From Tubulanus polymorphus (lineage: Eukaryota; Animalia; Nemertea): a stretch of DNA of 64,000 nucleotides. Positions 1 to 64,000 of the stretch are shown here, in pieces. The translations under genes were made by a program, and so were the position numbers. How positions within the stretch are numbered: the stretch's first letter is position 1; each line of letters starts with the position of its first letter. The stretch lies in NCBI RefSeq assembly GCF_964204645.1, contig NC_134032.1, positions 3,434,175 through 3,498,174 of the forward strand. The letters are read 5' to 3'. Below the pieces are notes generated by a model. That model saw only the letters and a program-made list of their open reading frames with translations, did not search any database and was not told the origin of the DNA.

Positions 1-124
1 TGTACAATTTACTACAGAACAAACGAGAAAATGAAGTTAATCAACGCCTTGAAAAATAAAACATATTGCGTAATGTTGTCGATAACGAATTATGTGATAC
101 AAATTCTATGTTAAAAATAATATT

Positions 125-3100
125 AACACGTTCCCAAATGTTTTGATACTTTCTCAGTTTGTATCAAAAATATTGCCAATTTCTGGTCCTTGAGTCCTGA
201 AAAATGATAAATTTACAGCGCAAAATCGTACAAACGTGTCAATTATACTTCTAAACACTTTATTTGCGGACCAGTTTATGAATTGAACGTGGGCCATAGA
301 GCGCTATATCCGCCTATGATCTCAACTTTCAATTTATTACGTAAGCTATTCGTGAACAAAATGCGGTCGGCGCACAATAGAAACTTCGCTCTATTTATTC
401 TTTCATTACCGCCGACAAAGAGGACCGATATTTCGCAAATTGGATTCGGGAGGTTTAAACCTCCCAAGGTCAAATCACTAAAATTGTGACCTTCGTGGAG
501 ATTATCTAAAAAGCCGATGGTAATCAAATTTAGCATAACTTTTTACCCAAACGTTCAATGGCATTCCTAAGTATTTGATGAAAGTTGAGAAATCATAAGA
601 TATTCATATAACCATGGACTCTAAAACCTAAATCGTATAAGAGTCTCTGATATAAAAAAAACTTCGCATAACGAAGAAGCAAAAATTCGAATCTGATTCA
701 TCTGTTTGGAATTGATTCTTATGAAATGGAAACAAATGCGTGAGCACCTACTCATTCATTCAATTTACTTTGCGGCTTTACAACGGCTATTTCACTGGTT
801 CTGCGTGATGAGATAATTCTGATTAAAGTTATTGTAATAATTTCTATATGTATATACGTAATGATACTCTTTCTGAATAAAGGATGCACGTTATTCGAAT
901 CCCCACCATTGTTCTCTACAATGTACGTTAATCAAACTCACGATAAAACCAGATCCAAAACCATGGACTCAAAAACAAAGAATCCGTGGTCAAACATACA
1001 ATTCTAATTTCCCCGTTAGTTCACTGATGCCGCCATCGAATGCAAGGATTCTAGCCAATCAGAGAGGCGCATGTACACATCCATTGGCATGTTAGTTATA
1101 GTACAACTTAGACAATAATCAAGGTTCGAGCCAATGAACTAGAATATGTTCTTTCAACTAACTAGAATATGTTCTTTCATCGAATACAAATAACTCAGTA
1201 GTAGTCAGTTAGTTGAGTTTGTTTGACTTGATTTGTATTTCATCAATCAATCTATTTCATTTTATTTTAAAGTACAAACTAAACGCTTGAATTGCTTATA
1301 ACACGACCAGGTATGAATTAGAATAGATCGGCTTAATATTTCGAATGCAAATTTGGCGTTTAAGCAATCGGAAATTCGAAGTGCTTGAGAAATTTTTCAA
1401 TACGCACATTACTTCGAATAGCGATAAGTTCATTGACACATGTGACCATTGTTTTGTTACTTTCGATAGCGAGTCGAATAAGCTATGGGACAGCTAACGA
1501 CAGCACAATCGCAATATCAACAGAAGTTCATTTTATCCTACATGATGAGGCTAAATTCAGTGAAATCGATCGTGTTCTGAAATATAAATTTTCCTGGATA
1601 CATGTTGTTCATTGTAGCTATTCTATGCGGTTTTACATTAACCTGCTATAACATATTGACCGTTTTCAAGAACCCAAAAATTTGCTGGGAATCTGTTTTT
1701 TTTTCAAAAACAACCCAAACCCGAAATTGTGTACAGTTAGTACGCAGCGTATATAATGTCGGATTAGAGAATATTGAAAAAACTTTAAAAAAAGTTGAGT
1801 GAAGGGAAATAAGCTCAGCAGTGACAAATTGTCATTTCTACCCTTCACGTGATTAATTGATGTCCAAATATGTTCTACCGTGAAAACTCTGCATTTAGCA
1901 TCAAACGAATTTTTGTATACGTATCTCAGGATGCATGCTCTTCAAAAAGGTAGCCTATTAGGAAAAAACTTACCCGGTAAAATCCTAATTTGTCCTAAAC
2001 GATATTCCAACTATTATTTTGTTAATTATTCAACTATCATCACTAACTGGGTAAGTTAGTTGAACTTACATAAAGATATATCATTAGGGACACTTCAATT
2101 TCACACCATTCAATATCATAAGGGAACAAAATTCTTTGAAACTTGGTTAATGGTAGTTCTTAAGACTAGGTTTTGTTTCCGGAATTTACTAAATGTACCA
2201 ATTCTAATAATTCACTCATTGAAGCTTCTATACATTAGAAGCGAAAGCTCGTGCGTCGAAATAAATAGTTAACCTTTAAAGTACTACTTGTCTTTTCATT
2301 TAAATTCAAAATATAAGTCTTTATTGATTCTTTTTTGTTGGAATATGCATAACTTTTTCTGGGCAAATTTCTATATTCTGTCAAGTCATGGACTCTAAAA
2401 CGATTTAGACATTAAAGCGTTTTAGAGTCCATGGTCAAGGTATTTTGGCTATAACGAATATAACTAACTCCCTGGGGCAACGATGTGGCTGATGAAATGA
2501 TCTCTCCCATTGTAATCCCACCATTTAATTACTCATTGTATAACAACTCTCACAATTAAGCCTCGGACTCTTAAACGAATTATGAGTGCATGCTTTAGTA
2601 TAGGCTCTGATATAGAGCATATTGTCTTGATTTAGAACATGTATGCATAAACTCTAGGCTGCAAAGAAATACGTTTTCAGCGGCTCTAATCGAGTTAAAT
2701 CTTTCGTGATAGATTAACACAGAGAGGCGGCACACAATCGCTGCTTATTGACATTAGGCACAAGCCACTGTTATGTTCATTAGTAAAACTAATATAGAAT
2801 GAATAAGTGAGGAGGGAAAATGTATAAATTAAATTTATAAATGAATTTATAAGAATTTAGCATGCATCGGAGTGCACTTAAATTGGATTATTACAAAATA
2901 ACTCACTTCAAAATTTATGATATTGTTTCATTGATATTTATTACTTTAAAGCAATTCACTTTAAGAACTTTGGTCAACAATAAGTCTGACCTGCAAATCA
3001 AATCATCGGGAGACCAAATACTGTTTCAAAAAATTATATTGCTAATACATTCCTAATCTTAACCTTTCGCCATAAACCTACTGGATTTAGGGCCTGGGGC

Positions 3101-6100
3101 ATTTTAGATGGTTGTAGGTAAAAATCCCCTAGGTAAAATCCTCACTTGGCGATTTTTCAAGAACATTTGAAAGCACGATATTTATTCAAACATATTCATC
3201 CACAATACAACTGCAATATATTTAACTGTGCATTGATCTCTTTTGTTGAAATAAATCTTTAAATAAATTCATAGAATAAATGAAATTAATGAACTTTTTA
3301 TTCATACTATCTTTTCATAATTTTATTCATACTATCTTTTAATTCGAACTAAATAACTCTTGTTAACTTGTGGTATAGTATGCTTATGATATGGATTCGA
3401 TTTACGTATCAATATTTTCATGTTGACGGGGGCCTGATGATGGCTAATAGCATTAGCCGAAACATTGCTCGTAGAAGATTTTTTGCTGAATTCATTGTGG
3501 GATTTGCCTCGTTATTCACCATACACGGATATTGTGTATTTACTTCTCATTTTCATGTTGGTTTTGAACAACTTAAATTTTGCGATTCTAATACCTTATT
3601 AACTTTAGATGACAGTAATACCTTCAATTTACATGTAAAATATGATCACTGCTGAAAGTGTAATAAGGAATATATATTTACTCCAGTGACAATATTTTGA
3701 TTCTAAGATTTAATTCAATCATCTAGTCCGAGTATGTATGGTAAAACTTCTGGCTAACCAAGAGCTAACCGAATACCGACAATAGAAGGTGGTCGCTTAA
3801 AAGTTAGTTAATTTACGCAACAGGAATCTATCTTGATTTCAAGGGCACTTCAATTAATCGTTTCAATAGTGACCACTGTAAATTAGCCAGTAGTTTAAAT
3901 GACCGAATTCAATCAACCGATTCGTATCCTAAGAATGAGAATTGTATCTAACCACAGTAGTTATTCCTCATCAAACGTTCGGTCATCATATTATACATCT
4001 ATACATCATTACTATCATCTTTAGTTAACAGAAGTGCAATTAAATCTAGAATCTATGAGTTGAGTTTTTTTAGACATAATAAATTGTAACAAATAAAATG
4101 TAATAATAACAAAACTTCTTTACAGAGTTCAAAATATAAACCAACAATCTCATCTCAAGCATGTACTAGCGATGACGCTATGGGATAAAACCAAGTCTCG
4201 ATTCATTGCCTAAAACGTGGGTACATTCATTCAAATCAGGACTAAAATACGCTTATATGAATATCTTGCATGATATCATTTTACATTACGGGTGTCTCAT
4301 AGGCCTGGTTTTATTTGTACATTGTCATCAATTGATTAAACATCCCAAGTAACTTCTTTATTTACTTATGGCTTAATCACTGGTATTCAATAGCTAGTCG
4401 GCTATAGAAAGACTAACCCGATAAAATTCCATTAACCGTTAGTCCAGAGTCGAACACTGTTCGCGCGTTAATTCGCAACGATTTTAAAGAAAGAAAATGA
4501 TTGCATGAAATCTACTTTTCGTATCAATCGGCGTCCAATCTCTTAAACATCCTACACAGTAGTGTAGTAGTTTGTGTCTATTTGCTTTTGCTGATGTCAT
4601 TTAACATAACAATGGAAATGTATTCGTTTATTTGGAAATTATATGAAGAAATGGAGTAATCATGTGACAAATCAAATTATTACTGCAAGGCAAAACATAG
4701 CGCACTTCAGATATATGATATGGTCTTAAAGACTTTTCATATATTAACAGTCCAGTTTAACGTCTATTGATATGAATAGTCCAGTTTTGATATGACTGTG
4801 CCAACAGTTGGAATAAAACCTATGAAATCTAGGGGCATTTATCTCATGAAATTTAGATTTGAGATAATTGTATTGTATTGTATGAGGATTAAACATTTCA
4901 ATGGCTGGTGATTATTTGTGATAAAGTAATCAGTGAGATGGACTGTTGATGTAGCCTTGATTGAGGCACTCGGGTCAGATAATATTTTTAGATAAAAAAG
5001 TGCATTTGTTAAAGCAGAACACATGATTTTAAACTAAATATAAGTAGCTAAACCGTTAATTTTCATTCCTAATTTTCATCACTCCCGATTATCAAAAATA
5101 ATTCAACAGTTTGATTAACGGATAGTTGCAGTTAACAACATTTCTATCTGATAGAGAAGGTATACAGGTATACAGAGGAACAAGAAAAGAACATCCAACT
5201 AGACACTGGAAAATCTTTATTCGGGTTTTTTACCGGGAGCCTTTACCTTGGGGTATATTTAACTAGGGGATTTTTACTGAAAGGGACCTTTACGGGGCGA
5301 GTTTTTACCCGATCACATCGATTATTGAATGACATGTTCGATAAAATCATGACAAAAACTGGTATCACTGGTTCAATTTGCTAATTTTCGCTATTCGGGT
5401 GGTTCTGTAGATTATTGGCTATACCGTTGGTAACTGACTAGCTATTTGTATCACTGATCGGACTGTGAAAATATAGCTTTGACAAAACCACAACGAGAAA
5501 TGAATCACATGCAATATTTTACTCGAAAACGAGCTTAACCATGGAATCAGTAACGTATTTTCACAGTCCATGGCTGAAATGACGCTGTTGAAAAAATCAA
5601 TGAGAAATACTGCCTCCGATTTTTATGACGAAAATATAGGAATAAATTCCGAACAGAATCAAATCAGGTTGTTCTTATTGGTATTGTGTATACATTTCAT
5701 TTATTAGATATTTCAAGTAATTCGTGTAATTAGGATCCAATAATGGGTTTTTCTTTCGGTTTTACGTAATTTACAACTTACCAAATATGGACTACATGGT
5801 TTGACATTAAAACCAGTGAGCATTATGGTATCAAGTTCAACCAAAATTGATAACGATCGGCCTTTCGTAGAATCTCCCTGAAGGTCACAATTTTAGTAAA
5901 TTGACCTTGGGAGGTTTAAACCTCCCGAATCCAATTAGCAAAATATCGGTCCTCTATGTCGGCGACAATAAAAGTACCATGCGCGTAACTTTCTATTGTG
6001 CGCCTGCCGCGTTTTGGGCACGAGTAGCTCACGTAATCTTAATTGAAAGTTGAGATCACAGGCAGATATTGAGGTCTATGGCCCACACATAACATCATAA

Positions 6101-6251
6101 ATTGGTCAGGAAATAAAGTGTTTTGTGGTATAGATGACACGTTTGTACGATTTTACACTGTAAATTTATCATTTTTTAGGACTTAAGGACCAAATATCGG
6201 CAATATTTTTGATACAAACTGAGAAAGTATCAAAACATTTGAGAACGCGTT
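125..6251. mobile_element. Non-autonomous long-TIR (fold-back) DNA transposon, 4-bp TSD TATT
   Basis: ~410-bp imperfect inverted repeats (125-~535 and ~5843-6251; AACACGTTCCCAAATG.../...CATTTGAGAACGCGTT), TATT at 121-124 and 6252-6255; the paralogous empty site at 53428-53431 has a single TATT; no transposase ORF seen inside. Confidence 0.85.
3434..3463 (+). ncRNA. Minimal hammerhead-like motif of Penelope pLTR type
   Basis: CTGATGA-T-GGCTAAT-AGC-ATTAGCC-GAAAC; downstream CATTGTGGGATT...ACGGATAT shared with the copy at 15258. Confidence 0.55.
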
Positions 6252-6844
6252 TATTGTATTTGTACAGATGGATCTCGCGAGAACCCTCGAAAAAATTACT
6301 AGATCTCGCAATAACATTTGAGAAACGAAAAGAGATCCCGTGTCGTTTCTCAAAGGTTCTCGCGAGGAACCTACGAGATCCTGGCTAGAAACTTCTGCAA
6401 ACGCGACGGGATCTCGTGAGAACCTTCGAGACACTTACGCGAACATGAATCGTCGGTGTTAACGTACGGTTTGACGGAAGATACGAAAACTCTATGGCAA
6501 CAACTGCAGGTGAACGGATAAAGCAAAGCGTTATAACTGCACATATTCCTGTTACCACAATCTGAAAACAGGCGACAGAACAATACAACTAGAATTGTTG
6601 TTTATTATGTGGATCTACCGACTGAAACAACTTAAGGAGCTTCAACAAAAGATATCCACGCAAAATTTCAAAAGTTTTGACCTCCCTCCCCCATGTCCAC
6701 AGATAAATGTCTACATTCCATTACCTCTACTCCTGTCCATCGAGTAAGAAAACGAAGAAAGACATCATCCAGTCATAAGAAATAATGACTCTTTTCCTTC
6801 ATTTATTTTATATTCGCCCGCCCAATGCGTTACTTGAAACTCAC

Positions 6845-9660
6845 CACATAACTGATATTCTGCGTTGAAGTTGACGGGACAATCCAGTGAAGGTTCCGCA
6901 CTCGACATTCGCTCACTGTTTTGATGGACTTTCCTATGGTTTATATCAAACATAATCTGGATGAATTGAAATTTGCAGATATTCCTTGAATCATGGATCG
7001 TCATCAATTTACCGAAATTGGCTGAATTTCGATGTAGCTACTATAAAGACATGTTGTCCGAAAAAACCATAATCATAGCTCGCCAACTATCGCATTTTTC
7101 CAAAAATTACTGAATGTCCGGAATTGTTAAGTTCAACGAAAATCCAATAGATGGCGATCATTCCCGAATAAATGATTTCTGTTTAATTAGGAACCAATCG
7201 GAATTTACAATCAATGGGTTCGAACCTAGGACCTCTCTTATCATCGATTCAGCATCTGAGACCATTTCGGAATAAACTCGGTTTCGAACCCGGGACAGCC
7301 TGATTATGATCGTCTGCTTATTAGCTCGGTTTAAAGCTGTTTTTTTCAATAGTTCGTGTAGTCAATATTTTTTAAACTTTGCGTGAGAGGACATCAGTTG
7401 GGTGGCCTAACTTTGCCACTTTTAGTGGAACAAACCTGATAGGTGTTTATAGAACCAGCACAGATTGAGGCAGCTGAACTGAAACATCAACCTTTAAAAT
7501 CCATTTTATGCTGTAATGAAGGATTACCAAAAAGTCTCTTTGAAGACAACCCAATTCTAAAGGAGAATTTTCGGTAACATTTCAATGAAATGATCGATGT
7601 TTTTAGTTAAGCTGCCTATCTGTGCTTGTCCTACTAAACAACTTTATCAGGTATGTACTACTGAAAAGACAGCTCAGCAGGAACCCGACGTGCTGGAGCA
7701 ATTTGATATTGACATTAGACACCAATTCTGCAAGCTCCATGCGGGTGACTCCATGATCAATTCTAAACTTGAGTGAAATGCTAAATACCTGGGGGCTATG
7801 TTACAAACGAGCACGTTCTTTTGCGGTGAACACGCCTTCAGACCGCAGCCCAACTTCATAGCAGTAGCATGTTCAAACTAAAACATTGAAACAAGAAAAT
7901 ATAATCATAGAAATCAAGCCATTTTTAGAATCGAATCCCTGACATGATTGACATAGCGCGTTACATCTTGAGTTTGTGGAAAACTTTAAAATAAAACTTT
8001 TAAAAATTGAAAAATAAGATAATTAGTTCTTGAATAAACGAATTTGTTTCGACCTGAATCGTATAGATTATATTATTGGATGATGACGTCATTAGGGTTG
8101 TACGGAGGGAGGTCTCATGTTTTATTTCTGGATGGTTGTGTATTACCTGGTATATAGTTCCTCGTTTCGGATATGACGGTATCGGGACAAGTGGACGCGT
8201 AGTTTTCAGCCATACGACTCAATACAGTATCCCAATACTGAAACACAATAACATCGGCAATAACGATTTTACGTGTAATGAGAAGAGAAAATTATCATTT
8301 AAGTGTCTGGCTCCCGGTTATTAAATGGTTCCTAACAAAATCGGGGGCTGTTCATAACGCGCGCGAAATGTGCGCATCTTTAAGCGTTACGTCCACATGA
8401 ACTGACTTCCATCGTCTGTCTTCCATATGCAATGGATTTGACACACAGCACAAAACCTGTTACTTAGAGTCAAAAACCGGCTCTACTTAGGACCTGCGAG
8501 TAACATCATTAGTTAACACTGACTACCCAACTATAACAAGCAGCACACGTGCAATTCGATCAGCTAATCAAGTTTCATTAGTTGTTCCTACGAGCAATTA
8601 TCTAATCTTTCAGATAATTGCTCGTAGGTTGTTCATAGTCACAGTATAATGGTGGTCGTGCATTTTCCAACAGTGCCCCTAAGTGGGACGAGTTTCCTAT
8701 CACAGCCGGGCAGTCACTTCCATCGATGGAGCAGTTAAAATGCTTTCTTTGTGTAGGCATTTTTAACATGTGAATCGCTCTGGTGAAGCTCTTTATAAAT
8801 CGCTTTGATAATTATCATTATTATATTTTTTGTCATTGTTACTACTAGCTTACCATACGGAACATGTATCTGTTCCGATCGCGGGTCATTTTCAGAGTTC
8901 TAAAACTGTTGACGATTTTTGTCAAAACGTCTCGTGAGGCGCCGTCCATTTCTGAAACAAAACCAGACAGGGGGGGATTCGATCCCGGGGGATGTTCATC
9001 GAAATTTAGACAGGACGAGAAAAGGAACAATTAAATGAAGTCAATTGGATATCCGAAATAAAAATCCATCTGAAATTCCAATCTTGCAAACATTACAATC
9101 TTCGTTATTATTTTGACGCTATTTCAGTTCATCACAACTGGAAACAGCATCTGGAAAACACTCTAAACATTTAAGCTATTATTACGTGTTCTGAAAATAA
9201 GGATTGACCCTCTGATTCATTTGATTCGTAGATTTGATTTGATTTGGTGTCCCTTACAAACCCACCACACCAGCTGCCGCGAGCGAAACAGTGGGTTTGA
9301 TTTTGAAATCGGAAATCTCGAAATACAGAAGTACATAGTTGTTTGATCGGCGGTCGAGTTTACAGAATTTTCTGTTTTTATCGATTTAGCGGTATTCTTA
9401 CCTGAGTAGGCGCCTCTTTTCCGACACATGGCGTGATCGGTAGCGAAACGTTCGAATCGCGCATCACAATTCGTACCCTAAAAACCAGTCACGTGGTCAA
9501 TTCATTAGAACGTAGTTTTGATGGATTCGAATAATCATCCAGGTATCACTATACGGATTGCGTTTCTTACCCGAATCGCTTCAATCAAATAACCAGCCGT
9601 CAGCGAGACTTTGGAGGTAAATGGAAACAAGAAAATTAACTTTAATAAATCATTTGACGC
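6845..9660 (-). pseudogene. Spliced CAP/SCP (CRISP/allergen V5-like) domain gene, probably decayed
   Basis: GT-AG exons 9571-9660, 9402-9477 (GTNCDARF...DHAMCRK), 8854-8951 (EMDGASRDVLTKIVNSFR...MFRM), 8147-8237 (YWDTVLSRMAENYASTCP), 7789-7877 (ATAMKLGCGLKAC...VLVCNIAP), 6845-6915 (EPSLDCP...QLC); phases match at every junction except 8147 to 7877, where the middle exon is disrupted (DVIIQ*YN near 8075). Confidence 0.65.
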
Positions 9661-11552
9661 CTGCGGAAAAATGTAGAATTTCCGGTATAAGCTAATGTGT
9701 GGAATTGCAAATTTGAAAACGAAGTTTTAAGAAATTTCGGGAATTATGAGATTTGGCGATTGGGTAGATGATACAGTCTTCGACTGGTCTAATAAAAAAA
9801 AAAAATTGTCAACTAGTGACTTCGATTCACTTTTGCCTCTAAGCTTGTCTGAAACTTCATTGCCTCCATGGTTGAAGAAAGAGCTCTTCTGATGTCTGCT
9901 TCATTATGACTTTGAGCATATCGTGTAGCCAGCCAGCCCGGTCCTGGGGCCCGGTCTGGCTGTCACTTGATATCCTAGACTTGAGTCTGGGTTGAAGTAG
10001 GCATTGTCATATAATTAACTTATTCATGTTATTCTGTATGAATTACCCGTGTGTCTTGTATTTTCATATTTTAAAATTTGTAAATGTATTGATTTTTGGA
10101 ATTTTATCCCGGAATTTCAATGTAATAAGGATCAATAAAGTATTGAATTTAATTGTCACCTTATACACACGCCATCAGTGGACGCGGAGCCGTATATGAC
10201 AACTATGCTATTATAAATTGGTAATCTCATGAAACCTGCATACGTCTAATATCGAACATATTTTCTAAAACATTTGAATATTGAAATTATATGTTTACAC
10301 GTTTTTATATAGACCGCTTGTAGCCGCCGATGAAATTCACGCCGGCCCAACTCAGATCGTATATAGCTTCGTCATTCCACTAGCATCCCCATGTCAGGGT
10401 CTGACTTTTAGATCAGACTTCCAAATCGTGTATACATCCGCCATTTAACCAAATAATCCGATTTACTTATCATTTCTATTTATCCCTGCCGCCCCTGATA
10501 TAATCATACATCCTTTACTATTACAATACGTCTTCTCATGATATTCAATACGATATAACATTTCGACGTTCAAATAGAGGTCATTATATAATCCCAGGGA
10601 GCCATTCTACATCTTTATCAATAATATTTTGCCAAATAGCTTATATGTGTACACATAAACCTGTGACGTTTTGCACATCGATTTACGGTTGTCGTTTGTA
10701 AAATGACGCTGAATGGTTATCATTGTTTAGGTTTCATAATGGTAACGTTTTATAAGGCGTCAAAAATGATATCATTTACTAAATTACAAAACGTTTATGT
10801 TTTCTTTTTTAGAAAACGCAGTTTCGAAAGCTCGCGCGAGAAAACCACATTATCTTCAAATTCTCGTGTGAGAAATCCAAAAAGTTTTGAATGCTCGGGT
10901 GAGAACAAAAACCAGCAAACGTAAACATTTTTTTTACATGCCATCCACCATAAATAACGGTTTTTACAGTGGAAAAACCGTTATTTATGAGAAAACCAAT
11001 CGTTGAGTTTGATTTCATTATAGCTACAACAGTCTGGATGCGTGGCGGCTCCGAAATTTGATAAGTTAGACTTGCTTTCGGTCTCCTAACTGATCTCCTC
11101 TCTCACCGAATACCGCGGGACTTCTGACTAATCATCCACGCCCTGTGCGTTGATGATTGCATTAATATTCGGTGTTTTAATTGATTAAAGATCCATATAA
11201 ACCATCTGTTAGAATCTCAGCCGAGTGAGACAACAATTATAACTACGTGATGATCATATTTTTAATAGTCATTAGGAACCGAATTCAATATCTCAGTATT
11301 GAATCATATCACCTGGAGGGATATTTAAGTGCGTCTTAGTTCGTCGTGATCTGGGTTATTAGGTACTTACAAAGGTTTACGGTTGTCAAATGGAAAACAT
11401 GAAAAGCTCAACTTGTAAAACTGATCCGAATGGTCAAAACTCAAAGTGAAACTGATACTCACGCGGTAAAGAGTTCAAGTATCCGAACAACCATAAGAGC
11501 GGTAACGTTGAAAACCTCATTTTCTAATGAGTAAAATAGTTTATTAAACACG

Positions 11553-11582
11553 AACGTTTTCGAGATCATATCCCCTCATCAG
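11553..11582 (-). ncRNA. Minimal hammerhead-like motif of Penelope pLTR type
   Basis: Minus strand CTGATGA-G-GGGAT-ATG-ATCTC-GAAAACGTT. Confidence 0.5.
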
Positions 11583-13418
11583 ATGAAATACAAGTGAATC
11601 AAATAGATAGAACTATATAGATTTGTATGCATAAGTAGAAATATTAGTAATAATAGAATAGAAATACCGTACTAGTAATAATAATAGAAAATCAGGGACA
11701 GTATTTTCTTGTCCGTCGTTTTTAACAAATAGTAAAATTTATCCTGCTGTGCAAATCTGATTCGATTGAATGACACGCGGCCAGCAAAGAGCAAAATCAA
11801 TTCTGATTTGACAGGATGAATTCGCTTTATTAGCAGCAGTTGATATAGATGTCATCAGCGATCACTTTTCTCGCAAGAATCATAACCTACACCGGGTACT
11901 TCCCCATATGAAATCTTAGCATTACAAAACAAAATTCGTCAAGTAACAGACTGAATGGGAGTCAAGGGTCGGGGATAATACCTCAGTGACGGATCCAGCC
12001 TACCGCTACTACCGCTTGAACGGTACTCAAGATTGAAGATAAGAAGTGTCCTTTTATTTTTGAAGTTCAGGTAGAATAGATTTTAAAATTACAAATGTGA
12101 ACAGTCGAAAATGGGTAAACTTCTTTTTTTATCAATGATTTGTCTTTAACATGTCAAAATGTCATATTTAGTGGATGCAGACAAGGATATGATGCCCCAA
12201 ATTGATTCAGATTGCCTCTCAGAGCCCCAAAATTTTCTATGACAAAGGTGCCCTTCCGCAGCTAAGCAGTAATCAAAAACCTTGGATAGGTCCACCCTGT
12301 CCCTATACAAATATATTCGACGATGAAAAGTGTTACCTCTGAATAGCAAACGATGGAAACGGTGACGCAAAACCATCGATGTTGAAAAGCTGAAATATTT
12401 GCGGTTCATTCATTTATTCATATTCTATTGCACAAAAAAAAATAATTTGCGTCGAGCAAAAAGTACAAATTCGCGAAAATTGCTTTCAACAAGATGGCAG
12501 TATAACAATCGATCTAAAAGTGTTTGTTCTTCCTGTAGAATTTACAAGTTGGCAGAGTTTTAAATGACTCGGTCCAATTTTAAGGTATAACGTGCGCTGC
12601 GCGCATGTCATTGAACAAGGGACAAATTAACAAATAATGGTATTGAATCCTTCAAAACAATTTCAACTTCCATAGCGCATGCGCGGACTCGATAGTGATG
12701 TCTCGGCAAGGTCTACACCTACAAATAGATACTTTGATTTAAACAAAATCTCGACCGACCAGTCACTATGTGACGTTGCTTCGGATTTATGATTTCGGAA
12801 TCTAAAAAAAGATAAGAAAAGTAGACTTTTCTTGTAACAAAATAAAAAATTGTCTGTCCTGCTTACAATATGATCTCAAAGCTCACCAGAGCGAGTTCTT
12901 AGAAAACTTCCAGTAAACAAGAAAATACTGAATCTCAGTAAAGTTTTTATAAAGAACATAAAGGAAGAACTAGAAATCAAAAGATTTTTTATGTAACATT
13001 GACGTATTTTTACGAGTGTTGACAGAGTCAGTTCCGTATATATCAGTTCGTTTTTTATAGTATAAGTTTATTACTTTAATGAAATTATATACATTACATA
13101 ATGATTTGCCACCGCGCACGAATGCACATTTTAGGAAAATTTACAAAAAGAACGAAACCAAAATGCACATGCCGGACATAAACAATAAAGTTACATTATT
13201 ATACCAAAAAGGGGGCAGGGTGAGTGTGCAAGTTGGCATTTTCAAAATTAGGAGAAGTCTTTGTAGTTAGACTGAATAAAGGAAGGCCGTAGGCTGAGAC
13301 TATTACTTTACAAATGGAGCAAATTTGAATGACATGGTTTCCAGATGAGGCTCTTTGACAGTGCAACTGGGCATATATGAGCTTTTTCTGATCTGAAAAA
13401 TCTGATCGCAAAAATATC

Positions 13419-13612
13419 AGTAATAGGGTAATAGTTGTTTCATACCAAAGGTCGAGAGGTCGAGAAATTTTCCAAATGTTAAAATAACAATAATTTCTAC
13501 TTGAATTAGTCGCGCACACTCCTAATTCAAGTAGAAATTATTGTTATTTTAACATTTGGAAAATTTATCAACCTCTCAACCTTTGATATGAAACAACTAT
13601 TACCCTATTACT
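13419..13612. repeat. Terminal palindromic hairpin of element A (194 bp)
   Basis: AGTAATAGGGTAATAG...arm...loop TCGCGCACACTC...arm...CTATTACCCTATTACT, few mismatches. Confidence 0.95.
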
Positions 13613-15257
13613 CTTAAAATATTCATATATATGAATAACATATAAATGAATAACTTCTAAAATCAATTTTAATAAAAAATTTGATATTAAAATGGAAGCA
13701 AATAAGTACTACTGCCCAACATGTAAGAGAAGTATAGATAAATCTCAAAAAGCAAGACACAATAAAACTAGAACACATTTAGAAAATAAATTGAAATTAG
13801 AATATAAAGATAATATATTAGAAACTAAATTAGAAGAATTAAAGAATGAAAAAGAAACATATAAATGTGATACATGTAATCAATCATTCAGTGATAAAAG
13901 ATATTATAAAGAACATTTGAAATCTCAAAGTCATATTAGAAATATGAATAATGATATTATAGGTGAAGATTATTTTGATAAGGATAATGATAAGAAACAA
14001 AGCGCAATTAAAAGAATAAAAAATAAATTAAACAATAAAAGACCATACATGGAAGATGTAAGAAATTATATTAATTCATTAGATAATAAAAAAGATATAG
14101 AAATAACCGAAGCATTCAAAAGTGATATTGGTCCAGCAGCTATTGAGTTTAAATTTCATAAAGGTAAAACAATAGAAGAAAATAAAAAAACATTTAGAAA
14201 ATATGAAAGAAATAATAAAAATAATTACAGACGTAGAATATCCTAAAATAAGTATTTCATCAAAAGTTAAATTTATAAAATCTGAAGATAAACCAATATA
14301 TAATATAAATTCTCATTCACAACATATTATTTCGAAACAACATATATATGATAAATTAAATAAATGTTATAATGAAATAAAAAGTAAAATAGAAGAGAAA
14401 TATTTTGAAGGATCAGGTTTGATATTTGATGAAATAATATTTATGACTTTACACGTCTATAACACAAAATATAATAAGGTAACTAAATCGAAACCAATTG
14501 ATGAAAATAATTTATCATATTATAAAGAACCAGATATTGAAGCATCGAGTTATATTAAACTACCATTTAAAACTAATGCTGTAATAAATGTACAAAATTT
14601 TGATGATAAATGTTTTTTATGGACAATTATAAGTTGCTTACATCCAACAGAAGATATTACTCATAGTTTTAGATTAACGCATTATAAACCATTTAAAAAT
14701 AATTATAAGATAGATAGTTATCCTGTTAAAATAAAGAATATCCCAAAAATAGAAAGAGATAATAATCTAAAATAAATGTATTTGATTTAATCAGGGAAGT
14801 GTGATGAGATGGAATACGGACGCTATTGTGCAGCTCTTGTCGAATGTGCGTTGTAATTGCCCTAAAGCCGATAACGGTTCGTCGGCGAGCGCTTTGTTAC
14901 GTAACGCGCCGATAAGCGATAACCAGCGAGATCGGGAATCTCCGTAATAATTCAGTTGTTTCCGAATATCGGTTTTTCATCCCATAATAAACTTATATAA
15001 AAATTCCTCTGTAAACTGGTTAAACTCAACACCTGATTTCCCCTCATCAATTTTAGTCAATCAACTTGTATTCACAATTGTCTTAAATTTAAGTGCCCCC
15101 TAGTTTGTCTCTTAACTGCTTCCCTTTAATCTGTTTTAGCGTGTAACTGTTTCTACGTTAATTTTCCTTTAGTTAGTATCATCTCTGATTACTTGAATTA
15201 GTCTCTTTGTCTCTGGATTGTATATATCTCTCATAATTTCTGTAGTATTCATTATTT

Positions 15258-15291
15258 CTGAAGATGACTATTAGGACATAGACGAAACGTT
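15258..15291 (+). ncRNA. Degenerate hammerhead-like motif / Penelope pLTR remnant inside the transposon
   Basis: CTGAAGA-T-GACTAT-TAGGAC-ATAGAC-GAAACGTT with one stem mismatch. Confidence 0.4.
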
Positions 15292-16002
15292 GAATGAACT
15301 ACTAACATTTTTGGACTTTTTCGTTATCATTGTGGGATTATCTCTACATCGCTTCAGACGGATATAGTGTTTTATCAATCGTGATATCGGTTCTTTCCGC
15401 TGTATTAAAATGGCAACGGTTGTCGACGAAATTATAAATGATGACGATTTTGACGATCTATTCTTTGATAGTGACGAATTGGTTCAGATCGATACGGAAA
15501 TATTACGGGAATCCTCTGGATCAGGATCAACTAATTCGGCCGATTCTAGTGAGTGTTATTCCTTTTGAATCAATGAAATATCGGAATAGTTTCCACCTAC
15601 TTGCAGGCACTTTATTCTTTCCTTTTCTTTTTCATATAGGTACTTCTCAGGCTCAGCTGACCAGAGACTGCGATCTGAACACGAGAAAACACATACAGGT
15701 ATTTTTTACATTTATTTTTATAATCAATACAATCCTTTTAGGTTATAAAATAATAAACGAATACAGAAAATAATATATAAACATAATATAAAAAATCCAG
15801 ATAAGTACATGTTAAAATAATAATCATTATTATTATTTTCGCAGGAACGCTATATATTTGGAAAAGGCTATGACTGAAGTGATTAACCATCGAGTATTTA
15901 AATTCAGTTCAAATGGAATGGCAGCAGTACATTATGGAAAATCGATCGATACAATTTTGACTACAAATACGTCGCCGTCCAGACTTGGAATTAACCAGTG
16001 GT

Positions 16003-16247
16003 TTACATGTCCATTGTTTTAATTTGATAGTCACAGGGACAGTTTTTTTTAACGTTTTTGTTCTTACGCCATTTTTGTAATTTGACACGACACATATTAC
16101 AGATATATCTCGGGTACTGTTCATTATCATCATCAAAATCAATGTTGAACAACTCCTTCACATGGCTTTTGAAATTATTTTTATCGATAGGACGACGATC
16201 CGGAGGTTTCGCATTTTTCCACACAGATCCAACACAAAGATCCATGA
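16003..16247 (-). pseudogene. Exon fragment encoding a CxxC...P-x3-CxxC zinc-binding domain (transposon N-terminal, Chapa/RAG1-N/zf-AD-like)
   Basis: After a TTTTAG acceptor, reads LCWIC(G)KNAKPP...VKELFNIDFDDDNEQYPRYICNMCRVKL with a one-base frameshift. Confidence 0.5.
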
Positions 16248-19200
16248 CTAAAAACAAGAAAAGGTTAATTAAATGAGATTGCTGATGCTATTTAGGCAAC
16301 TTGGATTATATGGGAGACAATAATTTGTAGGCCTAATGTAAGCGTTATTAAGTAACATTATTATGTAGTAAATACACATTTTAAATATCATACTTCGTGT
16401 ATATGTTTGTGTCGTAACATAGCAACATGACGTCAGAAACGAAAGCTGCGCGAGTCTGGGCCGAAATATTTGACATCTTCAAGGCCCAAATAACGCTAAA
16501 CCCGGAATCGGAACGAACTGGCAAAAACATATGTTTAACACATAAAAACAGACTTTAATCACAATATAAATACTTAATGTTCCGATACCGGGTTTCGGAG
16601 ATATAGAAGAATAAAAATACATACCTTTTTGGACAAATTTTACGAGAAATTGTTGAATTTCAACCGATTTTCTAAAGAAAAATATGTGTATACACAGCCA
16701 CTTCCACGTTGTTCAATTAACTGCAGTGCGCATGCGTTGTATCGATCGCAGAACATTTATCGGGCTAAAACTATTGCGGGTTGTTCTGCGACCGAATCAA
16801 AGTTGATGTTGACTGGCGTTCAGCTGGTAACACACACTCGATAAGCGTAGCTTACTGCTGTTGCGGTAACCTTTGATGTACGGGCTGAATTGAATAGCCT
16901 ACATCCGGCAATTAAAAGCGTCCGTATTCCATCTCATCACACTTCCCTGATTTAATCAAATTACCCAATACAAAAGGAAATAATATTAAACATTATACAT
17001 TAGAACCTTTATACCTATCAAAAGATTATGATTCAAATAATGTTATAGATATACTATATTATGAAAATCATTATATGTGGATACAACAAATCGATTTATT
17101 TTTCAAATCAGAAAATGATTTTGATAATAAAATATATCTATGTAGAAAATGTTTACATAAATTTAGAACTAAAAGTGCATTATTAAATCATAAACAACTA
17201 TGTGCTAATCATGATTATTGTAAATTAGTTTTACCAAATGAAAAAGATAAAATATTAGAATTCAAAAATATGATTACAAAAATAAAGTGCCATTTGTAAT
17301 ATATGGTGATTTTGAATCATTAAATAAAGAATTAACAGATAAAGATAGAAAAGAAATATATTATAAAAGAAAGAAATTAAATTCTAATGAAAGTGATTAT
17401 TCAGAAGAACCACCAAAAACAAATACTATTAAAAAGATTCATCAATCAGCTGCAGCTTTCGGGTTATATATTAAATCTAATTATCCAGAACAAATTAAAA
17501 GTGAATATTATAATTATAGAAATGAAAATGTTATCAATCATTTTTGTGACTTATTAATTGAATATGAAATAAAATTTAGTAAATTATTGAATACAAATAT
17601 AGAAATTATAATGACAGAAGAAGATAAAGAAGAATTTGAGTTTGCAGATAAATGTTATTATTGTAATCAAATATTCTATTCATATGATAAAAAAGTAAGA
17701 GATCATGATCATTTGAACGGAAAGTTTAGAGGTGCGGCGCATGAGAATTGTAACTTACAAGCTAAGAAAATCAATTTTGTTCCAGTAATATTTCATAATT
17801 TATCAGGATATGACGCACATTTTTTTATCAAACAGCTATGTCATAAAATAGAAGAAATCAATAATGAAATAGAAAGATTAAATTCAAATAGATTAAAAGA
17901 TGACAAAGTATCAACTTAAAAATTTAAAATGCTAGCTAAAACATCCGAGAATTATATATCTTTCCAATTTGGATGTCTAAGATTTATAGATTCATATAGA
18001 TTTTTAAATAGTTCATTAGATAATTTATCAAAATCATTAGTTGATGATGAATTACAAATATTAAAACAACACTATCCAAATAATGATGATTTCCAATTAA
18101 TGAGATATAAAGGAGCGATTCCATATTCTTTCTATAAAAATCATAATGATTTTAATATAACTGAATTATTAAAAGAACAATTCTATGATGAATTAAAAAA
18201 CGAATATGTTAAAGATGAAGTCTATAATAGAACATTGAATATTTGGAATCATTTTGGAATGAAAAATCATGGACAATTAGTAGATTTATATCTAAAATCA
18301 GATGTATTATTATTAACTGATATATTTGAAAGGTTTAGAGATGTAAACCTAAAATATTTTAATATTGATCCATGTCATTGTTATTCTAGCCCAGGATTAA
18401 CTTGGGATTGTGGTTTAAAATTTACAGATATAAAAATGGATTTGTTAACAAATATAGATCAATTATTATTATTTGAAAAATCTATAAGAGGAGGTGTTTC
18501 AGGTGTATTAGGTGATAGATATTTCAATGTAAATGATAACCCCGGATATAAGTTATTATACATAGATGCAAATAATTTGTTGGGCAATGAAAAAATAATG
18601 GTTGGGCAATGATGGAACCACAACCTTATGGAGTATTTGAATTAACTGAAGTTTTACAGAATGAAAATAATGATAAATTTGATTGGAAGAAAAGAATTCT
18701 AGATATTGCAGATGATTCAGATACTGGTTACTTTTTTGTTGTAGATTTAGAATATCCTGAACATATAAAATTCAAATCTAGAAATCTAGCATATTGTCCC
18801 GAACATAAAACTGTTAAACATGAAGAACTATCAAATTACCAGAAAGGAATTAAACCTGCTAATCATATTCATACAGAAAAGTTAATGGTAACTCAAGAAG
18901 ATAAATATAATTATGTAGTACATTATAGAATGTTAAAGTTTTATCTAAATCAAGGAATGATTCTAAAAAAAGTACATAGATATATTTCATTTAACCAATC
19001 TAAGTGGTTAGAAAAATATATAGATTTTAACACCAAACAGAGAACTAAAGCTAAAACTGATTTCGAGAAAGATTTCTTCAAACTAATGAATAATGCATTC
19101 TATGGTAAGACTTGTGAAAATATTAGAAATAGAAATGATATTGAGTTAGTCAGTAATGGTAAAAGAATTAGACATTTACAATCATATCCTAAGTTTTTAT

Positions 19201-19945
19201 GTAACAGAATATTTGATGAAAATTTAGCAGCAGTTAAAATGAAAAGAACATCAATGAAATTTAACAAACCGATTTATGTTGGAGCTTCAGTTTTAGAAAT
19301 ATCAAAATTACTAATGTATGAATTTTATTACAATGTATTACAACCACATTTTGGAGAAAAACATATAGAAATATTATATTTTGATACAGATTCTTACATA
19401 TTAAAATTAAAAACTGATAACATAACTGATGATTTAAAAACATTAAAACATCATTTTGATTTCAGTAACTATCCTAAAAATCATGAATTGTTTACCAATG
19501 ATAATAAAAAAGTTCCTGGAAAGTTTAAGGATGAATTAGGTGGTGAAGAAATGATAGAGTTCATTGGTATTAGATCTAAAATGTATAGTTATAAAACTAA
19601 AACTCATGAAGCTAAAAAGTTAAAAGGAATTAACAAAAGCGTTGTTGAAAAGAATATTCATTTTAAAGATTACATCAATTGTATATTCAATGAAGAAGTT
19701 AGAAAACATAAGATGAAATGTTTAAGATCTGAAGATCATGAAATGTTTATTGAAGAGATAGAGAAGATAAGTCTAAACCCATTTGATGATAAAAGATATA
19801 TTTTAGATGATGGAATTCATACCGTTGCTTATGGTTGCAATTTAGATGAATACTTAAAATTTAAAAGAGAAGAAACAAAAGAGAACGAGATAATGAAAAG
19901 AATTCTAACGTGTTAATCAAATTTTAATAAAAATATGTTATTAAA

Positions 19946-20315
19946 ATGGAGAGTAAACAAGCGCACAGTGAGAACAACAAATCATTTCTAGATAGAATAA
20001 AAGATACTACAAATGTAAAATCTGTAGATTATAAATTCAAAAAGTTAAGAAGAATTAACAATCCATAAGAAATATCTAATTACAAATATTGATACAGTTA
20101 CTAATAACTATGGAGATAATAACTATGGAGATAAATTAGTTATACACTTAGAATATGAAGGATTAAAAGGAAATACATATAAATTCAGAACATATTTACC
20201 GGATAGATTTCATAGATTATCAAGTGAAGATTTAGAAGAATTATGTCCTGGAGATTTCTATTTCGTATACAAAGGTAAGAATGAAAAAGGTCACCATGAA
20301 ATAGATTTCGAATGA
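19946..20315 (+). pseudogene. Small OB-fold/SSB-like protein, element A (frameshifted)
   Basis: Homologous to intact 31852-32193; contains an extra base and a short tandem duplication near 20105-20130. Confidence 0.85.
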
Positions 20316-20332
20316 GAAAATATGTAAAATAA

Positions 20333-21087
20333 ATGGTAGAATTAAAAGAATACAGAATATTTGTAGATTCTAGAAAACTTACAAATTATAAATCTCATAA
20401 TTTACTAGTACAATTAGATAGAGAATTCAAGAATTGTGTAGATTTAAAATTAGTTAATATGAGTTTATGTAATTCTTTTTATAATATATCGAATAAAACT
20501 ATTGAACATAATACTTTTTTAATTCATATTAGAAATATAAATAAATGGTTTAATCTATTTCTAAGACCAGGATTATATAATTTAGAAACATTAGCTCAAG
20601 AAATTAATCGTAGAGCACGGTTGAAAATTAGAAAAGATGATAAATTTTTAATAAGATTTATAAAAAGTGATAGCTCAAATAAAATTAATAAAAAGGTATT
20701 TGATGAAAGTCAACATGCATTTATGGTAAAAAAACCTATAGCTAAACTGTTAGGAATTGTACCAGATACTGTTACAGGAAACGTAGAAGGCATTTCAAAT
20801 ATAATGCCTTTTACACACTTATTTATTGCAATTTAATCGATCCTACAAAAACATTCGAAGCAACTAAAGATACAACATGTAATTCTAGTATATTAAATAT
20901 TTTACCGCTGAAAAATGTTAAACAATTTGGAACGCAAATAAATTATAATTTAACAGAATGTGATTTCAAACCTTGTATTCCTCAATTTAATAATTTTAAA
21001 TTAGAAATAAGAAATCATAATGGTTATTTAATTGATTTGAATAACTTTCCTGTAATTTATGAATTAGTTATAAGATGTAAAGAGTAA
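20333..21087 (+). pseudogene. Minor capsid protein (penton), element A, frameshifted
   Basis: Colinear with 32211-32966; frameshift near 20820. Confidence 0.8.
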
Positions 21088-21103
21088 TTTTTCACCTATA
21101 TAA

Positions 21104-21461
21104 ATGAATATAACTGTTGGACCGAGTATATGTTTTGGGTTTGATTTTAAACGTGAGAAAGAAATGAAATTTAACATTAATGATGTAATTACACATATTA
21201 AAAATATTGCATTTTCTAATGAAACAACATTTGAGTATGAAACAACAATAGATAAAGAAACTTTAAATGTAGAAAAGATTACTAATTTAATTAGAGAATC
21301 TTTAAGATTTTATGAATTAGATGAAGATTTTATCATCGATGATATTTAAAAAAATAATAATTGAAATATATAAAAATGAAACTAGTAATAAAATAAATGT
21401 TGAATTAATCATAAATAAGTTAACTAAATATGTTGATGATAGTAATTTTTTTGATAAATAA
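21104..21461 (+). pseudogene. Hypothetical viral protein, element A (premature stop)
   Basis: Homologue of 117-aa ORF 32983-33336. Confidence 0.8.
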
Positions 21462-21683
21462 ATGAGTGATAATAAGTGGATAATAACTGGATTATATAAT
21501 GGAGCATTACTATCAGTTGGAACTGTTGGTTATTCAATGGTATTAAAAAAAGTATTCAAAATGGGAAGTGTTAATGTTGATAGATTTGATATAAATGATA
21601 TTTTAAAATTAACGTTAGCAGTTACTTTATCTAATTTAACTATTGATTATTTGGAAAAACAGAAATATATTCCTCCTATATAA
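21462..21683 (+). CDS. 73-aa putative membrane protein, element A
   Basis: Intact, identical protein in B; two hydrophobic segments. Confidence 0.85.
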   Translation: MSDNKWIITGLYNGALLSVGTVGYSMVLKKVFKMGSVNVDRFDINDILKLTLAVTLSNLTIDYLEKQKYIPPI

Positions 21684-21707
21684 ATGCGTAATTTTTTTAT
21701 ATAATAA

Positions 21708-22130
21708 ATGGCTTCTGCAATTATAACTATTATAGGATCGGCAATTGTTAACGCTTTAGCTTTTACAGGTGGAGGATATTTATTTAAACATATTGATAAA
21801 AATAGTTCATTAGGAGAACAAAGAAGACATAACTTAGCGTTAGAGAAATACAATAAAGCTGCAGAAGAATATAGAGAAAAGAGACAAAACTATATGGATT
21901 ACATCAATAAAGAATTATATGATCAGAAGATCTCACATAGAGATTTTCAATCAGTTGATGATGCAATGAGTTTATATAACGCGGTAACCAATAAAGAAAA
22001 ATTACATCTATACAAACCTAAATTATCAGATTATTATACCCCAAGTAAAGAACAACAGAAATATGAAATAATTTGGATTTTAGGCGGAACTGTTATTGTT
22101 ATATTTGTAGCGTATAAATTTACTAATTAG
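21708..22130 (+). CDS. 140-aa putative membrane protein, element A
   Basis: Hydrophobic N-terminus and C-terminal IIWILGGTVIVIFVAY; conserved in B. Confidence 0.85.
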   Translation: MASAIITIIGSAIVNALAFTGGGYLFKHIDKNSSLGEQRRHNLALEKYNKAAEEYREKRQNYMDYINKELYDQKISHRDFQSVDDAMSLYNAVTNKEKLHLYKPKLSDYYTPSKEQQKYEIIWILGGTVIVIFVAYKFTN

Positions 22131-22149
22131 TAATTTTTTTTCTAAATAA

Positions 22150-22557
22150 ATGGAAGATAAAGTTGATAGTATTGATATTATTCCTCATGATATAAATAAA
22201 ACTAAATTAAAAACATATTTAGAAAAACAAATATTAGAATTTGAAAGTGACTTAAAGATAAAAAAGAAAAAATATTTAAAAAGTAAAATTATATATTATT
22301 TGATTATTAGTGGTTCGGTTACAATTAGTTCTGTAATAACATTTCTAGCAATATTCAGTCCATTAACACCTTTAGCTATATCAATTGGTGTGTTAGGATT
22401 AAGTTCAAGTGTTTTAACCGATATAAGTTCAAAATTAAATATAAAAAGTAATAAAGAAAAAATGAAAACTAATATAAAAGAAATTAATAAATTAAAGAAT
22501 ACACTAGATTATATAATAAGTTTAAATGGCCATATAACAGTTGAAGAACAAGATTAA
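22150..22557 (+). CDS. Two-TM coiled-coil protein, element A (9 aa shorter than B through a stop)
   Basis: Homologue of 34025-34459. Confidence 0.8.
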   Translation: MEDKVDSIDIIPHDINKTKLKTYLEKQILEFESDLKIKKKKYLKSKIIYYLIISGSVTISSVITFLAIFSPLTPLAISIGVLGLSSSVLTDISSKLNIKSNKEKMKTNIKEINKLKNTLDYIISLNGHITVEEQD

Positions 22558-22600
22558 TTATTAAAAGAATTAATAAATTATCAATTTTTTATTTATATAA

Positions 22601-23988
22601 ATGGTAGATAGTTTTCCAAAAGCTTTCCAATATAATAAATCAATTAAATATAATATTCCAGCAATAGATTTTAATAAAGATATTACATATAGAAATGAAG
22701 TTTTAGAATCATTAACTAATTTAGAAATTTATGTTACTGAAACTAATAATTTTAATGCAAAGATGGAAAATATATTTCATGTATATTTAATTAATTTAAA
22801 AAAATTGAAAGATGAAAAACAATGGTTATTAAAATCTAATATGAAGTATTGGCAGAATCAATTAAATTTTGCTGTTTATTGTTCAACAACAGGATGTGGA
22901 ATTAGTTGGAATGATCATTTGAATAATTCTAAATATAAATTAATTCAAAGTTTATTTAGATTTCATACATACTTTCAAATAAGAATAATATTAAATGAAT
23001 TAGAGTGCGCTTTACCAGGATCAAGATATTTTAAAGAATTAGATAATAATATTAATTTATCTAAGTTTTATAAAATTTGCAATGAATTTAATATAGATAT
23101 AAATAATTCTGATTTTAGAACAAAAATTGGAACAATAAGATCACTTCCTTGCCCTAAAAAGATTGCAGAATATTGTGCACTTCCCATACCATCTAATAGC
23201 TTTTATAATATCTATAATAATAAATTAGGTTATGGTAAAATAGAAACTAAGGATTTAGAAACATTAAATTTCAATAAATTGCCGAAATTTTATGATCATT
23301 TAAAACAAGAAAACAATAATGGTTGGGTTTATTTTATTTTAGAAAACAGTGAAGGTTTTATTAAATCAGGTATAGAAAGAATAAATCAATCTATTAGAAC
23401 TTATTTGATATGTATTTTAGGTGCGCAAGTTGAAAGAAGATCACCGATAATTGGAAATTTTAATACATCATTCGATACACAAAAACAATTTAAAGTTTTA
23501 TTTGAAGATTCAATTCATAATGATAAAAATAGATCGATTCCAGAAAACATTATTAGATATCAAAATTATTTAGATAAATCACATATTAGATTAAATTATT
23601 GTATAGGCCCTAATCTATTAATTATTTCTAATGATTTAGTATTGAAGATGGGAAATATAATTGGTTATAATAATCTAATTAAAACTGCAACAATAAATAA
23701 TTCATTTGGGTTAAATGATATAAATAAAAAGATTATTACTGCTCCAAAATTAATGGAAGGTGAAAAAAATAAAAAACACATTCAATCAACTGAAACTAAA
23801 ACTAAGAATATTAAATTAAATAGTGATTCTAAAATAAAAGATTAAAATACATCAGAAAATATTAAAACCGATAAAATTCAACATGATATAATTAAACTAA
23901 ATGCTGATAATAAATCCCATGAAAATACTAAATTAGCTATATCTTGTATAGGAATTGTAATCGGAGGAAAATTATATTTTAAATTTTA
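22601..23988 (+). pseudogene. Conserved viral protein with C-terminal TM anchor, element A (premature stop at 23845)
   Basis: YWQNQLNFAVYCSTTGCGISW motif; homologue of 34477-35784. Confidence 0.8.
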
Positions 23989-24005
23989 ATTTTTTTATTA
24001 TGTAA

Positions 24006-25467
24006 ATGGATGTAGAAGGTGGAGAAGATTATGAAATGTGAGAAATGGGAAATAATAATGAAGGATATATTGATAATGAACCACAACCCGATTTTAATGA
24101 AACTAATATTGATAATGATGATGAATCAGCATATAATTCTAATTTAGCAGATAGTGGTTATAAAGCCCCATCAACAGATGAATTTGATAGAAGAACTAGA
24201 TCGAGAATAAATCCTGAAAATGAAAATCAAGGTTTATCAAGACAAGATTTAGAAAATTATAAATTTATATATAAATTCCAACATGTATTTGAAGAATCTG
24301 GATATAATATAAATGACAGAGGCGCCAGACTTTTAGTAGAAAATTTAAAACCTTTTAAAGGTAAATATTATTATCATTTGGATGGTGATTATTATATTGA
24401 TATCACTAATCAAAGGACAAGACTAACTAAAATATTAGCGGAATCAACTTTGCTTAAGTTAGAACCAGATAGAATTAAGAGAATAAGTAATAGTAATGAA
24501 ATAACTGATGTTACACAAGAAGAAAGAGATGATAATATACTAGAATTTAGTCAAAGAATTGATGACTTATTAAAAATAATCAATAATAATTTAGAAACAG
24601 AAACAACTTCTGAACAGAATAAAACTTCCAAAACTAGTAAACTTAAATCAAATAAAGTTCCAATTGAAAAACTTTTACCGAATGGATTACTTGATGCAAC
24701 AGATCAAGAATTAGAAGATTTAGATATATTTTCTGATAAAGCAATTAGAGAAATTATTAGTATAAGACTTGCATCTGATAAAATTGCGCATGATAAAAGT
24801 ATAAGAGATTTTAAAATTAGAACTTTAGAAAAAGAATTAACTGATAAAAATAAAGAAATAGAACAATTAAAGTCTGATTTAGATCATCAAGTAATTGATG
24901 AAATAGAATATAGGCAAAAAGAATTACGTTTAGAAAAAGAAATTAGTAATTTAAAAGATAATTTAGAAGTACAGAAAGAAGAAATTAAATTATTATTAAA
25001 ATCATATGATTATAATATTAATAGATTAAAAGATGTTTTTAAAAGATATCTAATAAAACCAGATTCTAAAATATCATTGAAAGATAGAATAAAGTTATTG
25101 TTTAAATTAGAAGGAATAACAATTCTTTCAATTCTAACAGCTGTAACTATGTTATTTACAACAATTGGTTTAGCAATATCAAATGCTTTAAAATCTACTC
25201 CTACTCCCAATAAACCAGATAAACCCAGGTAATAATTCTATACAAGATAAAGTTAAAGATGGTTTAAAGAAATTAGCAAAATATCTATGGGAACTATCTA
25301 AAAAATCTGCTGCAGCTTTACCAGGAATTATTGCATCAATTGTTGGTTTTATATTGAAATCTGCTGGGAATATTCTTAACTTTGCTGCTGAACATATTAT
25401 TTTATTTTTAATAACAGTTGTAAGTGCTATTATTTTTGGATTAGTAAACATGATCAAAAATAAATAA
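24006..25467 (+). pseudogene. Acidic N-terminus / coiled-coil protein with C-terminal hydrophobic helices, element A
   Basis: MDVEGGEDYEM start, early GGA>TGA, frameshift near 25225; C-terminal ITILSILTAVTMLF, ALPGIIASIVGFIL, IILFLITVVSAIIFGLV. Confidence 0.8.
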
Positions 25468-25488
25468 TTAATTTTTTTTGTTAAATAA

Positions 25489-26736
25489 ATGAGTGGGAGT
25501 TATATAAGTCCTTCTAAGATTTCTAAAATATCTAATGCTATTAAAGCAGAAAGATCACATCATATAATTACTCATAACCCTTCAAATATTAATCCCGATG
25601 AAACTTTATATGTTAGAATTCCTAGATTAACACAAAATACTTTTTACGTTCCAAACAGTATTTATTTATCAGCCGATATAAAAGTATCTGGTCATGATAA
25701 TAATTATGTTTTTGATAATGTTGGAAGATATTTGATTAAAAAGTTAACAATAAAGATTGGTCCAGAAACAGTTTTCTCATTAGATGATTATAATTTATTT
25801 ATGCATTATAAAGATTTATGGTTAACTAAAGAAAATAGAAATAATATGATATTTCAAGGCATCCAATCAGAAAACCAAAATAAATTAAGATCAGAAGCTA
25901 ATAGCGCAATATTAACTAATGTTGTAGATAAATTGATAAAAAGTATATATGGAAGCAAATATAAAATTCCATTAGACTTTGAATTGATAAATAATAATGC
26001 ACCTTTACATAAATACGCAATTCAAGAAGACGTTATATTCGAAATAACATTTGCTCCTGTAAATGAAATTGTATTATCTAGCGTTGTTAAAGATATGAGT
26101 TGTAAATTATCGAATATATGTTTAGAATATGATACAGTAACTGATGAAAATATTTCAAGTATAATTCAAACTCAATACAATCAAGGATTTTCATTATTAT
26201 ATGATTATATTGATAAATTTAAAACCGTAACTATTAATGCAAATGATGAAATAATTAATGAGAATATTAACTTCCCAAGAAGATCTATTAAAGGTATACT
26301 AATATTTTTTACCATTGCAACATATACTAATGGCGCAATAAATGTTGATAATTATTATAATCCTGAAATAACAAAAGTAGAAATAACTATCGAAGGAATA
26401 GCAAATAAAATATTTTGTCAAGGAATGAGAATGATTGATCAATGGCCAGAAATTAGAAAACATTTTATGAATGAAAAAGTAAAATCATCTGAAAATTGTA
26501 ACATTAATCAAATTGATTATTATACCGGCAATAGATATGCATTATGGTTAGATTTTAGAACAACAGAGGATAATTCATTACATGGTTCTGGAAAAAAACT
26601 ACAGAACACTAAAGATGGAATACAATTATTCATGACAAAGAATAAAGGAATCAAAAATTTTAAAATGCACATTTATATTATATCTGACGCACAATTAAAT
26701 ATCGTAAATTCACAATTAGATAGTGTTATGTATTAA
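25489..26736 (+). CDS. Major capsid protein, double jelly-roll type (only copy in the cluster)
   Basis: 415-aa intact ORF with beta-rich pattern typical of Polinton-like MCPs (LIKKLTIKIG, YKIPL, LSNICLEYD, ALWLDF...HGSG, IYIISDAQLNI); genomic context. Confidence 0.75.
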   Translation: MSGSYISPSKISKISNAIKAERSHHIITHNPSNINPDETLYVRIPRLTQNTFYVPNSIYLSADIKVSGHDNNYVFDNVGRYLIKKLTIKIGPETVFSLDDYNLFMHYKDLWLTKENRNNMIFQGIQSENQNKLRSEANSAILTNVVDKLIKSIYGSKYKIPLDFELINNNAPLHKYAIQEDVIFEITFAPVNEIVLSSVVKDMSCKLSNICLEYDTVTDENISSIIQTQYNQGFSLLYDYIDKFKTVTINANDEIINENINFPRRSIKGILIFFTIATYTNGAINVDNYYNPEITKVEITIEGIANKIFCQGMRMIDQWPEIRKHFMNEKVKSSENCNINQIDYYTGNRYALWLDFRTTEDNSLHGSGKKLQNTKDGIQLFMTKNKGIKNFKMHIYIISDAQLNIVNSQLDSVMY

Positions 26737-26768
26737 AATTTTAACTTTAATAAAAAATCTTATATTAA

Positions 26769-27446
26769 ATGGAAGGAGGTAAAGTATATGAAAGAATCAA
26801 AGCTGATAAAGAAATCAATGATGATTTGTATTATGTAATACCTTATAAAAGAATAAATGAATATATTGGAACATTTTTATTAAACGAATTAAATCAATAC
26901 AAAGAATATTTAATTGAACGTAATAATAATATTGATATAAAAATAGAAGATAATATTGAAACAAAAATAGAAGATAATATTGAAACAAAAATAGATAATA
27001 ATATTGAAAAAAAAATAGAAGATAATGTTATACCTTCTACATCGAATGATGATAAGATTGAAACAAAAATAGAACATAATATTGAACCTAAAATAGAAAA
27101 ATCAAATGTTCAACCAAAAGATAACATCAGATGTATGTATTGTGAAGAAGATTTTGATAATTATAATGATTATTTATTGCACATCAAAAAAGATGAACAT
27201 ATTTTACAATTAGTAAAAACATATGCTAATATATATAAAGATAAATGCAAAGAGGATCAGAATTATTGTGCCTTCTGTAATGAATGTATAACAAAGGCTA
27301 ATTGGGCAAAACATTATAAATTAAAAACTAAAGGTGGAAATGATTCGGCCCATGCAATACAGGTATTTAAATCTTGGTGTGAAAAATGTAAAGAATATGT
27401 AATATATGATAAACAATTGAATCATAAATACTCAATTAAACATATT
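26769..27446 (+). pseudogene. Triple C2H2 zinc-finger protein, element A, 5' part (3' part at 43441-43807)
   Basis: CMYC..H..H, CAFC..H, CEKC..H; 24-bp (IEDNIETK)n repeats at ~26928-27023; split by element B. Confidence 0.85.
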
Positions 27447-27712
27447 AGTAATAGGGGTAATAGGCTTTCAGATCAAAGGTCGAACGGTTGAGCTCGTAAA
27501 AAATGAAAAACATAAAAATAATTACAATTTCTACTTGAATTACTCGCGAAACTCATAAAAATGAAAAATAAATTCTCACACGCTCGAATTTATTTTTCAT
27601 TTTATGAGTTTCACTCCTAATTCAAGTAGAAATTGTAATTATTTTTATGTTTTTCATTTTTACTCACCCGCCCGTTCAACCTTTAACCCGAAAGCCTATT
27701 ACCCCTATTACT
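27447..27712. repeat. Terminal palindromic hairpin of element B (266 bp)
   Basis: AGTAATAGGGGTAATAGG...internal loop TCGCG/CACTC...tip loop TCACACGCTC...CCTATTACCCCTATTACT. Confidence 0.95.
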
Positions 27713-27794
27713 CTTAAAATATTCATATATAAATGAATAACATTTAAATCATTGAACTTCTAAAATCAATTTTAATAAAAAATATAGTATTAAA

Positions 27795-30700
27795 ATGGAA
27801 GCAAATAAATACTACTGCCCAACATGTAATATCGATATAGATAAATCTCAAAAAGCAAGACATAATAAAACTAGAACACATTTAGAGAATAAATTGAAAC
27901 TAGAATATAAAGATGATATATTAGAAACTAAATTAGAAGAATTAAAGAATGAAAAAGAAACATACAAATGTGATACATGTAATCAATCATTCAGTGATAA
28001 AAGATATTATAATGAACATTTAAAATCTATAAGTCATATTAGAAATAAGAATAATGATATTTTAGGTGAAGATTATTTTGATAATGATAAGGATAAGAAA
28101 CAGAAGACAATTAAAAGAATAAAAAATAAATTAAACAATAAAAGACCATACATGGAAGATGTAAGAAAATATATTAATTCATTAGATAATAAAAAAGATA
28201 TAGAGATAACCGAAGCATTTAAAAGTGATATTGGTCCAGCAGCTATCGAGTTTAAATTTCATAAAGGAAAAACAATAGAAGAAAATAAAAAACATTTAGA
28301 AAATATGAAAGAAATAATAAAAATAATTACAGATGTTGAATATCCTAAAATAAGTATATCTTCTAAAGTAGAGTTTATAAAATCTGAAGATAAACCAATA
28401 TATAATATAAATTCTCATTCACAACATATTATATCTAAACAACATATAGATGATAAATTAAATAAATGTTATAATGAAATAAAAACTAAAATAGAAGAGA
28501 AATATTTTGAAGGATCTGGTTTAATATTTGATGAGATAATATTTATAACTTTACATGTTTATAACACAAAATATAATAAGTTAACTAAATCAAAACCAAT
28601 TGATGAAAATAATTTATCATATTATAAAGATGATAGTATAAATGGAACAAGTTATATTAAATTACCATTTAAAACTAATGGTGTAATAAATATACAAAAT
28701 TTTGATAATAAATGTTTTATATGGGCTATAATAAGTTGTTTACATCCTGCAACTTATAATATTTGTAGATTAACTCATTATAAACAATTTGAAAATAATT
28801 ATAAGATAGATAAGTATCCTGTTAGAATTAAAAATATTCCAAAAATAGAAAGAGATAATAATCTTAAAATAAATGTATTTGATTTAATTAAATTACCAAA
28901 TACAAAAGGAAATAATATTAAACATTATACATTAGAACCTTTATATCTATCAAAAGATTATGATTCAAACGATGTTATAGATATACTATATTATGAGAAT
29001 CATTATATGTGGATTAAACAAATAGATTTATTTTTTAGAACAGAAAGTGATCACCATAATAAAATATATCTATGTAGAAAATGTTTACATAAATTTAGTA
29101 ATGAAAGTACATTATTAAATCATAAACAACTATGTGATAATCATGATTATTGTAAATTAGTTTTACCAAATGAAAAGGATAAAATATTAGAATTCAAAAA
29201 ATATGATTACAAAAATAAAGTACCATTTGTAATATATGGAGATTTTGAATCATTAAATAAAGAATTAACAGATAAAGATAGAAAAGATATATATTATAAA
29301 AGAAAGAAATTAAATTCTAATGAAAGTGATTATTCAGATGAACCACCAATAACAAATACAATTAAAAAGATTCATCAATCAGCTGCAGCTTTTGGGTTAT
29401 ATATTAAATCTGATTATCCAGAACTAATTGAAAGTGAATATTATAATTATAGAAATGAAAATGTTATCAATCATTTTTGTGACTTATTAATTGAATATGA
29501 AATAAGATTTAGTAAATTATTGAATACAAATAAAGAAATAATTATGACAGAAGAAGATAAAGAAGAATTTGAGTTTGCAGATAAATGTTATTATTGTGAA
29601 AAACTATTTAATTATAAAGATAAAAAAGTAAGAGACCATGATCATTTGAATGGTAAATTTAGAGGTGCAGCGCATGAGGCTTGCAATTTACAAGCCAAAA
29701 AAGAAAATTTTGTCCCCATTATATTTCACAATTTATCGGGGTATGACGCGCATTTATTCATTAAGCAACTGTGTCATAAAATAGAAGAAATTAATAATGA
29801 AATAGAAATATTAAATTCAAAAAGATTAAAAGATAACAAAGTATCAACTTATAAATTTAAAATACTAGCTAAAACATCTGAAAATTATATTTCATTTCAA
29901 TTTGGTTGCATTAGATTTTTAGATTCTTATAGATTTCTAGCAAGTTCATTAGATAATTTATCAAAATCATTAGTTGATGATGAATTACAAATATTAAAAC
30001 AACATTATCAAAATAATAATGATTTTAAATTAATGAGATATAAAGGTGCAATTCCATATTCTTTCTATAAAAATCATAATGATTTTAAAATAACTGAATT
30101 ATTGAAAGAACAATTCTATGATGAATTAAAAAATGAATATGTTAAAGATGAAGTATATAATAGAACATTGAATATTTGGAATCATTTCAAAATAGAAAAT
30201 CATGGACAATTAGTAGATTTATATTCAAAATCAGATGTATTATTATTAACCGATATATTCGAAAGGTTTAGAGATGTAAACCTAAAATATTTTAATATTG
30301 ATCCATGTCATTGTTATTCATCACCAGGATTAACATGGGATTGTGGTTTAAAATTTACAGATATAAAAATGGATTTGTTAACAAATATAGATCAATTACT
30401 ATTATTTGAAAAATCTATAAGAGGAGGAGTTTCAGGTGTATTAGGTGATAGATATTTCAATGTAAATGATAACCCTGGATATAAGTTATTATATATAGAT
30501 GCAAATAATTTGTATGGTTGGGCAATGATGGAACCACAACCTTATGGGATGTTTGAATTAACTGAAGTTTTACAAATTGATAAATTTGATTGGAAGAAAA
30601 GAATTCTAGATATTGCAGATGATTCAGATACTGGTTACTTCTTCGTTGTAGATTTAGAATACCCTGAAAATATTAAATTCAAATCTAGAAATCTAGCATA

Positions 30701-31823
30701 TTGTCCCGAACATAAAACTGTTAAACATGAAGAATTATCAAATTATCAAAAAAGAATTAAACCTGATAATCATATTCATACTGAAAAGTTAATGGTAACT
30801 CAAGAAGATAAATATAATTATGTAGTACATTATAGAATGTTGAATATTTATTTGAATCAAGGAATGATATTAAAAAAAGTACATAGATATATTTCATTTA
30901 ATCAATCTAAGTGGTTAGAAAAATATATAGATTTTAATACTACACAGAGAACTAAATCTAAAACTGATTTTGAGAAGGATTTTTTTAAATTGATGAATAA
31001 TGCATTTTATGGAAAAACATGTGAAAATATTAGAAATAGAAATGATATTGAGTTAGTTAGTAATGGTAAAAGGATAAGACATTTGCAATCATATCCGAAA
31101 TTTATAGGCAACAGAATATTCGATGAAAATTTAGCTGCAGTTAAAATGAAGAGAACTTCTATGAAGTTCAATAAACCAATCTATGTTGGAGCTGCAATTT
31201 TAGAATTATCAAAGTTATTAATGTATCAATTTTACTATAACATATTACAACCTCATTTTGGGGAAAAGCATATTGAAATATTATATTTTGATACTGACAG
31301 TTATATACTAAAAATCAAGACAAATGATATAACAAAAGACTTAAAAATATTAAAACACCATTTTGATTTTAGTAACTATCCTAAAAATCATGAATTGTTT
31401 AGCAATGATAATAAAAAAGTTCCCGGTAAATTCAAAGATGAATTAGGTGGTGAAGAAATGATAGAGTTCATTGGTATTAGATCTAAAATGTATAGTTATA
31501 AAACTAAAGAACATGAAGCTAAAAAGTTAAAAGGAATAACCAAAAGTGTAGTAGAAAAGAATATTCATTTCAAAGATTACATCAATTGTATATTTAATGA
31601 AGAAGTTAGAAAACATAAAATGAAATGTTTAAGATCTGAAGATCATGAAATGTATATTGAAGAGATAGAGAAGATAAGTCTAAACCCATTTGATGATAAA
31701 AGATATATTTTAGATGATGGAATTCACACAATCGCGTATGGTTGCAATTTAGATGAATATATAAAATTCAAAAGAGAAGAAACAAAAGAAAATGAGATTA
31801 TGAAAAGGATTCTAGCGTGTTAA
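27795..31823 (+). CDS. polB: Protein-primed-type family B DNA polymerase with N-terminal Zn fingers, OTU-like domain and endonuclease VII-like insert
   Basis: 1342 aa intact; DNKCF...ENHY, YGDFES, CYYC...RDHDHLNGKFRGAAHEACN, FHNLSGYD, YIDANNLYG, KLMNNAFYGK, YFDTDS. Confidence 0.95.
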   Translation: MEANKYYCPTCNIDIDKSQKARHNKTRTHLENKLKLEYKDDILETKLEELKNEKETYKCDTCNQSFSDKRYYNEHLKSISHIRNKNNDILGEDYFDNDKDKKQKTIKRIKNKLNNKRPYMEDVRKYINSLDNKKDIEITEAFKSDIGPAAIEFKFHKGKTIEENKKHLENMKEIIKIITDVEYPKISISSKVEFIKSEDKPIYNINSHSQHIISKQHIDDKLNKCYNEIKTKIEEKYFEGSGLIFDEIIFITLHVYNTKYNKLTKSKPIDENNLSYYKDDSINGTSYIKLPFKTNGVINIQNFDNKCFIWAIISCLHPATYNICRLTHYKQFENNYKIDKYPVRIKNIPKIERDNNLKINVFDLIKLPNTKGNNIKHYTLEPLYLSKDYDSNDVIDILYYENHYMWIKQIDLFFRTESDHHNKIYLCRKCLHKFSNESTLLNHKQLCDNHDYCKLVLPNEKDKILEFKKYDYKNKVPFVIYGDFESLNKELTDKDRKDIYYKRKKLNSNESDYSDEPPITNTIKKIHQSAAAFGLYIKSDYPELIESEYYNYRNENVINHFCDLLIEYEIRFSKLLNTNKEIIMTEEDKEEFEFADKCYYCEKLFNYKDKKVRDHDHLNGKFRGAAHEACNLQAKKENFVPIIFHNLSGYDAHLFIKQLCHKIEEINNEIEILNSKRLKDNKVSTYKFKILAKTSENYISFQFGCIRFLDSYRFLASSLDNLSKSLVDDELQILKQHYQNNNDFKLMRYKGAIPYSFYKNHNDFKITELLKEQFYDELKNEYVKDEVYNRTLNIWNHFKIENHGQLVDLYSKSDVLLLTDIFERFRDVNLKYFNIDPCHCYSSPGLTWDCGLKFTDIKMDLLTNIDQLLLFEKSIRGGVSGVLGDRYFNVNDNPGYKLLYIDANNLYGWAMMEPQPYGMFELTEVLQIDKFDWKKRILDIADDSDTGYFFVVDLEYPENIKFKSRNLAYCPEHKTVKHEELSNYQKRIKPDNHIHTEKLMVTQEDKYNYVVHYRMLNIYLNQGMILKKVHRYISFNQSKWLEKYIDFNTTQRTKSKTDFEKDFFKLMNNAFYGKTCENIRNRNDIELVSNGKRIRHLQSYPKFIGNRIFDENLAAVKMKRTSMKFNKPIYVGAAILELSKLLMYQFYYNILQPHFGEKHIEILYFDTDSYILKIKTNDITKDLKILKHHFDFSNYPKNHELFSNDNKKVPGKFKDELGGEEMIEFIGIRSKMYSYKTKEHEAKKLKGITKSVVEKNIHFKDYINCIFNEEVRKHKMKCLRSEDHEMYIEEIEKISLNPFDDKRYILDDGIHTIAYGCNLDEYIKFKREETKENEIMKRILAC

Positions 31824-31851
31824 TCAATTTCAATAAAAATTTGTATAATAA

Positions 31852-32193
31852 ATGGAGAGTAAACAAGTACACAATGAATTCTTAGATAGAATTAAAGATA
31901 CTTCAAACGTCAAATCTGTAGATTATAAATTTAAAAAACTAACTGAGTTAACAATTCACAAGAAATATTTAATTACTAACATTGAAACAATTACTAATAA
32001 ATATGGAGATAAATTAGTAATTCATTTAGAATATGAAGGATTAAAAGGAAATAAATATAAATTCAGAACTTATTTACCAGATAGATTTCATAGATTATCA
32101 AGTGAAGATTTAGAAGAATTATGTTCTGGAGATTTCTATTTCGTATACAAAGGTAAGAATGAAAAAGGGCACCATGAAATAGATTTCGAATAA
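31852..32193 (+). CDS. Small OB-fold-like (putative ssDNA-binding) protein
   Basis: 113 aa, KKLTEL...KKYLI...TNKYG...YLPDRF...FVYKG pattern seen in Polinton-associated small proteins; function inferred. Confidence 0.6.
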   Translation: MESKQVHNEFLDRIKDTSNVKSVDYKFKKLTELTIHKKYLITNIETITNKYGDKLVIHLEYEGLKGNKYKFRTYLPDRFHRLSSEDLEELCSGDFYFVYKGKNEKGHHEIDFE

Positions 32194-32210
32194 GAAAATA
32201 TGTAAAATAA

Positions 32211-32966
32211 ATGGTGGAATTAAAAGAATACAGAATATATGTTGATTCTAGAAAACTTACAAATTATAAATCACATAATTTACTAGTACAATTAGGCAGA
32301 GAATTCAAGAATTGTGTAGATTTAAAATTAGTTAATATAAGTTTATGTAATTCTTTTTACAATGTATCGGATAAAACTTTTGAACATAGAGGGTTTATGA
32401 TTTATATGAGAAATAAAGATAAATGGTTTCATATATTTTTAAAACCAGGATTATATAATTTAGAATCATTAGCACAGGAAATTAATAGAAGAGCTCGGTT
32501 GAAAATCGGGGGCAATTCTGTATTTGAAATTAGATTTAATAAAATTGATAGTACTAATAAAATAAGAATAAAGATATCTAATGAACAACATAAATTAATG
32601 GTAAACAAACCACTGGCTAAAATGTTAGGAATTAAACCGCTTACAGTTACTGGAAACGCAGAAGGCAGCTCAAATATAATACCTTTTACGCACTTTTATA
32701 TTTATTGCAATTTAATCGAGCCCACAAAAACTTTCGAAGCAACTAAAGAAACAATTTGTAGTTCTAGTATACTAAATATTTTACCGCTAAAAAATGTTAA
32801 ACAATTTGGAACTCAAATAAATTATAATTTAACAGAATGTGATTTTAAACCTTGCATTCCTAAATTTAATAATTTTAAATTAGAAATAAGAAATCATAAT
32901 GGATACTTAATTGATTTAAATAACTTTCCTGTGATATATGAATTAGTTATAAGATGTAGAGAGTAA
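32211..32966 (+). CDS. Minor capsid protein (penton, single jelly-roll)
   Basis: 251 aa; IYVDSR N-terminus, PGLYN, IYCNLI, SILNILP, IDLNNFPVIYELVI C-terminus typical of Polinton/virophage mCP. Confidence 0.8.
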   Translation: MVELKEYRIYVDSRKLTNYKSHNLLVQLGREFKNCVDLKLVNISLCNSFYNVSDKTFEHRGFMIYMRNKDKWFHIFLKPGLYNLESLAQEINRRARLKIGGNSVFEIRFNKIDSTNKIRIKISNEQHKLMVNKPLAKMLGIKPLTVTGNAEGSSNIIPFTHFYIYCNLIEPTKTFEATKETICSSSILNILPLKNVKQFGTQINYNLTECDFKPCIPKFNNFKLEIRNHNGYLIDLNNFPVIYELVIRCRE

Positions 32967-32982
32967 TTTTATTGATATATAA

Positions 32983-33336
32983 ATGAATATAACTGTTGGA
33001 CCGAGTATATGTTTTGGATTTGATTTTAAACGTGAGAAAGAAATGAAATTTAATATTAATGATGTAATAACACATATCAAAAATATTGCATTTTCTAATG
33101 AAACAACATTTGAGTATGAAACAACAATAGATAAAGAAACTTTAAATGTAGAAAAGATTACTAATTTAATTAGAGAATCTTTAAGATTTTATGAAGTAGA
33201 TGAAGATTTTATAATCGATGATATTAAAAAAATAATTGAAATATATACAAATGAAACTAGTAATGAAATAAATGTTGAATTAATCATAAATAAGATAACT
33301 AAATATTTTGATGATAGTAATTTTTTTGATAAATAA
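32983..33336 (+). CDS. Hypothetical viral protein (117 aa)
   Basis: Intact ORF, conserved upstream motif, homologue in A. Confidence 0.75.
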   Translation: MNITVGPSICFGFDFKREKEMKFNINDVITHIKNIAFSNETTFEYETTIDKETLNVEKITNLIRESLRFYEVDEDFIIDDIKKIIEIYTNETSNEINVELIINKITKYFDDSNFFDK

Positions 33337-33558
33337 ATGAGTGATAATAAGTGGATAATAACTGGATTATATAATGGCGCATTACTATCAGTTGGAACTG
33401 TTGGTTATTCAATGGTATTAAAAAAAGTATTCAAAATGGGAAGTGTTAATGTTGATAGATTTGATATAAATGATATTTTGAAATTAACATTAGCAGTTAC
33501 TTTATCTAATTTAACTATTGATTATTTGGAAAAACAAAAATATATTCCTCCCATATAA
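33337..33558 (+). CDS. 73-aa putative membrane protein, element B
   Basis: Same protein as 21462-21683 with synonymous differences. Confidence 0.85.
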   Translation: MSDNKWIITGLYNGALLSVGTVGYSMVLKKVFKMGSVNVDRFDINDILKLTLAVTLSNLTIDYLEKQKYIPPI

Positions 33559-33582
33559 ATGCATAATTTTTTTGTTAAATAA

Positions 33583-34005
33583 ATGACATCTGCAATTATA
33601 ACTATTATAGGATCAGCAATTGTTAACGCTTTAGCATTTACTGGTGGTGGATATTTATTTAAACATATTGATAAAAATAGTTCATTAGGAGAACAAAGAA
33701 GACATAACTTAGCGTTAGAGAAATATAATAAAGCTGCAGAAGAATATAGAGAAAAGAGACAAAACTATATGGATTACATCAATAAAGAATTATATGATCA
33801 GAAGATTTCACATAGAGATTTTCAATCAGTTGATGATGCAATGAGTTTATATAACGCAGTAACCAATAAAGAAAAATTACATCTATACAAACCTAAATTA
33901 TCAGATTATTATACCCCGAGTAAAGAACAACAGAAATATGAAATAATTTGGATTTTAGGTGGAACAGTTATTGTTATATTTGTTGCTTATAAGTTCACTA
34001 ATTAG
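33583..34005 (+). CDS. 140-aa putative membrane protein, element B
   Basis: One residue different from A copy; two hydrophobic segments. Confidence 0.85.
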   Translation: MTSAIITIIGSAIVNALAFTGGGYLFKHIDKNSSLGEQRRHNLALEKYNKAAEEYREKRQNYMDYINKELYDQKISHRDFQSVDDAMSLYNAVTNKEKLHLYKPKLSDYYTPSKEQQKYEIIWILGGTVIVIFVAYKFTN

Positions 34006-34024
34006 TAATTTTTATTCTAAATAA

Positions 34025-34459
34025 ATGGAAGATAAAGTTGATAATATTGATATTATTCCTCATGATATAAATAAAACTAAATTAAAAACATATTTAGAAA
34101 AACAAATATTAGAATTTGAAAGTGACTTAAAGATAAAAAAGAAAAAATATTCAAAAAGTAAAATTATATATTATTTGATTATAAGTGGTTCGGTTACAAT
34201 TAGTTCTGTAATAACATTTCTAGCAATATTCAGTCCATTAACACCTTTAGCTATATCAATTGGTGTATTAGGATTAAGTTCAAGTGTTTTAACTGGTATA
34301 AGTTCAAAATTAAATATAAAAAGTAATAAAGAAAAAATTAAAACTAATATAAAAGAAATTAATAAATTAAAGAACACACTAGATTATATAATAAGTTTAA
34401 ATGGTTATATAACAGTTGAAGAACAAGATAAATTATTAAAAGAATTAATAAATTATTAA
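34025..34459 (+). CDS. 144-aa two-TM coiled-coil protein, element B
   Basis: IIYYLIISGSVTISSVITFLAIF and LAISIGVLGLSSSVLTGI flanked by charged helices. Confidence 0.85.
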   Translation: MEDKVDNIDIIPHDINKTKLKTYLEKQILEFESDLKIKKKKYSKSKIIYYLIISGSVTISSVITFLAIFSPLTPLAISIGVLGLSSSVLTGISSKLNIKSNKEKIKTNIKEINKLKNTLDYIISLNGYITVEEQDKLLKELINY

Positions 34460-34476
34460 TTTTTTTAGTTATATAA

Positions 34477-35784
34477 ATGGTAGATAGTTTTCCAAAAGCT
34501 TTCCAATACAATAAATCAATTAAATATAATATTCCAGCAATAGATTTTAATAAAGATATTACATATAGAAATGAAGTTTTAGATTCATTAACTAATTTAG
34601 AAATTTATGTTAATGAATCACAGTTTTTTATTTCTAAAATGGAAAATATATTTAATACACATGAAGTTACTTTTACTCGAGATGAATATCATATATATAA
34701 AGTAAAATCTAATATGAAGTATTGGCAGAATCAATTAAATTTTGCTGTTTATTGTGCAACAACAGGATGTGGAATAAGTTGGAATGATCATTTAAATAAC
34801 TTAGATAAAAATTTGAAGTATTCTGATTTAAAATTAATTCACACAATATTTAGATTTCACACATATTTTCAAATCAGAATAATATTAAATGAATTAGAAT
34901 GTCCTTTACCCGGGTCTAAATATTTTAAAGAATTGGATAATAATATTAATATATCCAAGTTTTATAAAATATGTAATGAATTTAATATAAATATTAATTC
35001 CGATTTTAGAGCGCATGGTAAATTGCAAGGTGTTGGTGAAGAGTATGAAATAAAAAGAATTGATTATATGCATAGAATTTCAGCTTATCATAATTATAAA
35101 ATTGATAATAATAATGGTTGGGTTTATTTCATTTTAGAAAATGGTGAAGGTTTTACAAAATCAGGTATACAAAGAATAAATCAATCTATTAGAATTTATT
35201 TGATATGTATTTTAGGCGCTCAAGTTGAAACAAGATCCCCAATAATTGGAAATGATAACACTTCATTCGATGCGCAGAAACAGTTTAAAGTTTTATTTGA
35301 AGATTCCATACATAATGATAAAAATAGATCGATTCCAGAAAACATTGTAAGATATCAAAATTATTTAGATAAATCTCATGTAAGACTTAATTATTGTATA
35401 GGCCCTAATCTATTAATTATTTCTAATGATTTAGTATTAAAGATGGGAAACATAATTGGTTATAATAATCTAATTAAAACTGCAACAATAAATAATTCAT
35501 TTGGATTAAATGATATAAATAAAAAGATTATTACTGCTCCAAAATTAATGGAAGGTGAAAAAAATAAAAAACATATTCAATCAACTGAAACTAAAACTAA
35601 GAATATTAAATTGGATAATGATTCCAAAATAAAAGATTATAATACATCAGAAGATATAAAAACTGATAATATTCAACATGATATAATTAAACTAAATGAT
35701 AATAATAAATCCCATGAAAATACTAAATTAGCTTTAACTTGTATAGGAATTGTAATCGGAGGAATATTATATTTTAAATTTTAA
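34477..35784 (+). CDS. 435-aa conserved viral protein with C-terminal TM anchor
   Basis: YWQNQLNFAVYCATTGCGISW motif; C-terminal LALTCIGIVIGGILYF. Confidence 0.85.
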   Translation: MVDSFPKAFQYNKSIKYNIPAIDFNKDITYRNEVLDSLTNLEIYVNESQFFISKMENIFNTHEVTFTRDEYHIYKVKSNMKYWQNQLNFAVYCATTGCGISWNDHLNNLDKNLKYSDLKLIHTIFRFHTYFQIRIILNELECPLPGSKYFKELDNNINISKFYKICNEFNININSDFRAHGKLQGVGEEYEIKRIDYMHRISAYHNYKIDNNNGWVYFILENGEGFTKSGIQRINQSIRIYLICILGAQVETRSPIIGNDNTSFDAQKQFKVLFEDSIHNDKNRSIPENIVRYQNYLDKSHVRLNYCIGPNLLIISNDLVLKMGNIIGYNNLIKTATINNSFGLNDINKKIITAPKLMEGEKNKKHIQSTETKTKNIKLDNDSKIKDYNTSEDIKTDNIQHDIIKLNDNNKSHENTKLALTCIGIVIGGILYFKF

Positions 35785-35800
35785 TTTTTTTATTATGTTA

Positions 35801-36817
35801 ATGGATGTAGAAGGTGGAGAAGATTATGAAATGGGAGAAATGGGAAATAATAATGAGGGATATATTGATGATGAACCACAACCCGATTTTAATGAAACTA
35901 ATATTGATAATGATGATGAATCAGCATATAATTCTAATTTAGCAGATAGTGGTTATAAAGCCCCATCAACAGATGAATTTGATAGAAGAACTAGATCGAG
36001 AATAAATCCTGAAAATGAAAATCAAGGTTTAAAAAAGGAAGATTTAGAAAATATTGGATTTATATATAAGTTTCAAGATGTATTTGAAAGATCTGGATAT
36101 AATATAAATTACAGAGGCGCCAGACTTTTAGTACAAGATTTAAAGTTTTTAGATGGTGAATATTATTATCATTTGAAAGATGATTACTATATTAATATCA
36201 CTAATCAAAGTACAAAACTAAGTAAAATATTAGCAGAATCAACTTTGCTTAAGTTAGAACCAGATAGAATTAAGAGAATAAGTAATAGTAATGAAATAAC
36301 TGATGTTACACAAGAAGAAAGAAATAATAATATAAGAGTATTTAGTGAAAGAATTGATAACTTATTTAAAATAATCGATAATAATTTAGAAACGGAAATG
36401 GAAGAGAATAGAGATAGATTAAGATCTTCAACACCTGAAACATCGAGAAGAGACACTCAACAAATTGATAATGATTCAAGTCAATTACAATTAGTATTAG
36501 AAAAACAAATTGATAGATTAAGAGATTCATTTGACGAAGAGATGAATAGTATTGGAATAAATCGAATACAATCTTTACTAGAAAAAGGATTACTTGATTT
36601 AACTGATGATGAATTAGAAGCATTTCCTGAACAAACACGTAGAGAAATTAAAGGTATGCAAGAATCAGCTGATAAAATTGCGCATGAAAAAAGTAAAAGA
36701 GATATTAAAATTAACATTTTAGAAAAAGAATTAACTGATAAAAATAAAGAAATAGAAAAATTAAAGTCTGATTTAGACCATCAAGTAATTGATGAAATAG
36801 AATATAGGATAAGATAA
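35801..36817 (+). pseudogene. Coiled-coil membrane protein, element B, 3'-truncated by deletion
   Basis: Homology with A ends at IDEIEYR (~36808) and jumps into the Zn-finger gene repeats. Confidence 0.85.
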
Positions 36818-37676
36818 TATTGAAACAAAAATAGAAGATAATATTGAAACAAAAATAGAAGATAATGTTATACCTTCTACATCGAATGATGATAAGATTG
36901 AAACAAAAATAGAACATAATATTGAACCTAAAATAGAAAAATCAAATGTTCAACCAAAAGATAACATTAGATGTATGTATTGTGAAGAAGATTTTGATAA
37001 TTACAATGATTATTTATTACACATCAAAAAAGATGAACATATTTTACAATTAGTAAAAACATATGCCAATATATATAAAGATAAATGTAAAGAGGATCAG
37101 AATTATTGTGCCTTCTGTAATGATTGTATAACAAAGGCTAATTGGGCAAAACATTATAAATTAAAAACAAAAAGTGGAAATGATTCAGCCCATGCAATAC
37201 AAGTATTTAAATCTTGGTGTGAAAAATGTAAAGAATATGTAATATATGATAAACAATTGAATCATAAATACTCAATTAAACATATTGGTACAGATAATGT
37301 AATAGAAAATCCAAAAGTTATAAATCCAAAATTTAATAATAAGAATATATTAGATTATCGGTGGTATAGAAAAACATTTATAGATTATTTATTGAGTAAT
37401 GATATAGTTACCATATTGAAAAAGTTAGATAACTTTAAACCAAATGTAACTTATGCAATGAACTTATTTGAACTTAAATATGATGATTTTAGAGAATTGT
37501 TAAATAAACATCCATCTAAAACTGAAATCGAAAATTATATTCCAAAAATATTTTCAAGAAAAACATTCAGGAATTATAAACTTGGGAATTATTTAGGACC
37601 TATACCAATAAAAATACAAAGGGATATATATTTAGAATACAATAAGCTTAAAGAAAAATATGAAAATGAAAATTAA
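36810..37676 (+). pseudogene. Zinc-finger protein, element B, 5'-truncated
   Basis: Contains the uninterrupted equivalent (CATATTGGTACAGATAATGTAATAG) of the site where B sits in A. Confidence 0.85.
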
Positions 37677-37680
37677 AAAG

Positions 37681-38294
37681 ATTATAGAATTCACTGTATA
37701 TTGATGGATGAATGGATGAGTTGGAAGAGTTGGATGAGTTGGATGAGTGGAAGAGTGGATGAGTATAATAATATATATATTTTACTTTTTAACACATAAA
37801 TTGGAAGAATAGTGAGTATAAATATAATATTTTTATTCTTTATTGAATTTAACACAAATTAAATTTAACACAATATATATTTATTATTATATGATATTTA
37901 TTATTTATTATTATATGACATTTATTATTTATCATTTTATTATTTATTATTTTATAAAAATATATTTATTATTATATGAAATTTATTATCTGTCATTTTA
38001 TTATTTTATAAAAATATATTTATTATTTATCATTTTATTATTTATCATTTTATTATTTATTATTTTATAAAAATATATTTATTATTATATGACATTTATT
38101 ATCTGTCATTTTATTATTTTATAAAAATATATTGATTATTATATGACATCTTCAAATCAAACTCTTACTGTTTTAAAAATAAAAAACATATGTAAATTAT
38201 ATATTATTACACTCTTCCATTCATCCACTCTTCCAATTCATCCAATTCATCCAATTCATCCACTCATCCATCAATATACAGTGAATTCTATAAT
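37681..38294. repeat. Central fold-back between convergent gene blocks, element B
   Basis: Inverted arms ATTATAGAATTCACTGTATATTGATGG(ATGAGTTGG)n ... (CCAATTCAT)nCCATCAATATACAGTGAATTCTATAAT around an AT-rich low-complexity spacer. Confidence 0.9.
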
Positions 38295-38310
38295 ATTTTG
38301 AATTAGGATT

Positions 38311-38925
38311 TTATTTTATAAATTTATATTCATATGGAAATTGTAATCTCATTAATAATTTTGAACCTTTATTATTTTTTAATTTATTCATATATTCATC
38401 ATGTAATTCAGTAGGTATAATTTGATTTTCTTCCAATGATTGTTGCATAGATTTTCTATCTTTGTTGTAGAATAAAACTAGAAATCTTATATTCTCTCTA
38501 AAATCTTTCACAATTGAATTATATTTCTGATTTAAAACCCATGTTGTTATCCCAAAATGTCTACCAGAGAAAGCTAAATAACATAACTCACTTTCTCTAA
38601 TTTTAGAATCATGTAAATTTGCGCAATCATCGATAATAAATAATGTATTAGATCCTTTATAAATATCTAATGTAATTTTTATACAATTATCTAAATTATC
38701 TTTCACTGTTTTAGAATTTAATATAATAAACTTTTTATCTTTAAAAACTATATCTCTATTATACGTTTCATTCATTTCATAAGTAGGACAGAATAATATT
38801 ATATTATCAAAATGATTCTTATAAATAGTTTCTAATAAATCTAATATGAAGTGTGTTTTACCGCAGTTTGTAACTCCAGTTATTAACATATTATGTGGTT
38901 CAAATATAAATAAATCTTTATTCAT
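38311..38925 (-). CDS. A32/FtsK-like genome-packaging ATPase, element B
   Basis: Walker A GVTNCGKT, Walker B LFIIDD, GRHFGITTWVLNQ. Confidence 0.92.
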   Translation of the reverse strand: MNKDLFIFEPHNMLITGVTNCGKTHFILDLLETIYKNHFDNIILFCPTYEMNETYNRDIVFKDKKFIILNSKTVKDNLDNCIKITLDIYKGSNTLFIIDDCANLHDSKIRESELCYLAFSGRHFGITTWVLNQKYNSIVKDFRENIRFLVLFYNKDRKSMQQSLEENQIIPTELHDEYMNKLKNNKGSKLLMRLQFPYEYKFIK

Positions 38926-40005
38926 TTATTCTTTTAATTTTACTAGACAAAATCCATTCATTAAATTTATCATCATATCCTTCATATTTCACCAAAGAAT
39001 ACTTTTTTCCTTTAAGAGTTTTTGTTTTCAATACTTTTTCTATTTTGTATTCTATTTCATCTGGATTTGGTACTAATGATAATTCTTGTTCATAAAAATA
39101 ACCTAATATTTCTTCATCTTTTAAATCAAACAATTTATAAACAAATGGTTTAGTTAATATTATCTTTTTAATTTTAAATATTTCTTCAGTAAAATTTGGG
39201 GTATAACCTTTATAAAATGTTTTTCTATATTTAGAAATTCTAACGTGTTGTCCTATTTTAAATTTAGGTTCTCCAAAATCATGTGTAACAAACGCTCCAT
39301 ATAAATTATTCCAAACTATTTCTGAATTTTCTTCTTTTCTAGCTTATATAGGTTTCATATTTATAGAACTATGTTTAGAATTATTATAACCTTTCACTAA
39401 ATCTTCTAATACATCGATATATTTATATGTTTCATTAGCGGTGAAATATTTCCACATTCTAGTTTTCAATGTTTTATTAAATCTTTCTATAACAGATGCT
39501 TTTTTATCTGAATGTGTTGAAAAATATTCTACATCGTTATCAGTTAATAGTTTTTTAAAATGTTTGTTATAAAATTCTTTACCTTCATCAAATTGTATTT
39601 TATCTGGGATAGCTTCTTTAAATATTAATTTGAAAGAATTTGTAACTTCTATACCAGTTTTATTTTTAATCGGGATACTCCATGCGTATCTACTGAATAT
39701 ATCTATAACATTTAGTATCCAAAAATATCCTTTGTTATATTCTTCAAAGATTTCATGTCAATCAAATCAGCTTGCCATTGTTGGTCAATATATGAAACCA
39801 TTACTTTTCTTGTTAAATATTTTTTATCCATCTTTTTATGAATTTGATATGTTGGTTGATTTTGTAACCATGATTTTAATTCACTATATTTTATATCACC
39901 ATTATCGGATTTAATTTTATTCCATAATTCTGAAACACTTGAATATGATACTTCACTTTCTGGGTTATAATATAAATCTCTTAAATATTGTTCTTTTTTC
40001 ATCAT
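38918..40005 (-). pseudogene. Retroviral-type (rve) integrase with chromodomain, element B
   Basis: WQADLIDM, frameshift near 39745, nonsense near 39344, C-terminal chromodomain. Confidence 0.9.
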
Positions 40006-40008
40006 ATT

Positions 40009-40368
40009 TCAATCCATTAATAATATTTTAGATTTAGTTTCAATGGTTTTATGATTTGACTTATTTTCTGGTATGATAGGTTTATTATCATTAGAATCAT
40101 CTTTATCATCGGATTTGAATTTTGATTTATATATTACACCGGATAATATAATAACTGTGATTAACCCAATTGTAATATATAAGTAATTATAAGATTCAGC
40201 TGTGCTGAATCTATTAGATGGATTATTATTTGAATCAATATCAGATTCATTTATATCAGTTAATTTCTTTTTCTTAGCTTTTTTTAATTCTGATGATCTT
40301 TTACCTAATTCTCTTGCCCATTTAATTTGTTTCTCGGATCTAGCCTTTTTCTTAACTCCATCACTCAT
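40009..40368 (-). CDS. Basic single-TM protein (119 aa), element B
   Basis: RSEKQIKWARELGK plus YITIGLITVIILSGVIY; homologue in A. Confidence 0.8.
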   Translation of the reverse strand: MSDGVKKKARSEKQIKWARELGKRSSELKKAKKKKLTDINESDIDSNNNPSNRFSTAESYNYLYITIGLITVIILSGVIYKSKFKSDDKDDSNDNKPIIPENKSNHKTIETKSKILLMD

Positions 40369-40966
40369 TTATTTTAGTTAATTTTTGTTCTGATTCATTT
40401 TCTGTTTCGATGTTTTGTTGTAGTACATCTGTTTCGTTCTTACCTGATTTATATTCCATATGCTTGATGTTCGAAAATGTTATGACGCCAGTAGAAATTA
40501 ATGTCATAACCGATCCTAATTGAAATGAAGCGTATCCAACCCATTTTTGTAATTCAGTCATAACTAAGTAGTCATTTTTCAAATCATTATATAATTTATT
40601 TTCATCATCAATTGGTATTAACTGGTTACATAACTTAGAATAACATTTGACAATACCATCTGAAATAGAATCATTTATTCTAGCTAATCTTGACTCTTCA
40701 TAAATCTTAAAATATTTTTTTACTTTTTCTTTGTTCATATTATCTAATTCTTGAAAAGTTATTGTTTTACCAATAAACTCTTTAGTTTTTCCACTCGCAA
40801 TCAATAGTTCTAGATGATGCTTACAATATAAATAGTACTCGTAATCAATATTACTATCAATTTTATTATCACATTTAGTTGCCACATTATCATTATCATC
40901 TGTTAAACCTAAATCTTCCAAAGTTTTTTCAACTTTAATATTATTCTTATTCGATTTCTTAGACAT
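40361..40966 (-). CDS. Hypothetical protein with C-terminal hydrophobic segment (201 aa), element B
   Basis: Intact, conserved core with 46264-46881. Confidence 0.8.
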   Translation of the reverse strand: MSKKSNKNNIKVEKTLEDLGLTDDNDNVATKCDNKIDSNIDYEYYLYCKHHLELLIASGKTKEFIGKTITFQELDNMNKEKVKKYFKIYEESRLARINDSISDGIVKCYSKLCNQLIPIDDENKLYNDLKNDYLVMTELQKWVGYASFQLGSVMTLISTGVITFSNIKHMEYKSGKNETDVLQQNIETENESEQKLTKINE

Positions 40967-41192
40967 TTATATTAGAGAAATTTAATAAGAATAGTATTAT
41001 AAGTATTCTTCAAATGATACTAGCTAGTTAAAGTTAAAGAATTCTAGTATTAGTTATTGTTTTTTTTAGTATTTTTTATTTGTGATATAAAGTATTCTTT
41101 TTTGAAAAGAAAATATTAAAAATTAAAATAGAAATAATAGATAGTTGAAGGTATGTAATTTTTATTATATTTTATTTGAGATATATTATTCT

Positions 41193-41861
41193 TTAACCAC
41201 TCATTAAAGACTCAACGTATTGTTCATTATTTGGATTATTATTCCATTGATCAATAAATTTCTTTGCCTTTGTTAACTGTTCTAAATATAACTGTAAATC
41301 TAGTTTATTAGATTTGATTTGATTTTCTTTCTTTTCTAAAGGTCTTAAATTTTTCCAACCCCAAATAAGTTTTTTATTGTATTCATCATTCATGTTAAAT
41401 TTAGATATTGGTAACACGTGATCAATGTGGTAATAATCCCCATAATTATCTATATTCATTTTATCATCGAATTGAAATATAATCCATGATTTGAGAAATT
41501 CATCTGAACAACCCAACAAATTAGATAGGGTTTCTGAATGCGTTTCTTTGTTGAATAATTTTGATACTTTAGATCTTAAGCATTGTTTCAATCTAAAATT
41601 AAGATCTGTTTGATATCTTTCTCTCATATATTTTGTCATATAATAATTATAATGTTCTATATTATCTTCTCGATATTGTTTAGTATATAGTTTAGTACAA
41701 GTTTTACAACAATATTGAAAACCATCTTTGCTAATCTTACGCTTACTAAATTCTGTTAAAGCTAATTTATCTAATTCACATTTAGAACACTTCTTGTAGT
41801 ATATGTTTATAACACCAGTGTTATTTGTAATATTGATAATTTGTGGTTGTTCTGGTTCCAT
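41193..41861 (-). CDS. HNH-type endonuclease with N-terminal Zn ribbon, element B
   Basis: KKCSKC...CCKTC; LLGCS; HIDHVLP...KNLRPL...EN..KSNK. Confidence 0.85.
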   Translation of the reverse strand: MEPEQPQIINITNNTGVINIYYKKCSKCELDKLALTEFSKRKISKDGFQYCCKTCTKLYTKQYREDNIEHYNYYMTKYMRERYQTDLNFRLKQCLRSKVSKLFNKETHSETLSNLLGCSDEFLKSWIIFQFDDKMNIDNYGDYYHIDHVLPISKFNMNDEYNKKLIWGWKNLRPLEKKENQIKSNKLDLQLYLEQLTKAKKFIDQWNNNPNNEQYVESLMSG

Positions 41862-42004
41862 TTATTATATGTATTTTTTTTACTAAATTGGTTAATAATT
41901 TTAGAATCCTCTTCCATTTCTCCGACCAACGTCATCCTTTTTCATTCCTCGCTGCTTTTGATAAGTTGTTTCGATTCCTTGATATCTAAATAATACCACT
42001 GGGT

Positions 42005-42390
42005 AAAAGCGCGCATTCGTGCGCGGTTTTTCTTAATGCGCATGCGTTAAGCATAATTATATATTCATTCTATAAATTCTGTAAAATAGAAACGACACAT
42101 GCGTTACATGCGTCACATGCGGCCATTGATGTCCGGTTTTGCTTAATGCACATGTGTTAATCATAATAGAAACAACCGATATGAAATATTTAAATAATAC
42201 CACTGGGTAAAACCGCTCTTATAGGAGCGTTTTTGCTTAATGCGCATGCGCTAATCATAATTATATATTCATTCTATAAATTCTGTAAAATAGAAACGAC
42301 CGACATGAAATATCAAAACGTGTTCGCATTAGGCAAACCGCGCATTCATGCGCGCTTTTGCTTAATGCGCATGCGCTAATCATAATTGAA
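42005..42390. repeat. Tandem double-hairpin units (4 in B; 2 in A at ~47985-48190)
   Basis: GC-rich stem-loop followed by CTTAATGCGCATGCG(T/C)TAA(T/G)CATAAT repeated. Confidence 0.8.
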
Positions 42391-43145
42391 ACGAATTATT
42401 ATTGAAACGACTGAACATAAAAATTCACCAAACAGATTTACACAATACATTATACAATTTGTTCAGTCGTTTCTTCCAATACATCATTTGATTTCTATAA
42501 ATACAATTTATAATTACAAACATTTTTTCAATTGTTGGTAAATATTTAACTACAACAACAAATGTTAAACTTAATCATTGGAGTCTCAATGTTTTTGAAA
42601 TTCTTATATAGTTTCTTCATCGATCTTTTGGTGATTCTATTGGTTCGATATCCATTGCTGTTGATTCCTCAGTCAGAAAGAGTATCTTGAGTTTCTCTAT
42701 CACTTCTTGATGCGTATGACGTTTTATTAATCTAAAAGATATTAGCGGTAACTCTAACCATCTAAAATATATACTAAATACACTTAAATATATCTAAAGG
42801 TTTCGTATTTAATAGCCTTAATAACTACAACAAACAGTACTTACATTTAGATTTATAATTGTATACTATAAACTCCTTATTTCGTTTCGAAAGATAGAAT
42901 ATCCTGAGCACAATATTACAGCGTATATCCATTTCCGGGGCGATTTCTAGAATGAACACGTCGTTGATTATGCCACGTCATCTAGTTCCGGTTCGAGAGT
43001 GTTCTACACGTTTCTGATTATGACGTGTCATAATGTCTCGTCGTTATAGTAACAACTGTAACAGCTGTGAATTTATAGATTTATTCTATAGCTCTGTACA
43101 TTGAATGTATATAGGTTAAAATAGAATCATTTTCTAGTATAAACA

Positions 43146-43352
43146 TCATATCCTCACGTATTGTTCATTATTTGGATCAGTGTTCCATAATTCAATAAAT
43201 TTCTTTCCTTTTGTTAACTGTTCTGAATATAACTGTAAATATTCTAGTTTCAATTTATTCTCTAAATGTGTTATAGTTTTATTGTGTCTTGCTTTTTGGG
43301 ATTTATCTATATCGATATTACATGTTGGGCAGTAGTATTTATTTGCTTCCAT
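43146..43352 (-). CDS. Chimeric right-end ORF: PolB N-terminal Zn finger + HNH C-terminal tail, element B
   Basis: First 38 aa match PolB-B; last 30 aa match the HNH C-terminus; equivalent ORF in A. Confidence 0.55.
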   Translation of the reverse strand: MEANKYYCPTCNIDIDKSQKARHNKTITHLENKLKLEYLQLYSEQLTKGKKFIELWNTDPNNEQYVRI

Positions 43353-43440
43353 TTTAATACTATATTTTTTATTAAAATTGATTTTAGAAGTTCAATGATT
43401 TAAATGTTATTCATTTATATATGAATATTTTAAGAGTAAT
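43240..43440 (-). repeat. Right TIR of element B (hairpin absent)
   Basis: Reverse complement of ~27707-27907. Confidence 0.9.
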
Positions 43441-43807
43441 GTAATAGAAAATCCAACAGTTATAAATCCAAAATTTAATAAAATGAATATATTAGATTAA
43501 ACATTTATAGATTATTTCTCGAGTAATGATATAGTTACCATATTGAAAAAGTTAGATTAAACCAAATGTAACTTATGCAATGAACTTATTTGAACTTAAA
43601 TATGATGATTTTAGAGAATTTTTAAATAAACATCCATCTAAAAATGAAATCGAAAATTATATTCCAAAAATATTTTCAAGAGAAACATTCAATAAATATA
43701 AACTCGGGAATCGTTCAGGAATTATACCAATGAAAATGCGAAGGAATATATGGTTAGAATATGATAAGCTTAAAGAAAAATATGAAAATGAAAATGAAAA
43801 AGATTAA
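43441..43807 (+). pseudogene. Zinc-finger protein, element A, 3' part
   Basis: Homologous to 37299-37676 with small deletions. Confidence 0.85.
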
Positions 43808-43821
43808 GTTCTATTTATATA

Positions 43822-44149
43822 TTGATGGATGAGTTGGATGAGTTGGATTAGTTGGATGAGTGGAAGAGTGGAAGAGTGTAATATTATATATATTTTACTT
43901 TTTAACACATGAATTGGAAGAATAGTATGAGTATAAATATAATATTTGTATTCTTTATTAAATTTAACACAATATATATATTATTAAAATAATATTTAAA
44001 TATAGTATAAAATTGATAAAATAACTTCAAATCAAACTCTTACTGTTTTAAAAATAAAAAACATATGTAAATTATATATTATTACACTCACCCATTCATC
44101 CACTCATCCAATTCATCCAATTCATCCAATTCATCCACTCATCCATCAA
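43822..44149. repeat. Central fold-back, element A
   Basis: Same TGGATGAG(T)-repeat inverted arms, shorter spacer. Confidence 0.9.
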
Positions 44150-44186
44150 GCATATTCAAAATTCTCTAATATTTTAAATTAGGATT

Positions 44187-44797
44187 TTATTTTATAAATT
44201 TATATTCATAGGGAAATTGTAATCTCAGTAATAATTTTGAACCTTTATTATTCTTTAATTTATTCATATATTCATCATGTAACTCAGTAGGTATAATTTG
44301 ATTTTCTTCCAATGATTGTTGCATAGATTTTTATCTTTGTTATAAAATAAAACTAGAAATCTAATGTTTTCTCTAAAGTCTTTAACAATTGAATTATATT
44401 TTTGATTTAAAACCCAAGTTGTTATCCCGAAATGTCTTCCAGAGAAAGCCAAATAACATAACTCACTTTCTCTAACTTTTGAATCATGTAAATTTGCGCA
44501 ATCATCTATAATGAATAATGTATTTGATCCTTTATAAGTATCAATTGCTATTTTAATACAATTATCTAAATTTTCTTTTACTGTTTTAGGGTCTAATATA
44601 ATAAACTTTTTTATCTTAACTATATCTCTATTATATGTTTTATTCATTTCATAAGTAGGACAGAATAATATTGTATTATCAAAATGATTCTTATAAATAG
44701 TTTCTAACAAGTCTAATATGAAATGTGTTTTACCACAATTGGTTACTCCAGTTATTAACATATTATGCGGTTCAAATATAAATAAATCTTTATTCAT
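44187..44797 (-). pseudogene. Packaging ATPase, element A (frameshift near 44330)
   Basis: Walker A/B and GRH motifs; colinear with B copy. Confidence 0.9.
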
Positions 44798-45878
44798 TTA
44801 TTCTTTTAATTTTACTAGATAAAATCCATTCATTAAATTTATCATCGTATCCTTTATATTTCACTAGAGAATATTTCTTACCGCGTAATGTTTTTGTTTT
44901 CAATACCTTTTCTATCTTGTATTCTATTTCATCTGGATTTGGTACTAATGATAATTCTTGTTCATAAAAATAAACTAATATTTCTTCATCTTTTAAGTCA
45001 AATAATTTATAAACAAAAGGTTTAGTTAATATTATCTTTTTAATTTGAAATATTTCTTCAGTAAAATTAGTGGTATAACCTTTATAAAATGTTTTTCTAT
45101 ATTTCGATATTCTAATATGTTGTCCAATTTTAAATTTGGGTTCTCCAAAATCATGTGTAACTAATGCTCCATATAAATTATTCCAAACTATTTCTGAATT
45201 ATCTTCTTTTCTAGCTTGTATAGGTTTCATATTTATAGAACTATGTTTAGAATTATTATAACCTTTCACTAAATCATCTAACACATTGATATATTTATAT
45301 GTTTCATTAGCAGTAAAATATTTCCACATTCTAGTTTTCAATGTTTTATTAAATCTTTCTATAATAGATGCTTTTTTATCTGAATGTGTTGAAAAATATT
45401 CTACATCGTTATCAGATAATAGTTTTTTGAAATGTTTGTTATAAAATTCCTTACCTTCATCAAATTGTATCTTATCTGGAATAGCTTCTTTAAATATAGA
45501 TTTAAAAGCATTTGTTACTTCTATTCCAGTTTTATTTTTGATTGGAATTGACCACGCGTATCTACTGAATATATCTATAACATTTAAAATCCAAAAATAT
45601 CCTTTGTTATATTTTTCTAAGTTTTTCATATCAATTAAATCAGCTTGCCATTGTTGGTCAATATATTAAACCATTACTTTTCTTGTTAAATATTTTTTAT
45701 CCATCTTTTTATGAATTTGATATGTGGGTTGATTTTGTAACCATGATTTTAATTCACTATATTTTATTTTTTCTTTATCGGATTTAATTTTATCCCATAG
45801 TTCCGAAACACTTGAATATGAAACTTCACTTTCTGGGTTATAATATAAATCTCTTAAATATTGTTCTTTTTTCATCAT
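44790..45878 (-). pseudogene. rve integrase with chromodomain, element A (single TCA>TAA nonsense at ~45666)
   Basis: WQADLID, IDIFSRYAW, IQFDEGKEF, IIERFNKTLK; chromodomain YKIEKVL...LVKYKGYDDKFNEWI. Confidence 0.92.
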
Positions 45879-45881
45879 ATT

Positions 45882-46271
45882 TTAATCCATTAATAATATT
45901 TTAGATTTATTTTCATTTGATTTGTTTTCTGGTGGTTTATTGTCTGGATAACGAAGTTTCCGTTCATCATTATCATTATCACTTTCATTATTATTAAATT
46001 TATATTTATATATTACACCAGAGAATATAATTACTGTGATTAATCCAATTGTAATATATAATTTATTATTACTTCCAGCATTAGAAGAATTAGATAAATT
46101 ATTATTTGAATTAATACCAGATTCATTTATATCAGTTAATTTCTTTTTCTTAGCTTTTTTTAATTCTGCAGATCTTTTACCTAATTCCCTTGCCCATTTA
46201 ATTTGTTTCTCAGATCTAAGCTTTTTCTTAATATCACCGTGTGGGTGTTTAACGGTACCATCTTCACTCAT
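45882..46271 (-). CDS. Basic single-TM protein (129 aa), element A
   Basis: Homologue of 40009-40368. Confidence 0.8.
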   Translation of the reverse strand: MSEDGTVKHPHGDIKKKLRSEKQIKWARELGKRSAELKKAKKKKLTDINESGINSNNNLSNSSNAGSNNKLYITIGLITVIIFSGVIYKYKFNNNESDNDNDERKLRYPDNKPPENKSNENKSKILLMD

Positions 46272-46881
46272 TTATTTTACTTAACTTTTGTTCTGATTCA
46301 TCTTCTGTTTCGCCGTGTGGATGTTGTGCGGCACCATCTGTTTCGATCTTACCTGATTTATTATCTTTACATACTATAGGTTTAATGTTAGAAAATGTTA
46401 TAACTCCAGTCGAAATCAATGTCATAACCGATCCTAATTGGAATGAAGCGTATCCAACCCATTTTTGTAATTCAGTCATAACTAAGAAGTCATTTTTTAA
46501 ATCACTATATAATTTATTTTCATCATTAATTGGCATTAGCCGGTTACATAATTTTGAATAACATTTGATAAAACCATTAGAAATAGAATCATTTATTCTA
46601 GCTAATCTTGACTCTTCATAAATCTTAAAATATTTGATTACTTTTTCTTTGTTCATATTATCTAATTCTTGAAAAGTTATTGTTTTACCAATAAACTCTT
46701 TAGATTTTCCACCGGCAATCAATAGTTCTAGATGATGCTTACAATATAAGTAGTATTCATAATCTATATTGTTATTAACTTGAATAGAATTAGAAACAAC
46801 TGTATCTTTATTATCACTTATACCCAAATCATCTAATGTCTTTTCAATATCAATATTATTCTTATTAGATTTCTTTGACAT
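46264..46881 (-). CDS. Hypothetical protein (205 aa), element A
   Basis: Homologue of 40361-40966. Confidence 0.8.
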   Translation of the reverse strand: MSKKSNKNNIDIEKTLDDLGISDNKDTVVSNSIQVNNNIDYEYYLYCKHHLELLIAGGKSKEFIGKTITFQELDNMNKEKVIKYFKIYEESRLARINDSISNGFIKCYSKLCNRLMPINDENKLYSDLKNDFLVMTELQKWVGYASFQLGSVMTLISTGVITFSNIKPIVCKDNKSGKIETDGAAQHPHGETEDESEQKLSKINE

Positions 46882-47159
46882 TTATATTAGAGAAATTTAA
46901 TAAGAAAAATATTATAAGTATTATAAAATGATACTAGCTAGTTAAAGCTAAAGAATTCTAGTATTAGTTATTGTTTTTTTAGAATTTTTTATTTGTGATA
47001 TAAAGTATTCTTTTTTGAAAAGAAAATATTAAAAATTAAAATAGAAATTATAGATAGTTGAAGTTATTGTCTTTTTAATATATTTTATTTGAATTCTATT
47101 TGATATCTCACTACTTTTGTTTATCTATTAGGAGCAGTAGTTATAAATGTGCAGATAAG

Positions 47160-47834
47160 TCATTTCGGATCCTTGATATCAAATTCCTCAACATATTGTT
47201 CGTTATTTGGATCATTGTTCCATAATTCAACAAATGTCTTTGCTTTATCCAGTTGATCTAAATATAATTTCATATCTAGTTTATTAGATTTAATTATGTT
47301 TTCCTTCTTTTCTAAAGGTCTTAAATTCTTCCAATTCCAAATAAGTTTTTTATTGTATTCATCATTCATGTTAAATTTAGATATTGGTAACACGTGATCA
47401 ATATGAAAGTATTCACCATAATTATCTATATTCATTTTATCATCGAATTGAAATATAATCCATGATTTGAGAAATTCATCTGAACAACCCAATAGATTAG
47501 ATAGTGTTTCTGAATGTGTTTCTTTGTTGAATAATTGTGTTAATCTAGATCTTAAGCATTGTTTCAACCTAAAATTAAGATCTGTTTGATATCTTCCTCT
47601 AATATATTCTGTCATATAATCATTGTAAGCTTCTCTATTATCTTCTCGATATTGTTTGGTATATAGTTTAGTACAAGTTTTACAACAATATTGAAAACCA
47701 TCTTTGCTAATCTTACGCTTACTAAATTCTGTTAATGATTTATCTAATTGACATTTAGAACACTTCTTGTAATATATATTTATAACACCAGTGTTATTTG
47801 TAATATTGATAATTTGTGGTTGTTCTGATTCCAT
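47160..47834 (-). CDS. HNH-type endonuclease, element A
   Basis: Same motifs as 41193-41861. Confidence 0.85.
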   Translation of the reverse strand: MESEQPQIINITNNTGVINIYYKKCSKCQLDKSLTEFSKRKISKDGFQYCCKTCTKLYTKQYREDNREAYNDYMTEYIRGRYQTDLNFRLKQCLRSRLTQLFNKETHSETLSNLLGCSDEFLKSWIIFQFDDKMNIDNYGEYFHIDHVLPISKFNMNDEYNKKLIWNWKNLRPLEKKENIIKSNKLDMKLYLDQLDKAKTFVELWNNDPNNEQYVEEFDIKDPK

Positions 47835-49176
47835 TTATTATACACATTTTTTTACTAAATTGGTTAATATTTTAGAATCCTCTTCCATTTCTTCGACCAA
47901 CGTCATCCTTTTTCATTCCTCGTTGCTTTTGATAAATTGTTTCGATTCCTTGATATCTAAATCATACCAGTTACAATACCCGCGTCACATGCGGCCATTT
48001 ATGGCCGGTTTTGCTTAATGCACATGTGTTAATCATAATTATAAATTCATTCTATAAATTCTGTAAAATAGAAACAACTGAACATAGAAAATTCGAACGC
48101 ATTCATGTTCTCGTCACATGCGTTACATGTGTCACATGCGGCCATTTATGGCCGGTTTTGCTTAATGCGAATGCGTTAATCATAATAGAAACGACTGAAC
48201 ATAAAAATTCACAAATCAGATTTACACAATACATTATACAAGTTGTTCAGTCATTTCTTCCAATACATCATTTGATTTCTATAAATACAATTTATAATTA
48301 CAAACATTTTTCAATTGCCGGTAAATATTTAACTACATCAACAAATGTTAAACTTAATCATTGGAGTCTTAATGTTTGTGAAATTCTTATATTTCTTCTT
48401 CGATCTTTTGGCGATTCTATTGGTTTGATATCCACCGGTTTGTGCGTGTTTAATTTGACACCAGTTCCACAGTTGTATATAGGTTTATTTGACTCTGGGC
48501 CTAGTTCCACAGTTATCTAAAAGATATACCAAAATATAAATTGCTACACATAAATATATTTAAAGGTTTCATATTTAGCGGCCCTAATAAACAAAAACTG
48601 TACTTACATTTAACTCTCGAACTGTAAACTGTATATGATGCGGCGTTTATGAGACTGTTATGATACAGCGTTTATGAGAATATCCTGGTTATGGACGCAA
48701 CGTTTATGATACTATATCCTGGTTATGACACAATGTTTATGAGACTATATCCGTTGAAAAGCGATCGATATATGCTGGTATTTCGTTCTGTGTGTGTATA
48801 CGCAACTAATTGCTTTTCACCCGTCGACTGTCAAGCGTCTGATGTGCGCGCCTATTTATACTATTCTATGTCCAGAAACATCTAGAACAAGCGTGTTGAG
48901 ACTTGCAAATTATGACACTTTTGATTGGTTAGAGCTTAGTTGTCCAGAAACATCTAGAAAGCGCGTCGTGACTTGTAAATTATGAGATTTGTGATTCGGT
49001 AACGTCCGCTGTATACACAACACGTTGAGACTTGTAAATATAGTTGAAAAAAAATCAATAATAAAGGCATTTAGATCAATGAAATTAATTAACTCTTTAC
49101 AATTGAAATATAAGCTGGTAACATATGTTTACTAGAGCTAATACAACCAACTATATAGCTGAGTATTATCAGGCGT

Positions 49177-49350
49177 TTATAACGATTCAACGTATTTTTC
49201 ACTATGTGTTGAGTTCCATAATTCAATAAATGTTATTGCTTTAACCAACTGGACTAAAAACAAATGTGTTCTAGTTTTATTGTGTCTTGCTTTTTGAGAT
49301 TTATCTATACTTCTCTTACATGTTGGGCAGTAGTACTTATTTGCTTCCAT
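49177..49350 (-). CDS. Chimeric right-end ORF (57 aa), element A
   Basis: MEANKYYCPTCKRSIDKSQKARHNKTRTHL + FLVQLVKAITFIELWNSTHSEKYVESL; read manually, below the ORF track cutoff. Confidence 0.5.
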   Translation of the reverse strand: MEANKYYCPTCKRSIDKSQKARHNKTRTHLFLVQLVKAITFIELWNSTHSEKYVESL

Positions 49351-49353
49351 TTT

Positions 49354-52300
49354 CATACATTAGTAATTTTGATAATTCTAAAACTGAAGCGCCAACATAG
49401 ATTGGTTTATTAAATTTCATTGATGTTCTTCTCATCTTAACTGCAGCTAAATTTTTATCAAATATTCTGTTACCAATGAACTTAGGATATGATTGTAAAT
49501 GTCTAATTCTTTTACCATTACTAACTAACTCAATATCATTTCTATTTCTAATATTTTCACAAGTCTTACCATAGAATGCATTATTCATTAACTTGAAGAA
49601 ATCTTTCTCAAAATCAGTTTTAGCTTTAGTTCTCTGTTTGGTGTTAAAATCTATATATTTTTCTAACCACTTAGATTGACTAAATGAAATATATCTATGT
49701 ACTTTTTTTAGAACCATTCCTTGTTTTAGATAAAACTTTAACATTCTATAATGTACTACATATTTATATTTATCTTCTTGAGTTACCATTAACTTTTCTG
49801 TATGAATATGATTTTCGGGTTTAATTCGTTTTTTGGTAATTTGATAATTCTTCATAAGTTACAGTTTTATGTTCGGGACAGTAAGCTAGATTTCTAGATT
49901 TAAATTTTTTATCTTCAGGATATTCTAAATCTACAACAAATAAGTAACCAGTATCTGAATCATCTGCAATATCTAGAATTCTTTTCTTCCAATCAAATTT
50001 ATCATTATTTTCATTCTGTAAAACTTCACTTATTTCAAATACTCCATAAGGTTGTGGTTCCATCATTGCCCAACTATACAAATTATTTGCATCTATATAT
50101 AATAACTTATATCCAGGGTTATCATTTACATTGAAATATCTATCCCCTAATACACCTGAAACTCCTCCTCTTATAGATTTTTCAAATAATAGTAATTGAT
50201 CTATATTTGTTAACAAATCCATTTTTATATCTGTAAATTTTAATCCACAATCCCATGTTAATCCTGGTGATGAATAACAATGCCATGGATCAATATTAAA
50301 ATATTTTAGGTTAACATCTCTAAACCTTTCGAATATATCGGTTAATAATAATACATCTGATTTTAAGTATATATCTACTAATTGCCCATGATTTTCTATT
50401 TTGAAATGATTCCAAATATTCAATGTTCTATTATATACTTCATCTTTATCATATTCATTTTTTAATTCATCATAAAATTGTTCTTTTAATAATTCAGTTA
50501 TGTTAAAATGATTATGTGATTTATAAAATGAATATGGAATTGCTCCTTTATATCTCATTAATTGAAAATCATCATTATTTGGATAGTGTTGTTTTAATAT
50601 TTTTAATTCATCATCAACTAATGATTTTGATAAGTTATCTAATGAACTATTTAAAGATCTATATGAATCTATAAATCTTAAACACCCAAATTGGAATGAT
50701 ATAAAATTCTCAGATGTTTTAGCTAACATTCTAAATTTATAAGTTGGTATTTTATCTTTTGATCTATTTGAATTTAATCTTTCTATTTCATTATTAATTT
50801 CTTCTATTTTATGGCATAACTGTTTGATAAATAAATGTGCATCATATCCTGTTAAATTATGAAATATAACTGGTACAAAGTTTATTTTCTTAGCTTGTAA
50901 GTTACAATTCTCATGTGCAGCGCCTCTAAACTTTCCGCTCAAATGATCATGGTCTCTTACTTTTTTATCTTTATAATTAAATATCTTTTCACAATAATAA
51001 CATTTACCTGAAAACACAAATTCTTCTTTATCTTCTTCTGTCATTATAATGTCTATATTTGTATTCAATAATTTACTAAATCTTATTTCATATTCAATTA
51101 ATAAGTCACAAAAATGATTGATAACATTTTCATTTCTATAATCATAATATTCACTTTCAATTAGTTCTGGATAATCAGATTTAATATATAACCCGAAAGC
51201 AGCAGCTGATTGATGAATCTTTTTAATAGTGTTTGTTTTTGGTGGTTCATCTGAAAAATCATTTTCATTCGAATTTAATTTCTTTCTTTTATAATATATT
51301 TCTTTTCTATCTTGATCAGTTAATTCTTTATTTAATGATTCAAAATCTCCATATATTACAAATGGTACTTTATTTTTGTAATCATATTTTTTGAATTATA
51401 ATATTTTATCCTTTTCATTTGGTAAAACTAATTTACAATAATCATGATTTTCACATAATTGTTTATGATTTAATAATGCACTTTCATTACTGAATCTATG
51501 TAAACATTTTCTACAAAGATATATTTTACGAGTGTGATCATTTTCTGATTTAAAAAATAAATCGATTTGTTTAATCCACATATAATGATTCTCATAATAT
51601 AGTATATCTATAACATCGTTTGAATCATAATCTTTTGATAGGTATAAAGGTTCTAATGTATTGTGTTTTATATTATTACCTTTTGTTTTTGGTAATTTGA
51701 TTAAATCGAATACATTTATCTTTATATTATTATCTCTTTCTATTTTTGGGACGTTTTTAATTATAACAGGATACTTATCTATCTTATAATTATTTTCAAA
51801 TGGTTTATAATGAGTTAATCTACAAATATTATAAGTTGCAGGATGTAAGCAACTAATTATTGACCATAGAAAACATTTATCATCAGAATTTTGTACATTT
51901 ATAACAGCATTAGTTTTAAATGGTAATTTGATATAACTTGATCCGTTAATATTATCATCTTTATAATATGATACATTATTTTCATCAATTGGTTTTGATT
52001 TAGTTAACTTATTATATTTTGTGTTATAAACATGTAAAGTCATAAATATTATCTCATCAAATATTAAACCTGATCCTTCAAAATATTTCTCTTCTATTTT
52101 AGTTTTTACTTCATTATAACATTTATCTAATTTATCATCTATATGTTGTTTATATATAATATGTTGTGAATGAGAATTTATATTATGTATTGGTTTATCT
52201 TCAGATTTTATAAACTTTACTTTCACTGATATACTAATTTTAGGATATTCAACATCAGTTATTATTTTTATTATTTCTTTCATATTTTCTAAATGTTTTT

Positions 52301-52792
52301 TATTTTCTTCTAATGTTTTACCTTTATGAAATTTAAACTCAATAGCTGCTGGACCAATATCACTTTTAAATGCTTCGGTTATCTCTATATCTTTTTTATT
52401 ATCTAATGAATTAATATAATTTCTTACATCTTCCATGTATGGTCTTTTATTGTTTAATTTATTTTTTATGTTTTTAATTGTCTTCTGTTTCTTATAATTA
52501 TCTTTATCAAAATAATCTTCACCTAAAATATCATTATTCTTATTTCTAATATGACTTTTAGATTTTAAATGTTCTTTTTAATATCTTTTATCACTGAATG
52601 ATTGATTACATGAATCACATTTGTATGTTTCTTTTTCATTCTTTAATCATCTAATTTAGTTTCTAATATATCATCTTTATATTCTAGTTTCAATTTATTC
52701 TCTAAATGTGTTTTAGTTTTATTGTGTCTTGCTTTTTGGGATTTATCTATATTGATTTTACATGTTGAACAGTAGTACTTATTTGCTTCCAT
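49354..52792 (-). pseudogene. PolB, element D (stops, frameshifts, 3'-truncated)
   Basis: ORF pieces 51396-52436, 49821-51068, 49337-49855 colinear with PolB-B. Confidence 0.93.
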
Positions 52793-52871
52793 TTTAATAC
52801 TAAAATTTTTATTAAAATTGATTTTAGAAGTTATTCATTTATATTTTATTCATGTATATGAATATTTTAAG

Positions 52872-53265
52872 AGTAATAGGGAATATGTTGTTTCAGGTTA
52901 AAGGTTGAATGGTCGAGTTCATTAATAACAAATATTAAAAGTAATTTAAAACTATAATATATTTTCATAACCGTGTGCATTTCAGTTGAATATTATTATT
53001 ATTTGAATATATTTGATTATATGAATGTGTGTATTGTAAATAAATCAATTGGTCGCGGAGCGGAGCGGTAGCGAAGTGGAGCGACCAATTGATTTAATAC
53101 AATATGCTTTTAAAATTATTGATATCTTAGAATAAATATTTAGTTTTAATATAAAATGTACACGGTTATGAAAATATATTATAGTTTTAAATTACTTTTA
53201 ATGTTTTGTTTTTAATGAACTCGACCGTTCGACCTTTGATCTGAAACAACATATTCCCTATTACT
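52872..53265. repeat. Terminal palindromic hairpin of element D (394 bp)
   Basis: AGTAATAGGGAATATGTTG...CAACATATTCCCTATTACT; ~110-bp outer stem, large internal loop, inner stem TAAATCAATTGGTCGC/GCGACCAATTGATTTA. Confidence 0.95.
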
Positions 53266-53307
53266 CCCGTCAAACTGTTGCGTCACACTTTCATCCGTTC
53301 TCACTTT

Positions 53308-53960
53308 TGTACAATTTACTACAGAACAAACGAGAAAATGAAGTTAATCAACGCCTTGAAAAATAAAACATATTGCGTAATGTTGTCGATAACGAATTAT
53401 GTGATACAAATTGTATATTAAGGATAATATTGTATTTGTACAGATGGATCTCGCGAGAACCCTCGAGAAAATTACGAGATCTCACGATAACATTTGAGAA
53501 ACGATAAGAGATCCCGTATCGTTTCTCGAAGGTTCTCGCGAGGAACATACGAGATCCTCGCTAGAAACTTCGGGAAACGCGCCGCGATCTCGTGAGAACC
53601 TTCGAGACACTTACGCGAACATGAATCGTCGGTGTTAACGTACGGTTTGACGGAAGATACGAAAACTCTATGGCACCAACAACTGCAGGTGACTGGATAA
53701 AGCAAAGCGTTATAACTGCACCCATTCCTGTTACCACAATCTGAAAACAGGCGACAGAACAATACAAACAAAAATTGTTGTTTATAATGTGGATGTACCG
53801 ACTGAAGCAACTTAAGGAGCTTCAACAAAAGATATCCACGCAAAATTTCAAAAGTTTTGACCTCGATAAATGTCTACATTCCATTACCTCTACCCCTGTC
53901 CATCGAGTAAGAAAACGACCAAAGACATCATGCAGTCATAAGAAAGAATGACTCTTTTCC
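53308..53960 (+). repeat. Duplicated block, direct copy of 1-124 + 6252-6797 (uninterrupted version)
   Basis: Near-identical sequence from TGTACAATTTACTACAG through GACTCTTTTCC. Confidence 0.9.
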
Positions 53961-54289
53961 GTAATAGTCCCAGGTAACTGATTATTCTATACATGATTTA
54001 CGTAGAAGAGATGGTGTAGTTCAAATGGAATTCAATATCTTCCAAACCTAAAAGCGAATAATATTCGCTAAAATACCTTATATTCTATAAATAGATGCAT
54101 ATATTATAACTATTTCTAGATTTATTGACGCATTAGCGAGGATCATAATGCATCCCTCACCCGCAACGTTGTTTTATCAGCAAATGGATTCGGTTTTAGG
54201 AGGTGCTAATGGGCCGACCAAAGAGGCTTTCAAAATATCCCTGTAAGCGATATAATTACGTACACTGGAATAGCATAAACCTCAGGAAG

Positions 54290-55273
54290 ATGACAGTTAA
54301 AACTGGTACAAACTCTACCGATGAAACCGTGGCTCGTCACGCGTTTCTATCTGAAACGTGGCAGAACGCAGTTTGGTACACGTTCAATATCTACATCTAT
54401 TTCTGGATGGTGACCGGTGTTACGGGAGGTATACTGTCCATAGTCGTCATGATCCGGCTGCGTCGCACATTAGACGCGTGCACCTTTCAGTATCTGGTAC
54501 CGCTAGCTTTCTCCGATTCGATTTTTGTCGTCACTTTTTCGTTAAAGTCTCTGGAACGAATTCACATCGTGGCCGGCGATGCTCACGGCCGCTACGTGTT
54601 CTACGCCGTTACTGATACCATCTGTAAACTGGGAATGGTGCTCATCAATTTTGGAATCAACACCTCTTCGTGGATTCTGTTGTGTTTTGCAGTGGAGCGT
54701 AGTATGGCTGTAGTGGTTCCTTTGCGCATCGGAAAACTGGTGACCCGGGGTCGACGCCGGAATCTTGTTGTATCAGTGTTTCTTTACTACGTCGTAACGG
54801 AAGGCGCTCAGGGCGTCACTTACCACGTTGAAACCATAGGACATAACTTGAAAAACTGCAAGACGAATACCGCCTCAGAAATCATAGCAAAAATAATCGT
54901 AATCTATTCTTACATGACGATGATTATAATTCCTTGGATTGGTTTGATATTTTCGATGGTTTTGATCGCTACTCAGTTCGCCAGACGAGATGTCCAATTC
55001 AAAAACGTGAACACTTCCGAACAGGAACGCAGATGCGTGCGCAATCTAATTTGCATAATCATCGCCTTTTTCGTACTGAACGGGCCGAACACGGTACTAA
55101 ACTTGATCAACTATTCTAGCGATGTAGTGACGCATTTACCAAATGAAATGAGACATTTGATGAACCTTATCGGCGGCGTCTTAATGGTCACAAACAGTGC
55201 TATAAATTTCTTCATATATATCGTGAATTTAAAGTCAGTTCGTGAAGAACTGGTCCGGATAATGAAGCCATGA
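54290..55273 (+). CDS. Intronless class A (rhodopsin-like) GPCR, invertebrate peptide/chemoreceptor type
   Basis: Seven hydrophobic helices; LAFSD, ICK, SSWILLCFAVERS, FFVLNGP, NSAINFFIY; N-glycosylation site NST; likely start MTVK. Confidence 0.92.
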   Translation: MTVKTGTNSTDETVARHAFLSETWQNAVWYTFNIYIYFWMVTGVTGGILSIVVMIRLRRTLDACTFQYLVPLAFSDSIFVVTFSLKSLERIHIVAGDAHGRYVFYAVTDTICKLGMVLINFGINTSSWILLCFAVERSMAVVVPLRIGKLVTRGRRRNLVVSVFLYYVVTEGAQGVTYHVETIGHNLKNCKTNTASEIIAKIIVIYSYMTMIIIPWIGLIFSMVLIATQFARRDVQFKNVNTSEQERRCVRNLICIIIAFFVLNGPNTVLNLINYSSDVVTHLPNEMRHLMNLIGGVLMVTNSAINFFIYIVNLKSVREELVRIMKP

Positions 55274-55892
55274 GAACCGAGGTACCGAAGATAAGGGCGT
55301 TACTATGATGCAACCTGGGACCAGTTCCACAGTTGTGAGTTACGATTTAACTCTGAGTCAACTCATTGAAAATTAAGTAACTTTATTTTAACTCAAGTGT
55401 CCGGGGCTGCCCTTACCGGAAAATGATTAAAAATATCAAAACAAAAACAAAATAATTATCAAAATGATTGCAGATGATGGATTCGAATTAGGGGCAGCTT
55501 TCTGTACGAATTCATCGGACGAAAATAGAACCTGATAAGTTTGATTTCATAATTGACAAGTAGAAAAGCTGTTTCCCTGAAGTCCGTTATAAAAGGAGGC
55601 CGTGGTAAAGTAACCAGAATGTATAACTAGGTATAAAGGACTGAGCCGGCAGTATGTATGTCAGGAGGATGGCTGATTGATAGATTATTAGCTACCTAAA
55701 ATTAGTCTGAAAGATTAAGTACTTCATCTTCAGACTATACCTCAGAACAATCAGATTCCAACCATGCTGACTATGCCAGATATCCAGTTGATATCTAAGT
55801 AAAGCGCTGGTTGAAGTCAGGGAGTGTTTACCAAATATTTTTTGCGAAGTTGATATGTACCTTTACTATGTATAGTTCATTCCTAATAGAGT

Positions 55893-57605
55893 CTACGCCA
55901 CGTTCGCAGTTCCCGCGTCGTTTGCCTGGTGCAGACGATCTCGAAGTTCGTCTTGAGACTTTTGCAGCTGAAAAAAATTAAAATCGTTAAAAATCGTTGC
56001 AACCGCAAAACACAATAATTAGTCAGTACTTCACTAGATTGGATGACGGTATTAGCACATGGCCCACCAAAAACCAGTTTATACAAAATCTACTATTAAA
56101 ATAGGATTTTTTCAGGTTGCCACAAATTCTAGTTTGCGACAAGTTGAAGATGTCCTCCACCTATGAAATAATTGATAAACGCAGGTTTAAATTCGATTTA
56201 TTTTCCTAAGCGAAGGGTTGAAATCATGAATGAAGGCACGAAGCTTAAATGTGAACTGTTTCATCGCTTGGTGGATGAATCTGATCCACTGCCCCTTTTA
56301 CCAATCACTGGCGCTTGTGACATAAAGTTGGGCGTTCGACAACTATCTGAAGTACGTAAATATTACACAGTTGGTACATAGGATACTGCCTTTTGGACCC
56401 TAACTGTGCTACCATTATCACTGTAGGACCAAGGTAAATTCCGTCCCCAGACCCATAACCACAACCTGGAAGCTTCACCGCCGGTTCCCTCCAATGTAGG
56501 ATATGATAAAACGCTTACAAGGTAAAGTTCAGTTTCGCGCTGTTTTGCCTCCTCCATTCTCCTCCGCATTTCATGCATTCTCTATAAAAAAAGGAAATAC
56601 TACTATAATTAATGAAATTTAATCGAGGCACTTAAATGGTAAAAGTTCACGTGGAAGACCTTTAATTGAATACGTTATTCAGATTAGAATGAAAGAATTA
56701 TTCTCGACCTAGTACCATGATTCTCAGCTTAAATCTAAGGGCACCCGAGTAGCCTTCCAGGTGGATGACTGTAGGACCACTGTATCCTGTTTACTCAGGA
56801 TCTCTGTGGAAGGGGTTGTAACGATATTTGAGTTAATGTCAGCTTGAGAGTAGATCAACACAACCTTGAATTGCTGAACTAATACAAAAACGTTTAAGCC
56901 TAAAAACGGTTAAGTTTGAATTGTCGTCCCCATTGAAAACATGAAGTAACCAATAGCGATTACACCAAAAATTTGAGTTAAACTTTTTTGAGAAACTTGA
57001 CCCTGAATTTTATTTCACACCAAAACACCAGATTTTCGAATAAAAGTGCATGCGCGTAGATATAGATTGTGGTCACTACCCAATACACAAACCGTGTGTC
57101 CGTTTAGTTATAATGGTTTCCGGTCATAGAATTGCGTGGTAAGATGAGTCGAGCTAAAGTAAATACACATGTTATAATTATCGACGATCCTGTGGGCTGG
57201 GAAACGGCCGGGAAGACGATCTCGTGTTCCGTGTGGCTTGGACAAAATAGTGGATACCCTTAGGAGTCATCGGACGTGTGTCGAAAACAGGTCTGGGCAG
57301 TTGCTCGCAGATGACCGAGCGAATGCGAAGCGGAAGGTGAACGCAGCAAAGTACCAACCTGACGTCATGAGCTCCCATGATTGTGGATTATTGATATATT
57401 CTAGTGGTTATGAATCTATTGCTATGAATTACTATCATAATTCGTTAAATGTATCGATGATTTCACGTACCCTTGTAGCCCGTTCGATGCTTCTCTCGTG
57501 CGAGAAACAGGGAATGCCGTTGTTTTTGCGACCCTCGTATTTACTGATAAACAACGGATACGTGGGCATCAGTTGATTCATTTTCTTGTTGCGTCTCGGT
57601 TGAGT
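55893..57605 (-). pseudogene. Three in-phase 3' exons of a host gene (57471-57605, 56519-56581, 55893-55967)
   Basis: GT-AG, all phase 0: ...KYEGRKNNGIPCFSHERSIERATR|RMHEMRRRMEEAKQRETELYL|LQKSQDELRDRL...*; possibly the tail of the AGBL-like gene. Confidence 0.5.
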
Positions 57606-58657
57606 CTGCGGTAGCGTGAAAAAGATGAAGTAGAAATATAGTTTCAATAAGAAACAGAAAATGATGAAATTACTTTTAAGATTTTTAAGTTACTAGTTAA
57701 AGAACTTATGTCCAGTGGAAATGTTTTTAATAAAGGTTCTACTCATTTTCTGGTCAATCCTCATTGTGGACGAGTTTCCTCAGGATGATGATGTGACTGT
57801 GGAGACTTGTCAAACTTCATAGGAAAATATCTTGGCCGATTAGGTGCAAGGACATGGAAACTTTTGTGGACAGGCGGAGAGACTGACGGAGGACGGGGTG
57901 AATTCAGCATGCGCCTAACAACGCGTTGTAAGGGCATAATAATCCACCATGATTCTCTAAATTACTAATGGCTTGTCCTCCCAGAAGGACGTAGATTTGT
58001 CTTTCTTTCTAAGTGCTCTAAAGTCTCACAAGCAAACAAAACAGCAATGAAATAACGTGAGGTCCACAAAACAGCACAACAATAACAACACGTATATAGA
58101 AAACTTACCCGAAAACACCCGTCATATACCAATGAGTAAAAGCAATTCGGCTGAATTTAAAAAGCAAAGTTAACTATACTATCTTATAGAATTTCTAATT
58201 TTCTAACCGGATATATTTGAGAAAGGCAGAAAATAGTCTATGTGATAGATTTTTCTCAGAACATAAAATCATTGACTGATAAAACGATCCGATAGTTAGC
58301 GTAAGATAAACCACGGAATCAGCGACTTATCATAATCAGGAAAGTAGCTGAATTCCCGACGGCTCCGAACAGGAACAAGTCAGACAGAATGCCTGACCGC
58401 TGAACCTGACCGCTTCGCTACAGACATCAGTAGATGACAGGTTTAAAGATACTTGTACTAAATTTCCATCTGAAGGTGCCACACCAAGCACCTCAGAAAG
58501 TTTTTTTTTGGCGGTAGTCGTTTGACTGAAAGCTTAAAACGGTAATCATGTTCACAAAATTAAGCGCATTCGGTTAAAAGTTCCGACCTCTAGTCGACTA
58601 GATACGAAATTGAAAACGAATTTTGCCCAGGCAGCTGTGCGTTCAGAAGATATTTAC

Positions 58658-58844
58658 CTGTGAAATTCGTAACCGTCAGCAGGAAACAACTATTCCCGGC
58701 TTTCGACTCGCAGAGCACTTCCCGTTTGACGACGTGTCGGCGTTTCGGGTCGGTTGTAATCGAGTCGATGTCGTTTTTCATGTCGGTATAGGTATACTGG
58801 TAGCAGTGCGCGAAATAGCACGTGTCACCCAACTGCGGGAAATC
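58658..58844 (-). pseudogene. Exon of a cytosolic carboxypeptidase (AGBL/CCP family)
   Basis: DFPQLGDTCYFAHCYQYTYTDM...VLCESKAGNSCFLLTVTN with AG/GT boundaries; matches CCP motif DTCYFAHCYPYTY...LC...AGN...LTIT. Confidence 0.8.
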
Positions 58845-60830
58845 CTGAAAAAAATTTGCAAGAAAAACGGTTCTGATTTTACAATTTCATAATTTTTGTT
58901 ACTTATTTCTAGCACAGAATTTCAGTTTTAGTCAGTTTTATTCGAGCATACTTTCAAAAGACTTTTATGTCTTTCGCATATCTTTTGCTTATATTTTTCT
59001 TGTAAATTAAGTGCTTTTCGAACATAGAAAAATTCAATTTTAAATACTAAATTTTCCCAAAAATCATTTTATCATGGTCGTACATCGGCGAACTGACAAT
59101 TGTTTTTTCCAATTGTTCAGTACAAAGAGAAGCAGACATTATACACAGGATTCTCTGGTTGGTTCTATTTACATACCGTTTGCCCCCCCCCCCCCAGCTG
59201 ATGGTAAATACCTCGATCTCGTAGCAACAGTGGACAATGAGTACGCAGCACGTTCCGGCAGTAACTTATGAGAAAAAGATCAGATTTGAAAAAAACATCA
59301 ATAGCTTACGAGATTTTGAGATTAATTTCGACAATTAGATAATATGCAGCAAAGGATTTATTATACATCGCAAATTCAGTGATTTTTTGAACCGACGAAT
59401 TTTCGACGAAGATTCGGCAAGGATCCATCAGGTTTGCAGGTAGTTACTTGTAAGAATTTATTTTACATCTCAATTAATATAAAATAGGCTTTTCTACTAC
59501 AAAGTTAATCAACTGATTTCAATGAAAACTGTACCGATCACCGATAGTAGAAAAGTCTTCAATATTAATTAGGATATTCTCTGGAGGCTTGCGCAGTATC
59601 TGCGTTCGGGAGTTAAAAGTTGATAGAAAATGAACTAATCTAAGGCGAAGGACGCACAACCCACTGTTCGTTACGCCACCTGGTGGACTGTCAGCACCTG
59701 GTTGTCGCGTACCTGATATGGTGACCTCGTCGATACCAGCCTAGTTGATTCCGCTGAGCTTCCATCTCCGAGTAGAATAGCGGACGCATACCTTCAAAAA
59801 TACTCATATCTGATACACTTTCAACATCACAAATACGATTTTCTAATGTGACTTTGCATATATGATATATATAATTAGTTTATTTGTCTGGCTTTACGTC
59901 GCTTAGATCTTGGTTACCCAAGACTAACCCTATTAGATTGCTCATTCAACCTCACGACAGGACCGCGGTCTTTGAAGTGTTGCCCGCACACTGTAAGCAG
60001 CCAGCAGGACTCGAACCCATGGGTCACACACACGATAACATAAAATTGACCATGAGATTTGTAAATCAATGTGCATGATCTGTTTGTGGGAGAGAGTAAG
60101 TCGGAAGTAGGTCGGAAGAGGGTGATGAGATAGCGATTGAGATAGAGAGACAGTTATGGGAAGAGAGGCTGAGGGGGAGGCGGCTGGGAGGGGGAGGGGA
60201 CTGAATCTTACCATGATTGTACAGACTATCAGCTTTCAGGACGTGAACCTTTACACCTAACAAAAAAAAACGAGAGAGGTAAATTATCTCAGGCATACAT
60301 GTGGTGCAACCTACGCACACTCAGACTGATGAAATAGCCGTGTTCAAATTATCCTTCATAACCGTTCACCCATAACGAAGCTTATGTGAACCGTATAGAT
60401 TAGGCCTACCAAACAAATGAGAAGTAAATGATCTCAGCCCCTGGACTTCCATCATGAACAAATTGATCAAAAAAACAATACATCAAAAATAATTAACTAA
60501 GATGTCAAAAAGCTCGTTGTATAATCGGTGAGGTAAATTTCTCGGCAGAACTAACGCATTCTCAAATGATTCGTGAATTTCTCAAATGTATCAAAAATTG
60601 AACGAAGTCCTCAAATATTCATAAACGAACAGTTAAAAATTGTTGAAACATGTCGACTCGGCCGTAAAATCAACCCATTAACGACCCCGTTTGTGGGATA
60701 ATTATGATGTAATTCCGATCTCAGTACGAAACTGAGCTGGCCGCGTATTTTCTGTAGTGTGAACGCAGATTCAGCGCTTAGCTAGCCGCGTATTTACATC
60801 CGCGCAGTACAAAACACTTAGCACTAATTA

Positions 60831-61074
60831 CACTCCCCTCTATTAGCACACCGGGTGACTACTATACTGGGCTTACTTAGTGCCGAATCGCGACTCGTAG
60901 TGTGAACGGAACTGGCCGTGTAAGCGAAGTACGGTACTTCGTAAGCGCCGAATCTAGTGTGAACGCGGCTATAGCTTATACCGGTACAGCCATTAGCGTT
61001 CACACTACGAGTCGTGATTCGGCACTTCGTAAGCCCAGTATAGTAGTCACCCAGTGTGCCAATAGAGAGGAGTG
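60831..61074. mobile_element. MITE with TA target duplication (Tc1/mariner-type ends)
   Basis: TA|CACTCCCCTCTATTAGCACAC...GTGTGCCAATAGAGAGGAGTG|TA, ~80-bp inverted arms. Confidence 0.8.
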
Positions 61075-61085
61075 TAATTAATTGT

Positions 61086-61556
61086 GAAATATCCACTTAA
61101 TGAAATGTCTACACAATACCAAGAACAACCTGATTTGATTCTGTACGGAGTTCATTCATATATTTTCGTCATAATAATCGGAGGCAGTATTTCCATTGAT
61201 TTTTTCAATAGCGTCATTTCAGCCATGGACTGTAAAAAAAACGTTACTAATTCCATGAACGTTGCTCATCTCCCAGTAAAATATTGTATTTGATTCCTTT
61301 CTCGTTGTGGTTTTGTCAAAGCTATAATTTCACAGTCCGATCAGTGAAACATATAGCTACTCAGTTATCAACGGTATAGCCAATAATCTACAGAACCACC
61401 CGAATAGCGATAATTATCAAATTGTACTAGTGACACACGTTTTTGTAATGATTTTATCGAACATGTCATTCAATAATCGATGTGATCGGGTAAAATCTCG
61501 CCCGGTAAAAGTCCCTTTCAGTAAAAATACCCTTGATAAATATACTCCAAGGTATA
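61086..61556 (-). repeat. Dispersed repeat, inverted copy of ~5240-5715
   Basis: Colinear similarity, e.g. GATTATTGAATGACATGTTCGATAAAATCAT and GCTATTCGGGTGGTTCTGTAGATTATTGGC. Confidence 0.85.
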
Positions 61557-63348
61557 AAGGCCCATGTGCACTTTTAGTCCCTTTGTCCGGGAATACTCCT
61601 ACTACCTTTGGAACGTGACAAGTCATTCAAAATTGGTCTCTGGATCCACCCCTGCAACGAGCCTGTTCAATCGTTCGATGCATTTTTAACAAATATTAGG
61701 TTTTTGCAGAAAAAAATGCATTTGAAATTAAATGCACGGTAAGTACCTTTTTAATATGAACTAAAAATTGGAGGCATGGGTTTAAAAATAATCTAACAAG
61801 GACGTCAGCGAAATGCAGATGAATAGTAAGAGACTATTACCTGTGCTTGTGCTGCTGCTGCTGCTGCTGCTGCTACTGACAACAATATAATTGAATTGAA
61901 TTGAATTTATTTTGCATTTCAAAATTACATTTTAAAATAGAAAAATTTACAGGGTTTCGTGTGAATTTTTTTCCAATGTAGCGCAATTAAAAAAGTGACT
62001 TATACGAATCCGGGCCCCCTAACTCGAAAAAAACACGCACACGTGAACATACACACATGCATGCACGCACGCACGCACACACACACACGTAATAAACAGG
62101 AGACATATATCAATCAGTATATGAAAGTATACATAACTTGTGGTCAGCCCTGGTTCTTTAGGTTCTTATTTTGTGGGCATTTTATCTCAAACCACCGAAA
62201 GACTGAATTACTAATCAATTCAAAAGATCATTAATTAATGGAAATGAGGATCAGTGTTGAACTGATAGTCCTTAGTGTGTCTCTGGTATGGGTGCTTTGG
62301 TACTTGGAATCATGTACACCGAATCTAATCTGTATCAAATTCTTTTTATTTTCACTACAGCCGTAATTGACTATGATGTTTTCAAGTGGTCTTAAGTACC
62401 GCTAATAGCCGAATGTTGTTGATTTATGTAAAATTTACATACAGCGCCACCCGTTGGTAGTAAAACTAACCCGAGCAATACGGGTGTTAAATCGATACGC
62501 TAGCAAACTGGCATTCTCATAATGCATTAACCACTTGAAACTGCCAGATCAAACATCATACCGCATCCCCGCAAAGAGGGGTAGTTCAGCAAACCGGAGT
62601 TTTCATTGGCCTCTCTAGACTACCCCACCAGTACGGGTAGCCCAACAAACCGGAAAACTCATAATGCGACTAAAGATGAATCCGCGGTCCAACAGATTTT
62701 CATTTCGCGACCCGGCACATTGCAAATGCATACCAGCAATCATTTTTTTTTAAATATTGAAGTCGCCCATTAAAGCAATAGTGAATGTAAAAAAATTTCA
62801 ATGGAGAATCCTTTCTAGTTTCACACCAAACGCCGAAGCTTCGGCAGGCGGCGTTCAGACCCTGGTAGGTGAGGATGCTGCGGAGCGGATTCGTTCAATT
62901 TCAAATTGCCGGAGCAAACCTTATTTCGTCATGGCGGCTGAAATGAAATGATGAAAATGATGCTATAAAACTGAGAAACACTCCTAATAACTCTGGCTTT
63001 AATAAGGTAAATAGAAAGCGGAGGAGACAAACTGTAATCTGAACAGATTAAGATATAAGTTTCTCGTTTGGGAAGATTTGTTTTTTGTGGTGTAATGTCG
63101 TATTTATGCACGAATTCGACCTGGTTGAATGGGTTCTGGATGAAAACCTATTCAATTCAACATAGGCCTATTGTCAGGATATCATATTTAAACGATCGCA
63201 GTGGATATTTTACCGTATATGGCTGAGTGTTTATTTCCGCTAATTTACCATACATCGTCGCTGATTGGCTGATTTACACCACGCGTGCGCACAAAGCTGT
63301 GCGACTTAGAAAATTCAAGGAAAGTGGAGAACAGTGTTAGAGAAAATA

Positions 63349-63425
63349 GAGCGGATGGAGCGAGACTCAAACCCGGGCCAGTAAATAACTAGCGTAGCCT
63401 CATACCACTAGACCACCTAGTCAGT
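63349..63425 (-). mobile_element. tRNA-derived SINE head
   Basis: A-box TGGTCTAGTGG and B-box-like GGTTTGAGTCTC without a good cloverleaf. Confidence 0.45.
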
Positions 63426-63528
63426 ATCCTGACCGTGGTTTAGTTTCACTATCGGATATTTTATTTTCACAAACCACAGTCAGGAATGGGAAGGTCATTT
63501 TTGTATGCAATCTTCATCGGTATCATCA

Positions 63529-64000
63529 ATGAATAATGTTACTATCATCGCCGTTACTACAACCCAGCGACTGTCATACGCTGCTAGGACACCAGCCTTT
63601 ATTACAGCCTTTAGAAGTTTCACGAGACGCGCTTATCTTCTCAACACACATTTACTTTGTTAGTGTTTCCACTCGGAAGTGTGTTCAACTTTCTGACAAT
63701 AATTCTACTGATAAAATGTCGCAGATACCAGACTGTTTATCAAGCTGAGCAACTTTCCATATTATTTGAAATACATCCTGGTTAAATTCCAATTTTACCC
63801 GAAAATATGTGGAGATAACTATATGACATTGTCAAAACATGGCAAACTGTGTTCATCATCATTGTACCATTTCTATTATTATTTTCAGTACATTCCTAAC
63901 AAATTCATTTCAAAATGTTTGTCGGTTAACATATCTTACAACCAAGCAATAGCAGTATCACACTACATAGTCTTAGCAATTGCTGTAGAAAGATTTGTTT
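63529..64000 (+). pseudogene. Class A GPCR pseudogene, 5' part (runs off the window)
   Basis: MNNVT start; TM1 LVFPLGSVFNFLTIILL; TM3 NVCRL...AVSHYIVLAIAVERFV; broken by frameshifts. Confidence 0.7.

Follow-up and report, generated by a model that had tools for sequence, protein, structure and literature searches.

Organization of the proviral locus

The window, i.e., the whole 64,000-nt stretch of Tubulanus polymorphus DNA that was analysed, harbours a nested set of sequences from one provirus family, which is a Polinton of the Beta-adintovirus type (Table 1). Of the hallmarks of Polintons, a pPolB with TP-like and OTU domains, an rve integrase, an A32 ATPase, a double-jelly-roll (DJR) capsid protein and terminal inverted repeats (TIRs) were found, in elements of about 16–18 kb. 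An earlier note on this DNA had proposed an integrase-encoding DJR virus, which is borne out by the rve and PBCV-1 capsid matches. The same gene set and TIRs are described for the Beta adintovirus class of Polintons/Mavericks in passages of PMC8502044 and PMC11161782, whereas here the outer 194–394 bp of the TIR form a palindrome. The polymerase is an OTU-PolB without a PF03175 match, which fits the Beta adintovirus definition as worded in a section of PMC8502044, and its nearest named protein is the PolB of a Corynactis coral adintovirus (34%). No Ulp1/adenain maturation protease was found in 20 proteins searched by Pfam and 13 by PHROGs. Pfam and PHROG scans gave no match to an HUH Rep, with several ORFs being without assignment, and the stand-alone nuclease had no meaningful sequence match in the PDB.

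Table 1. Features of elements A and B and of fragment C (positions are those of the window).
Feature	Position	Strand	Remarks
Terminal palindrome, element A	13419..13612	+	194 bp; 91-bp arms, 12-nt loop
Left TIR of A	13419..13780	+	362 bp; palindrome, PolB promoter and first ~30 PolB codons
PolB of A	13692..19916	+	frame interrupted by a 2.2-kb transposon as well as by frameshifts and stops
Left-arm gene block of A	19917..27446	+	capsid gene and accessory ORFs, plus ORF Y, which B interrupts
Capsid gene of A	25489..26736	+	model pLDDT 89.8; best match PBCV-1 capsid, E 2.6e-17
Terminal palindrome, element B	27447..27712	+	266 bp; stem as in A, with an additional stem inside the loop
Left TIR of B	27447..27908	+	462 bp
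PolB of B	27795..31823	+	open frame, 1342 aa
Left-arm gene block of B	31852..37676	+	capsid gene gone via a deletion near 36811
Candidate single jelly-roll penton	32211-32966		candidate by size alone
Central inverted repeat	37663..38312	.	115-nt arms, AT-rich spacer, between convergent gene blocks
A32-type packaging ATPase of B	38311..38925	-	Pfam Pox_A32, E 1.6e-12
Integrase copy of B	about 38925-40005		split, as in A
Stand-alone endonuclease-VII/HNH-family ORF of B	41193..41861	-	PHROG 1035 endonuclease VII, E 7.3e-15
Right TIR remnant of B	43239..43440	-	palindrome lost except for its first six inner bases
Right part of A	43441..49358	.	ORF Y resumes after nested B
Central inverted repeat, second copy	43826-44137
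A32-type ATPase copy in A	44264-44797		frameshifted
rve integrase with chromodomain of A	44790..45900	-	split across frames; Pfam rve E 5.6e-8, Chromo E 2.2e-4
Stand-alone endonuclease-VII ORF, copy in A	47160-47834
Right TIR remnant of A	49262..49358	-	cut off by fusion to fragment C
PolB of fragment C	49352..52792	-	broken, truncated
Terminal palindrome, fragment C	52872..53265	-	394 bp

The locus had previously been read as three elements. Three palindromes do start at element ends, but B lies inside A, and C amounts to a fragment of PolB. Within A, positions 13685–13780 pair with 49262–49357 (95 of 96 bases alike). The TIRs of B pair over 202 nt at 99% (27707–27908 with 43239–43440), and its right and left TIR remnants match at 219 of 226 positions. 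As judged from the right-end remnants, both right-hand palindromes have been deleted; with both right ends gone, the flanks of A and C contain no match as a target-site duplication. A single 40-kb element between hairpins A and C was considered and rejected, as its flanks have no common duplication and the TIR remnants pair A with 49262–49358 and B with 43239–43440. A circle or a head-to-tail TIR junction was likewise rejected as the source of the palindromes, since the DNA outside of them is host or target DNA and not a viral right end.

The PolB of B comprises zinc fingers, a TP-like domain with Ser241, an OTU domain (C307, H403), an exonuclease and a polymerase, with the exonuclease carrying an endonuclease-VII-like insert (D614, H615, N631). 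Ser241, which is conserved in 81 of 82 aligned sequences, sits between helix 2 and the last strand, the position given for the linking residue in a passage of PMC11161782. In structure comparisons the TP-like domain matched the LF/PAD fold (Z 8.2 and 8.1; rmsd 3.0 and 2.6; 103 and 94 aligned), the OTU domain reached a Z of 7.7, the exonuclease a Z of 7.8 with that of phi29, and the nuclease insert matched the Hpy99I fold (Z 6.4; rmsd 2.0; 57 aligned), Z scores of PolB domains falling in the range that the tool calls 'common'. A Foldseek search with the model of the PolB N-terminus yielded nothing at E ≤ 0.001, the best rows being Y-family little-finger domains at an E of about 5e-3. D614, H615 and N631 as well as the zinc ligands are kept in 79–82 of the 82 rows. 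As PolB keeps a TP domain with a conserved Ser, protein priming is predicted to be retained.

Fold and conservation of the terminal palindromes

All three palindromes, first reported in the earlier note, could be confirmed in position and length. DNA fold energies of −82.8, −93.8 and −112.1 kcal/mol were calculated for A, B and C, with z values of −23.1, −23.6 and −27.4 against 60 dinucleotide shuffles each. Each palindrome is the outer part of a 360–460-bp TIR, and its outer arm end is, to the base, the end of the element, adjoining host or target DNA. Outer flanks are mutually unrelated among A, B and C and the inner flank is constant, with the ATG of PolB lying 79, 82 and 79 bases inward, as the approximate distance of 80 bp given before had implied. 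Polinton TIRs start with AG or AGT. The hairpin lies inside an ordinary TIR starting with AGT, and the contrast that had been drawn between TIRs and hairpin ends is therefore false. No right-hand palindrome survives within the window, and the presence of two hairpins per element is an inference.

The sequence AGTAATAGGG occurs six times in the window with at most one mismatch, and all six occurrences are ends of the three palindromes, the count for a lone 10-mer being near chance (mean 2.96). Both the left AAAGGTCGA and the right TCAACCTTT form of a motif are present in A, B and C, so that the common ends and motif noted earlier hold for every copy. While both flanking stems turn over, the doubled AGGTCGAG-like motif is retained together with its mismatch. 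Among the 43 outer columns, 24 are invariant pairs, 11 vary yet stay paired in A, B and C, one is mismatched in all three and seven are mixed; the figure of 11 covarying columns comes from a gap-free count and is higher than the number of events, as the left arms differ by just 1–4 bases in positions 1–24. At positions 47–90, arm identity is 39–44 of 44 within a copy versus 21–30 of 44 between copies. The view that structure is conserved over sequence is upheld, the arms covarying between copies. Good pairing in C is confined to the outer ~108 bp and the apex, its middle being loosely paired.

The last 23–26 bases of the 3′ strand are perfectly paired. Of the 15 transition mismatches in A, B and C, 14 lead to G.T on the 3′-terminal strand (10 distinct positions versus 1, p = 0.012), a bias that rests on stem lengths chosen by the analysts (90, 46 and 108 columns) and on related copies; the same direction is seen for all five transition mismatches in the relatives L023, L010 and L102. 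C-to-T damage on the 3′-terminal strand or an RNA fold could also be the source of this bias. The latter would involve an outward transcript from the PolB promoter region, whose long G.U-containing stem might serve as a small-RNA source or as a decoy resembling adenovirus VA RNA. Under RNA parameters, folding of the 3′-terminal strand is indeed more favourable than that of its complement, by 16–37 kcal/mol across A, B and C. However, in each copy the palindrome ends outward at exactly the base where the DNA ends, and Rfam gave no match within positions 13000–54000, and a role as RNA appears highly improbable.

L023 shows the same order of the motif forms as A, B and C, and so do the single arms that are present in L024 and L026. 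As the left and right forms are never swapped in these three window copies and three relatives, compared copy by copy, there is no flip-flop among them.

Occurrence in reads and related loci

The family comprises roughly 165 copies per genome, and reads cover the inner TIR 2.9 times as deeply as the PolB interior. At the promoter, where depth is about 2096, the alignments of 1153–1160 reads extend into the arm, and a further 1004 reads are clipped where they enter a variant arm. As nearly every PolB promoter in the raw reads enters a palindrome arm, the palindromes are not free MITEs. The earlier note had named independent MITEs as the finding that would speak against a viral structure; instead, target-site duplications surround none of the three palindromes, the inner flank is common to them, depth over the A-like arm does not exceed promoter depth and no palindrome stands alone within the window. 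A neutral relic, be it an old fold-back inversion or a captured MITE, or an assembly artefact is by now largely refuted and has very little chance of being correct. Fold-back does create palindromes, and these are unstable, as seen from the loss of both right-hand ones here and of the right arm in L026. Yet the arms covary and their lengths vary among copies, the hairpin is kept in L023, which comes from another data set and has another gene order, and variant arms are carried by reads from a second study.

Hairpin and motif recur in a relative whose PolB is 76% identical, and L026 (62% identity) keeps the left motif. Of 50 related loci in which PolB is preceded by 450 bp or more, only three contain a palindrome of at least 180 bp in that stretch, although many of the PolB genes concerned are not terminal. 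In L002 and L020, the nuclease insert and long inverted repeats occur without a long hairpin in the available DNA, the ends of which may be incomplete. No specific link between nuclease insert and hairpin was apparent, with the insert being present in 82 of 118 loci and a long upstream palindrome in 3 of 50. Scans of viral contigs with DNA patterns and with single proteins gave no match, and no pile-up of molecule ends, as expected of free viral DNA, was seen in 12% of one sequencing run. Two bases inside the inner arm were considered as a template for restoring the dinucleotide removed by the integrase, which found no support, as L023 and L024 have other bases there.

Possible role of the terminal hairpin

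We propose, with about even confidence, that the long imperfect palindrome at the start of the TIR folds back on the strand with the 3′ end and thereby provides a local double-stranded origin and a repair template for the predicted protein-primed polymerase. TP-primed strand displacement would begin at a duplex end. Snap-back would follow at the 3′ end of the displaced strand, or of one looped out from the chromosome, via the perfectly paired last bases, and this short-range duplex would replace a 16–18-kb panhandle between opposite TIRs. Synthesis by TP-PolB would then begin opposite the terminal bases and proceed through the stem, and the order of left and right arms would thereby be fixed. 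Matching of the arms, along with changes in stem length, would result from trimming of the folded 3′ end, its re-extension to a limited degree and template switching by fold-back at the apex. Open duplex ends starting with AGT would be the substrate of the integrase. Of the roles suggested earlier (origin, self-primer or telomere), an origin fits better than a telomere, as no flip-flop was seen and the TP domain is retained, and the hairpin is probably not of the pox- or parvovirus type.

As a perfectly paired 3′-OH beside a single-stranded template is a DNA primer, self-priming may compete with protein priming. In its strict form, the folded 3′ end would be the true primer, its extension by PolB giving a hairpin-closed duplex or a head-to-head dimer that would be opened by the endonuclease-VII-like insert or the stand-alone ORF; the same nuclease would cut cruciforms at the provirus ends and so excise the element. 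The perfect terminal pairing and the presence of two endonuclease-VII-family domains, with the insert residues kept, would suit such a scheme, as would the base of the predicted cruciform, which would fall exactly at the host/virus border. It nevertheless seems rather unlikely: the TP residues are intact, flip-flop is missing from the copies compared, and most of the loci with the nuclease insert lack a visible palindrome. Furthermore, comparable inserts have been interpreted as invasions by homing endonucleases or inteins, and the equivalent of E65 of T4 endonuclease VII, which we take to be Ala634 in PolB, is variable across the alignment. Sections of a 2026 preprint (10.64898/2026.07.28.741278) propose priming by a hairpin in protist virophages and PLVs, but the palindromes described there accompany elements without a pPolB. 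Clearly unlikely is a combined version, in which palindromes at both ends extrude as cruciforms with four-way junctions at the host/virus borders and the endonuclease-VII-like domain resolves them, releasing a hairpin-capped linear genome that TP-primed PolB reopens. Literature searches for Polintons with cruciform and excision, or with endonuclease VII, yielded no matching papers.

Alternatively, the stem with its fixed mismatched motif might be a structure-specific binding site for packaging or integration rather than replication. The persistence of motif and mismatch amid stem turnover would agree with this, and the mismatches of vaccinia hairpins serve virion maturation and not DNA synthesis according to a section of PMC8956199. 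However, a packaged or integrating duplex would have no single-stranded end to fold unless it was hairpin-closed, the perfectly matched 3′-terminal stem would be left unexplained and the binding protein is only hypothetical, and we regard such a site as very unlikely.

Relation to known terminal structures

The folded origin proposed here can be compared with several known genome ends. In parvoviruses and AAV, the palindrome lies at the very end, with a paired 3′-OH beside unique sequence. The palindrome is likewise terminal here, with a paired 3′-OH, but no HUH Rep was found in the Pfam and PHROG scans, no flip-flop was seen among the copies compared, and the elements have their own pPolB, DJR capsid and integrase. 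With the hairpin telomeres of poxviruses, as portrayed in parts of PMC8956199, they have AT-rich imperfect stems, kept mismatches and structure over sequence in common. There, however, the apex is the tip of the genome and two forms exist, whereas here the outer arm end is the integrated end and one orientation was seen. For Streptomyces telomeres, TP priming and end repair by fold-back extension on a folded 3′ strand are described in passages of PMC5449611. TP priming there (Tpg/Tap) takes place on a 3′ strand folded at terminal palindromes, as is proposed here. We use this as a working analogy only, as the proteins are unrelated, the origin is internal and bidirectional, several short palindromes take the place of one long stem and no integrase is present, as far as these passages of PMC5449611 go.

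The words hairpin and palindrome are absent from the main text of PMC8502044 and from that of a nematode Polinton preprint, and long hairpins at the ends of animal Polintons were not described in titles, beginnings of abstracts and selected passages of the literature, to which older curator notes may add. For protist virophages and PLVs of this virus group, TIRs with hairpins have already been put forward in parts of the 2026 preprint (10.64898/2026.07.28.741278), which describe terminal palindromes in Halocafeteria virophages and PLV subtype 4, within the TIR and beside the insertion site. These elements likewise have an rve integrase and a palindrome within the TIR. Their palindromes, of 52 nt in the example shown there, are from protists and occur preferentially with non-pPolB replicases. 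Those described here are 4–8 times longer, contain a mismatched motif that is fixed and G.T pairs polarised to one strand, and belong to an animal Polinton whose pPolB bears a TP domain. Terminal palindromes are hereby extended from protist elements without pPolB to animal Polintons with it.

A covarying, strand-polarised end structure that is now defined bears on chromosome exit, restart of replication and TP shedding in Polintons, and it sits beside an open PolB with TP, OTU and nuclease residues in a multi-copy family. How the terminal protein is shed before integration is called unclear in a passage of PMC11161782. If true, cruciform excision would account for the excision step that is missing from the Polinton cycle and would bridge protein-primed and hairpin-ended DJR viruses.

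Terminal palindromes and element anatomy

The earlier note had placed palindromes upstream of PolB in three Polinton-type copies, here called A, B (nested in A) and C (a PolB fragment), and both positions and folds agree with this. Fold energies are -82.8 (A), -93.8 (B) and -112.1 kcal/mol (C; DNA parameters), with z values between -23 and -27 relative to 60 dinucleotide shuffles per palindrome. All six matches to AGTAATAGGG in the window are palindrome ends. The inner flank, CTTAAAATATTCAT, is identical in all three copies and followed by the PolB ATG 79-82 bases on, while the outer flanks are mutually unrelated. The end structure in this Beta-type Polinton is real and conserved.

Self-comparison gave a common gene order of palindrome, PolB, accessory ORFs, capsid, ORF Y and central inverted repeat, followed on the opposite strand by ATPase, integrase, two small ORFs, an endonuclease-VII-family ORF and subterminal repeats. 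The central repeat is likely a shared terminator region for both gene blocks. The PolB promoter and first codons recur, inverted, at two right ends: 43239-43440 best matches the left end of B (219/226, versus 92% for A and C) and 49262-49358 that of A (95/96; other left ends 91-92%). As these remnants pair with left ends, the palindrome forms the outer portion of a terminal inverted repeat (TIR), 362 bp long in A and 462 bp in B. B lost its right palindrome, along with a few bases of the target, at a 4-base microhomology, the right end of A is fused to fragment C, and every copy has at least one broken core gene. The small right-end ORFs start with TIR-borne PolB zinc-finger codons, and at their ends they resemble the nuclease ORF's C terminus.

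Features of the Polinton-type copies
Feature	Position	Size	Remarks
Palindrome A	13419-13612	194 bp	
Palindrome B	27447-27712	266 bp	
Palindrome C	52872-53265	394 bp	minus strand
Element A	13419-27446 + 43441-49358	~17.8 kb, B and 2.2-kb transposon excluded	coordinate arithmetic
Element B	27447-43440	~16 kb	inserted within ORF Y of A
Central inverted repeat	37663-38312 and 43826-44137		GGATGA-type short repeats flanking A/T-rich array; between two convergent gene blocks
Subterminal direct repeats	41982-42407 (4 copies), 47982-48207 (2 copies)	~65 nt	upstream of stand-alone nuclease ORF
Small right-end ORFs	43146-43352 and ~49175-49351	68 and 57 aa	(-)

PolB of A is interrupted by a 2.2-kb non-autonomous DNA transposon (14793-16948; ~35-bp terminal inverted repeats, 9-bp target duplication), whose empty site is present in contigs from two runs. 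A single-exon rhodopsin-family GPCR (54209-55273), by which the host can be recognized as an animal, is ~0.9 kb away from where fragment C ends. Host repeats include a 256-bp inverted repeat that has no relation to the virus (60825-61080) and the pairs 112-561/5813-6264, 5239-5715/61085-61561 and 6252-6797/53428-53960.

Encoded proteins

The proposed integrase-encoding double jelly-roll virus is supported by an rve match and a 415-aa double jelly-roll capsid (pLDDT 89.8; PBCV-1 capsid E 2.6e-17); Pox_A32 and Chromo were further Pfam matches. PF03175 had no Pfam match in PolB, which is thus of the Beta class as defined in the available text of PMC8502044. Its closest named relative is a Corynactis coral adintovirus PolB (34%). 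Domain fold matches, with middling Z values, follow the TP-OTU-PolB order (TP, terminal protein) described in the available part of PMC11161782, and Ser241, kept in 81 of 82 aligned rows, lies in the loop to which that part assigns the linking residue. C307, H403, E485, H615 and N631 are conserved in all 82 rows. Near the right end lies a stand-alone endonuclease-VII-family ORF, the second after the PolB insert.

Copies in reads and relatives

Four of 10 runs were compared with 12600-14780. X5, raw reads amounting to ~12% of their run and from a study separate from X1-X3, gave mean depths of 4.4 (low-depth host flank), 732 (PolB interior) and 2096 (inner TIR bin). If the host flank is single-copy, the family has ~165 copies; the 2.9-fold TIR excess over the PolB interior is expected for a TIR present at both ends. 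Where arm and promoter meet, 1153-1160 reads stay aligned across the border, and another 1004 are clipped there and continue into a variant arm with the right-hand form of the doubled, mismatched motif; the two sets together account for the promoter depth. Few promoterless A-like palindromes can therefore exist, although divergent ones would escape this estimate and 152 reads fit two places; the palindromes are accordingly not independent MITEs. In one X1 contig 15 letters link 13456 directly to 13568, giving a much shorter hairpin, and one X2 contig departs from the window at 13418, which marks the insertion point. Reads over 12600-14780 showed no pile-up of molecule ends.

PolB alignment scans yielded 118 related loci, 82 with the nuclease insert in PolB. 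In L023 (76% identity) a ~260-bp hairpin with AGTAAT/ATTACT ends and the doubled motif precedes a small gene and then PolB. L024 (76%) starts inside a hairpin and retains the motif in its right-hand form; L026 (62%) carries the left form and lacks the right arm. The ~184-bp palindromes immediately upstream of PolB in L010 (32%) and L102 (36%) are candidate termini only. A palindrome of at least 180 bp precedes PolB in three (L010, L023, L102) of the 50 loci that extend 450 bp or more upstream of the gene. This is no census, as many of these 50 PolB genes are internal and contigs assembled from short reads break at hairpins. The palindrome upstream of PolB in L001 is 81 bp long and A/T-rich. 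The small gene after PolB in the window (31852-32193) stands between hairpin and PolB in L023 (571-936) and L024 (338-724), where the nuclease ORF directly follows PolB; judging from these sequences, gene order is shuffled around a conserved end.

The L010 palindrome (4657-4840) has an apex that branches into two small hairpins, which derive from a ~50-bp direct repeat, and lies between divergent viral-like genes away from the contig end. In the 16.8-kb contig L051, each of the 108-bp TIRs (16-123, 16672-16779) includes a 14-bp stem close to the tip. Relatives of these eukaryotic-virus genes in 16 prokaryote-labelled contigs (L103-L118), and P0046 and P0131 under bacterial names, are likely binning contamination.

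The literature search, which did not cover the 2006 founding paper and Repbase, turned up no description of long hairpin ends in animal Polintons with protein-primed PolB. In its available text, a bioRxiv preprint (10.64898/2026.07.28.741278) describes TIR palindromes in protist virophages and one Polinton-like virus (PLV) subtype (example, 52 nt), links them to replicases other than protein-primed PolB and proposes hairpin priming. According to the available text of PMC11296320, an inverted repeat of a PLV is linked to the TIR of an entomopoxvirus. The main text of 10.1101/2023.08.22.554363 describes nuclease inserts in the PolB of Polintons and does not mention hairpins; in the part of 10.64898/2026.10.13.758929 available, palindromic repeats are marked in a figure legend only.

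Arm pairing and possible function

Aligned without gaps, 43 outer columns of A, B and C comprise 24 pairs that never vary, 7 mixed columns, one (position 35) that is mismatched in all copies and 11 that vary yet pair in all. The last number overcounts events, as left arms differ by just 1-4 bases at positions 1-24. At positions 47-90 the arms agree at 39-44 of 44 positions within a copy versus 21-30 between copies; the adjoining promoter is alike at 71-73 of 78 between copies. Structure is therefore conserved over sequence, as the earlier note had it, and a relic or artefact appears very improbable.

Mismatches were counted over chosen stems (90, 46 and 108 columns, excluding the inner stem of B and the loose middle of C). 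Besides three transversions, 14 of 15 transitions yield G.T pairs on the strand with the terminus as its 3' end (by distinct position 10 versus 1, p = 0.012). This strand also folds better than its complement, by 6-10 kcal/mol as DNA. The polarity could stem from selection for pairing, C-to-T damage on the 3'-terminal strand or an RNA fold; function as an RNA fold, which the 16-37 kcal/mol advantage of this strand as RNA would favor, is nevertheless a remote prospect.

AAV-type terminal resolution would give two orientations. The same is expected of pox telomeres (PMC8956199, available text), whereas arm order is fixed in the copies compared here, which speaks against ends of the pox- or parvovirus type, which the earlier note had cited for comparison, and against the telomere among the proposed roles of origin, self-primer and telomere. 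Self-priming with nuclease resolution, cruciform-driven excision included, remains a rather unlikely rival; nuclease-driven cruciform excision of the element by itself is unlikely, and a packaging or integration signal somewhat more so. The origin stands as the simplest fit, with about an even chance of being correct. What counts most are the intact TP residues, the fixed order of the arms and the preference of the fold for the 3'-terminal strand. The displaced strand would snap back at its 3' end into a local duplex origin for TP-PolB, which would replace a 16-18-kb panhandle and also repair the end; we infer every functional step. Such fold-back end repair has been demonstrated for Streptomyces telomeres, with unrelated proteins (PMC5449611, available text).

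Follow-up and report, generated by a model that had tools for sequence, protein, structure and literature searches.

Nearly every gene of a Polinton integrated in the genome of Tubulanus polymorphus carries the sequence TAAATG overlapping its start codon, preceded by a T-run (8-14 bases upstream) in one class of genes and by an A-run in another. These motifs are probably poxvirus-type post-replicative promoters, and, judging by their sequence and placement, we predict that a cytoplasmic helper virus co-infecting the cell would supply the RNA polymerase that reads them. The presence of TAAATG at almost every gene, here and in a clade of relatives, suggests that these elements likely depend for their transcription on a cytoplasmic helper virus. 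The window analyzed here is a 64,000-nt stretch of contig NC_134032.1 (assembly GCF_964204645.1, positions 3,434,175-3,498,174, forward strand), and all coordinates below are counted from its first nucleotide.

The window contains nested copies of one multi-copy integrated Polinton. We detected the gene set of Polintons/Mavericks: a protein-primed family B DNA polymerase (pPolB), an RVE integrase, an A32 ATPase, a double-jelly-roll capsid and a penton. The domain DNA_pol_B_2 was found on pieces of copy C (E = 1.5e-12) and copy A (E = 2.3e-6); the 1342-aa PolB ORF of copy B (27795-31823, +) itself matched only Endonuclease_7 and zinc fingers, and the PolB copies of the window share 90-92% DNA identity. 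The integrase (44790-45878, -), which is split in this copy, matched rve (E = 5.6e-8) and Chromo, and the packaging ATPase (38311-38925, -) matched Pox_A32 (E = 1.6e-12). The two capsid proteins were recognized by their predicted folds. The model of the 415-aa major capsid protein (25489-26736, +; pLDDT 83) matched the PBCV-1 capsid (E = 1.5e-16), with the mavirus capsid ranking lower than those of PBCV-1 and iridovirus, and the model of the 251-aa penton, or minor capsid (32211-32966, +), matched the mavirus penton (E = 7.7e-11). No adenain-like maturation protease was detected among 39 ORFs (Pfam, E 0.05), so the element is not a canonical adenain-bearing adintovirus. The virophage-type capsid and cysteine protease of Lavidaviridae were not found either, as no protease was detected and the capsid homologues lie in Polinton-type loci. 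The first-pass annotation had stated that the element encodes no RNA polymerase, and indeed none was detected in the 39 ORFs scanned.

The element ends in AGT...ACT palindromes and is integrated at multiple sites; the copies are truncated on the right, and we found no target duplication (6 bp in Polintons). The left terminus of copy A is a 194-bp imperfect palindrome, AGTAAT...ATTACT (13419-13612; -82.8 kcal/mol as DNA), and that of the nested copy B is a 266-bp palindrome (27447-27712) from which 1259 reads exit into diverse flanks. Copy C is partial and inverted, with an A-core PolB start and a 396-bp terminal palindrome (52790-53266, -). Two converging gene blocks are separated by a spacer bounded by inverted repeats (37663-38312). 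A GC-richer non-coding region (41862-43145) carries GCGCATGCG repeats together with TGACGT and CCGGAA words, which are host-factor-like.

The first-pass annotation had listed start sites of both motif classes, and we recovered the stated motif at all of them. In copy A, the T-run followed by TAAATG precedes, on the forward strand, the 117-aa gene family (start 21104, motif 21086-21106), the 73-aa gene (21462, 21444-21464; here TAA is the stop of the upstream gene), the 140-aa gene (21708, 21690-21710), the 144-aa gene family (22150, 22132-22152), the 435-aa gene family (22601, 22583-22603), a coiled-coil gene that is broken in copy A (24006, 23988-24008) and the major capsid gene (25489, 25470-25491). 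The 117-, 73-, 140-, 144- and 435-aa genes recur in copy B (32983-35784, +), each with a T-rich core and TAAATG; the full T-run is found at 33337, 33583, 34025 and 34477, the start at 32983 has four Ts only, and the copy-B coiled-coil gene starts with TTAATG. The A-run is found with TAAAATG at PolB of copy A (13692, motif 13668-13694, +; gene broken by an insertion at ~14793-16948), at the putative OB-like gene of copy A (19946, 19923-19948, +) and at PolB of copy B (27795, 27771-27797, +). It occurs with TAAATG at a Zn-finger gene (26769, 26746-26771, +; gene cut at 27447 by copy B), at the 222-aa HNH-like gene (41861; 41193-41887, -) and at the HNH-like gene of copy A (47834; 47160-47859, -). 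A variant A core stands with TAAATG at a 113-aa putative OB-like gene (31852, TTTCAATAAAAA; 31829-31854, +), and partial PolB starts with the A-run are located at 43352 and 52792. The penton has TAAATG with an A-type core, the ATPase TAAATG with an A-leaning core, and both the 119-aa and 201-aa genes (40009-40966, -) present TAAATG; the integrase is the sole window gene without it. Across the whole window, the T pattern matched 11 times and the A pattern nine times, at gene starts in every case, although the A class comes down to four distinct genes, PolB alone accounting for up to four of the counts. A looser T expression added a single match away from a start. Intergenic gaps had been described as ~15-35 bp; they are indeed short, but the eight that we measured span 0-32 bp.

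We compared these motifs to an AT-rich null. The number of T patterns in copy B is itself unexceptional (4 observed vs. a mean of 0.71 and a maximum of 4 in 300 block shuffles), and the non-random aspect of the pattern in this copy is its placement at starts. After collapsing paralogues, strict TAAATG was found at 14 of 16 genes vs. 28 of 253 AT-matched ATGs (Fisher p = 6e-11), which bears out the enrichment expected if the motifs are genuine. TAAATG or TAAAATG was present at 15 of the 16 non-redundant genes, and shuffled upstream 30-mers never exceeded 8 in 100,000 trials.

The signal marks one supported clade of capsids. In a capsid tree, the window and 14 loci with capsid identity of at least 48% form a single clade (support 99/98). 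When starts were placed by homology and blind to the motif, TAAATG was found at 38 of 47 starts in these 14 loci, against 3 of 109 in the 56 loci farther out; strict TAAATG was at 0 of 18 starts in the AT-rich distant loci, and three clade members with GC of 0.36-0.44 kept TAAATG at seven of nine starts. Because the clade reflects a single evolutionary event and some of its loci are near-duplicates, the cross-clade p values overstate independence. A purine at position -3 was found at 7 of 47 clade starts vs. 99 of 109 distant starts (31 of 35 for distant starts with AT-rich upstream DNA), and, among the 47 clade starts, position -5 holds T 24 times and A 23 times. Four loci (L002, L008, L009 and L011) contain head-to-head gene pairs with TAAATG on both strands, spaced by 19, 28, 28 and 30 bp, respectively. 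The patterns defined on the window fell at long-ORF starts in 22 of 25 cases (T) and five of six cases (A) in the relatives. We found the specific A motif only in an inner subclade (L001-L005), and a PolB start in the window only; the site L003:11054 was rejected, as no PolB start could be detected there. TAAATG is missing from the integrase both in the window and in three of four relatives.

The T6-N7-9-TAAAT arrangement resembles the poxvirus late/resolution consensus. Among the T-class gene families, 31 of 33 starts have a T ten bases upstream of TAAAT, and these starts present the features of poxvirus late promoters, i.e., TAAAT(G) over the ATG and a T at ten upstream. According to the available text of PMC11980589, vaccinia late promoters have a T at this position, whereas intermediate promoters have TAAA and an A-rich upstream sequence without that T. 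The PolB, Zn-finger, penton and ATPase genes broadly resemble this description of intermediate promoters (TAAA with an A/T-rich core). An early/late division had been proposed, which our results do not sustain: the A class also ends in TAAA(A)TG, AAAATTGA of the poxvirus/NCLDV early core (AAAAnTGAAAA / AAAATTGA) was found within 80 nt upstream of 0 of 9 starts, and AAAnTGA was seen at only two of nine (-63 of the OB-like gene and -33 of the 119-aa gene). The A-run class appears to fit vaccinia intermediate promoters better. The proposal of two helper-read classes is partly supported, by the excess over the null, the conservation in the clade, the poxvirus-like geometry and the lack of a detectable RNA polymerase, but not as regards an early class. 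Similarly, two motif classes exist, but a division into structural and replicative genes is blurred: the penton has an A core in copies A, B and L003, and OB-like and HNH-like genes switch class, with a T core in the L003 OB-like gene and in four HNH-like genes of relatives. A family-level permutation of class by function gave 3/495, for groups chosen post hoc with the window already seen.

Under the poxvirus-type reading, the T-run class would correspond to late promoters and the A-run class to intermediate promoters. The predicted transcription start lies within TAAAT, where slippage would add a 5' poly(A) leader; this would account for the T that clade members accept at -3, a position at which their relatives retain a purine. 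Like a provirophage, the element would then stay mostly silent in the genome and be expressed upon infection of the cell by a poxvirus-like (Pokkesviricetes) virus. It is also possible, and we propose this with some reserve from the sequences at hand, that this lineage of animal Polintons switched once from host-type starts to a two-class poxvirus intermediate/late code and is an endogenous virophage of an undiscovered invertebrate poxvirus-like virus. If so, the promoter code would serve as a footprint from which the helper could be predicted, and would divide Polintons into autonomous clades and clades that depend on a helper.

Alternatively, the motifs might be read by the host machinery, either as a compact Pol II initiator or short-leader translation signal, or, for a nuclear virus with a compact genome, as AATAAA polyadenylation signals combined with stop-start coupling; we consider this unlikely. 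Of 16 window genes, 12 have an AATAAA no more than 30 nt from the ATG, and the element sits in nuclear DNA and contains the TGACGT, CCGGAA and repeat words described above. Integration requires the nucleus, which, like the host-factor-like repeats of the GC-richer region, is a counterpoint to cytoplasmic reading. Moreover, the available text of PMC11131425 describes hallmark-gene transcripts of endogenous polintoviruses in ordinary coral RNA-seq, which counts against helper dependence. However, in just one of the eight cases measured does the TAA double as the upstream stop, and no AG is conserved among the listed starts, which led us to reject stop-start coupling and trans-splicing. The motif is also found at block-first genes and in head-to-head pairs, without an upstream gene, and T at -3 is the reverse of the context of distant relatives. 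Given the spacing used by Pol II, transcription from a TATA box placed directly against the ATG would begin within the ORF. AATAAA is not depleted in coding strands (70 in 13.9 kb vs. 66.5 expected), but this comparison is weakly discriminating, since the distant relatives taken together likewise show no avoidance (132 AATAAA vs. 132.2; 46 vs. 55.3 in the AT-rich subset).

A helper may also read the motifs but be asfarvirus-like or another cytoplasmic NCLDV, with TATATAAATG as a TATA-type late initiator and T-runs doubling as polyT terminators of upstream genes, which seems rather improbable. In ASFV, the late initiator is TATA and terminators consist of 6-7 T (PMC7458399, in the text available), and many starts of the element are ATATAAATG. 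A T-run of at least five lies within 3 nt of the stop in 3 of 15 window genes, and T-runs are depleted on coding strands (62 vs. 104). Yet the near-invariant part of the motif is TAAATG, and position -5 is evenly split between T and A. The notion that the T-run is mainly a terminator is also not supported, as its spacing is fixed to the downstream ATG and not to the upstream stop, and it occurs in head-to-head pairs; no T5 was found within 300 nt downstream of the PolB, penton, integrase and 201-aa genes. In favor of a poxvirus-type helper, the coding strands of the clade contain less TTTTTNT than expected (15 vs. 42.1), and no depletion is seen in AT-rich distant relatives. The deficit goes beyond a general avoidance of T5 (0.22 vs. 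0.34 as fractions; binomial p = 0.034, with several patterns tested) and is common to both motif classes. In vaccinia, TTTTTNT avoidance is a trait of early, not post-replicative, genes.

There is a slim chance that the motifs are a relic of a clade that once depended on a poxvirus-like helper, with present copies no longer expressed from them. Every window copy is disrupted by breaks, nested insertions or deletions, and most genomic copies match the window at 90-99%. Nevertheless, TAAATG persists down to ~50% capsid identity and through rearranged gene orders, which indicates long selection, and the motif is less variable than adjoining DNA. TAAATG and the T-run core of the capsid gene showed 0 substitutions at a frequency of at least 2% (~750-800x reads of genomic copies), the copies differing in T-run length alone, whereas nearby positions 25440-25455 vary widely. 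Finally, AT-rich chance with ORF-calling bias, which arises because an in-frame TAA always turns the next ATG into an ORF start, has a negligible probability: GC is ~0.22 and one shuffle reached the copy-B count of T patterns, but pure AT bias for TAAATG is refuted by the motif-blind starts, by AT-matched controls that do not reproduce the signal and by GC-richer members that retain it.

We searched for a helper virus in IMG/VR. Among the matches listed, 0 of 119 loci with the A pattern had dense TAAATG starts (best, three of five ORFs); TAAATG ORF starts numbered zero in 86 loci, one in 27, two in five and three in one. The HNH-like gene led to a very large family and dNK to a single IMG/VR relative (L198, 37%) without the TAAATG grammar, and homologue searches with these two genes identified no helper. 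Sequence searches found no capsid or ATPase relatives in phages, IMG/VR or GTDB. Three other contig runs under the same species label covered the motif genes barely or not at all, which says nothing about expression; of two further runs with small shares, one matched nothing on the stretch compared and the other gave short pieces only.

Mavirus and EMALEs are integrated small double-jelly-roll viruses with pPolB and an RVE integrase. Their promoters match the late class of their helper, like the reading proposed here, and the available text of a recent preprint (10.1101/2025.10.09.676808) describes EMALE reactivation only with CroV-like late promoters. They differ by a TCTA-based motif (PMC5294985, in the text available), a protist host (Cafeteria) and a mimivirid helper, vs. 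a likely animal host, a Polinton-type capsid and two motif classes here. The entomopoxvirus-associated PLVs of Barth et al. (2024; PMC11296320) are likewise Polinton-like elements tied to poxviruses, but the portion available describes an adenovirus-type protease, a tyrosine recombinase and a primase-helicase, where our element has pPolB and RVE with no protease detected; the words "motif", "transcription", "upstream" and "RNA polymerase" are absent from its main text. Animal Polintons/Mavericks (adintoviruses and coral polintoviruses) share pPolB, RVE integrase, ATPase, capsids, terminal repeats and multiple copies with the element, which differs by its palindromic termini and undetected maturation protease; distant members of its own family lack TAAATG. 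The word "promoter" is absent from the available text of PMC8502044 and PMC11131425, and TAAATG promoters were not reported for Polintons in the literature searched, mostly papers outside subscription. These results bear on the transcription of animal Polintons and on their possible need for a helper, for which a clade-restricted and simply scored promoter signature offers a direct test. They suggest provirophage-like behavior in an animal and point to an unsampled poxvirus-like virus.

The vaccinia late and intermediate promoters are a close parallel, with TAAATG over the start codon and a T at ten upstream vs. an A-rich TAAA class. Unlike in vaccinia, the motifs lie on a small integrating element without transcription genes, where they are known from sequence. 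Vaccinia transcribes both its A32 ATPase gene and its scaffold gene D13L from intermediate promoters, based on the available text of PMC11980589; in the element, the ATPase gene is A-leaning, whereas the major capsid gene is T-class.

The strict motif TAAATG was found at 14 of 16 gene starts in the window (one copy per gene), and at 15 of 16 when TAAAATG is counted, the exception being the integrase, which starts without it. The motif coordinates reported in the first-pass annotation were all verified on the window sequence, and the enrichment stands against an AT-matched null: 28 of 253 other AT-matched ATGs carry TAAATG (p = 6e-11), and composition shuffles of the starts never yielded more than eight. 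Across the window, the T pattern (a T-run followed by TAAATG) matched 11 times and the A pattern (an A-run core followed by TAAA(A)TG) nine times, always at a gene start; within copy B, one of three related Polinton copies, the T-pattern count alone is unexceptional (4 observed, null maximum 4). The signal is tied to the start rather than to the upstream gene, because its TAA doubles as the upstream stop codon in only one of eight cases and divergent gene pairs separated by 19-30 bp carry TAAATG on both strands. Among genomic copies of the capsid gene, no substitution reached 2% over TAAATG and the T-run core, and T-run length alone varied.

We fetched 78 loci by capsid alignment; in 70 of them, homology placed one or more starts, blind to the motif. 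TAAATG was present at 38 of 47 such starts in the 14 loci with capsid identity of at least 48%, and at 3 of 109 in 56 loci that are farther removed within the same gene family. AT-rich distant loci presented none (0/18 starts) and three close loci with a GC content of 0.36-0.44 retained the motif (7/9). In a maximum-likelihood capsid tree, built on 43 rows after exclusion of 36 that were broken or short, the window and the 14 loci formed one clade with support of 99/98; the trait is a single evolutionary event across this clade, in which some loci are near-duplicates. One cluster of the clade's capsid proteins (P0046/P0135) is annotated as Bartonella sp. hypothetical proteins; these labels likely reflect contamination from eukaryotic DNA, and the cluster suggests that the clade is not confined to one habitat. 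The close relative L003 encodes a deoxynucleoside kinase (10340-10981; Pfam dNK, E = 1.7e-31) preceded by a T-run and TAAATG, which would be in keeping with replication away from the nuclear nucleotide supply.

Poxvirus mRNAs start within TAAAT and gain a poly(A) leader. Position -3 is T in the clade, with a purine at 7 of 47 starts, and distant relatives keep a purine at 99 of 109. A T at -3 is expected if the clade's mRNAs likewise begin within TAAAT and then acquire a poly(A) leader, as they would under the proposed mechanism; such leaders are mentioned in the accessible text of PMC7458399. In T-class families, a T lies ten bases upstream of TAAAT at 31 of 33 starts (window and 10 non-redundant close loci, five near-duplicate or broken loci having been dropped). 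The available part of PMC11980589 reports this T for vaccinia late promoters, an A-rich upstream region without it for intermediate promoters, and A-rich sequence with TG for early ones. Judged from sequence, TAAATG is a real, clade-specific start signal on an animal Polinton, with the geometry of a poxvirus late promoter.

The window-defined patterns also mark starts in 15 close loci, where long-ORF starts make up 22 of 25 T-pattern and 5 of 6 A-pattern matches. The A class comprises four genes in the window and is conserved for the Zn-finger gene (3/3) and penton (2/2), and the ATPase leans the same way (5/5); among the loci compared, the specific A motif was seen in the inner subclade alone. 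The proposed division into structural and replicative genes is not clean: the penton is A-type, and T-type signals precede the OB-like gene in L003 and four HNH-like genes in relatives. A T-run apparently precedes the penton in other genomic copies. A family-level permutation gave 3/495 for the split, with groups picked after inspection. The classes had been termed early and late; the NCLDV early core AAAATTGA was absent at the nine starts checked, and "intermediate and late" appears to fit better.

Synonymous-codon shuffles served as the null for coding-strand word counts. In the window, AATAAA is common and shows no depletion (70 observed vs 66.5 expected), and it is likewise undepleted in distant relatives overall. 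The clade has fewer TTTTTNT words than expected (15 vs 42.1), in both classes, though AT-rich distant relatives do not; A-runs are depleted as well. The TTTTTNT depletion modestly exceeds general T-run avoidance (p = 0.034, among several patterns tested). This hints at a T5NT-sensitive, poxvirus-like polymerase, and is at odds with a vaccinia model limited to post-replicative transcription.

Our analysis makes it fairly probable that the Polinton genes would be transcribed by the RNA polymerase of a helper virus, poxvirus-like and other NCLDV helpers taken together. Because no helper genome was found among the IMG/VR loci listed with the A pattern or through homologues of the dNK and HNH-like genes, we infer this mechanism from the geometry of the sequence, from the restriction of the signal to one clade and by analogy. 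As described in the accessible literature, helper-promoter sharing is known in protist provirophages, Loki's Castle virophages and the pacmanvirus transpoviron. Entomopoxvirus-associated PLVs are already known (PMC11296320) but, from the main text, differ in gene set from the window element; that main text contains no promoter analysis. The available text of the animal polintovirus papers (PMC8502044, PMC11131425) does not mention "promoter", nor does that of the egovirus preprint, which links poxvirus relatives to parabasalid Polintons through gene transfer.

The element forms an AT-rich island (GC about 0.2-0.26) in host DNA. The host is likely an animal, since the flank carries an intronless rhodopsin-family GPCR gene (54209-55273; 7tm_1, E = 2e-18). 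Self-comparison of the window resolved copy A (13419-27446, resuming at about 43440-49356), copy B (27447-43440), nested within the Zn-finger gene of copy A, and copy C (49352-53266), which is partial and inverted. An unrelated insertion in the PolB of copy A (about 14793-16948) is a multi-copy host repeat that reads skip over. The gene set includes a protein-primed-type family B polymerase, an RVE integrase carrying a chromodomain, an A32 ATPase, a double-jelly-roll capsid protein, the penton, the Zn-finger gene, an HNH-like gene and several small proteins with hydrophobic segments. Neither a protease nor an RNA polymerase was detected among 39 ORFs scanned, the latter as the first-pass annotation had stated. 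In one DNA run, coverage was mostly 300-1000x in the element vs about 10x in a flanking bin, and 1259 reads exit at position 27447 into diverse flanks; the element is therefore a multi-copy Polinton integrated many times.

The termini (13419-13612, 27447-27712 and 52871-53266) are imperfect palindromes of 190-400 bp that have their outer arms in common and differ at the centre; Halocafeteria virophages and PLVs, in the text available, are likewise reported to end in palindromes. The right ends (43146-43352 and 49177-49356) carry short chimeric ORFs joining a PolB N-terminus to an HNH-like C-terminus. A GC-richer non-coding part common to copies A and B (41862-43145 and 47835-49176) contains TGACGT and CCGGAA words and GCGCATGCG repeats, which we take to be NRF1-like; it could be a control region read by the host. 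The spacer between converging gene blocks (37663-38312; about 43830-44190) is flanked by inverted GGATGA/TTGGA-repeat arms, so that both converging transcripts would end in identical sequence. Finally, the observed/expected CpG ratio is 0.55 in the element (17000-41800) vs 1.12 in each flank.

Follow-up and report, generated by a model that had tools for sequence, protein, structure and literature searches.

Element B, a virus-like mobile element of the Polinton kind, lies within its sister element A in a 64,000-nt stretch of the Tubulanus polymorphus genome (the window). It was probably inserted by an rve integrase while both of its ends carried hairpins, and probably lost the right one later by a short microhomology-mediated deletion. 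An earlier note on this DNA had offered two origins for the arrangement: integration of a one-hairpin circle by crossover at AGTAAT, or ordinary insertion followed by loss of the right hairpin at TAAT. Our analysis supports the second, with its 6-bp target-site duplication (TSD) remaining an assumption because no TSD survives. The B junction would then be an ordinary decay product: in palindrome-ended elements, loss of a hairpin automatically leaves a false 'crossover' repeat, and since the ends of this family are palindromic, the AGTAAT repeat at both junctions is a by-product.

Nesting of element B and its target gene

The junctions of B (27447-43440) proved to be as first described, with CATATT|AGTAAT on the left (AGTAAT at 27447-27452), AGTAAT at 43435-43440 on the right, and a single hairpin, at the left end only (27447-27712). 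The segment of the B left terminal inverted repeat (TIR) with a counterpart on the right (27707..27908, forward strand) agrees at 199/202 positions with the B right TIR (43239..43440, reverse strand), which ends six letters into the palindrome. The left and right TIRs of A agree at 95/96 positions, versus 88/96 for B left against A right. Because the terminal repeats pair B with B and A with A, the proposed nesting of B in A is supported. The A right TIR is a remnant (49262..49357, reverse strand) that lacks its outer part and hairpin and is fused to element C (49352..53265, reverse strand), a reversed fragment of a third copy containing the polymerase gene and left end. We considered A and C as one composite element and rejected this, as their flanks have no duplication in common. 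No 4-8 nt duplication was found between the flanks compared in the window, where no element retains both ends.

The direct repeat of AGTAAT is present at both B junctions, as claimed, but carries no separate weight as evidence. The right TIR reverse-complements 27707-27908, whose first six letters (27707-27712) form the palindrome's inner foot. AGTAAT is therefore obligatory at any right end that retains this foot, and the right-hand copy is the foot itself and not target DNA. The last four letters of the right TIR are the microhomology.

B interrupts a Cys/His-rich (zinc-finger-like) gene of A, leaving a 5' half at 26769..27446 and a 3' half at 43441..43807, both on the forward strand. B has its own uninterrupted copy (36975..37676, forward strand), in which the site homologous to the insertion point lies at 37281-37312 and reads H-I-G-T-D-N-V-I-E-N-P, as previously translated. 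The A 5' half is 97% identical to this copy over 26971-27446; we ruled out this identity adjoining the junction as a sign of conversion, since A and B range from 83 to 97% across 500-nt segments. Removing B restores an in-frame A gene locally, but not beyond: the A 3' half, which is frameshifted and has 15-nt and 5-nt gaps relative to B's copy, stops after 19 codons (43498-43500, a stop read in B's frame). A frame kept across the restored junction would be expected by chance 1 time in 3. Searches for relatives of the zinc-finger-like protein returned 0/93 candidates at E<=0.001.

At the insertion site, natural versions of the interrupted gene have the longer form. Of the contigs listed, two cross the site, X1 contig 2 (depth 1,542 out of about 1,887) and X3 contig 17; each departs from the reference at 27450, where a long uninterrupted copy would be expected to break. 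Beyond it, the X1 contig continues as B's own sequence from 37291 but has A's base of 43457; this one base suggests an A-type copy, with a 5' side that is B-like. The empty target in these two contigs is thus the long B-type form, with no AGTAAT crossover core to match the one at the two junctions, which argues against the circle by a condition that the earlier note had itself set.

Terminal palindromes and the number of hairpins

The window contains three terminal palindromes: one of 194 nt at the left end of A (13419..13612), which starts AGTAATAGGG and ends CCCTATTACT; one of 266 nt at the left end of B (27447..27712); and one of 394 nt in C (52872..53265), followed by host repeat DNA. The B left hairpin has a DNA folding energy of -104.3 kcal/mol (z -24), and none of 200 shuffled sequences was equally stable. 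Exact matches to AGTAATAGGG occur six times in the window, against 0.07 expected, and all six are hairpin tips or feet. A and C start at the same letter as B, with unrelated flanks. Because AGTAAT begins 3/3 hairpins in the window and 2,263/15,615 reads leave the element there into mixed flanks, it is the terminus of the element family. The left junction of B is the tip used by other copies, and the tip has the form AGT...ACT in all three hairpins and in reads.

All three hairpins are left ends, in the same orientation and with no flip/flop seen; right hairpins number 0. The palindrome arms vary jointly while one mismatch between outer and inner arm remains fixed. A G-T strand bias was set aside as proof of function, as the three hairpins have a common ancestry; among inverted repeats, a host one (60825-61080) has a bias of 4:1 in the same sense and an internal one 2:6. 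We also rejected the endonuclease VII-like domain of the polymerase as a hairpin resolvase, given that polinton pPolBs often carry inserted homing endonucleases. That the hairpin ends have a function in this family, as mismatched hairpin telomeres working alongside protein priming, is a possibility we hold with slightly more doubt than confidence.

Read depths fit two hairpins per copy, with many different flanks. In run X6, reads left the reference at 27447 and 27446 (1,837 and 426 reads; agreement 0.33-0.35), and TIR depth was 2.08x that of the interior. Mirrored arm bins totaled 5.9x interior, where 4 is expected for two hairpins and 2 for one. Reads crossing the tip reached 1.10x the depth at the foot, where about 1 is expected for two hairpins and <=0.5 for one. 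The check for hairpins at both ends of other copies, which the earlier note had suggested, therefore also speaks against the circle. No loose ends at 27707 were found among the six positions listed for X6, the smallest of which had 426 reads and beyond which a further 580 lie; a minority of one-hairpin copies (below about 426 reads), or of short-form alleles, may exist. Short derivatives and members of other subfamilies may also raise the hairpin read counts; at 27749, for instance, 473 reads part from the reference.

Probable later loss of the right hairpin and competing explanations

We propose that B inserted after CATATT with a 6-bp duplication, and that a later deletion would have removed about 278 nt, made up of 260 from the hairpin, 6 from the duplication and 12 from A, joining the ends at TAAT. 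The two sides of the join have four letters in common exactly, and after one more letter they also agree in AGA; in this AT-rich DNA, a microhomology of 4 nt would arise by chance in roughly 4% of cases. The extruded hairpin was probably where slippage or end-joining made the join. Against this scheme, no B-in-A copy retaining the right hairpin was seen. According to the available text of PMC11754738, long inverted repeats in E. coli are deleted at 2-12-nt direct repeats, which offers a parallel by analogy only for the loss from B.

The main rival is loss during integration itself, which we consider unlikely. Here the integrase would have joined the left tip, and host end-joining would have sealed a right end already shorn of its hairpin at TAAT, at the cost of about 12 nt of A, so that neither a TSD nor a right hairpin was ever at the locus. 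This reaches the same final sequence in one event instead of two, it accounts for an exact left end and a right end at microhomology, and one-ended retroviral integrations are known, with no fitting paper among the six listed by a literature search. However, it requires a damaged donor. The A right end was also lost, by a plainly post-insertion deletion, and the A 3' half has other small deletions, which makes deletion after insertion a frequent event in this cluster.

The circle has been largely refuted and seems very unlikely. It would have had one hairpin between its two TIR arms and entered A by crossover at AGTAAT, or been opened at the hairpin foot and joined in. Such a circle is geometrically possible, because palindromes at both ends make the left outer and right inner arms direct repeats; the sequence of B is just what cutting a one-hairpin circle at its foot would give, and all three elements in the window have one hairpin only. 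But a crossover requires AGTAAT in the target, which the long-form contigs lack, the flanks of A and C have no AGTAAT partner, and the read counts fit two hairpins. A homology-driven crossover, moreover, has no reason to hit the exact integrase tip. In the available text of PMC12220804, rve integrases produce 6-bp TSDs, and circular forms are associated with tyrosine recombinases; none of the latter was detected by Pfam among 19 proteins scanned (most of B's ORFs), though a distant homologue or an enzyme supplied in trans is possible.

We give as little weight to an artefact of assembly or library, in which a real right hairpin was collapsed. Palindromes are hard to sequence, no contig among those listed spans the segment compared with reads, and that comparison covered the left junction. 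Yet three palindromes of equal or greater length were assembled intact, and the join is clean, falls on a microhomology and takes letters of the target with it. Equally improbable is a combined reading with functional hairpin telomeres, in which strand 3' ends would fold back on themselves with fixed G-T pairs, the left outer and right inner arms would act as direct repeats enabling one-hairpin circles to loop out and leave solo hairpins, and B would be a re-integrated circle.

Gene content and comparison with known systems

The cluster carries Polinton hallmarks: rve integrases, a double jelly-roll capsid protein (in A) and TIRs with AG(T)...(A)CT tips. The predicted capsid gene (25489..26736, forward strand) is absent from B; its protein model (pLDDT 83.9) has iridovirus, PBCV-1 and mavirus capsid proteins as top Foldseek matches (best E 4.8e-16), and a PDB sequence search with the capsid alignment gave 0 matches. 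B encodes a polymerase of 1342 aa (27795..31823, forward strand) with an endonuclease VII-like insert, for which Pfam reports Endonuclease_7 only. Its YxDTDS, GSG and Cys/His motifs are common to its relatives, one of which matches PF03175, and these motifs and relatives point to a protein-primed family B polymerase (pPolB); we take GSG to be TP-like and Cys/His to be vOTU-like. B also has an A32/FtsK-type packaging ATPase (38311..38925, reverse strand; Pox_A32 E 1.6e-12, with a second match at 1e-11) and an rve integrase (38921..39748, reverse strand) with one stop codon, 94% identical to that of A (44790..45629, reverse strand; rve E 5.6e-08), which has a chromodomain (Chromo E 2.2e-04). No maturation (adenain/Ulp1) protease was matched by Pfam among 19 + 6 proteins, part of the A and B ORFs.

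Scans of viral_contigs found 0 matches to the exact hairpin-foot pattern and no confirmed locus with the integrase, polymerase or capsid alignments. A metagenome scan kept 80 of 92 confirmed loci, none of which matched the zinc-finger-like gene or hairpin or had two complete ends. Folding was run on 14/80. The tip of L035 (34% capsid identity) is a plain AGTAGT with no long palindrome; the palindrome of L068 contains repeats of telomere type and may not mark the end of an element. We know of no direct demonstration of how Polintons excise or start replication.

Tyrosine-recombinase PLVs and Cryptons, as described in parts of PMC12220804 and PMC12747079, resemble only the circle model, in integrating as circles with no TSD and a short direct repeat at both junctions; here there is an rve integrase, no tyrosine recombinase detected, and a target in which the hexamer needed for crossover is missing. 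Poxvirus flip/flop telomeres and AAV ITRs (PMC8956199, in part) are likewise AT-rich terminal hairpins with mismatches kept, and hairpin ends can be deleted at short direct repeats (PMC11754738, in part). Poxvirus and parvovirus genomes have fold-back or covalently closed ends; in the B family the observations are of folding potential and conserved mismatches, with no flip/flop seen.

Animal Polintons/Mavericks (adintoviruses; Polintoviricetes) share the pPolB, rve integrase, A32 ATPase and double jelly-roll capsid protein, and excerpts of PMC8097293 and PMC8502044 give them TIRs of a few hundred bp with 5'-AGT...ACT-3' tips. They differ in having (AGT)2 or (AG)3 tips instead of AGTAAT, and the available part of PMC8097293 mentions no terminal palindromes or hairpins, whereas each TIR here opens with a 194-394-nt palindrome; B has also lost its capsid gene, right hairpin and TSD, and the scanned ORFs yielded no maturation protease. 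The accessible portion of bioRxiv 10.64898/2026.07.28.741278 describes terminal palindromes in Halocafeteria seosinensis endogenous virophages and PLV subtype 4, with a putative hairpin role proposed. As here, these lie inside TIRs next to the host junction in elements with an rve integrase. The one pictured there is 52 nt and such ends go preferentially with non-pPolB replication genes, unlike the longer, mismatched palindromes here, which sit in an animal element that has pPolB and in which TP-like and vOTU-like motifs are conserved. What remains of interest, next to the shorter ones in that 2026 preprint, is that an animal Polinton encoding pPolB has terminal palindromes of 194-394 nt whose mismatch between outer and inner arm is fixed. 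With such ends tied there mostly to elements without pPolB, a high-copy family that combines a protein-primed polymerase with long terminal palindromes provides a concrete candidate structure for a role in origin, packaging or excision.

Three related Polinton copies

Compared with itself, the window shows three copies that are related to one another. A starts at 13419, B spans 27447 to 43440, and C (49352-53265) is a reversed fragment joined to what is left of A's right repeat. The elements are Polintons, judged by their polymerase, integrase, ATPase, capsid and terminal inverted repeat (TIR); a Pfam search of 19 + 6 proteins gave no maturation protease. In the first 19 of these, Pfam recognised A32 ATPases and an rve integrase that carries a chromodomain, whereas a tyrosine recombinase was looked for without a match. 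Structural matches to the predicted fold of A's 415-aa ORF (pLDDT 83.9) are capsid proteins with a double jelly-roll, from iridovirus, PBCV-1 and mavirus (best E 4.8e-16). Of 3,773 candidates, 931 are relatives of this capsid, one of them named, from a bivalve, at 38%. B's 1342-aa polymerase retains YxDTDS, and upstream of this motif the polymerase sequences checked carry a GSG motif (8/10) and a D-x-x-C-F/His pair (9/10), which we take to be the linking loop of the terminal protein and the vOTU site. Such a loop and site have been described for polinton pPolBs (10.1101/2024.03.18.585575).

B has no capsid gene and a stop codon in its integrase. Compared with A (24915-26970), B (36808-36811) is missing about 2 kb, capsid gene included, and the join falls at 24-nt tandem repeats of a zinc-finger-like gene. 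A's polymerase gene contains a DNA transposon (14792-16949) with 32-bp TIRs (CAGGG...CCCTG), a 7-bp target duplication and a short ORF with a zf-AD match (E 1.8e-06). Both A and B carry an ORF with an HNH-like motif (41193-41861 and 47160-47834; HNH_4 match weak, E 0.12), the start of whose 5' region recurs at 43151-43250. An AT-rich imperfect inverted repeat, possibly a shared terminator region, lies between two convergent gene blocks in B (37663-38312) and A (43826-44137), and a non-coding array whose ~65-nt repeats contain a TTAATGCGCATGCG-type core lies near the right end of each (41982-42654 and 47996-48434). The closest metagenome relatives (L001, L002, L003 and L005; capsid 70-75% and integrase 65-83% identity) keep capsid, ATPase and integrase together, and no recognisable end is reached in any. 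Directly outside C, an intronless rhodopsin-family receptor ORF (54209-55273; 7tm_1, E 2e-18) points to an animal host. A host inverted repeat of about 256 nt (60825-61080), probably a small non-autonomous transposon, adjoins a repeat of 480 nt, of which an inverted copy lies at 5239-5715.

An earlier note on this DNA had placed B inside A, with AGTAAT at both junctions. The junction letters are confirmed, and so is the nesting: 95/96 letters are identical between A's two terminal repeats, left and right, versus 88/96 for B left and 87/96 for C against A right, which assigns the sequence flanking B on either side to a single element. Across 49262-53265, A's right TIR ends at the polymerase start codon and is followed by the 3' part of C's reversed polymerase gene. 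This join, with about two shared letters, is likely a large deletion between tail-to-tail copies.

Terminal hairpins and the repeated AGTAAT

B begins with an imperfect terminal palindrome of 266 nt (27447-27712) whose DNA fold reaches -104.3 kcal/mol (z -24), a stability equaled by 0 of 200 shuffles. The hairpins of the three elements are 194, 266 and 394 nt long; starting at the tip, the outermost letters of the element, their stems are perfect for 26, 23 and 25 bp. Over the first 23 letters, 2-6 alignment columns differ between elements while the arms match within each; at position 29, all three have AAAGGTCGA in the outer arm and AAAGGTTGA in the inner. Among mismatches in the first 50 letters that can form G-T pairs, 13 favor the strand with its 3' end at the tip and 1 the other (A 3:0, B 6:1, C 4:0); the favored strand is also the better-folding one in each hairpin. 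Because the hairpins share ancestry and the host inverted repeat gives 4:1, this bias is a hint. We suggest that the displaced strand's 3' end likely folds back, with a putative role in replication, excision or packaging; in vaccinia, retained mismatches matter for packaging (PMC8956199). The long palindrome is not universal: the tip of L035, a distant relative, is a plain AGTAGT.

The ten-letter AGTAATAGGG occurs six times in the window (0.07 expected), each time as the tip or the foot (the inner end) of one of the three hairpins. A and C begin at the identical letter within unrelated flanks, and no 4-8-nt duplication was found across any flanks compared. AGT is an ordinary Polinton tip, as the termini of vertebrate Mavericks read (AGT)2...(ACT)2 or similar, and their target-site duplications (TSDs) are 6 bp long (PMC8097293). 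Since the element end is a palindrome, AGTAAT repeats at the foot; of the four occurrences of TTTTAAGAGTAAT, three are the feet of the elements and one is B's right junction. Thus, the right-hand AGTAAT is element DNA by symmetry and is uninformative about a crossover.

Probable loss of the right hairpin of B

B's right end matches 27707-27908 in reverse at 199/202 letters and breaks off six letters into the palindrome. The left end is an exact tip. At the right stands a foot, and four letters there are shared (TAAT, with AGA one letter away). We consider normal insertion followed by microhomology deletion of the right hairpin the probable history. The rve integrase would have inserted B after CATATT with a 6-bp duplication, and a later deletion would have removed 278 nt on the right: 260 of hairpin, 6 of duplication and 12 of A. 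Plasmid-borne AAV ITRs lose hairpin ends at 2-12-nt direct repeats (PMC11754738), in bacteria and hence by analogy only. Against this history stands the count of three left hairpins and zero right in the window, for which we hold two deletions responsible, one of them the event that brought A and C together. A single-step insertion with a clipped right end yields identical final letters, but we regard it as unlikely.

Ten runs under the same species label, from two studies, were available; five contain part of the stretch, and four were compared with 27150-28500. In the raw-read run (X6; about 12% sampled, 15,615 reads placed; a different study from the contig runs), reads departing from the reference number 1,837 before 27447 and another 426 before 27446, and past these points their letters agree at 0.33-0.35: there are many insertion sites and a single tip. 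If each copy had one hairpin, the arms should stand at 2 times interior depth, the tip ratio should not exceed 0.5 and about a thousand reads should depart at 27707; with two hairpins, the expectations are 4 times, about 1 and none. Mean depth was 851 in the interior (28070-28391) and 1,773 in the TIR (2.08 times). Two mirrored arm bins summed to 4,979, or 5.9 times the interior, a hairpin depth inflated by other subfamilies (473 reads diverge at 27749) in data where no read or contig spans the whole element. Reads across the tip were 1.10 times foot-bin depth, and no departure at 27707 was among the six X6 loose ends listed, the smallest of which had 426 reads, with 580 further rows beyond that listing. 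The reads diverging at 27749, and contigs of run X1, match the hairpin and first TIR letters up to that point; we read them as a second subfamily or a non-autonomous derivative with identical ends. Reads also skip 56-108 nt at many places within 27498-27703: loop and upper-stem length vary widely among copies, and the tip is fixed.

The earlier note had also raised an atypical route, a one-hairpin circle integrated by crossover at AGTAAT, to be abandoned if A-type alleles carried the long form, the uninterrupted gene as in B's own copy. X1 contig 2 (depth 1,542 of about 1,887) matches A's 5' half up to 27450 and continues as B's gene from 37291, but with A's base of 43457; X3 contig 17, which resembles A at two sites at which X1 contig 2 resembles B, also departs at 27450. 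An AGTAAT target would match as far as 27452, so both crossing contigs listed fit the long form, the A-type label of the X1 contig resting on a single base. Run X2 had zero depth at the target site, and X6 coverage there was roughly 50-fold, its continuation falling among the rows beyond the listing. The in-frame A gene obtained by removing B is a weak argument, as A's 3' half, which has gaps of 15 nt and 5 nt against B, stops after 19 codons. Although the left outer and right inner arms form direct repeats that make a circle geometrically possible, it needs target letters that the site does not have, and we consider this route, for which we found no support, very improbable; the junction is probably an ordinary decay product. 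Misassembly of the right junction is an equally slim prospect.

The zinc-finger-like version at 27150-27446 is present in few copies, its X6 depth being about 50 and that of the polymerase about 850, although A and B each have it; this could reflect local spread of one subfamily or divergence past the mapping limit.

Comparison with known systems

TSDs of 6 bp are the product of rve integrases; tyrosine recombinases are the enzymes associated with circular donors and terminal direct repeats (PMC12220804, PMC12747079). The elements show neither feature of circle-integrating elements that we tested, with no tyrosine recombinase among the proteins scanned and no crossover core in the target as read from the contigs listed. 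In the openly readable literature searched, PMC11296320 and PMC8502044 included, we found no paper on circle integration by animal Polintons or on long terminal palindromes in them. Halocafeteria virophages and one PLV subtype have terminal palindromes adjoining TSDs; these measure 52 nt in the case pictured and occur mostly with non-pPolB replication genes, and longer or pPolB-linked cases may exist (10.64898/2026.07.28.741278). What distinguishes A, B and C is their long, mismatched terminal palindromes, a variant among known Polintons.

Follow-up and report, generated by a model that had tools for sequence, protein, structure and literature searches.

Mismatches in the terminal palindrome of a Tubulanus polymorphus Polinton are predicted to restrict tight folding to the 3'-end strand

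Introduction

In the 64,000-nucleotide stretch of Tubulanus polymorphus DNA analysed here (the window), an imperfect palindrome is found at positions 27447-27712. The initial annotation had proposed that the differences between its two arms are conserved and strand-biased, as expected for a self-priming 3' hairpin. This raises the questions of what the palindrome is, whether only one of its strands is suited to fold, and what such a fold would do. Terminal palindromes have been reported in protist virophages and PLVs, mostly without pPolB (bioRxiv 10.64898/2026.07.28.741278; papers are cited throughout from the parts of their texts available to us). In the literature outside the founding Polinton papers, Repbase and subscription journals, terminal hairpins with a strand bias and a single orientation did not turn up for any pPolB Polinton.

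Results

The palindrome is the left end of a nested Polinton

The stretch 27447-27712 is an element end, namely the left terminal palindrome of an endogenous Polinton (adintovirus). The locus that holds it (13419-53265) is nested. Element 2 (27447-43446) lies inside the zinc-finger gene of element 1, and a third fragment (49352-53265), an inverted 5' part headed by hairpin D, abuts a remnant of the right terminal inverted repeat (TIR) of element 1 (49262-49357). The features of the locus are the following.

13419-13612, plus strand: hairpin A, left terminal palindrome of element 1, with orientation and bias as in B
27447-27712, plus strand: hairpin B, left terminal palindrome of the nested Polinton (element 2), 266 nt; outer arm about 27447-27575, loop 27576-27585, inner arm 27586-27712
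52872-53265, minus strand: hairpin D, terminal palindrome of the third copy, which is inverted and truncated (49352-53265)
27713-27908, plus strand: inner part of the left TIR of element 2, extending into the start of PolB
43239-43446, minus strand: right TIR of element 2, which retains its inner part and 6 nt of the inner arm but not the remaining palindrome
27795-31823, plus strand: pPolB ORF, open, 1342 aa
25489-26736, plus strand: capsid-like ORF, with Atlas feature matches of 0.97-0.98 to viral clusters, DJR capsid families being in the minority
26769-27446, plus strand: zinc-finger ORF of element 1, broken by element 2; element 1 continues at 43447
38311-38925, minus strand: A32-type packaging ATPase (Pox_A32, E 1.6e-12); second copy at 44264-44797
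44790-45665, minus strand: rve integrase with chromodomain (rve E 1e-9, Chromo E 2e-4)
47160-47834, minus strand: stand-alone ORF with an HNH-like motif, recognized by eye in the translation; second copy at 41193-41861

The three arm pairs quoted by the initial annotation for A, B and D were found in the window as given when each outer arm was aligned with the reverse-complemented inner arm. The palindromes are imperfect and 194-394 nt long, and on the inner side each is followed by a common short flank and then by the PolB gene. All three outer ends begin with AGT, and we take termini of the form 5'-AG...CT-3' to be a Polinton feature. The TIRs of element 2 (27707-27908 and 43239-43440) differ by 3 mismatches in 202 nt, and its right palindrome was lost at a joint with 4-nt microhomology; both right-hand palindromes are absent, as instability of long palindromes would lead one to expect. 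None of the elements in the window has both ends, and the flanks where a target-site duplication (5-8 bp) would be sought, left of A and right of D, differ and come from different copies. The pairing of A and D as two ends of one element was rejected, since there is no duplication, their identity is about 90%, and element 1 has its own right TIR remnant at 49262-49357. The reading of B as a stand-alone MITE was also rejected, given that a flanking duplication is absent and the sequence runs on into PolB.

The Polinton/Maverick (adintovirus) features found are pPolB, an rve integrase, TIRs (100-1500 bp class), a 5'-AG end and an A32 ATPase, and by its sequence the element is an animal Polinton/adintovirus, a virus-like mobile element. 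The rve match exceeds the Pfam cut-off at 44790-45665 and at 39344-39757, the integrase copy of element 2 (38918-39757) being spread over separate open frames. An unbroken counterpart of the zinc-finger ORF is present at 36811-37676. For the ORF at 25489-26736, which had no Pfam match and a low recognition score, the capsid label comes from Atlas features and is weak. The stand-alone ORF at 47160-47834 had no Pfam HNH match, and 'HNH-like' is our presumptive label for it. Neither a HUH/NS1-type nickase-helicase nor an adenain-like maturation protease was matched in the Pfam scan of 30 ORFs, the copies being rearranged in the case of the latter.

Other insertions and genes were noted in the window. 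A 2.2-kb DNA transposon (14792-16949), which interrupts the PolB gene of element 1, has terminal inverted repeats of 29 nt (CAGGG...CCCTG) and shows a duplication of 7 bp. An intronless ORF for a rhodopsin-family GPCR (54209-55273; 7tm_1, E 2e-18) is the main sign of an animal host.

Mismatches favour the fold of the 3'-end strand

According to the initial annotation, the arm differences give G.T wobbles on the strand that carries the 3' terminus and C.A mismatches on its complement. Each mismatch was assigned to a class according to the pair that it makes on the strand with its 3' end at the terminus (the 3'-end strand; in B, the minus strand). Among the 66 substitution mismatches of the three hairpins, this strand forms 28 G.T, 19 G.A and 2 G.G pairs, with T.T (6), A.A (3), A.C (2) and C.T (2) among the rest; these are raw counts that include the loops and the diverged interior of D, from copies that share ancestry. 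With 28 G.T against 2 A.C, the proposed wobble asymmetry was borne out. The G.A class forms a further part of the bias that the initial annotation had not described: in total, 49 mismatches are G-type and 4 C-type, the non-Watson-Crick nucleotides on the 3'-end strand comprise 52 G and 4 C, and tandem 5'-GA/5'-GA motifs occur 5 times on this strand and never on the other. Tandem sheared G.A pairs are stable in DNA. Sheared G.A as such is mentioned in PMC6061790.

When each alignment column was counted once, the first 98 columns held 15 distinct mismatch columns, of which 12 are biased towards the 3'-end strand and 1 towards the 5'-end strand, with 1 mixed and 1 neutral column left (sign test, p=0.003 for 12:1 and p=0.007 for 13:2). 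The well-paired first 110 nt of hairpin D, taken alone, gave 6:0, and control inverted repeats elsewhere in the window (n=3) gave 2:8, 4:7 and 6:2. The orientation is thus the same for most columns but not 'always', as had been claimed, the exceptions being position 43 in B, position 46 in A and position 113 in D. As to the conservation of the mismatches, at position 35 an outer C faces an inner T in all three copies, and no other position is mismatched in all three. Position 35 is in this respect unlike the 33 columns in which the arms co-evolve, the copies differing yet each still being paired, although the AT-rich alignment is less certain there.

Folding energies were computed with DNA parameters for both strands of the three window copies, as the initial annotation had suggested. 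The 3'-end strand folds better by 5.7, 10.5 and 9.9 kcal/mol, and in all three predicted folds its final 25 nt are all paired, in agreement with the earlier expectation of a paired 3' end. The minus strand of B is accordingly both the carrier of the 3' end and the better folder. The mismatches are predicted to let only the 3'-end strand fold tightly, with the same orientation in the copies examined.

Inverted repeats of another kind, made of 9-nt units around an AT-rich spacer, lie inside both elements between convergent gene blocks (37663-38312 and about 43790-44188) and are without reverse-strand bias (2:8 and 4:7).

Mutation does not account for the bias

Without any selection on structure, the same asymmetry might go back to a single ancestral palindrome and to CpG decay or one-strand deamination. 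Shared ancestry does make the raw counts exaggerate independence, 4 transition columns are in CpG context, C>T and A>G changes on the 3'-end strand likewise yield G.T pairs, and one control repeat reaches 6:2. However, the G.A class (19:2) and the tandem GA/GA motifs (5:0) are beyond the reach of deamination, and the mismatch columns vary between copies while their direction is constant. CpG decay is strand-symmetric anyway, and the observed/expected CpG ratio is 1.12 in both host flanks, which are not depleted, and 1.49 in the hairpins. The mutational spectrum was taken from three-way singleton changes among the PolB-side DNA of the three window copies. On the coding (5'-end) strand, C>T (43/312) and G>A (42/450) differed with p=0.08 in the direction opposite to the prediction, and A>G (62/1608) and T>C (54/1128) with p=0.26, so that the spectrum is near symmetric. 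Tested against the CpG-decay null proposed by the initial annotation, the bias is explained neither by CpG decay nor by strand-biased deamination. A purely mutational origin is therefore largely rejected and in our view very improbable.

Raw reads confirm the terminus and show one orientation

Raw reads from another study with the same species label (about 12% of the run) were mapped to B and D. Read depth climbs about 60-fold at 27447, where 2316 reads carry unrelated letters before the 27446/27447 boundary (agreement 0.34-0.36), and 2273 reads run off the outer arm of D beyond 53265 into heterogeneous flanks. The position 27447 is thus a sharp terminus found at many insertion sites. The depth at the terminus, about 60 times that of the adjacent internal zinc-finger gene, declines along PolB (27300-28000), which suggests many non-autonomous derivatives that retain the ends. 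Some reads omit about 300 nt of the interior of D (52882-53230), so that the hairpin also occurs in much shorter versions; where such reads are anchored on the inner flank, they retain the G-rich loop on the 3'-end strand.

The variants found in the reads agree with the strand bias. The outer arm carries C in 1271 of 2787 reads at position 27 and in 2389 of 2713 at position 47, with no matching inner-arm variant among those listed, and the inner arm carries G at position 42 (375 of 1628 reads), with no outer-arm variant among those listed. At position 35 on D, where depths are about 1900 and 2800, neither an inner-arm T>C (52906) nor an outer-arm G>A (53231) was present among the 40 of 107 variants listed, the weakest of which had 222 reads. 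Selection on the folding of one strand, as the initial annotation had supposed, is supported by the joint bias of G.A and tandem GA pairs, by the failure of CpG decay and deamination, and by the same asymmetry in the reads. We conclude that selection on the fold of the 3'-end single strand, and hence one-strand folding, is well supported. Since the bias concerns the 3'-end strand, that end would have to be single-stranded at some stage and need to fold.

A search for flip/flop isomers had also been suggested. All three window copies are in one orientation, and the flipped isomer was seen neither in them nor among the read variants listed. Variants at positions 26 and 28 (about 24%) fit subfamilies like copy A and not flips, because outer-arm positions 28 and 35 have no corresponding variant among those listed. 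None of the 6 largest loose-end groups (of 198; smallest 386 reads) runs off the terminal side of the inner arm, and a group anchored on the inner flank has T at position 35. From the variants and loose-end groups listed, the flipped share is bounded at roughly 10-15% and not at zero; flips are concealed in reads that lack a flank, since these are assigned to their best-fitting place. All copies examined are integrated, so that orientation may have been filtered by integration.

These data bear on the self-priming reading of the initial annotation. In the form considered here, the folded 3'-OH would prime the second strand and give a hairpin-closed duplex and a dimer junction, one arm of which would be nicked by an HNH/Endo VII-type nuclease. 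The kept mismatches would tell the arms apart, so that one orientation is retained, and protein priming may act at open ends. The pairing of the last 25 nt of the 3' end in the three predicted folds speaks for this reading, and asymmetric resolution would also explain a fixed mismatch: at the parvovirus left end, a fixed asymmetric position directs single-orientation resolution (PMC1185569), and hairpin priming has been proposed for the terminal palindromes of protist virophages and PLVs (bioRxiv 10.64898/2026.07.28.741278). Against it, the missing flipped isomer excludes symmetric resolution of the AAV type, no HUH/NS1-type protein was present among the 30 ORFs scanned, and the letters outside the terminus are heterogeneous (0.34-0.36) and not the inner flank expected of a dimer junction, although the reads are expected to hold integrated copies only.

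The polymerase retains a predicted terminal-protein domain

The PolB protein comprises zinc fingers, a PRD1-like terminal-protein domain (Ser241), a vOTU domain (Cys307, His403), the exonuclease and the polymerase. Of 7979 candidates scored, 1513 matched it, and the nearest named match was the PolB of a Corynactis coral adintovirus (36%). Its homologues carry PF03175, of which the ORF itself gave no direct match in the Pfam scan. All 69 aligned proteins have Ser241, Cys307 and His403 unchanged, and each of the three window copies retains the Ser and Cys motifs. Residues 110-700 were modelled with AlphaFold2 (mean pLDDT 81.7, pTM 0.42); the model shows a beta-sheet with two helices and places Ser241 in the loop that joins helix 2 to the last strand. 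Its best fold matches were little-finger domains of Y-family polymerases (E about 0.01, probability 0.99), none of them reaching E 0.001. The terminal-protein domains of Polintons are described as having a little-finger-type fold, such a position of the linking residue and an origin from Y-family polymerases (PMC11161782). The polymerase is thus predicted from the model to retain a terminal-protein domain with its linking serine.

An Endo VII/HNH-like insert was detected in the exonuclease (residues 585-632; E 8e-5, slightly under the Pfam cut-off), with invariant Cys/His residues, and it resembles HNH inserts in PolB described in bioRxiv 2023.08.22.554363. The insert would provide a nuclease for self-priming, yet it is widespread in relatives (motif in 54 of 111 loci), including one, L013, with a palindrome-less end. 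Some of the PolB homologues (P0010, P0033, P0056) contain PF14890 and/or PF14528. We take these to be intein and LAGLIDADG families.

The terminal palindrome looks lineage-specific

Alignment scans yielded 127 related PolB loci, while a single-protein scan of viral contigs found no relatives. In five candidate termini of distant relatives (L013, L039, L053, L086, L135), all of them contig ends that start in the manner of a Polinton end, inverted-repeat scans showed no terminal palindrome, a result to be read with the fact that short-read assembly can lose palindromes. The clade would then not need a terminal palindrome, and the trait looks lineage-specific. The terminal-protein residues are also conserved in relatives with palindrome-less ends, so that their conservation is uninformative on the role of the hairpin. 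L032, the only close relative (76% PolB identity), begins inside PolB and its end is missing. A scan for the terminus motif gave 23 matches, none with a hairpin, and these were dismissed as chance.

The relatives showed other arrangements as well. In L032 (4079-7154) PolB is immediately followed, without a change of strand, by an HNH-like gene, two small genes and the integrase, a layout unlike that of elements 1 and 2. Within a related element in L019, a branched 184-nt palindrome (4657-4840) separates divergent HNH-like and PolB genes and is flanked by sequences that resemble Polinton terminal repeats and face outward. In L039 the TIR (1-180) includes telomere-like TTAGGG repeats in runs, and a terminal palindrome is absent.

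Discussion

A folded 3' end as a possible protein-primed origin

The selected fold of the 3'-end strand is common to all readings that we consider here, whether protein-priming, self-priming or attC-like, and the hairpin likely helps to restart the copying of the element's DNA. Tentatively, and with somewhat less than even confidence, we favour the reading in which the 3' end of the displaced strand folds back and rebuilds a duplex origin for protein priming. Strand-displacement replication would release a single strand bearing the 3' end, which in the cell would fold back into a short local duplex copy of the terminus. This hairpin would take over the job of the long-range panhandle proposed for adenovirus and PRD1, and the polymerase's own terminal-protein domain would prime a new strand on the folded end. 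Priming at the very 3' base would copy the hairpin without inversion, which would account for the absent flipped isomer. The kept mismatches, chiefly position 35, would identify the outer arm as the genuine terminus at which initiation or integration takes place, a distinction that would be needed because the inner-arm boundary otherwise resembles a terminus; they would also weaken cruciform extrusion, a process that involves both strands. There is precedent for parts of this model. Streptomyces has 3' telomeres that contain sheared G.A pairs when folded, and it is protein priming that patches them (PMC4513846). The panhandle model is a further precedent, although direct evidence for it is described as lacking (PMC11886824).

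The weak point of protein priming on the folded end is that the same polymerase could simply extend the paired 3'-OH, which makes a ready primer, and none of our findings would block such extension. The self-priming 3' hairpin of the initial annotation holds in its first part, the selected fold of one strand; for the priming step, flip/flop was not seen and the polymerase keeps its terminal-protein domain. As this domain retains its predicted linking serine, priming by the protein at the folded end is at least as good a fit. Self-priming is viable in an asymmetric or hybrid form alone, the simple parvovirus-style form not being supported, and in the form set out above we consider it possible but doubtful.

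It is unlikely, in our judgement, that the hairpin, instead of being a replication origin, is recognized or processed as a single strand in the way of the bottom strand of integron attC, whether for excision, for removal of the terminal protein, for integration, for protection of the end or for packaging. Duplex ends are the substrate of rve integrases, and one-strand excision requires both the 5' and the 3' ends, whereas the 3'-end form alone is favoured here. In favour of such a site, G.T pairs and purines are enriched on the strand of attC that must fold and is used (PMC5027507), although attC is a substrate of a tyrosine recombinase and not a genome end. In addition, the removal of the terminal protein before Polinton integration is described as unexplained (PMC11161782), and the mismatches of the Vaccinia hairpin serve virion maturation (PMC8956199).

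Protein priming on the folded end might also be combined with self-priming. In such a hybrid end, a protein-primed origin would lie within a one-way hairpin formed by the 3' end of the displaced strand alone, which would also self-prime and be nicked asymmetrically by the polymerase's Endo VII-like domain. This proposal is speculative, and we rate it as slightly more unlikely than an attC-like site.

Comparison with known systems

The element shares with Alpha-PolB adintoviruses (PMC8502044, PMC11161782, bioRxiv 2023.08.22.554363) a pPolB with terminal-protein and vOTU domains and an HNH-type insert, the rve integrase with chromodomain, the A32 ATPase, a capsid-like gene, the TIRs and the 5'-AG end. 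Unlike in those, each TIR here opens with an imperfect palindrome of 194-394 nt that has a one-strand bias and a fixed orientation; in the available parts of the three papers, the word 'hairpin' appears in one reference title only. The virophages of Halocafeteria seosinensis and the PLVs of subtype 4 (bioRxiv 10.64898/2026.07.28.741278) likewise have palindromes at the TIR ends beside the insertion site, for which hairpin priming has been proposed. They differ in being protist elements, with a palindrome of 52 nt in the figured case and preferentially without pPolB, and the main text of that report, whose supplements may list pPolB cases, is without an analysis of mismatches, strand or orientation.

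The Streptomyces telomeres (PMC4513846) are alike in that the 3'-end strand folds with sheared G.A pairs and terminal-protein-primed copying proceeds without inversion. They are a comparison of working principle only, as they are bacterial, have an internal origin, short clover-leaf palindromes and the proteins Tap and Tpg, whereas here there is one long stem and a terminal protein fused to pPolB. The left-end hairpin of autonomous parvoviruses (PMC1185569) is also an imperfect 3' terminal hairpin with an asymmetric mismatch, reported in one orientation, but it belongs to a ssDNA genome with an NS1 nickase, which was not found here, where integration is by an rve integrase. A paired 3' terminus able to prime, a feature of parvovirus-type rolling hairpins, is shared in the predicted fold, while flip and flop in similar amounts, as in AAV and poxviruses, is not seen here, the flipped share being at most about 10-15%.

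Conclusions

Terminal palindromes are here extended from protist elements that mostly lack pPolB to an animal Polinton that has it, and the absence of flip/flop narrows the hairpin-priming model proposed for the protist elements. The ends of the element carry a sequence signature of a single-stranded, folding 3' end in an element that keeps protein priming and an open polymerase gene. Together they provide a defined natural DNA substrate and an enzyme with which protein priming can be told from self-priming. The finding bears on Polinton replication, on the reuse of the displaced strand and on the shedding of the terminal protein before integration. The hybrid end, if true, would bring together protein-primed and rolling-hairpin replication within a single element, and it could be the missing route by which the end is freed from the terminal protein before integration.

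Follow-up and report, generated by a model that had tools for sequence, protein, structure and literature searches.

The 64-kb stretch of DNA analyzed here (the window) contains an element that is best read as a damaged multi-copy polinton of the Polinton-3_NV/Meld6842 type, without detectable adenain, in which seven genes form a candidate membrane module. Several virus-encoded membrane proteins, five of them clear and two marginal, are linked to capsid genes, one of the features expected of an internal-membrane double-jelly-roll virus of the PRD1/NCLDV kind. The seven genes accompany those for the capsid, penton, and packaging ATPase, and we tentatively propose, at a little short of an even chance, that their products form a lipid membrane within a double-jelly-roll capsid; a place in the virion is something we infer for any of the seven proteins. 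The usual picture of polintons is of adenovirus-like particles that lack lipid and mature through a protease. No Maverick-Polinton virion has been observed to date. If the lineage does build an internal membrane, it would represent an extant eukaryotic connection from the membrane-containing tectiviruses to the NCLDVs, with a genome of ~15 kb.

The element is ~77% AT, and its copies are arranged in tandem, inverted, and rearranged within the window, with no clean ends marked by terminal inverted repeats and a target-site duplication delimited. The genes by which Polintons/Mavericks are broadly defined are all present, namely those for protein-primed PolB, rve integrase, A32 ATPase, penton, and, in copy A only, the MCP. 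PolB of copy B (1342 aa, 27795–31823, + strand), assigned from PolB-type motifs read in the ORF, carries N-terminal zinc fingers and an endonuclease-VII-like domain, the only domains called by Pfam. A D-x-x-C motif followed by a His, read by eye as OTU-like with no Pfam call, corresponds to the part labelled Otu in an abalone relative by Buck et al. (PMC11071296). PolB homologues were found in 4 loci. Downstream are a soluble 113-aa ORF (31852–32193, +), which is conserved in the related locus L002 and had no match in the family search; the penton or minor capsid protein (251 aa, 32211–32966, +), identified by profile family and position, present in 58/80 loci, and named Penton at the same position of Meld6842 (Buck et al. 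2024, PMC11071296); and a soluble 117-aa ORF (32983–33336, +), which has a T-tract and a TAAATG start and is restricted to close relatives. The minus strand encodes the A32-like packaging ATPase (204 aa, 38311–38925; Pox_A32, E = 1.6e-12), the rve integrase with chromodomain (38921–40005), which is split in copy B and matched in copy C (rve, 5.6e-8, plus Chromo), and a putative HNH endonuclease (222 aa, 41193–41861; weak HNH_4 match, E = 0.038). No RNA polymerase gene was recognized among the ORFs of the element. The sole MCP within the window (415 aa, 25489–26736, +, copy A) is of the Polinton-3_NV type; Capsid_N matched 16/18 members of its family, and the family search revealed similarity to the NCLDV capsid N-terminus. 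This MCP shares 34% identity with that of the related locus L057 and has 2,093 homologues (about 2,100 clusters at 90% identity).

The 73, 140, 144, 435, 119/129, and 201/205-aa ORFs are all present at the lengths given in the original prediction. The longer forms of the last two come from copy C (45882–46881, −). The five-gene block of copy A (21462–25232, +) retains intact 73- and 140-aa genes, followed by frameshifted ORFs of 135, 414, and 395 aa, the last being the coiled-coil ORF. The coiled-coil protein had been put at ~486 aa; this length is found intact in L002 (485 aa), whereas the ORF within 33337–40966 (copy B, 35795–36817, +) is cut to 340 aa by a deletion. Comparison of the copies shows that 2,056 bp present in copy A (24915–26970) are missing from copy B at a junction at 36808–36811, a loss that takes away the C-terminus of the coiled-coil protein, the MCP, and the beginning of a C2H2 zinc-finger ORF, whose remnant lies at 36975–37676 (+). 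Because copy B lacks these 2,056 bp, 33337–40966 contains no MCP and no hydrophobic segment of the coiled-coil protein (Kyte-Doolittle maximum 0.37), and since the deletion removes the membrane end, the "486-aa" protein is a composite of copies. At the same junction, 72 reads from another run diverge from the window sequence.

All seven ORFs had been predicted to be transmembrane. When a 19-aa Kyte-Doolittle peak of at least 1.6 was used as the threshold for a TM-like segment across homologue sets, this held clearly for five: the segment was found in 11/13 members of the 140-aa family, 18/18 of the 144-aa family, 85/117 of the 435-aa family, 18/18 of the coiled-coil family, and 8/11 of the 119-aa family, as against 1/18 and 2/32 for MCP and penton, the controls. 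For the 73- and 201-aa proteins the outcome is marginal, both lying below the threshold. The 73-aa protein ('Nispumem' of Buck et al.; 33337–33558, +) has two weakly hydrophobic Gly/Ala-rich helices with column averages of 1.25 and 1.07, and 1/17 of its family reached the threshold. The helical 201-aa protein ('Ayleven'; 40361–40966, −) has a marginal C-terminal hydrophobic segment (peak 1.34, column average 1.07); 10/17 of its family reached the threshold, a figure inflated by ORF extensions from upstream ATGs.

The five clear proteins differ in architecture. The 140-aa protein ('Fus'; 33583–34005, +) is a candidate membrane-penetration protein, with a sequence-conserved N-terminal hydrophobic peptide, a charged helical middle, and a C-terminal tail anchor; its homologues (2,493) outnumber those of the MCP. 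The two-TM 144-aa protein ('Slatt'; 34025–34459, +) is SLATT-like, in that SLATT_fungal was matched below cutoff in 3/18 members of its family. The 435-aa protein ('Titinmem'; 34477–35784, +) consists of a globular domain of ~360 aa, a disordered linker, and a C-terminal tail anchor, the latter present in 82/120 homologues. Its structure model is confident (pLDDT 91, pTM 0.91), but the fold search yielded no match, fusogens included, making the protein a good target for structural work. Intact relatives of the coiled-coil protein ('Cah') terminate in three hydrophobic segments, and the 119-aa protein ('Lardeb'; 40009–40368, −) has a basic N-terminal helix and a single central TM segment (shuffle p = 0.003).

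The gene block is linked to the capsid genes in relatives. Among 18 related contigs of at least 7 kb, all seven families and the MCP co-occur in 10, in three gene orders, and the MCP, 435-aa, and coiled-coil genes are found in all 18; the loci were picked by the 435-aa gene, the profiles were derived from those loci, and several loci are near-duplicates. None of the seven families was found in 80 protease-bearing viral contigs from IMG/VR (840,735 bp), of which 10 and 11 matched the penton and ATPase profiles, respectively; since the integrase profile matched only 1/80, these control contigs are not animal polintons. Six of the seven genes are under purifying selection. Relative to L002, dN/dS is 0.07–0.27 for five genes, with 0.25 for the 201-aa gene and the strongest constraint, 0.07, on the 73-aa gene, whose protein is identical in copies A and B; the values are 0.54 for the 119-aa gene, 0.21 for the MCP, and 0.81 for the coiled-coil gene.

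An adenovirus-like cysteine protease is indeed not detected. A clan-CE profile, validated by a hold-out test, gave a best score of 4 bits in the element, compared with 42–106 bits for held-out proteases, and hhalign gave probabilities of 0.2–0.3%; no ORF proved to be a divergent adenain. An adenain, which characterizes adintoviruses and Mavpol groups 1–2, is not detectable in the element. This absence is not unexpected, since Polinton-3_NV, N1, N1A, and N1B_NV are already tabulated as protease-negative (Krupovic 2014, PMC4028283). The Polinton-3_NV group has the ATPase and is listed without a protease (PMC4028283), and the element shares with it the ATPase, the lack of a detectable protease, and the MCP type; by eye, 24 of the initial 30 residues of the L057 MCP agree with Polinton-3_NV. 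MCPs of this type have been placed outside the Mavpol clades, adjoining PgVV (Barth 2024, PMC11296320). Neither the membrane gene set nor the upstream motifs are covered for this group in the accessible parts of PMC4028283 and PMC11296320.

A close published counterpart is Meld6842, whose gene list comprises PolB, Slatt, Glycot, Penton, Titinmem, Cah, Hexon, PacK, Integrase, Fus, Ayleven, Lardeb, and Nispumem, without Adenain (Buck et al. 2024, supplement file 2, PMC11071296). Compared by eye, the named proteins of Meld6842 and refMeld LC027333 (abalone) match all seven families (PMC11071296), although the gene order differs and the window subgroup has TAAATG starts and no Glycot-like gene. 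In the accessible parts of PMC11071296, the main text contains the word 'transmembrane' 0 times and was not found to discuss the seven genes that the supplement names, and no key to the gene names was found in the supplement. Adintoviruses and group 1–2 Maverick-Polintons share with the element pPolB, the rve integrase with chromodomain, A32 ATPase, MCP, penton, and membrane-active accessory genes, but they carry adenain with PLA2X or GasderminX/cupiennin, an MCP apparently of another lineage, and other membrane genes (Starrett 2021, PMC8502044; Bellas 2026). PLA2X, GasderminX, and cupiennin gave no Pfam match in the element, and searching the Starrett supplement by motif produced 0 matches. 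PgVV/Gezel-14T and protease-less PLVs likewise combine a related MCP with the lack of a maturation protease and offer a precedent for helper-virus promoter use; those of the PgVV type differ in their algal hosts, tyrosine recombinase, lipase, and a mimivirus-type early motif rather than TAAATG, and no comparable membrane block was seen in the accessible parts of these reports (Yutin 2015, PMC4642659; Roitman preprint). Membrane-bearing particles have also been proposed for nematode Mavericks, which keep PRO and a dedicated fusion protein (Jeong 2023, PMC10748475), a counterpart of which was not found in the element. The lineage, its lack of a protease, and its gene list are therefore already published as tables and labels. 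Not found in print were the reading of the seven genes as a core membrane module that lacks signal peptides, the predicted tail-anchored 435-aa protein with its confident but unmatched model, and TAAATG at 13/16 gene starts with upstream T-tracts, seen in one part of the lineage.

The original prediction of a membrane-containing or enveloped virion with its own entry/fusion module holds better for the membrane than for the envelope: the element has no detectable protease and carries a conserved, capsid-linked, and apparently co-regulated membrane set, and the envelope/fusion part is weaker. A PRD1-type membrane-scaffolded particle would need no adenovirus-type maturation protease. In the proposed internal-membrane virion, the seven proteins, with no evident cleavable signal peptide, would use tail anchors or hairpins to enter a membrane within the cell, probably one derived from the ER. 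What any single gene contributes is a matter of speculation: the donor membrane might be opened or shaped by the 201-aa protein and the SLATT-like one; the 73-aa helical hairpin, the tail-anchored domain of the 435-aa protein, and the 119-aa protein, with its basic end facing the DNA, might tie the membrane to capsid and genome; and the 140-aa protein together with the coiled-coil protein and its three hydrophobic segments might breach the host membrane at entry. Counted against an internal membrane are the 73- and 201-aa proteins below the threshold, the failure of sequence and fold searches to find similarity to membrane proteins of tectiviruses, poxviruses, or other NCLDVs, the coiled-coil dN/dS, and the T-tract missing from the 119-aa gene. 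Also counted against it, PgVV/Gezel-14T, with a related MCP, makes ~66-nm capsids, a membrane being unmentioned in the accessible parts of the reports (Roitman preprint; PMC4642659).

A somewhat unlikely alternative is a lipid-free, non-enveloped capsid whose hydrophobic proteins are internal lytic or penetration proteins (like adenovirus VI/X, Buck's 'Macc') and holin-/SLATT-like egress proteins, replacing the PLA2X, GasderminX, and cupiennin of adintoviruses. Genes of the holin-like and SLATT groups occur commonly in polisuviruses, where they have been interpreted as lytic-egress or defence genes, and an amphipathic appearance is seen in the 73-aa protein as well as in the C-terminus of the coiled-coil protein. 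Nevertheless, seven linked genes are many for lysis alone, and the tail anchor on a large globular domain and the lone central TM of a protein with a basic terminus are in keeping with resident membrane proteins. In adenovirus-like capsids, moreover, a protease normally frees the lytic peptides, and no protease was detected here. That membrane-active accessory proteins can occur with no known bilayer is illustrated by adintoviruses (PMC8502044).

An internal membrane is favoured over an outer envelope carrying a fusogen. It is improbable that the particle buds and that the 140-aa protein serves it as a minimal class-I-like fusogen, as Buck's label 'Fus' might imply: this family fits in its invariant N-terminal hydrophobic peptide, rich in Gly and Ala, its helical middle, and its TM at the C-terminus, and fusion proteins are reported from nematode polintons (PMC10748475), yet no signal-peptide-led, Cys-rich ectodomain is evident in alignments of the 73, 140, 144, 119, 201-aa, and coiled-coil families, an N-terminal hydrophobic segment occurs in 0/120 homologues of the 435-aa protein, and solved fusogens are unmatched by sequence and, for the 435-aa protein, by fold. 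It is also improbable that the genes are non-structural effectors, pore-forming or abortive-infection genes directed against the host cell or a co-infecting large DNA virus. The SLATT-like match of the 144-aa family agrees with the effector role proposed for polisuvirus SLATT proteins; defence cargo, however, is usually patchy, whereas this set is near-universal in the lineage, is interleaved with MCP, penton, and ATPase, and has the MCP upstream motif in common. An artefact, in which AT-rich codon bias mimics hydrophobic ORFs or one ORF is an unrecognized adenain, is scarcely credible: the base composition and the non-significant single-sequence shuffle p-values of the 73, 201, and 435-aa proteins would allow it, but it is largely refuted by the conservation of the hydrophobic segments in relatives of 50–60% GC, by purifying selection, and by the outcome of the protease searches.

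The upstream motif said to be common to five genes and the MCP was confirmed, but it is not specific to them. A promoter-like T-tract/spacer/TAAATG motif precedes the 73-aa gene (33318–33339, +), the MCP (25470–25491, +), and the 117, 140, 144, and 435-aa genes. T-runs of at least 4 lie at −22 to −11 ahead of the five clustered genes, the MCP, and the soluble 117-aa ORF; the 119-aa gene has no T-tract, and A-runs lie ahead of PolB, penton, ATPase, and others. TAAATG itself is element-wide (13/16 gene starts vs. 48/581 ATGs, p = 4e-12) and is found at 0/7 starts in the L057 subgroup. In poxvirus late promoters, a core containing T is separated by a short spacer from TAAAT(G), which overlaps the start, and in poxvirus virion assembly small conserved viral proteins open the ER membrane for a jelly-roll scaffold (PMC5294985, PMC6013026). 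The likeness of the gene starts is a resemblance only, in one part of the lineage; similarity of the membrane proteins to those of poxviruses, tectiviruses, or other NCLDVs was not found by sequence or fold searches, and poxvirus Pfam families matched 0/17 members of the 201-aa family at E ≤ 1. The window subgroup is possibly a satellite of a pox-like virus, and through the TAAATG motif it could be tested cheaply and directly whether animal polintons can act as virophages of such viruses. The broadest version of this scheme is distinctly unlikely: a very abundant invertebrate lineage of integrating polintons would build PRD1/NCLDV-style internal-membrane virions from a seven-protein membrane kit of its own, including a tail-anchored new-fold protein and a possible A11-like membrane-assembly protein, and the window subgroup would live as a virophage-like satellite on a cytoplasmic virus of pox-like type, with T-tract/TAAATG late-type and A-tract early/intermediate-type promoters. 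The label 'Ayleven' is taken here as a possible reference to the poxvirus A11 (VMAP) family.

The AT-rich island at about 13,500–53,000 of the window (about 20–26% GC against 32–43% in the flanks) consists of copies of one polinton, tandem and inverted and partly broken. At least four lie within 13500–53000, with 86–92% identity and lesions that differ between copies; host-like sequence is inserted near 14800–16900 and 52940–53960. A rhodopsin-family GPCR gene at 54209–55273 suggests that the host is an animal. On its plus strand, copy B carries PolB, a 113-aa ORF, penton, ORFs of 117, 73, 140, 144 and 435 aa and a coiled-coil ORF; its minus strand holds an ATPase, a split integrase and the 119-, 201- and 222-aa ORFs. 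It lacks 2,056 bp present in copy A (24915–26970), a deletion that spans the entire major capsid protein (MCP) gene and the part of the coiled-coil gene that encodes its membrane end; the sole MCP of the window is that of copy A (25489–26736). The single unit of the original prediction is therefore a composite of several copies, yet L002, the closest long relative, keeps the same five genes in unchanged order, followed by an intact 485-aa coiled-coil gene and the MCP. A second DNA run labelled as the same species placed 13,351 reads, from 1,934 Mb, onto 4.7 kb; at 36808, 72 reads depart from the window sequence. Thus, the family looks high-copy (uncalibrated) and the deletion looks specific to one copy.

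TM-like segments were judged from hydrophobicity scales (19-residue Kyte–Doolittle peak of at least 1.6) on de-duplicated locus ORFs within the length range, mostly free of ambiguous residues, the alignments being thinned further by hand. Such peaks occur in the 140-aa (11/13), 144-aa (18/18), 435-aa (85/117), coiled-coil (18/18) and 119-aa (8/11) families, compared with 1/18 for MCP and 2/32 for penton. All seven families had been predicted to be membrane proteins; these five hold up, but the 73-aa family (1/17) is marginal, as is the 201-aa family, where the 10/17 that pass include ORF extensions from upstream ATGs and the column-average peak is only 1.07. The 140-aa protein has an invariant Gly/Ala-rich N-terminal peptide, a helical middle and a tail anchor, and the 144-aa protein is two-TM and SLATT-like (Pfam match under cutoff). 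The 435-aa protein has a globular domain, a linker and a tail anchor, its homologues showing a hydrophobic tail in 82/120 and a hydrophobic N-terminus in 0/120. The coiled-coil family carries three C-terminal hydrophobic segments, and the 119-aa protein a basic helix and a single TM.

A clan-CE profile was trained on 113 domains from 120 IMG/VR loci; an alignment of 38 of them matches adenain, the capsid-maturation protease (1avp, E 1.9e-5), and ASFV S273R. As originally predicted, no adenovirus-like protease is recognised: held-out clusters were recovered at 41.8–106.1 bits (113/113, 22 clusters), whereas the top score was 4.0 bits among 1,241 six-frame window segments and 10.0 bits among 8,621 segments from 80 related loci, for a training set picked by a motif without which a protease could escape detection. 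Profile–profile comparison gave the 435- and 201-aa families a probability of 0.2–0.3%, so neither matches as a divergent adenain. By the adenain criterion, adintovirus identity is ruled out. The N-terminal region of PolB (28700–28950) contains a D-x-x-C motif and a downstream His, read by eye, at the position that Buck et al., in the portion available, label 'Otu' in an abalone relative. This agreement suggests that PolB may include an OTU-like protease domain, which would not be a capsid adenain; Pfam made no such call in this region.

The window MCP is of the Polinton-3_NV type. P-3_NV, N1, N1A and N1B_NV are protease-negative in Table S1 of Krupovic 2014 (PMC4028283), and later papers, in their accessible parts, place such MCPs next to PgVV, whose group is without a protease. 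In the available part of Buck et al. 2024 (PMC11071296, supplement file 2), Meld6842 has Slatt, Titinmem, Cah, Fus, Ayleven, Lardeb and Nispumem and no Adenain; matched by eye, these correspond to our seven families. By sequence, the element is of the Polinton-3_NV/Meld6842 type, and its lineage and gene list are already in print; no earlier account of a core membrane module or of pox-like gene starts was found in the literature searched. The accessible text and supplements of Buck et al. yielded no explanation of the gene names. 'Ayleven' (201 aa) may, at a guess, denote poxvirus A11, which reference titles describe as needed for virion membrane formation; Pfam gave this link no support.

Tentatively, we favor an element that works like an internal-membrane double-jelly-roll virus. 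A lipid-free particle with lytic proteins is a less probable but serious rival; polisuviruses include holin-like and SLATT groups (Barth 2026). A particle with an outer envelope is unlikely; Jeong 2023 (PMC10748475), in the part available, leaves undecided whether envelopment extends beyond nematode polintons. That the membrane genes are non-structural effectors is quite improbable, and an artefact is very improbable. dN/dS values against L002 are 0.07 (73 aa), 0.25 (201 aa), 0.54 (119 aa), 0.81 (coiled-coil), 0.16, 0.26 and 0.27 (140, 144 and 435 aa) and 0.21 (MCP), indicating purifying selection on every module gene except the coiled-coil.

The gene block, whose co-occurrence elsewhere had been proposed as a check, does recur. 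Of the 493 stretches confirmed in a metagenome scan, the best 80 were kept; among these, MCP, 435-aa and coiled-coil genes are present in 18/18 loci of at least 7 kb and all seven families in 10/18, in three gene orders, for loci chosen via one gene, near-duplicates included, and profiles built from those same loci; genes absent from the remainder are mostly expected past the contig end. By profile search, the seven families and this MCP occur in 0/80 protease-bearing viral contigs, which are not animal polintons, while penton and ATPase profiles match 10 and 11 of them. At E ≤ 0.001, the 140-aa family has 2,493 homologues and MCP 2,093, Elysia marginata being among the few named. Among homologues of the 140-aa protein and MCP, P0150, P0168, P0189, P0206, P0278 and P0304 carry Candidatus Thiodiazotropha MAG labels, and symbiont bins contaminated with host DNA probably account for this.

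TAAATG marks 13/16 gene starts against 48/581 element ATGs (p 4e-12), or 10/13 without three stop–start overlaps (p 3e-9). T-runs at −22 to −11 precede the five clustered genes and MCP, as the upstream motif of the original prediction implied, but also the 117-aa ORF; a second group, made up of PolB, the 113-aa ORF, penton, the zinc finger, ATPase, the 119-aa gene and HNH, follows A-runs. These starts resemble poxvirus post-replicative promoters: the vaccinia late promoter has a T-containing core, a 5–7-bp spacer and TAAAT(G/A) (PMC5294985, in part), and virophages, in the sources as available, take over helper promoters. TAAATG could partly reflect an A-rich host translation-start context and gene packing. 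Among 59 relatives with at least two resolvable starts, it occupies at least half of starts in 11, some at 38–44% GC, and fewer in 48, including AT-rich L056 (0/4) and L057 (0/7). This nearly all-or-none trait is confined to one half of the tree, not one clade; the membrane module is older and more widespread. Also weighing against the pox-like reading, poly(A)-signal and TTTTTNT tests gave no discrimination, and a position-blind count gave a weak signal. TAAATG at almost every start together with both tract classes was seen in the window (27795–41861), L002, L008, L016, L019, L022, L035, L039, L041 and L051.

Relatives also vary in content. L002 encodes a nucleoside/thymidylate-kinase-like protein (10340–10981, minus strand; PHROG thymidylate kinase, E 9e-20), none being recognised among window ORFs. 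A penton-adjoining gene with weak tail-fibre matches (L010:55–900, minus strand; cluster C14, 13 loci), not seen in the window's subgroup, is probably Buck's 'Glycot' and a candidate receptor-binding spike. L011, L028 and L070 (cluster C37) carry this capsid–membrane module next to a large ORF with polymerase-like motifs that falls outside the cluster of the window PolB, which suggests replicase swapping. Dispersed, GC-richer repeats of ~65 nt with a TTAATGCGCATGCG core, possibly terminal or origin repeats, lie at the right ends of copies B and C (41980–42650 and 48000–48430). The host rhodopsin-family GPCR gene (54209–55273, plus strand) is intronless and lies some 1.3 kb away from the cluster of element copies.
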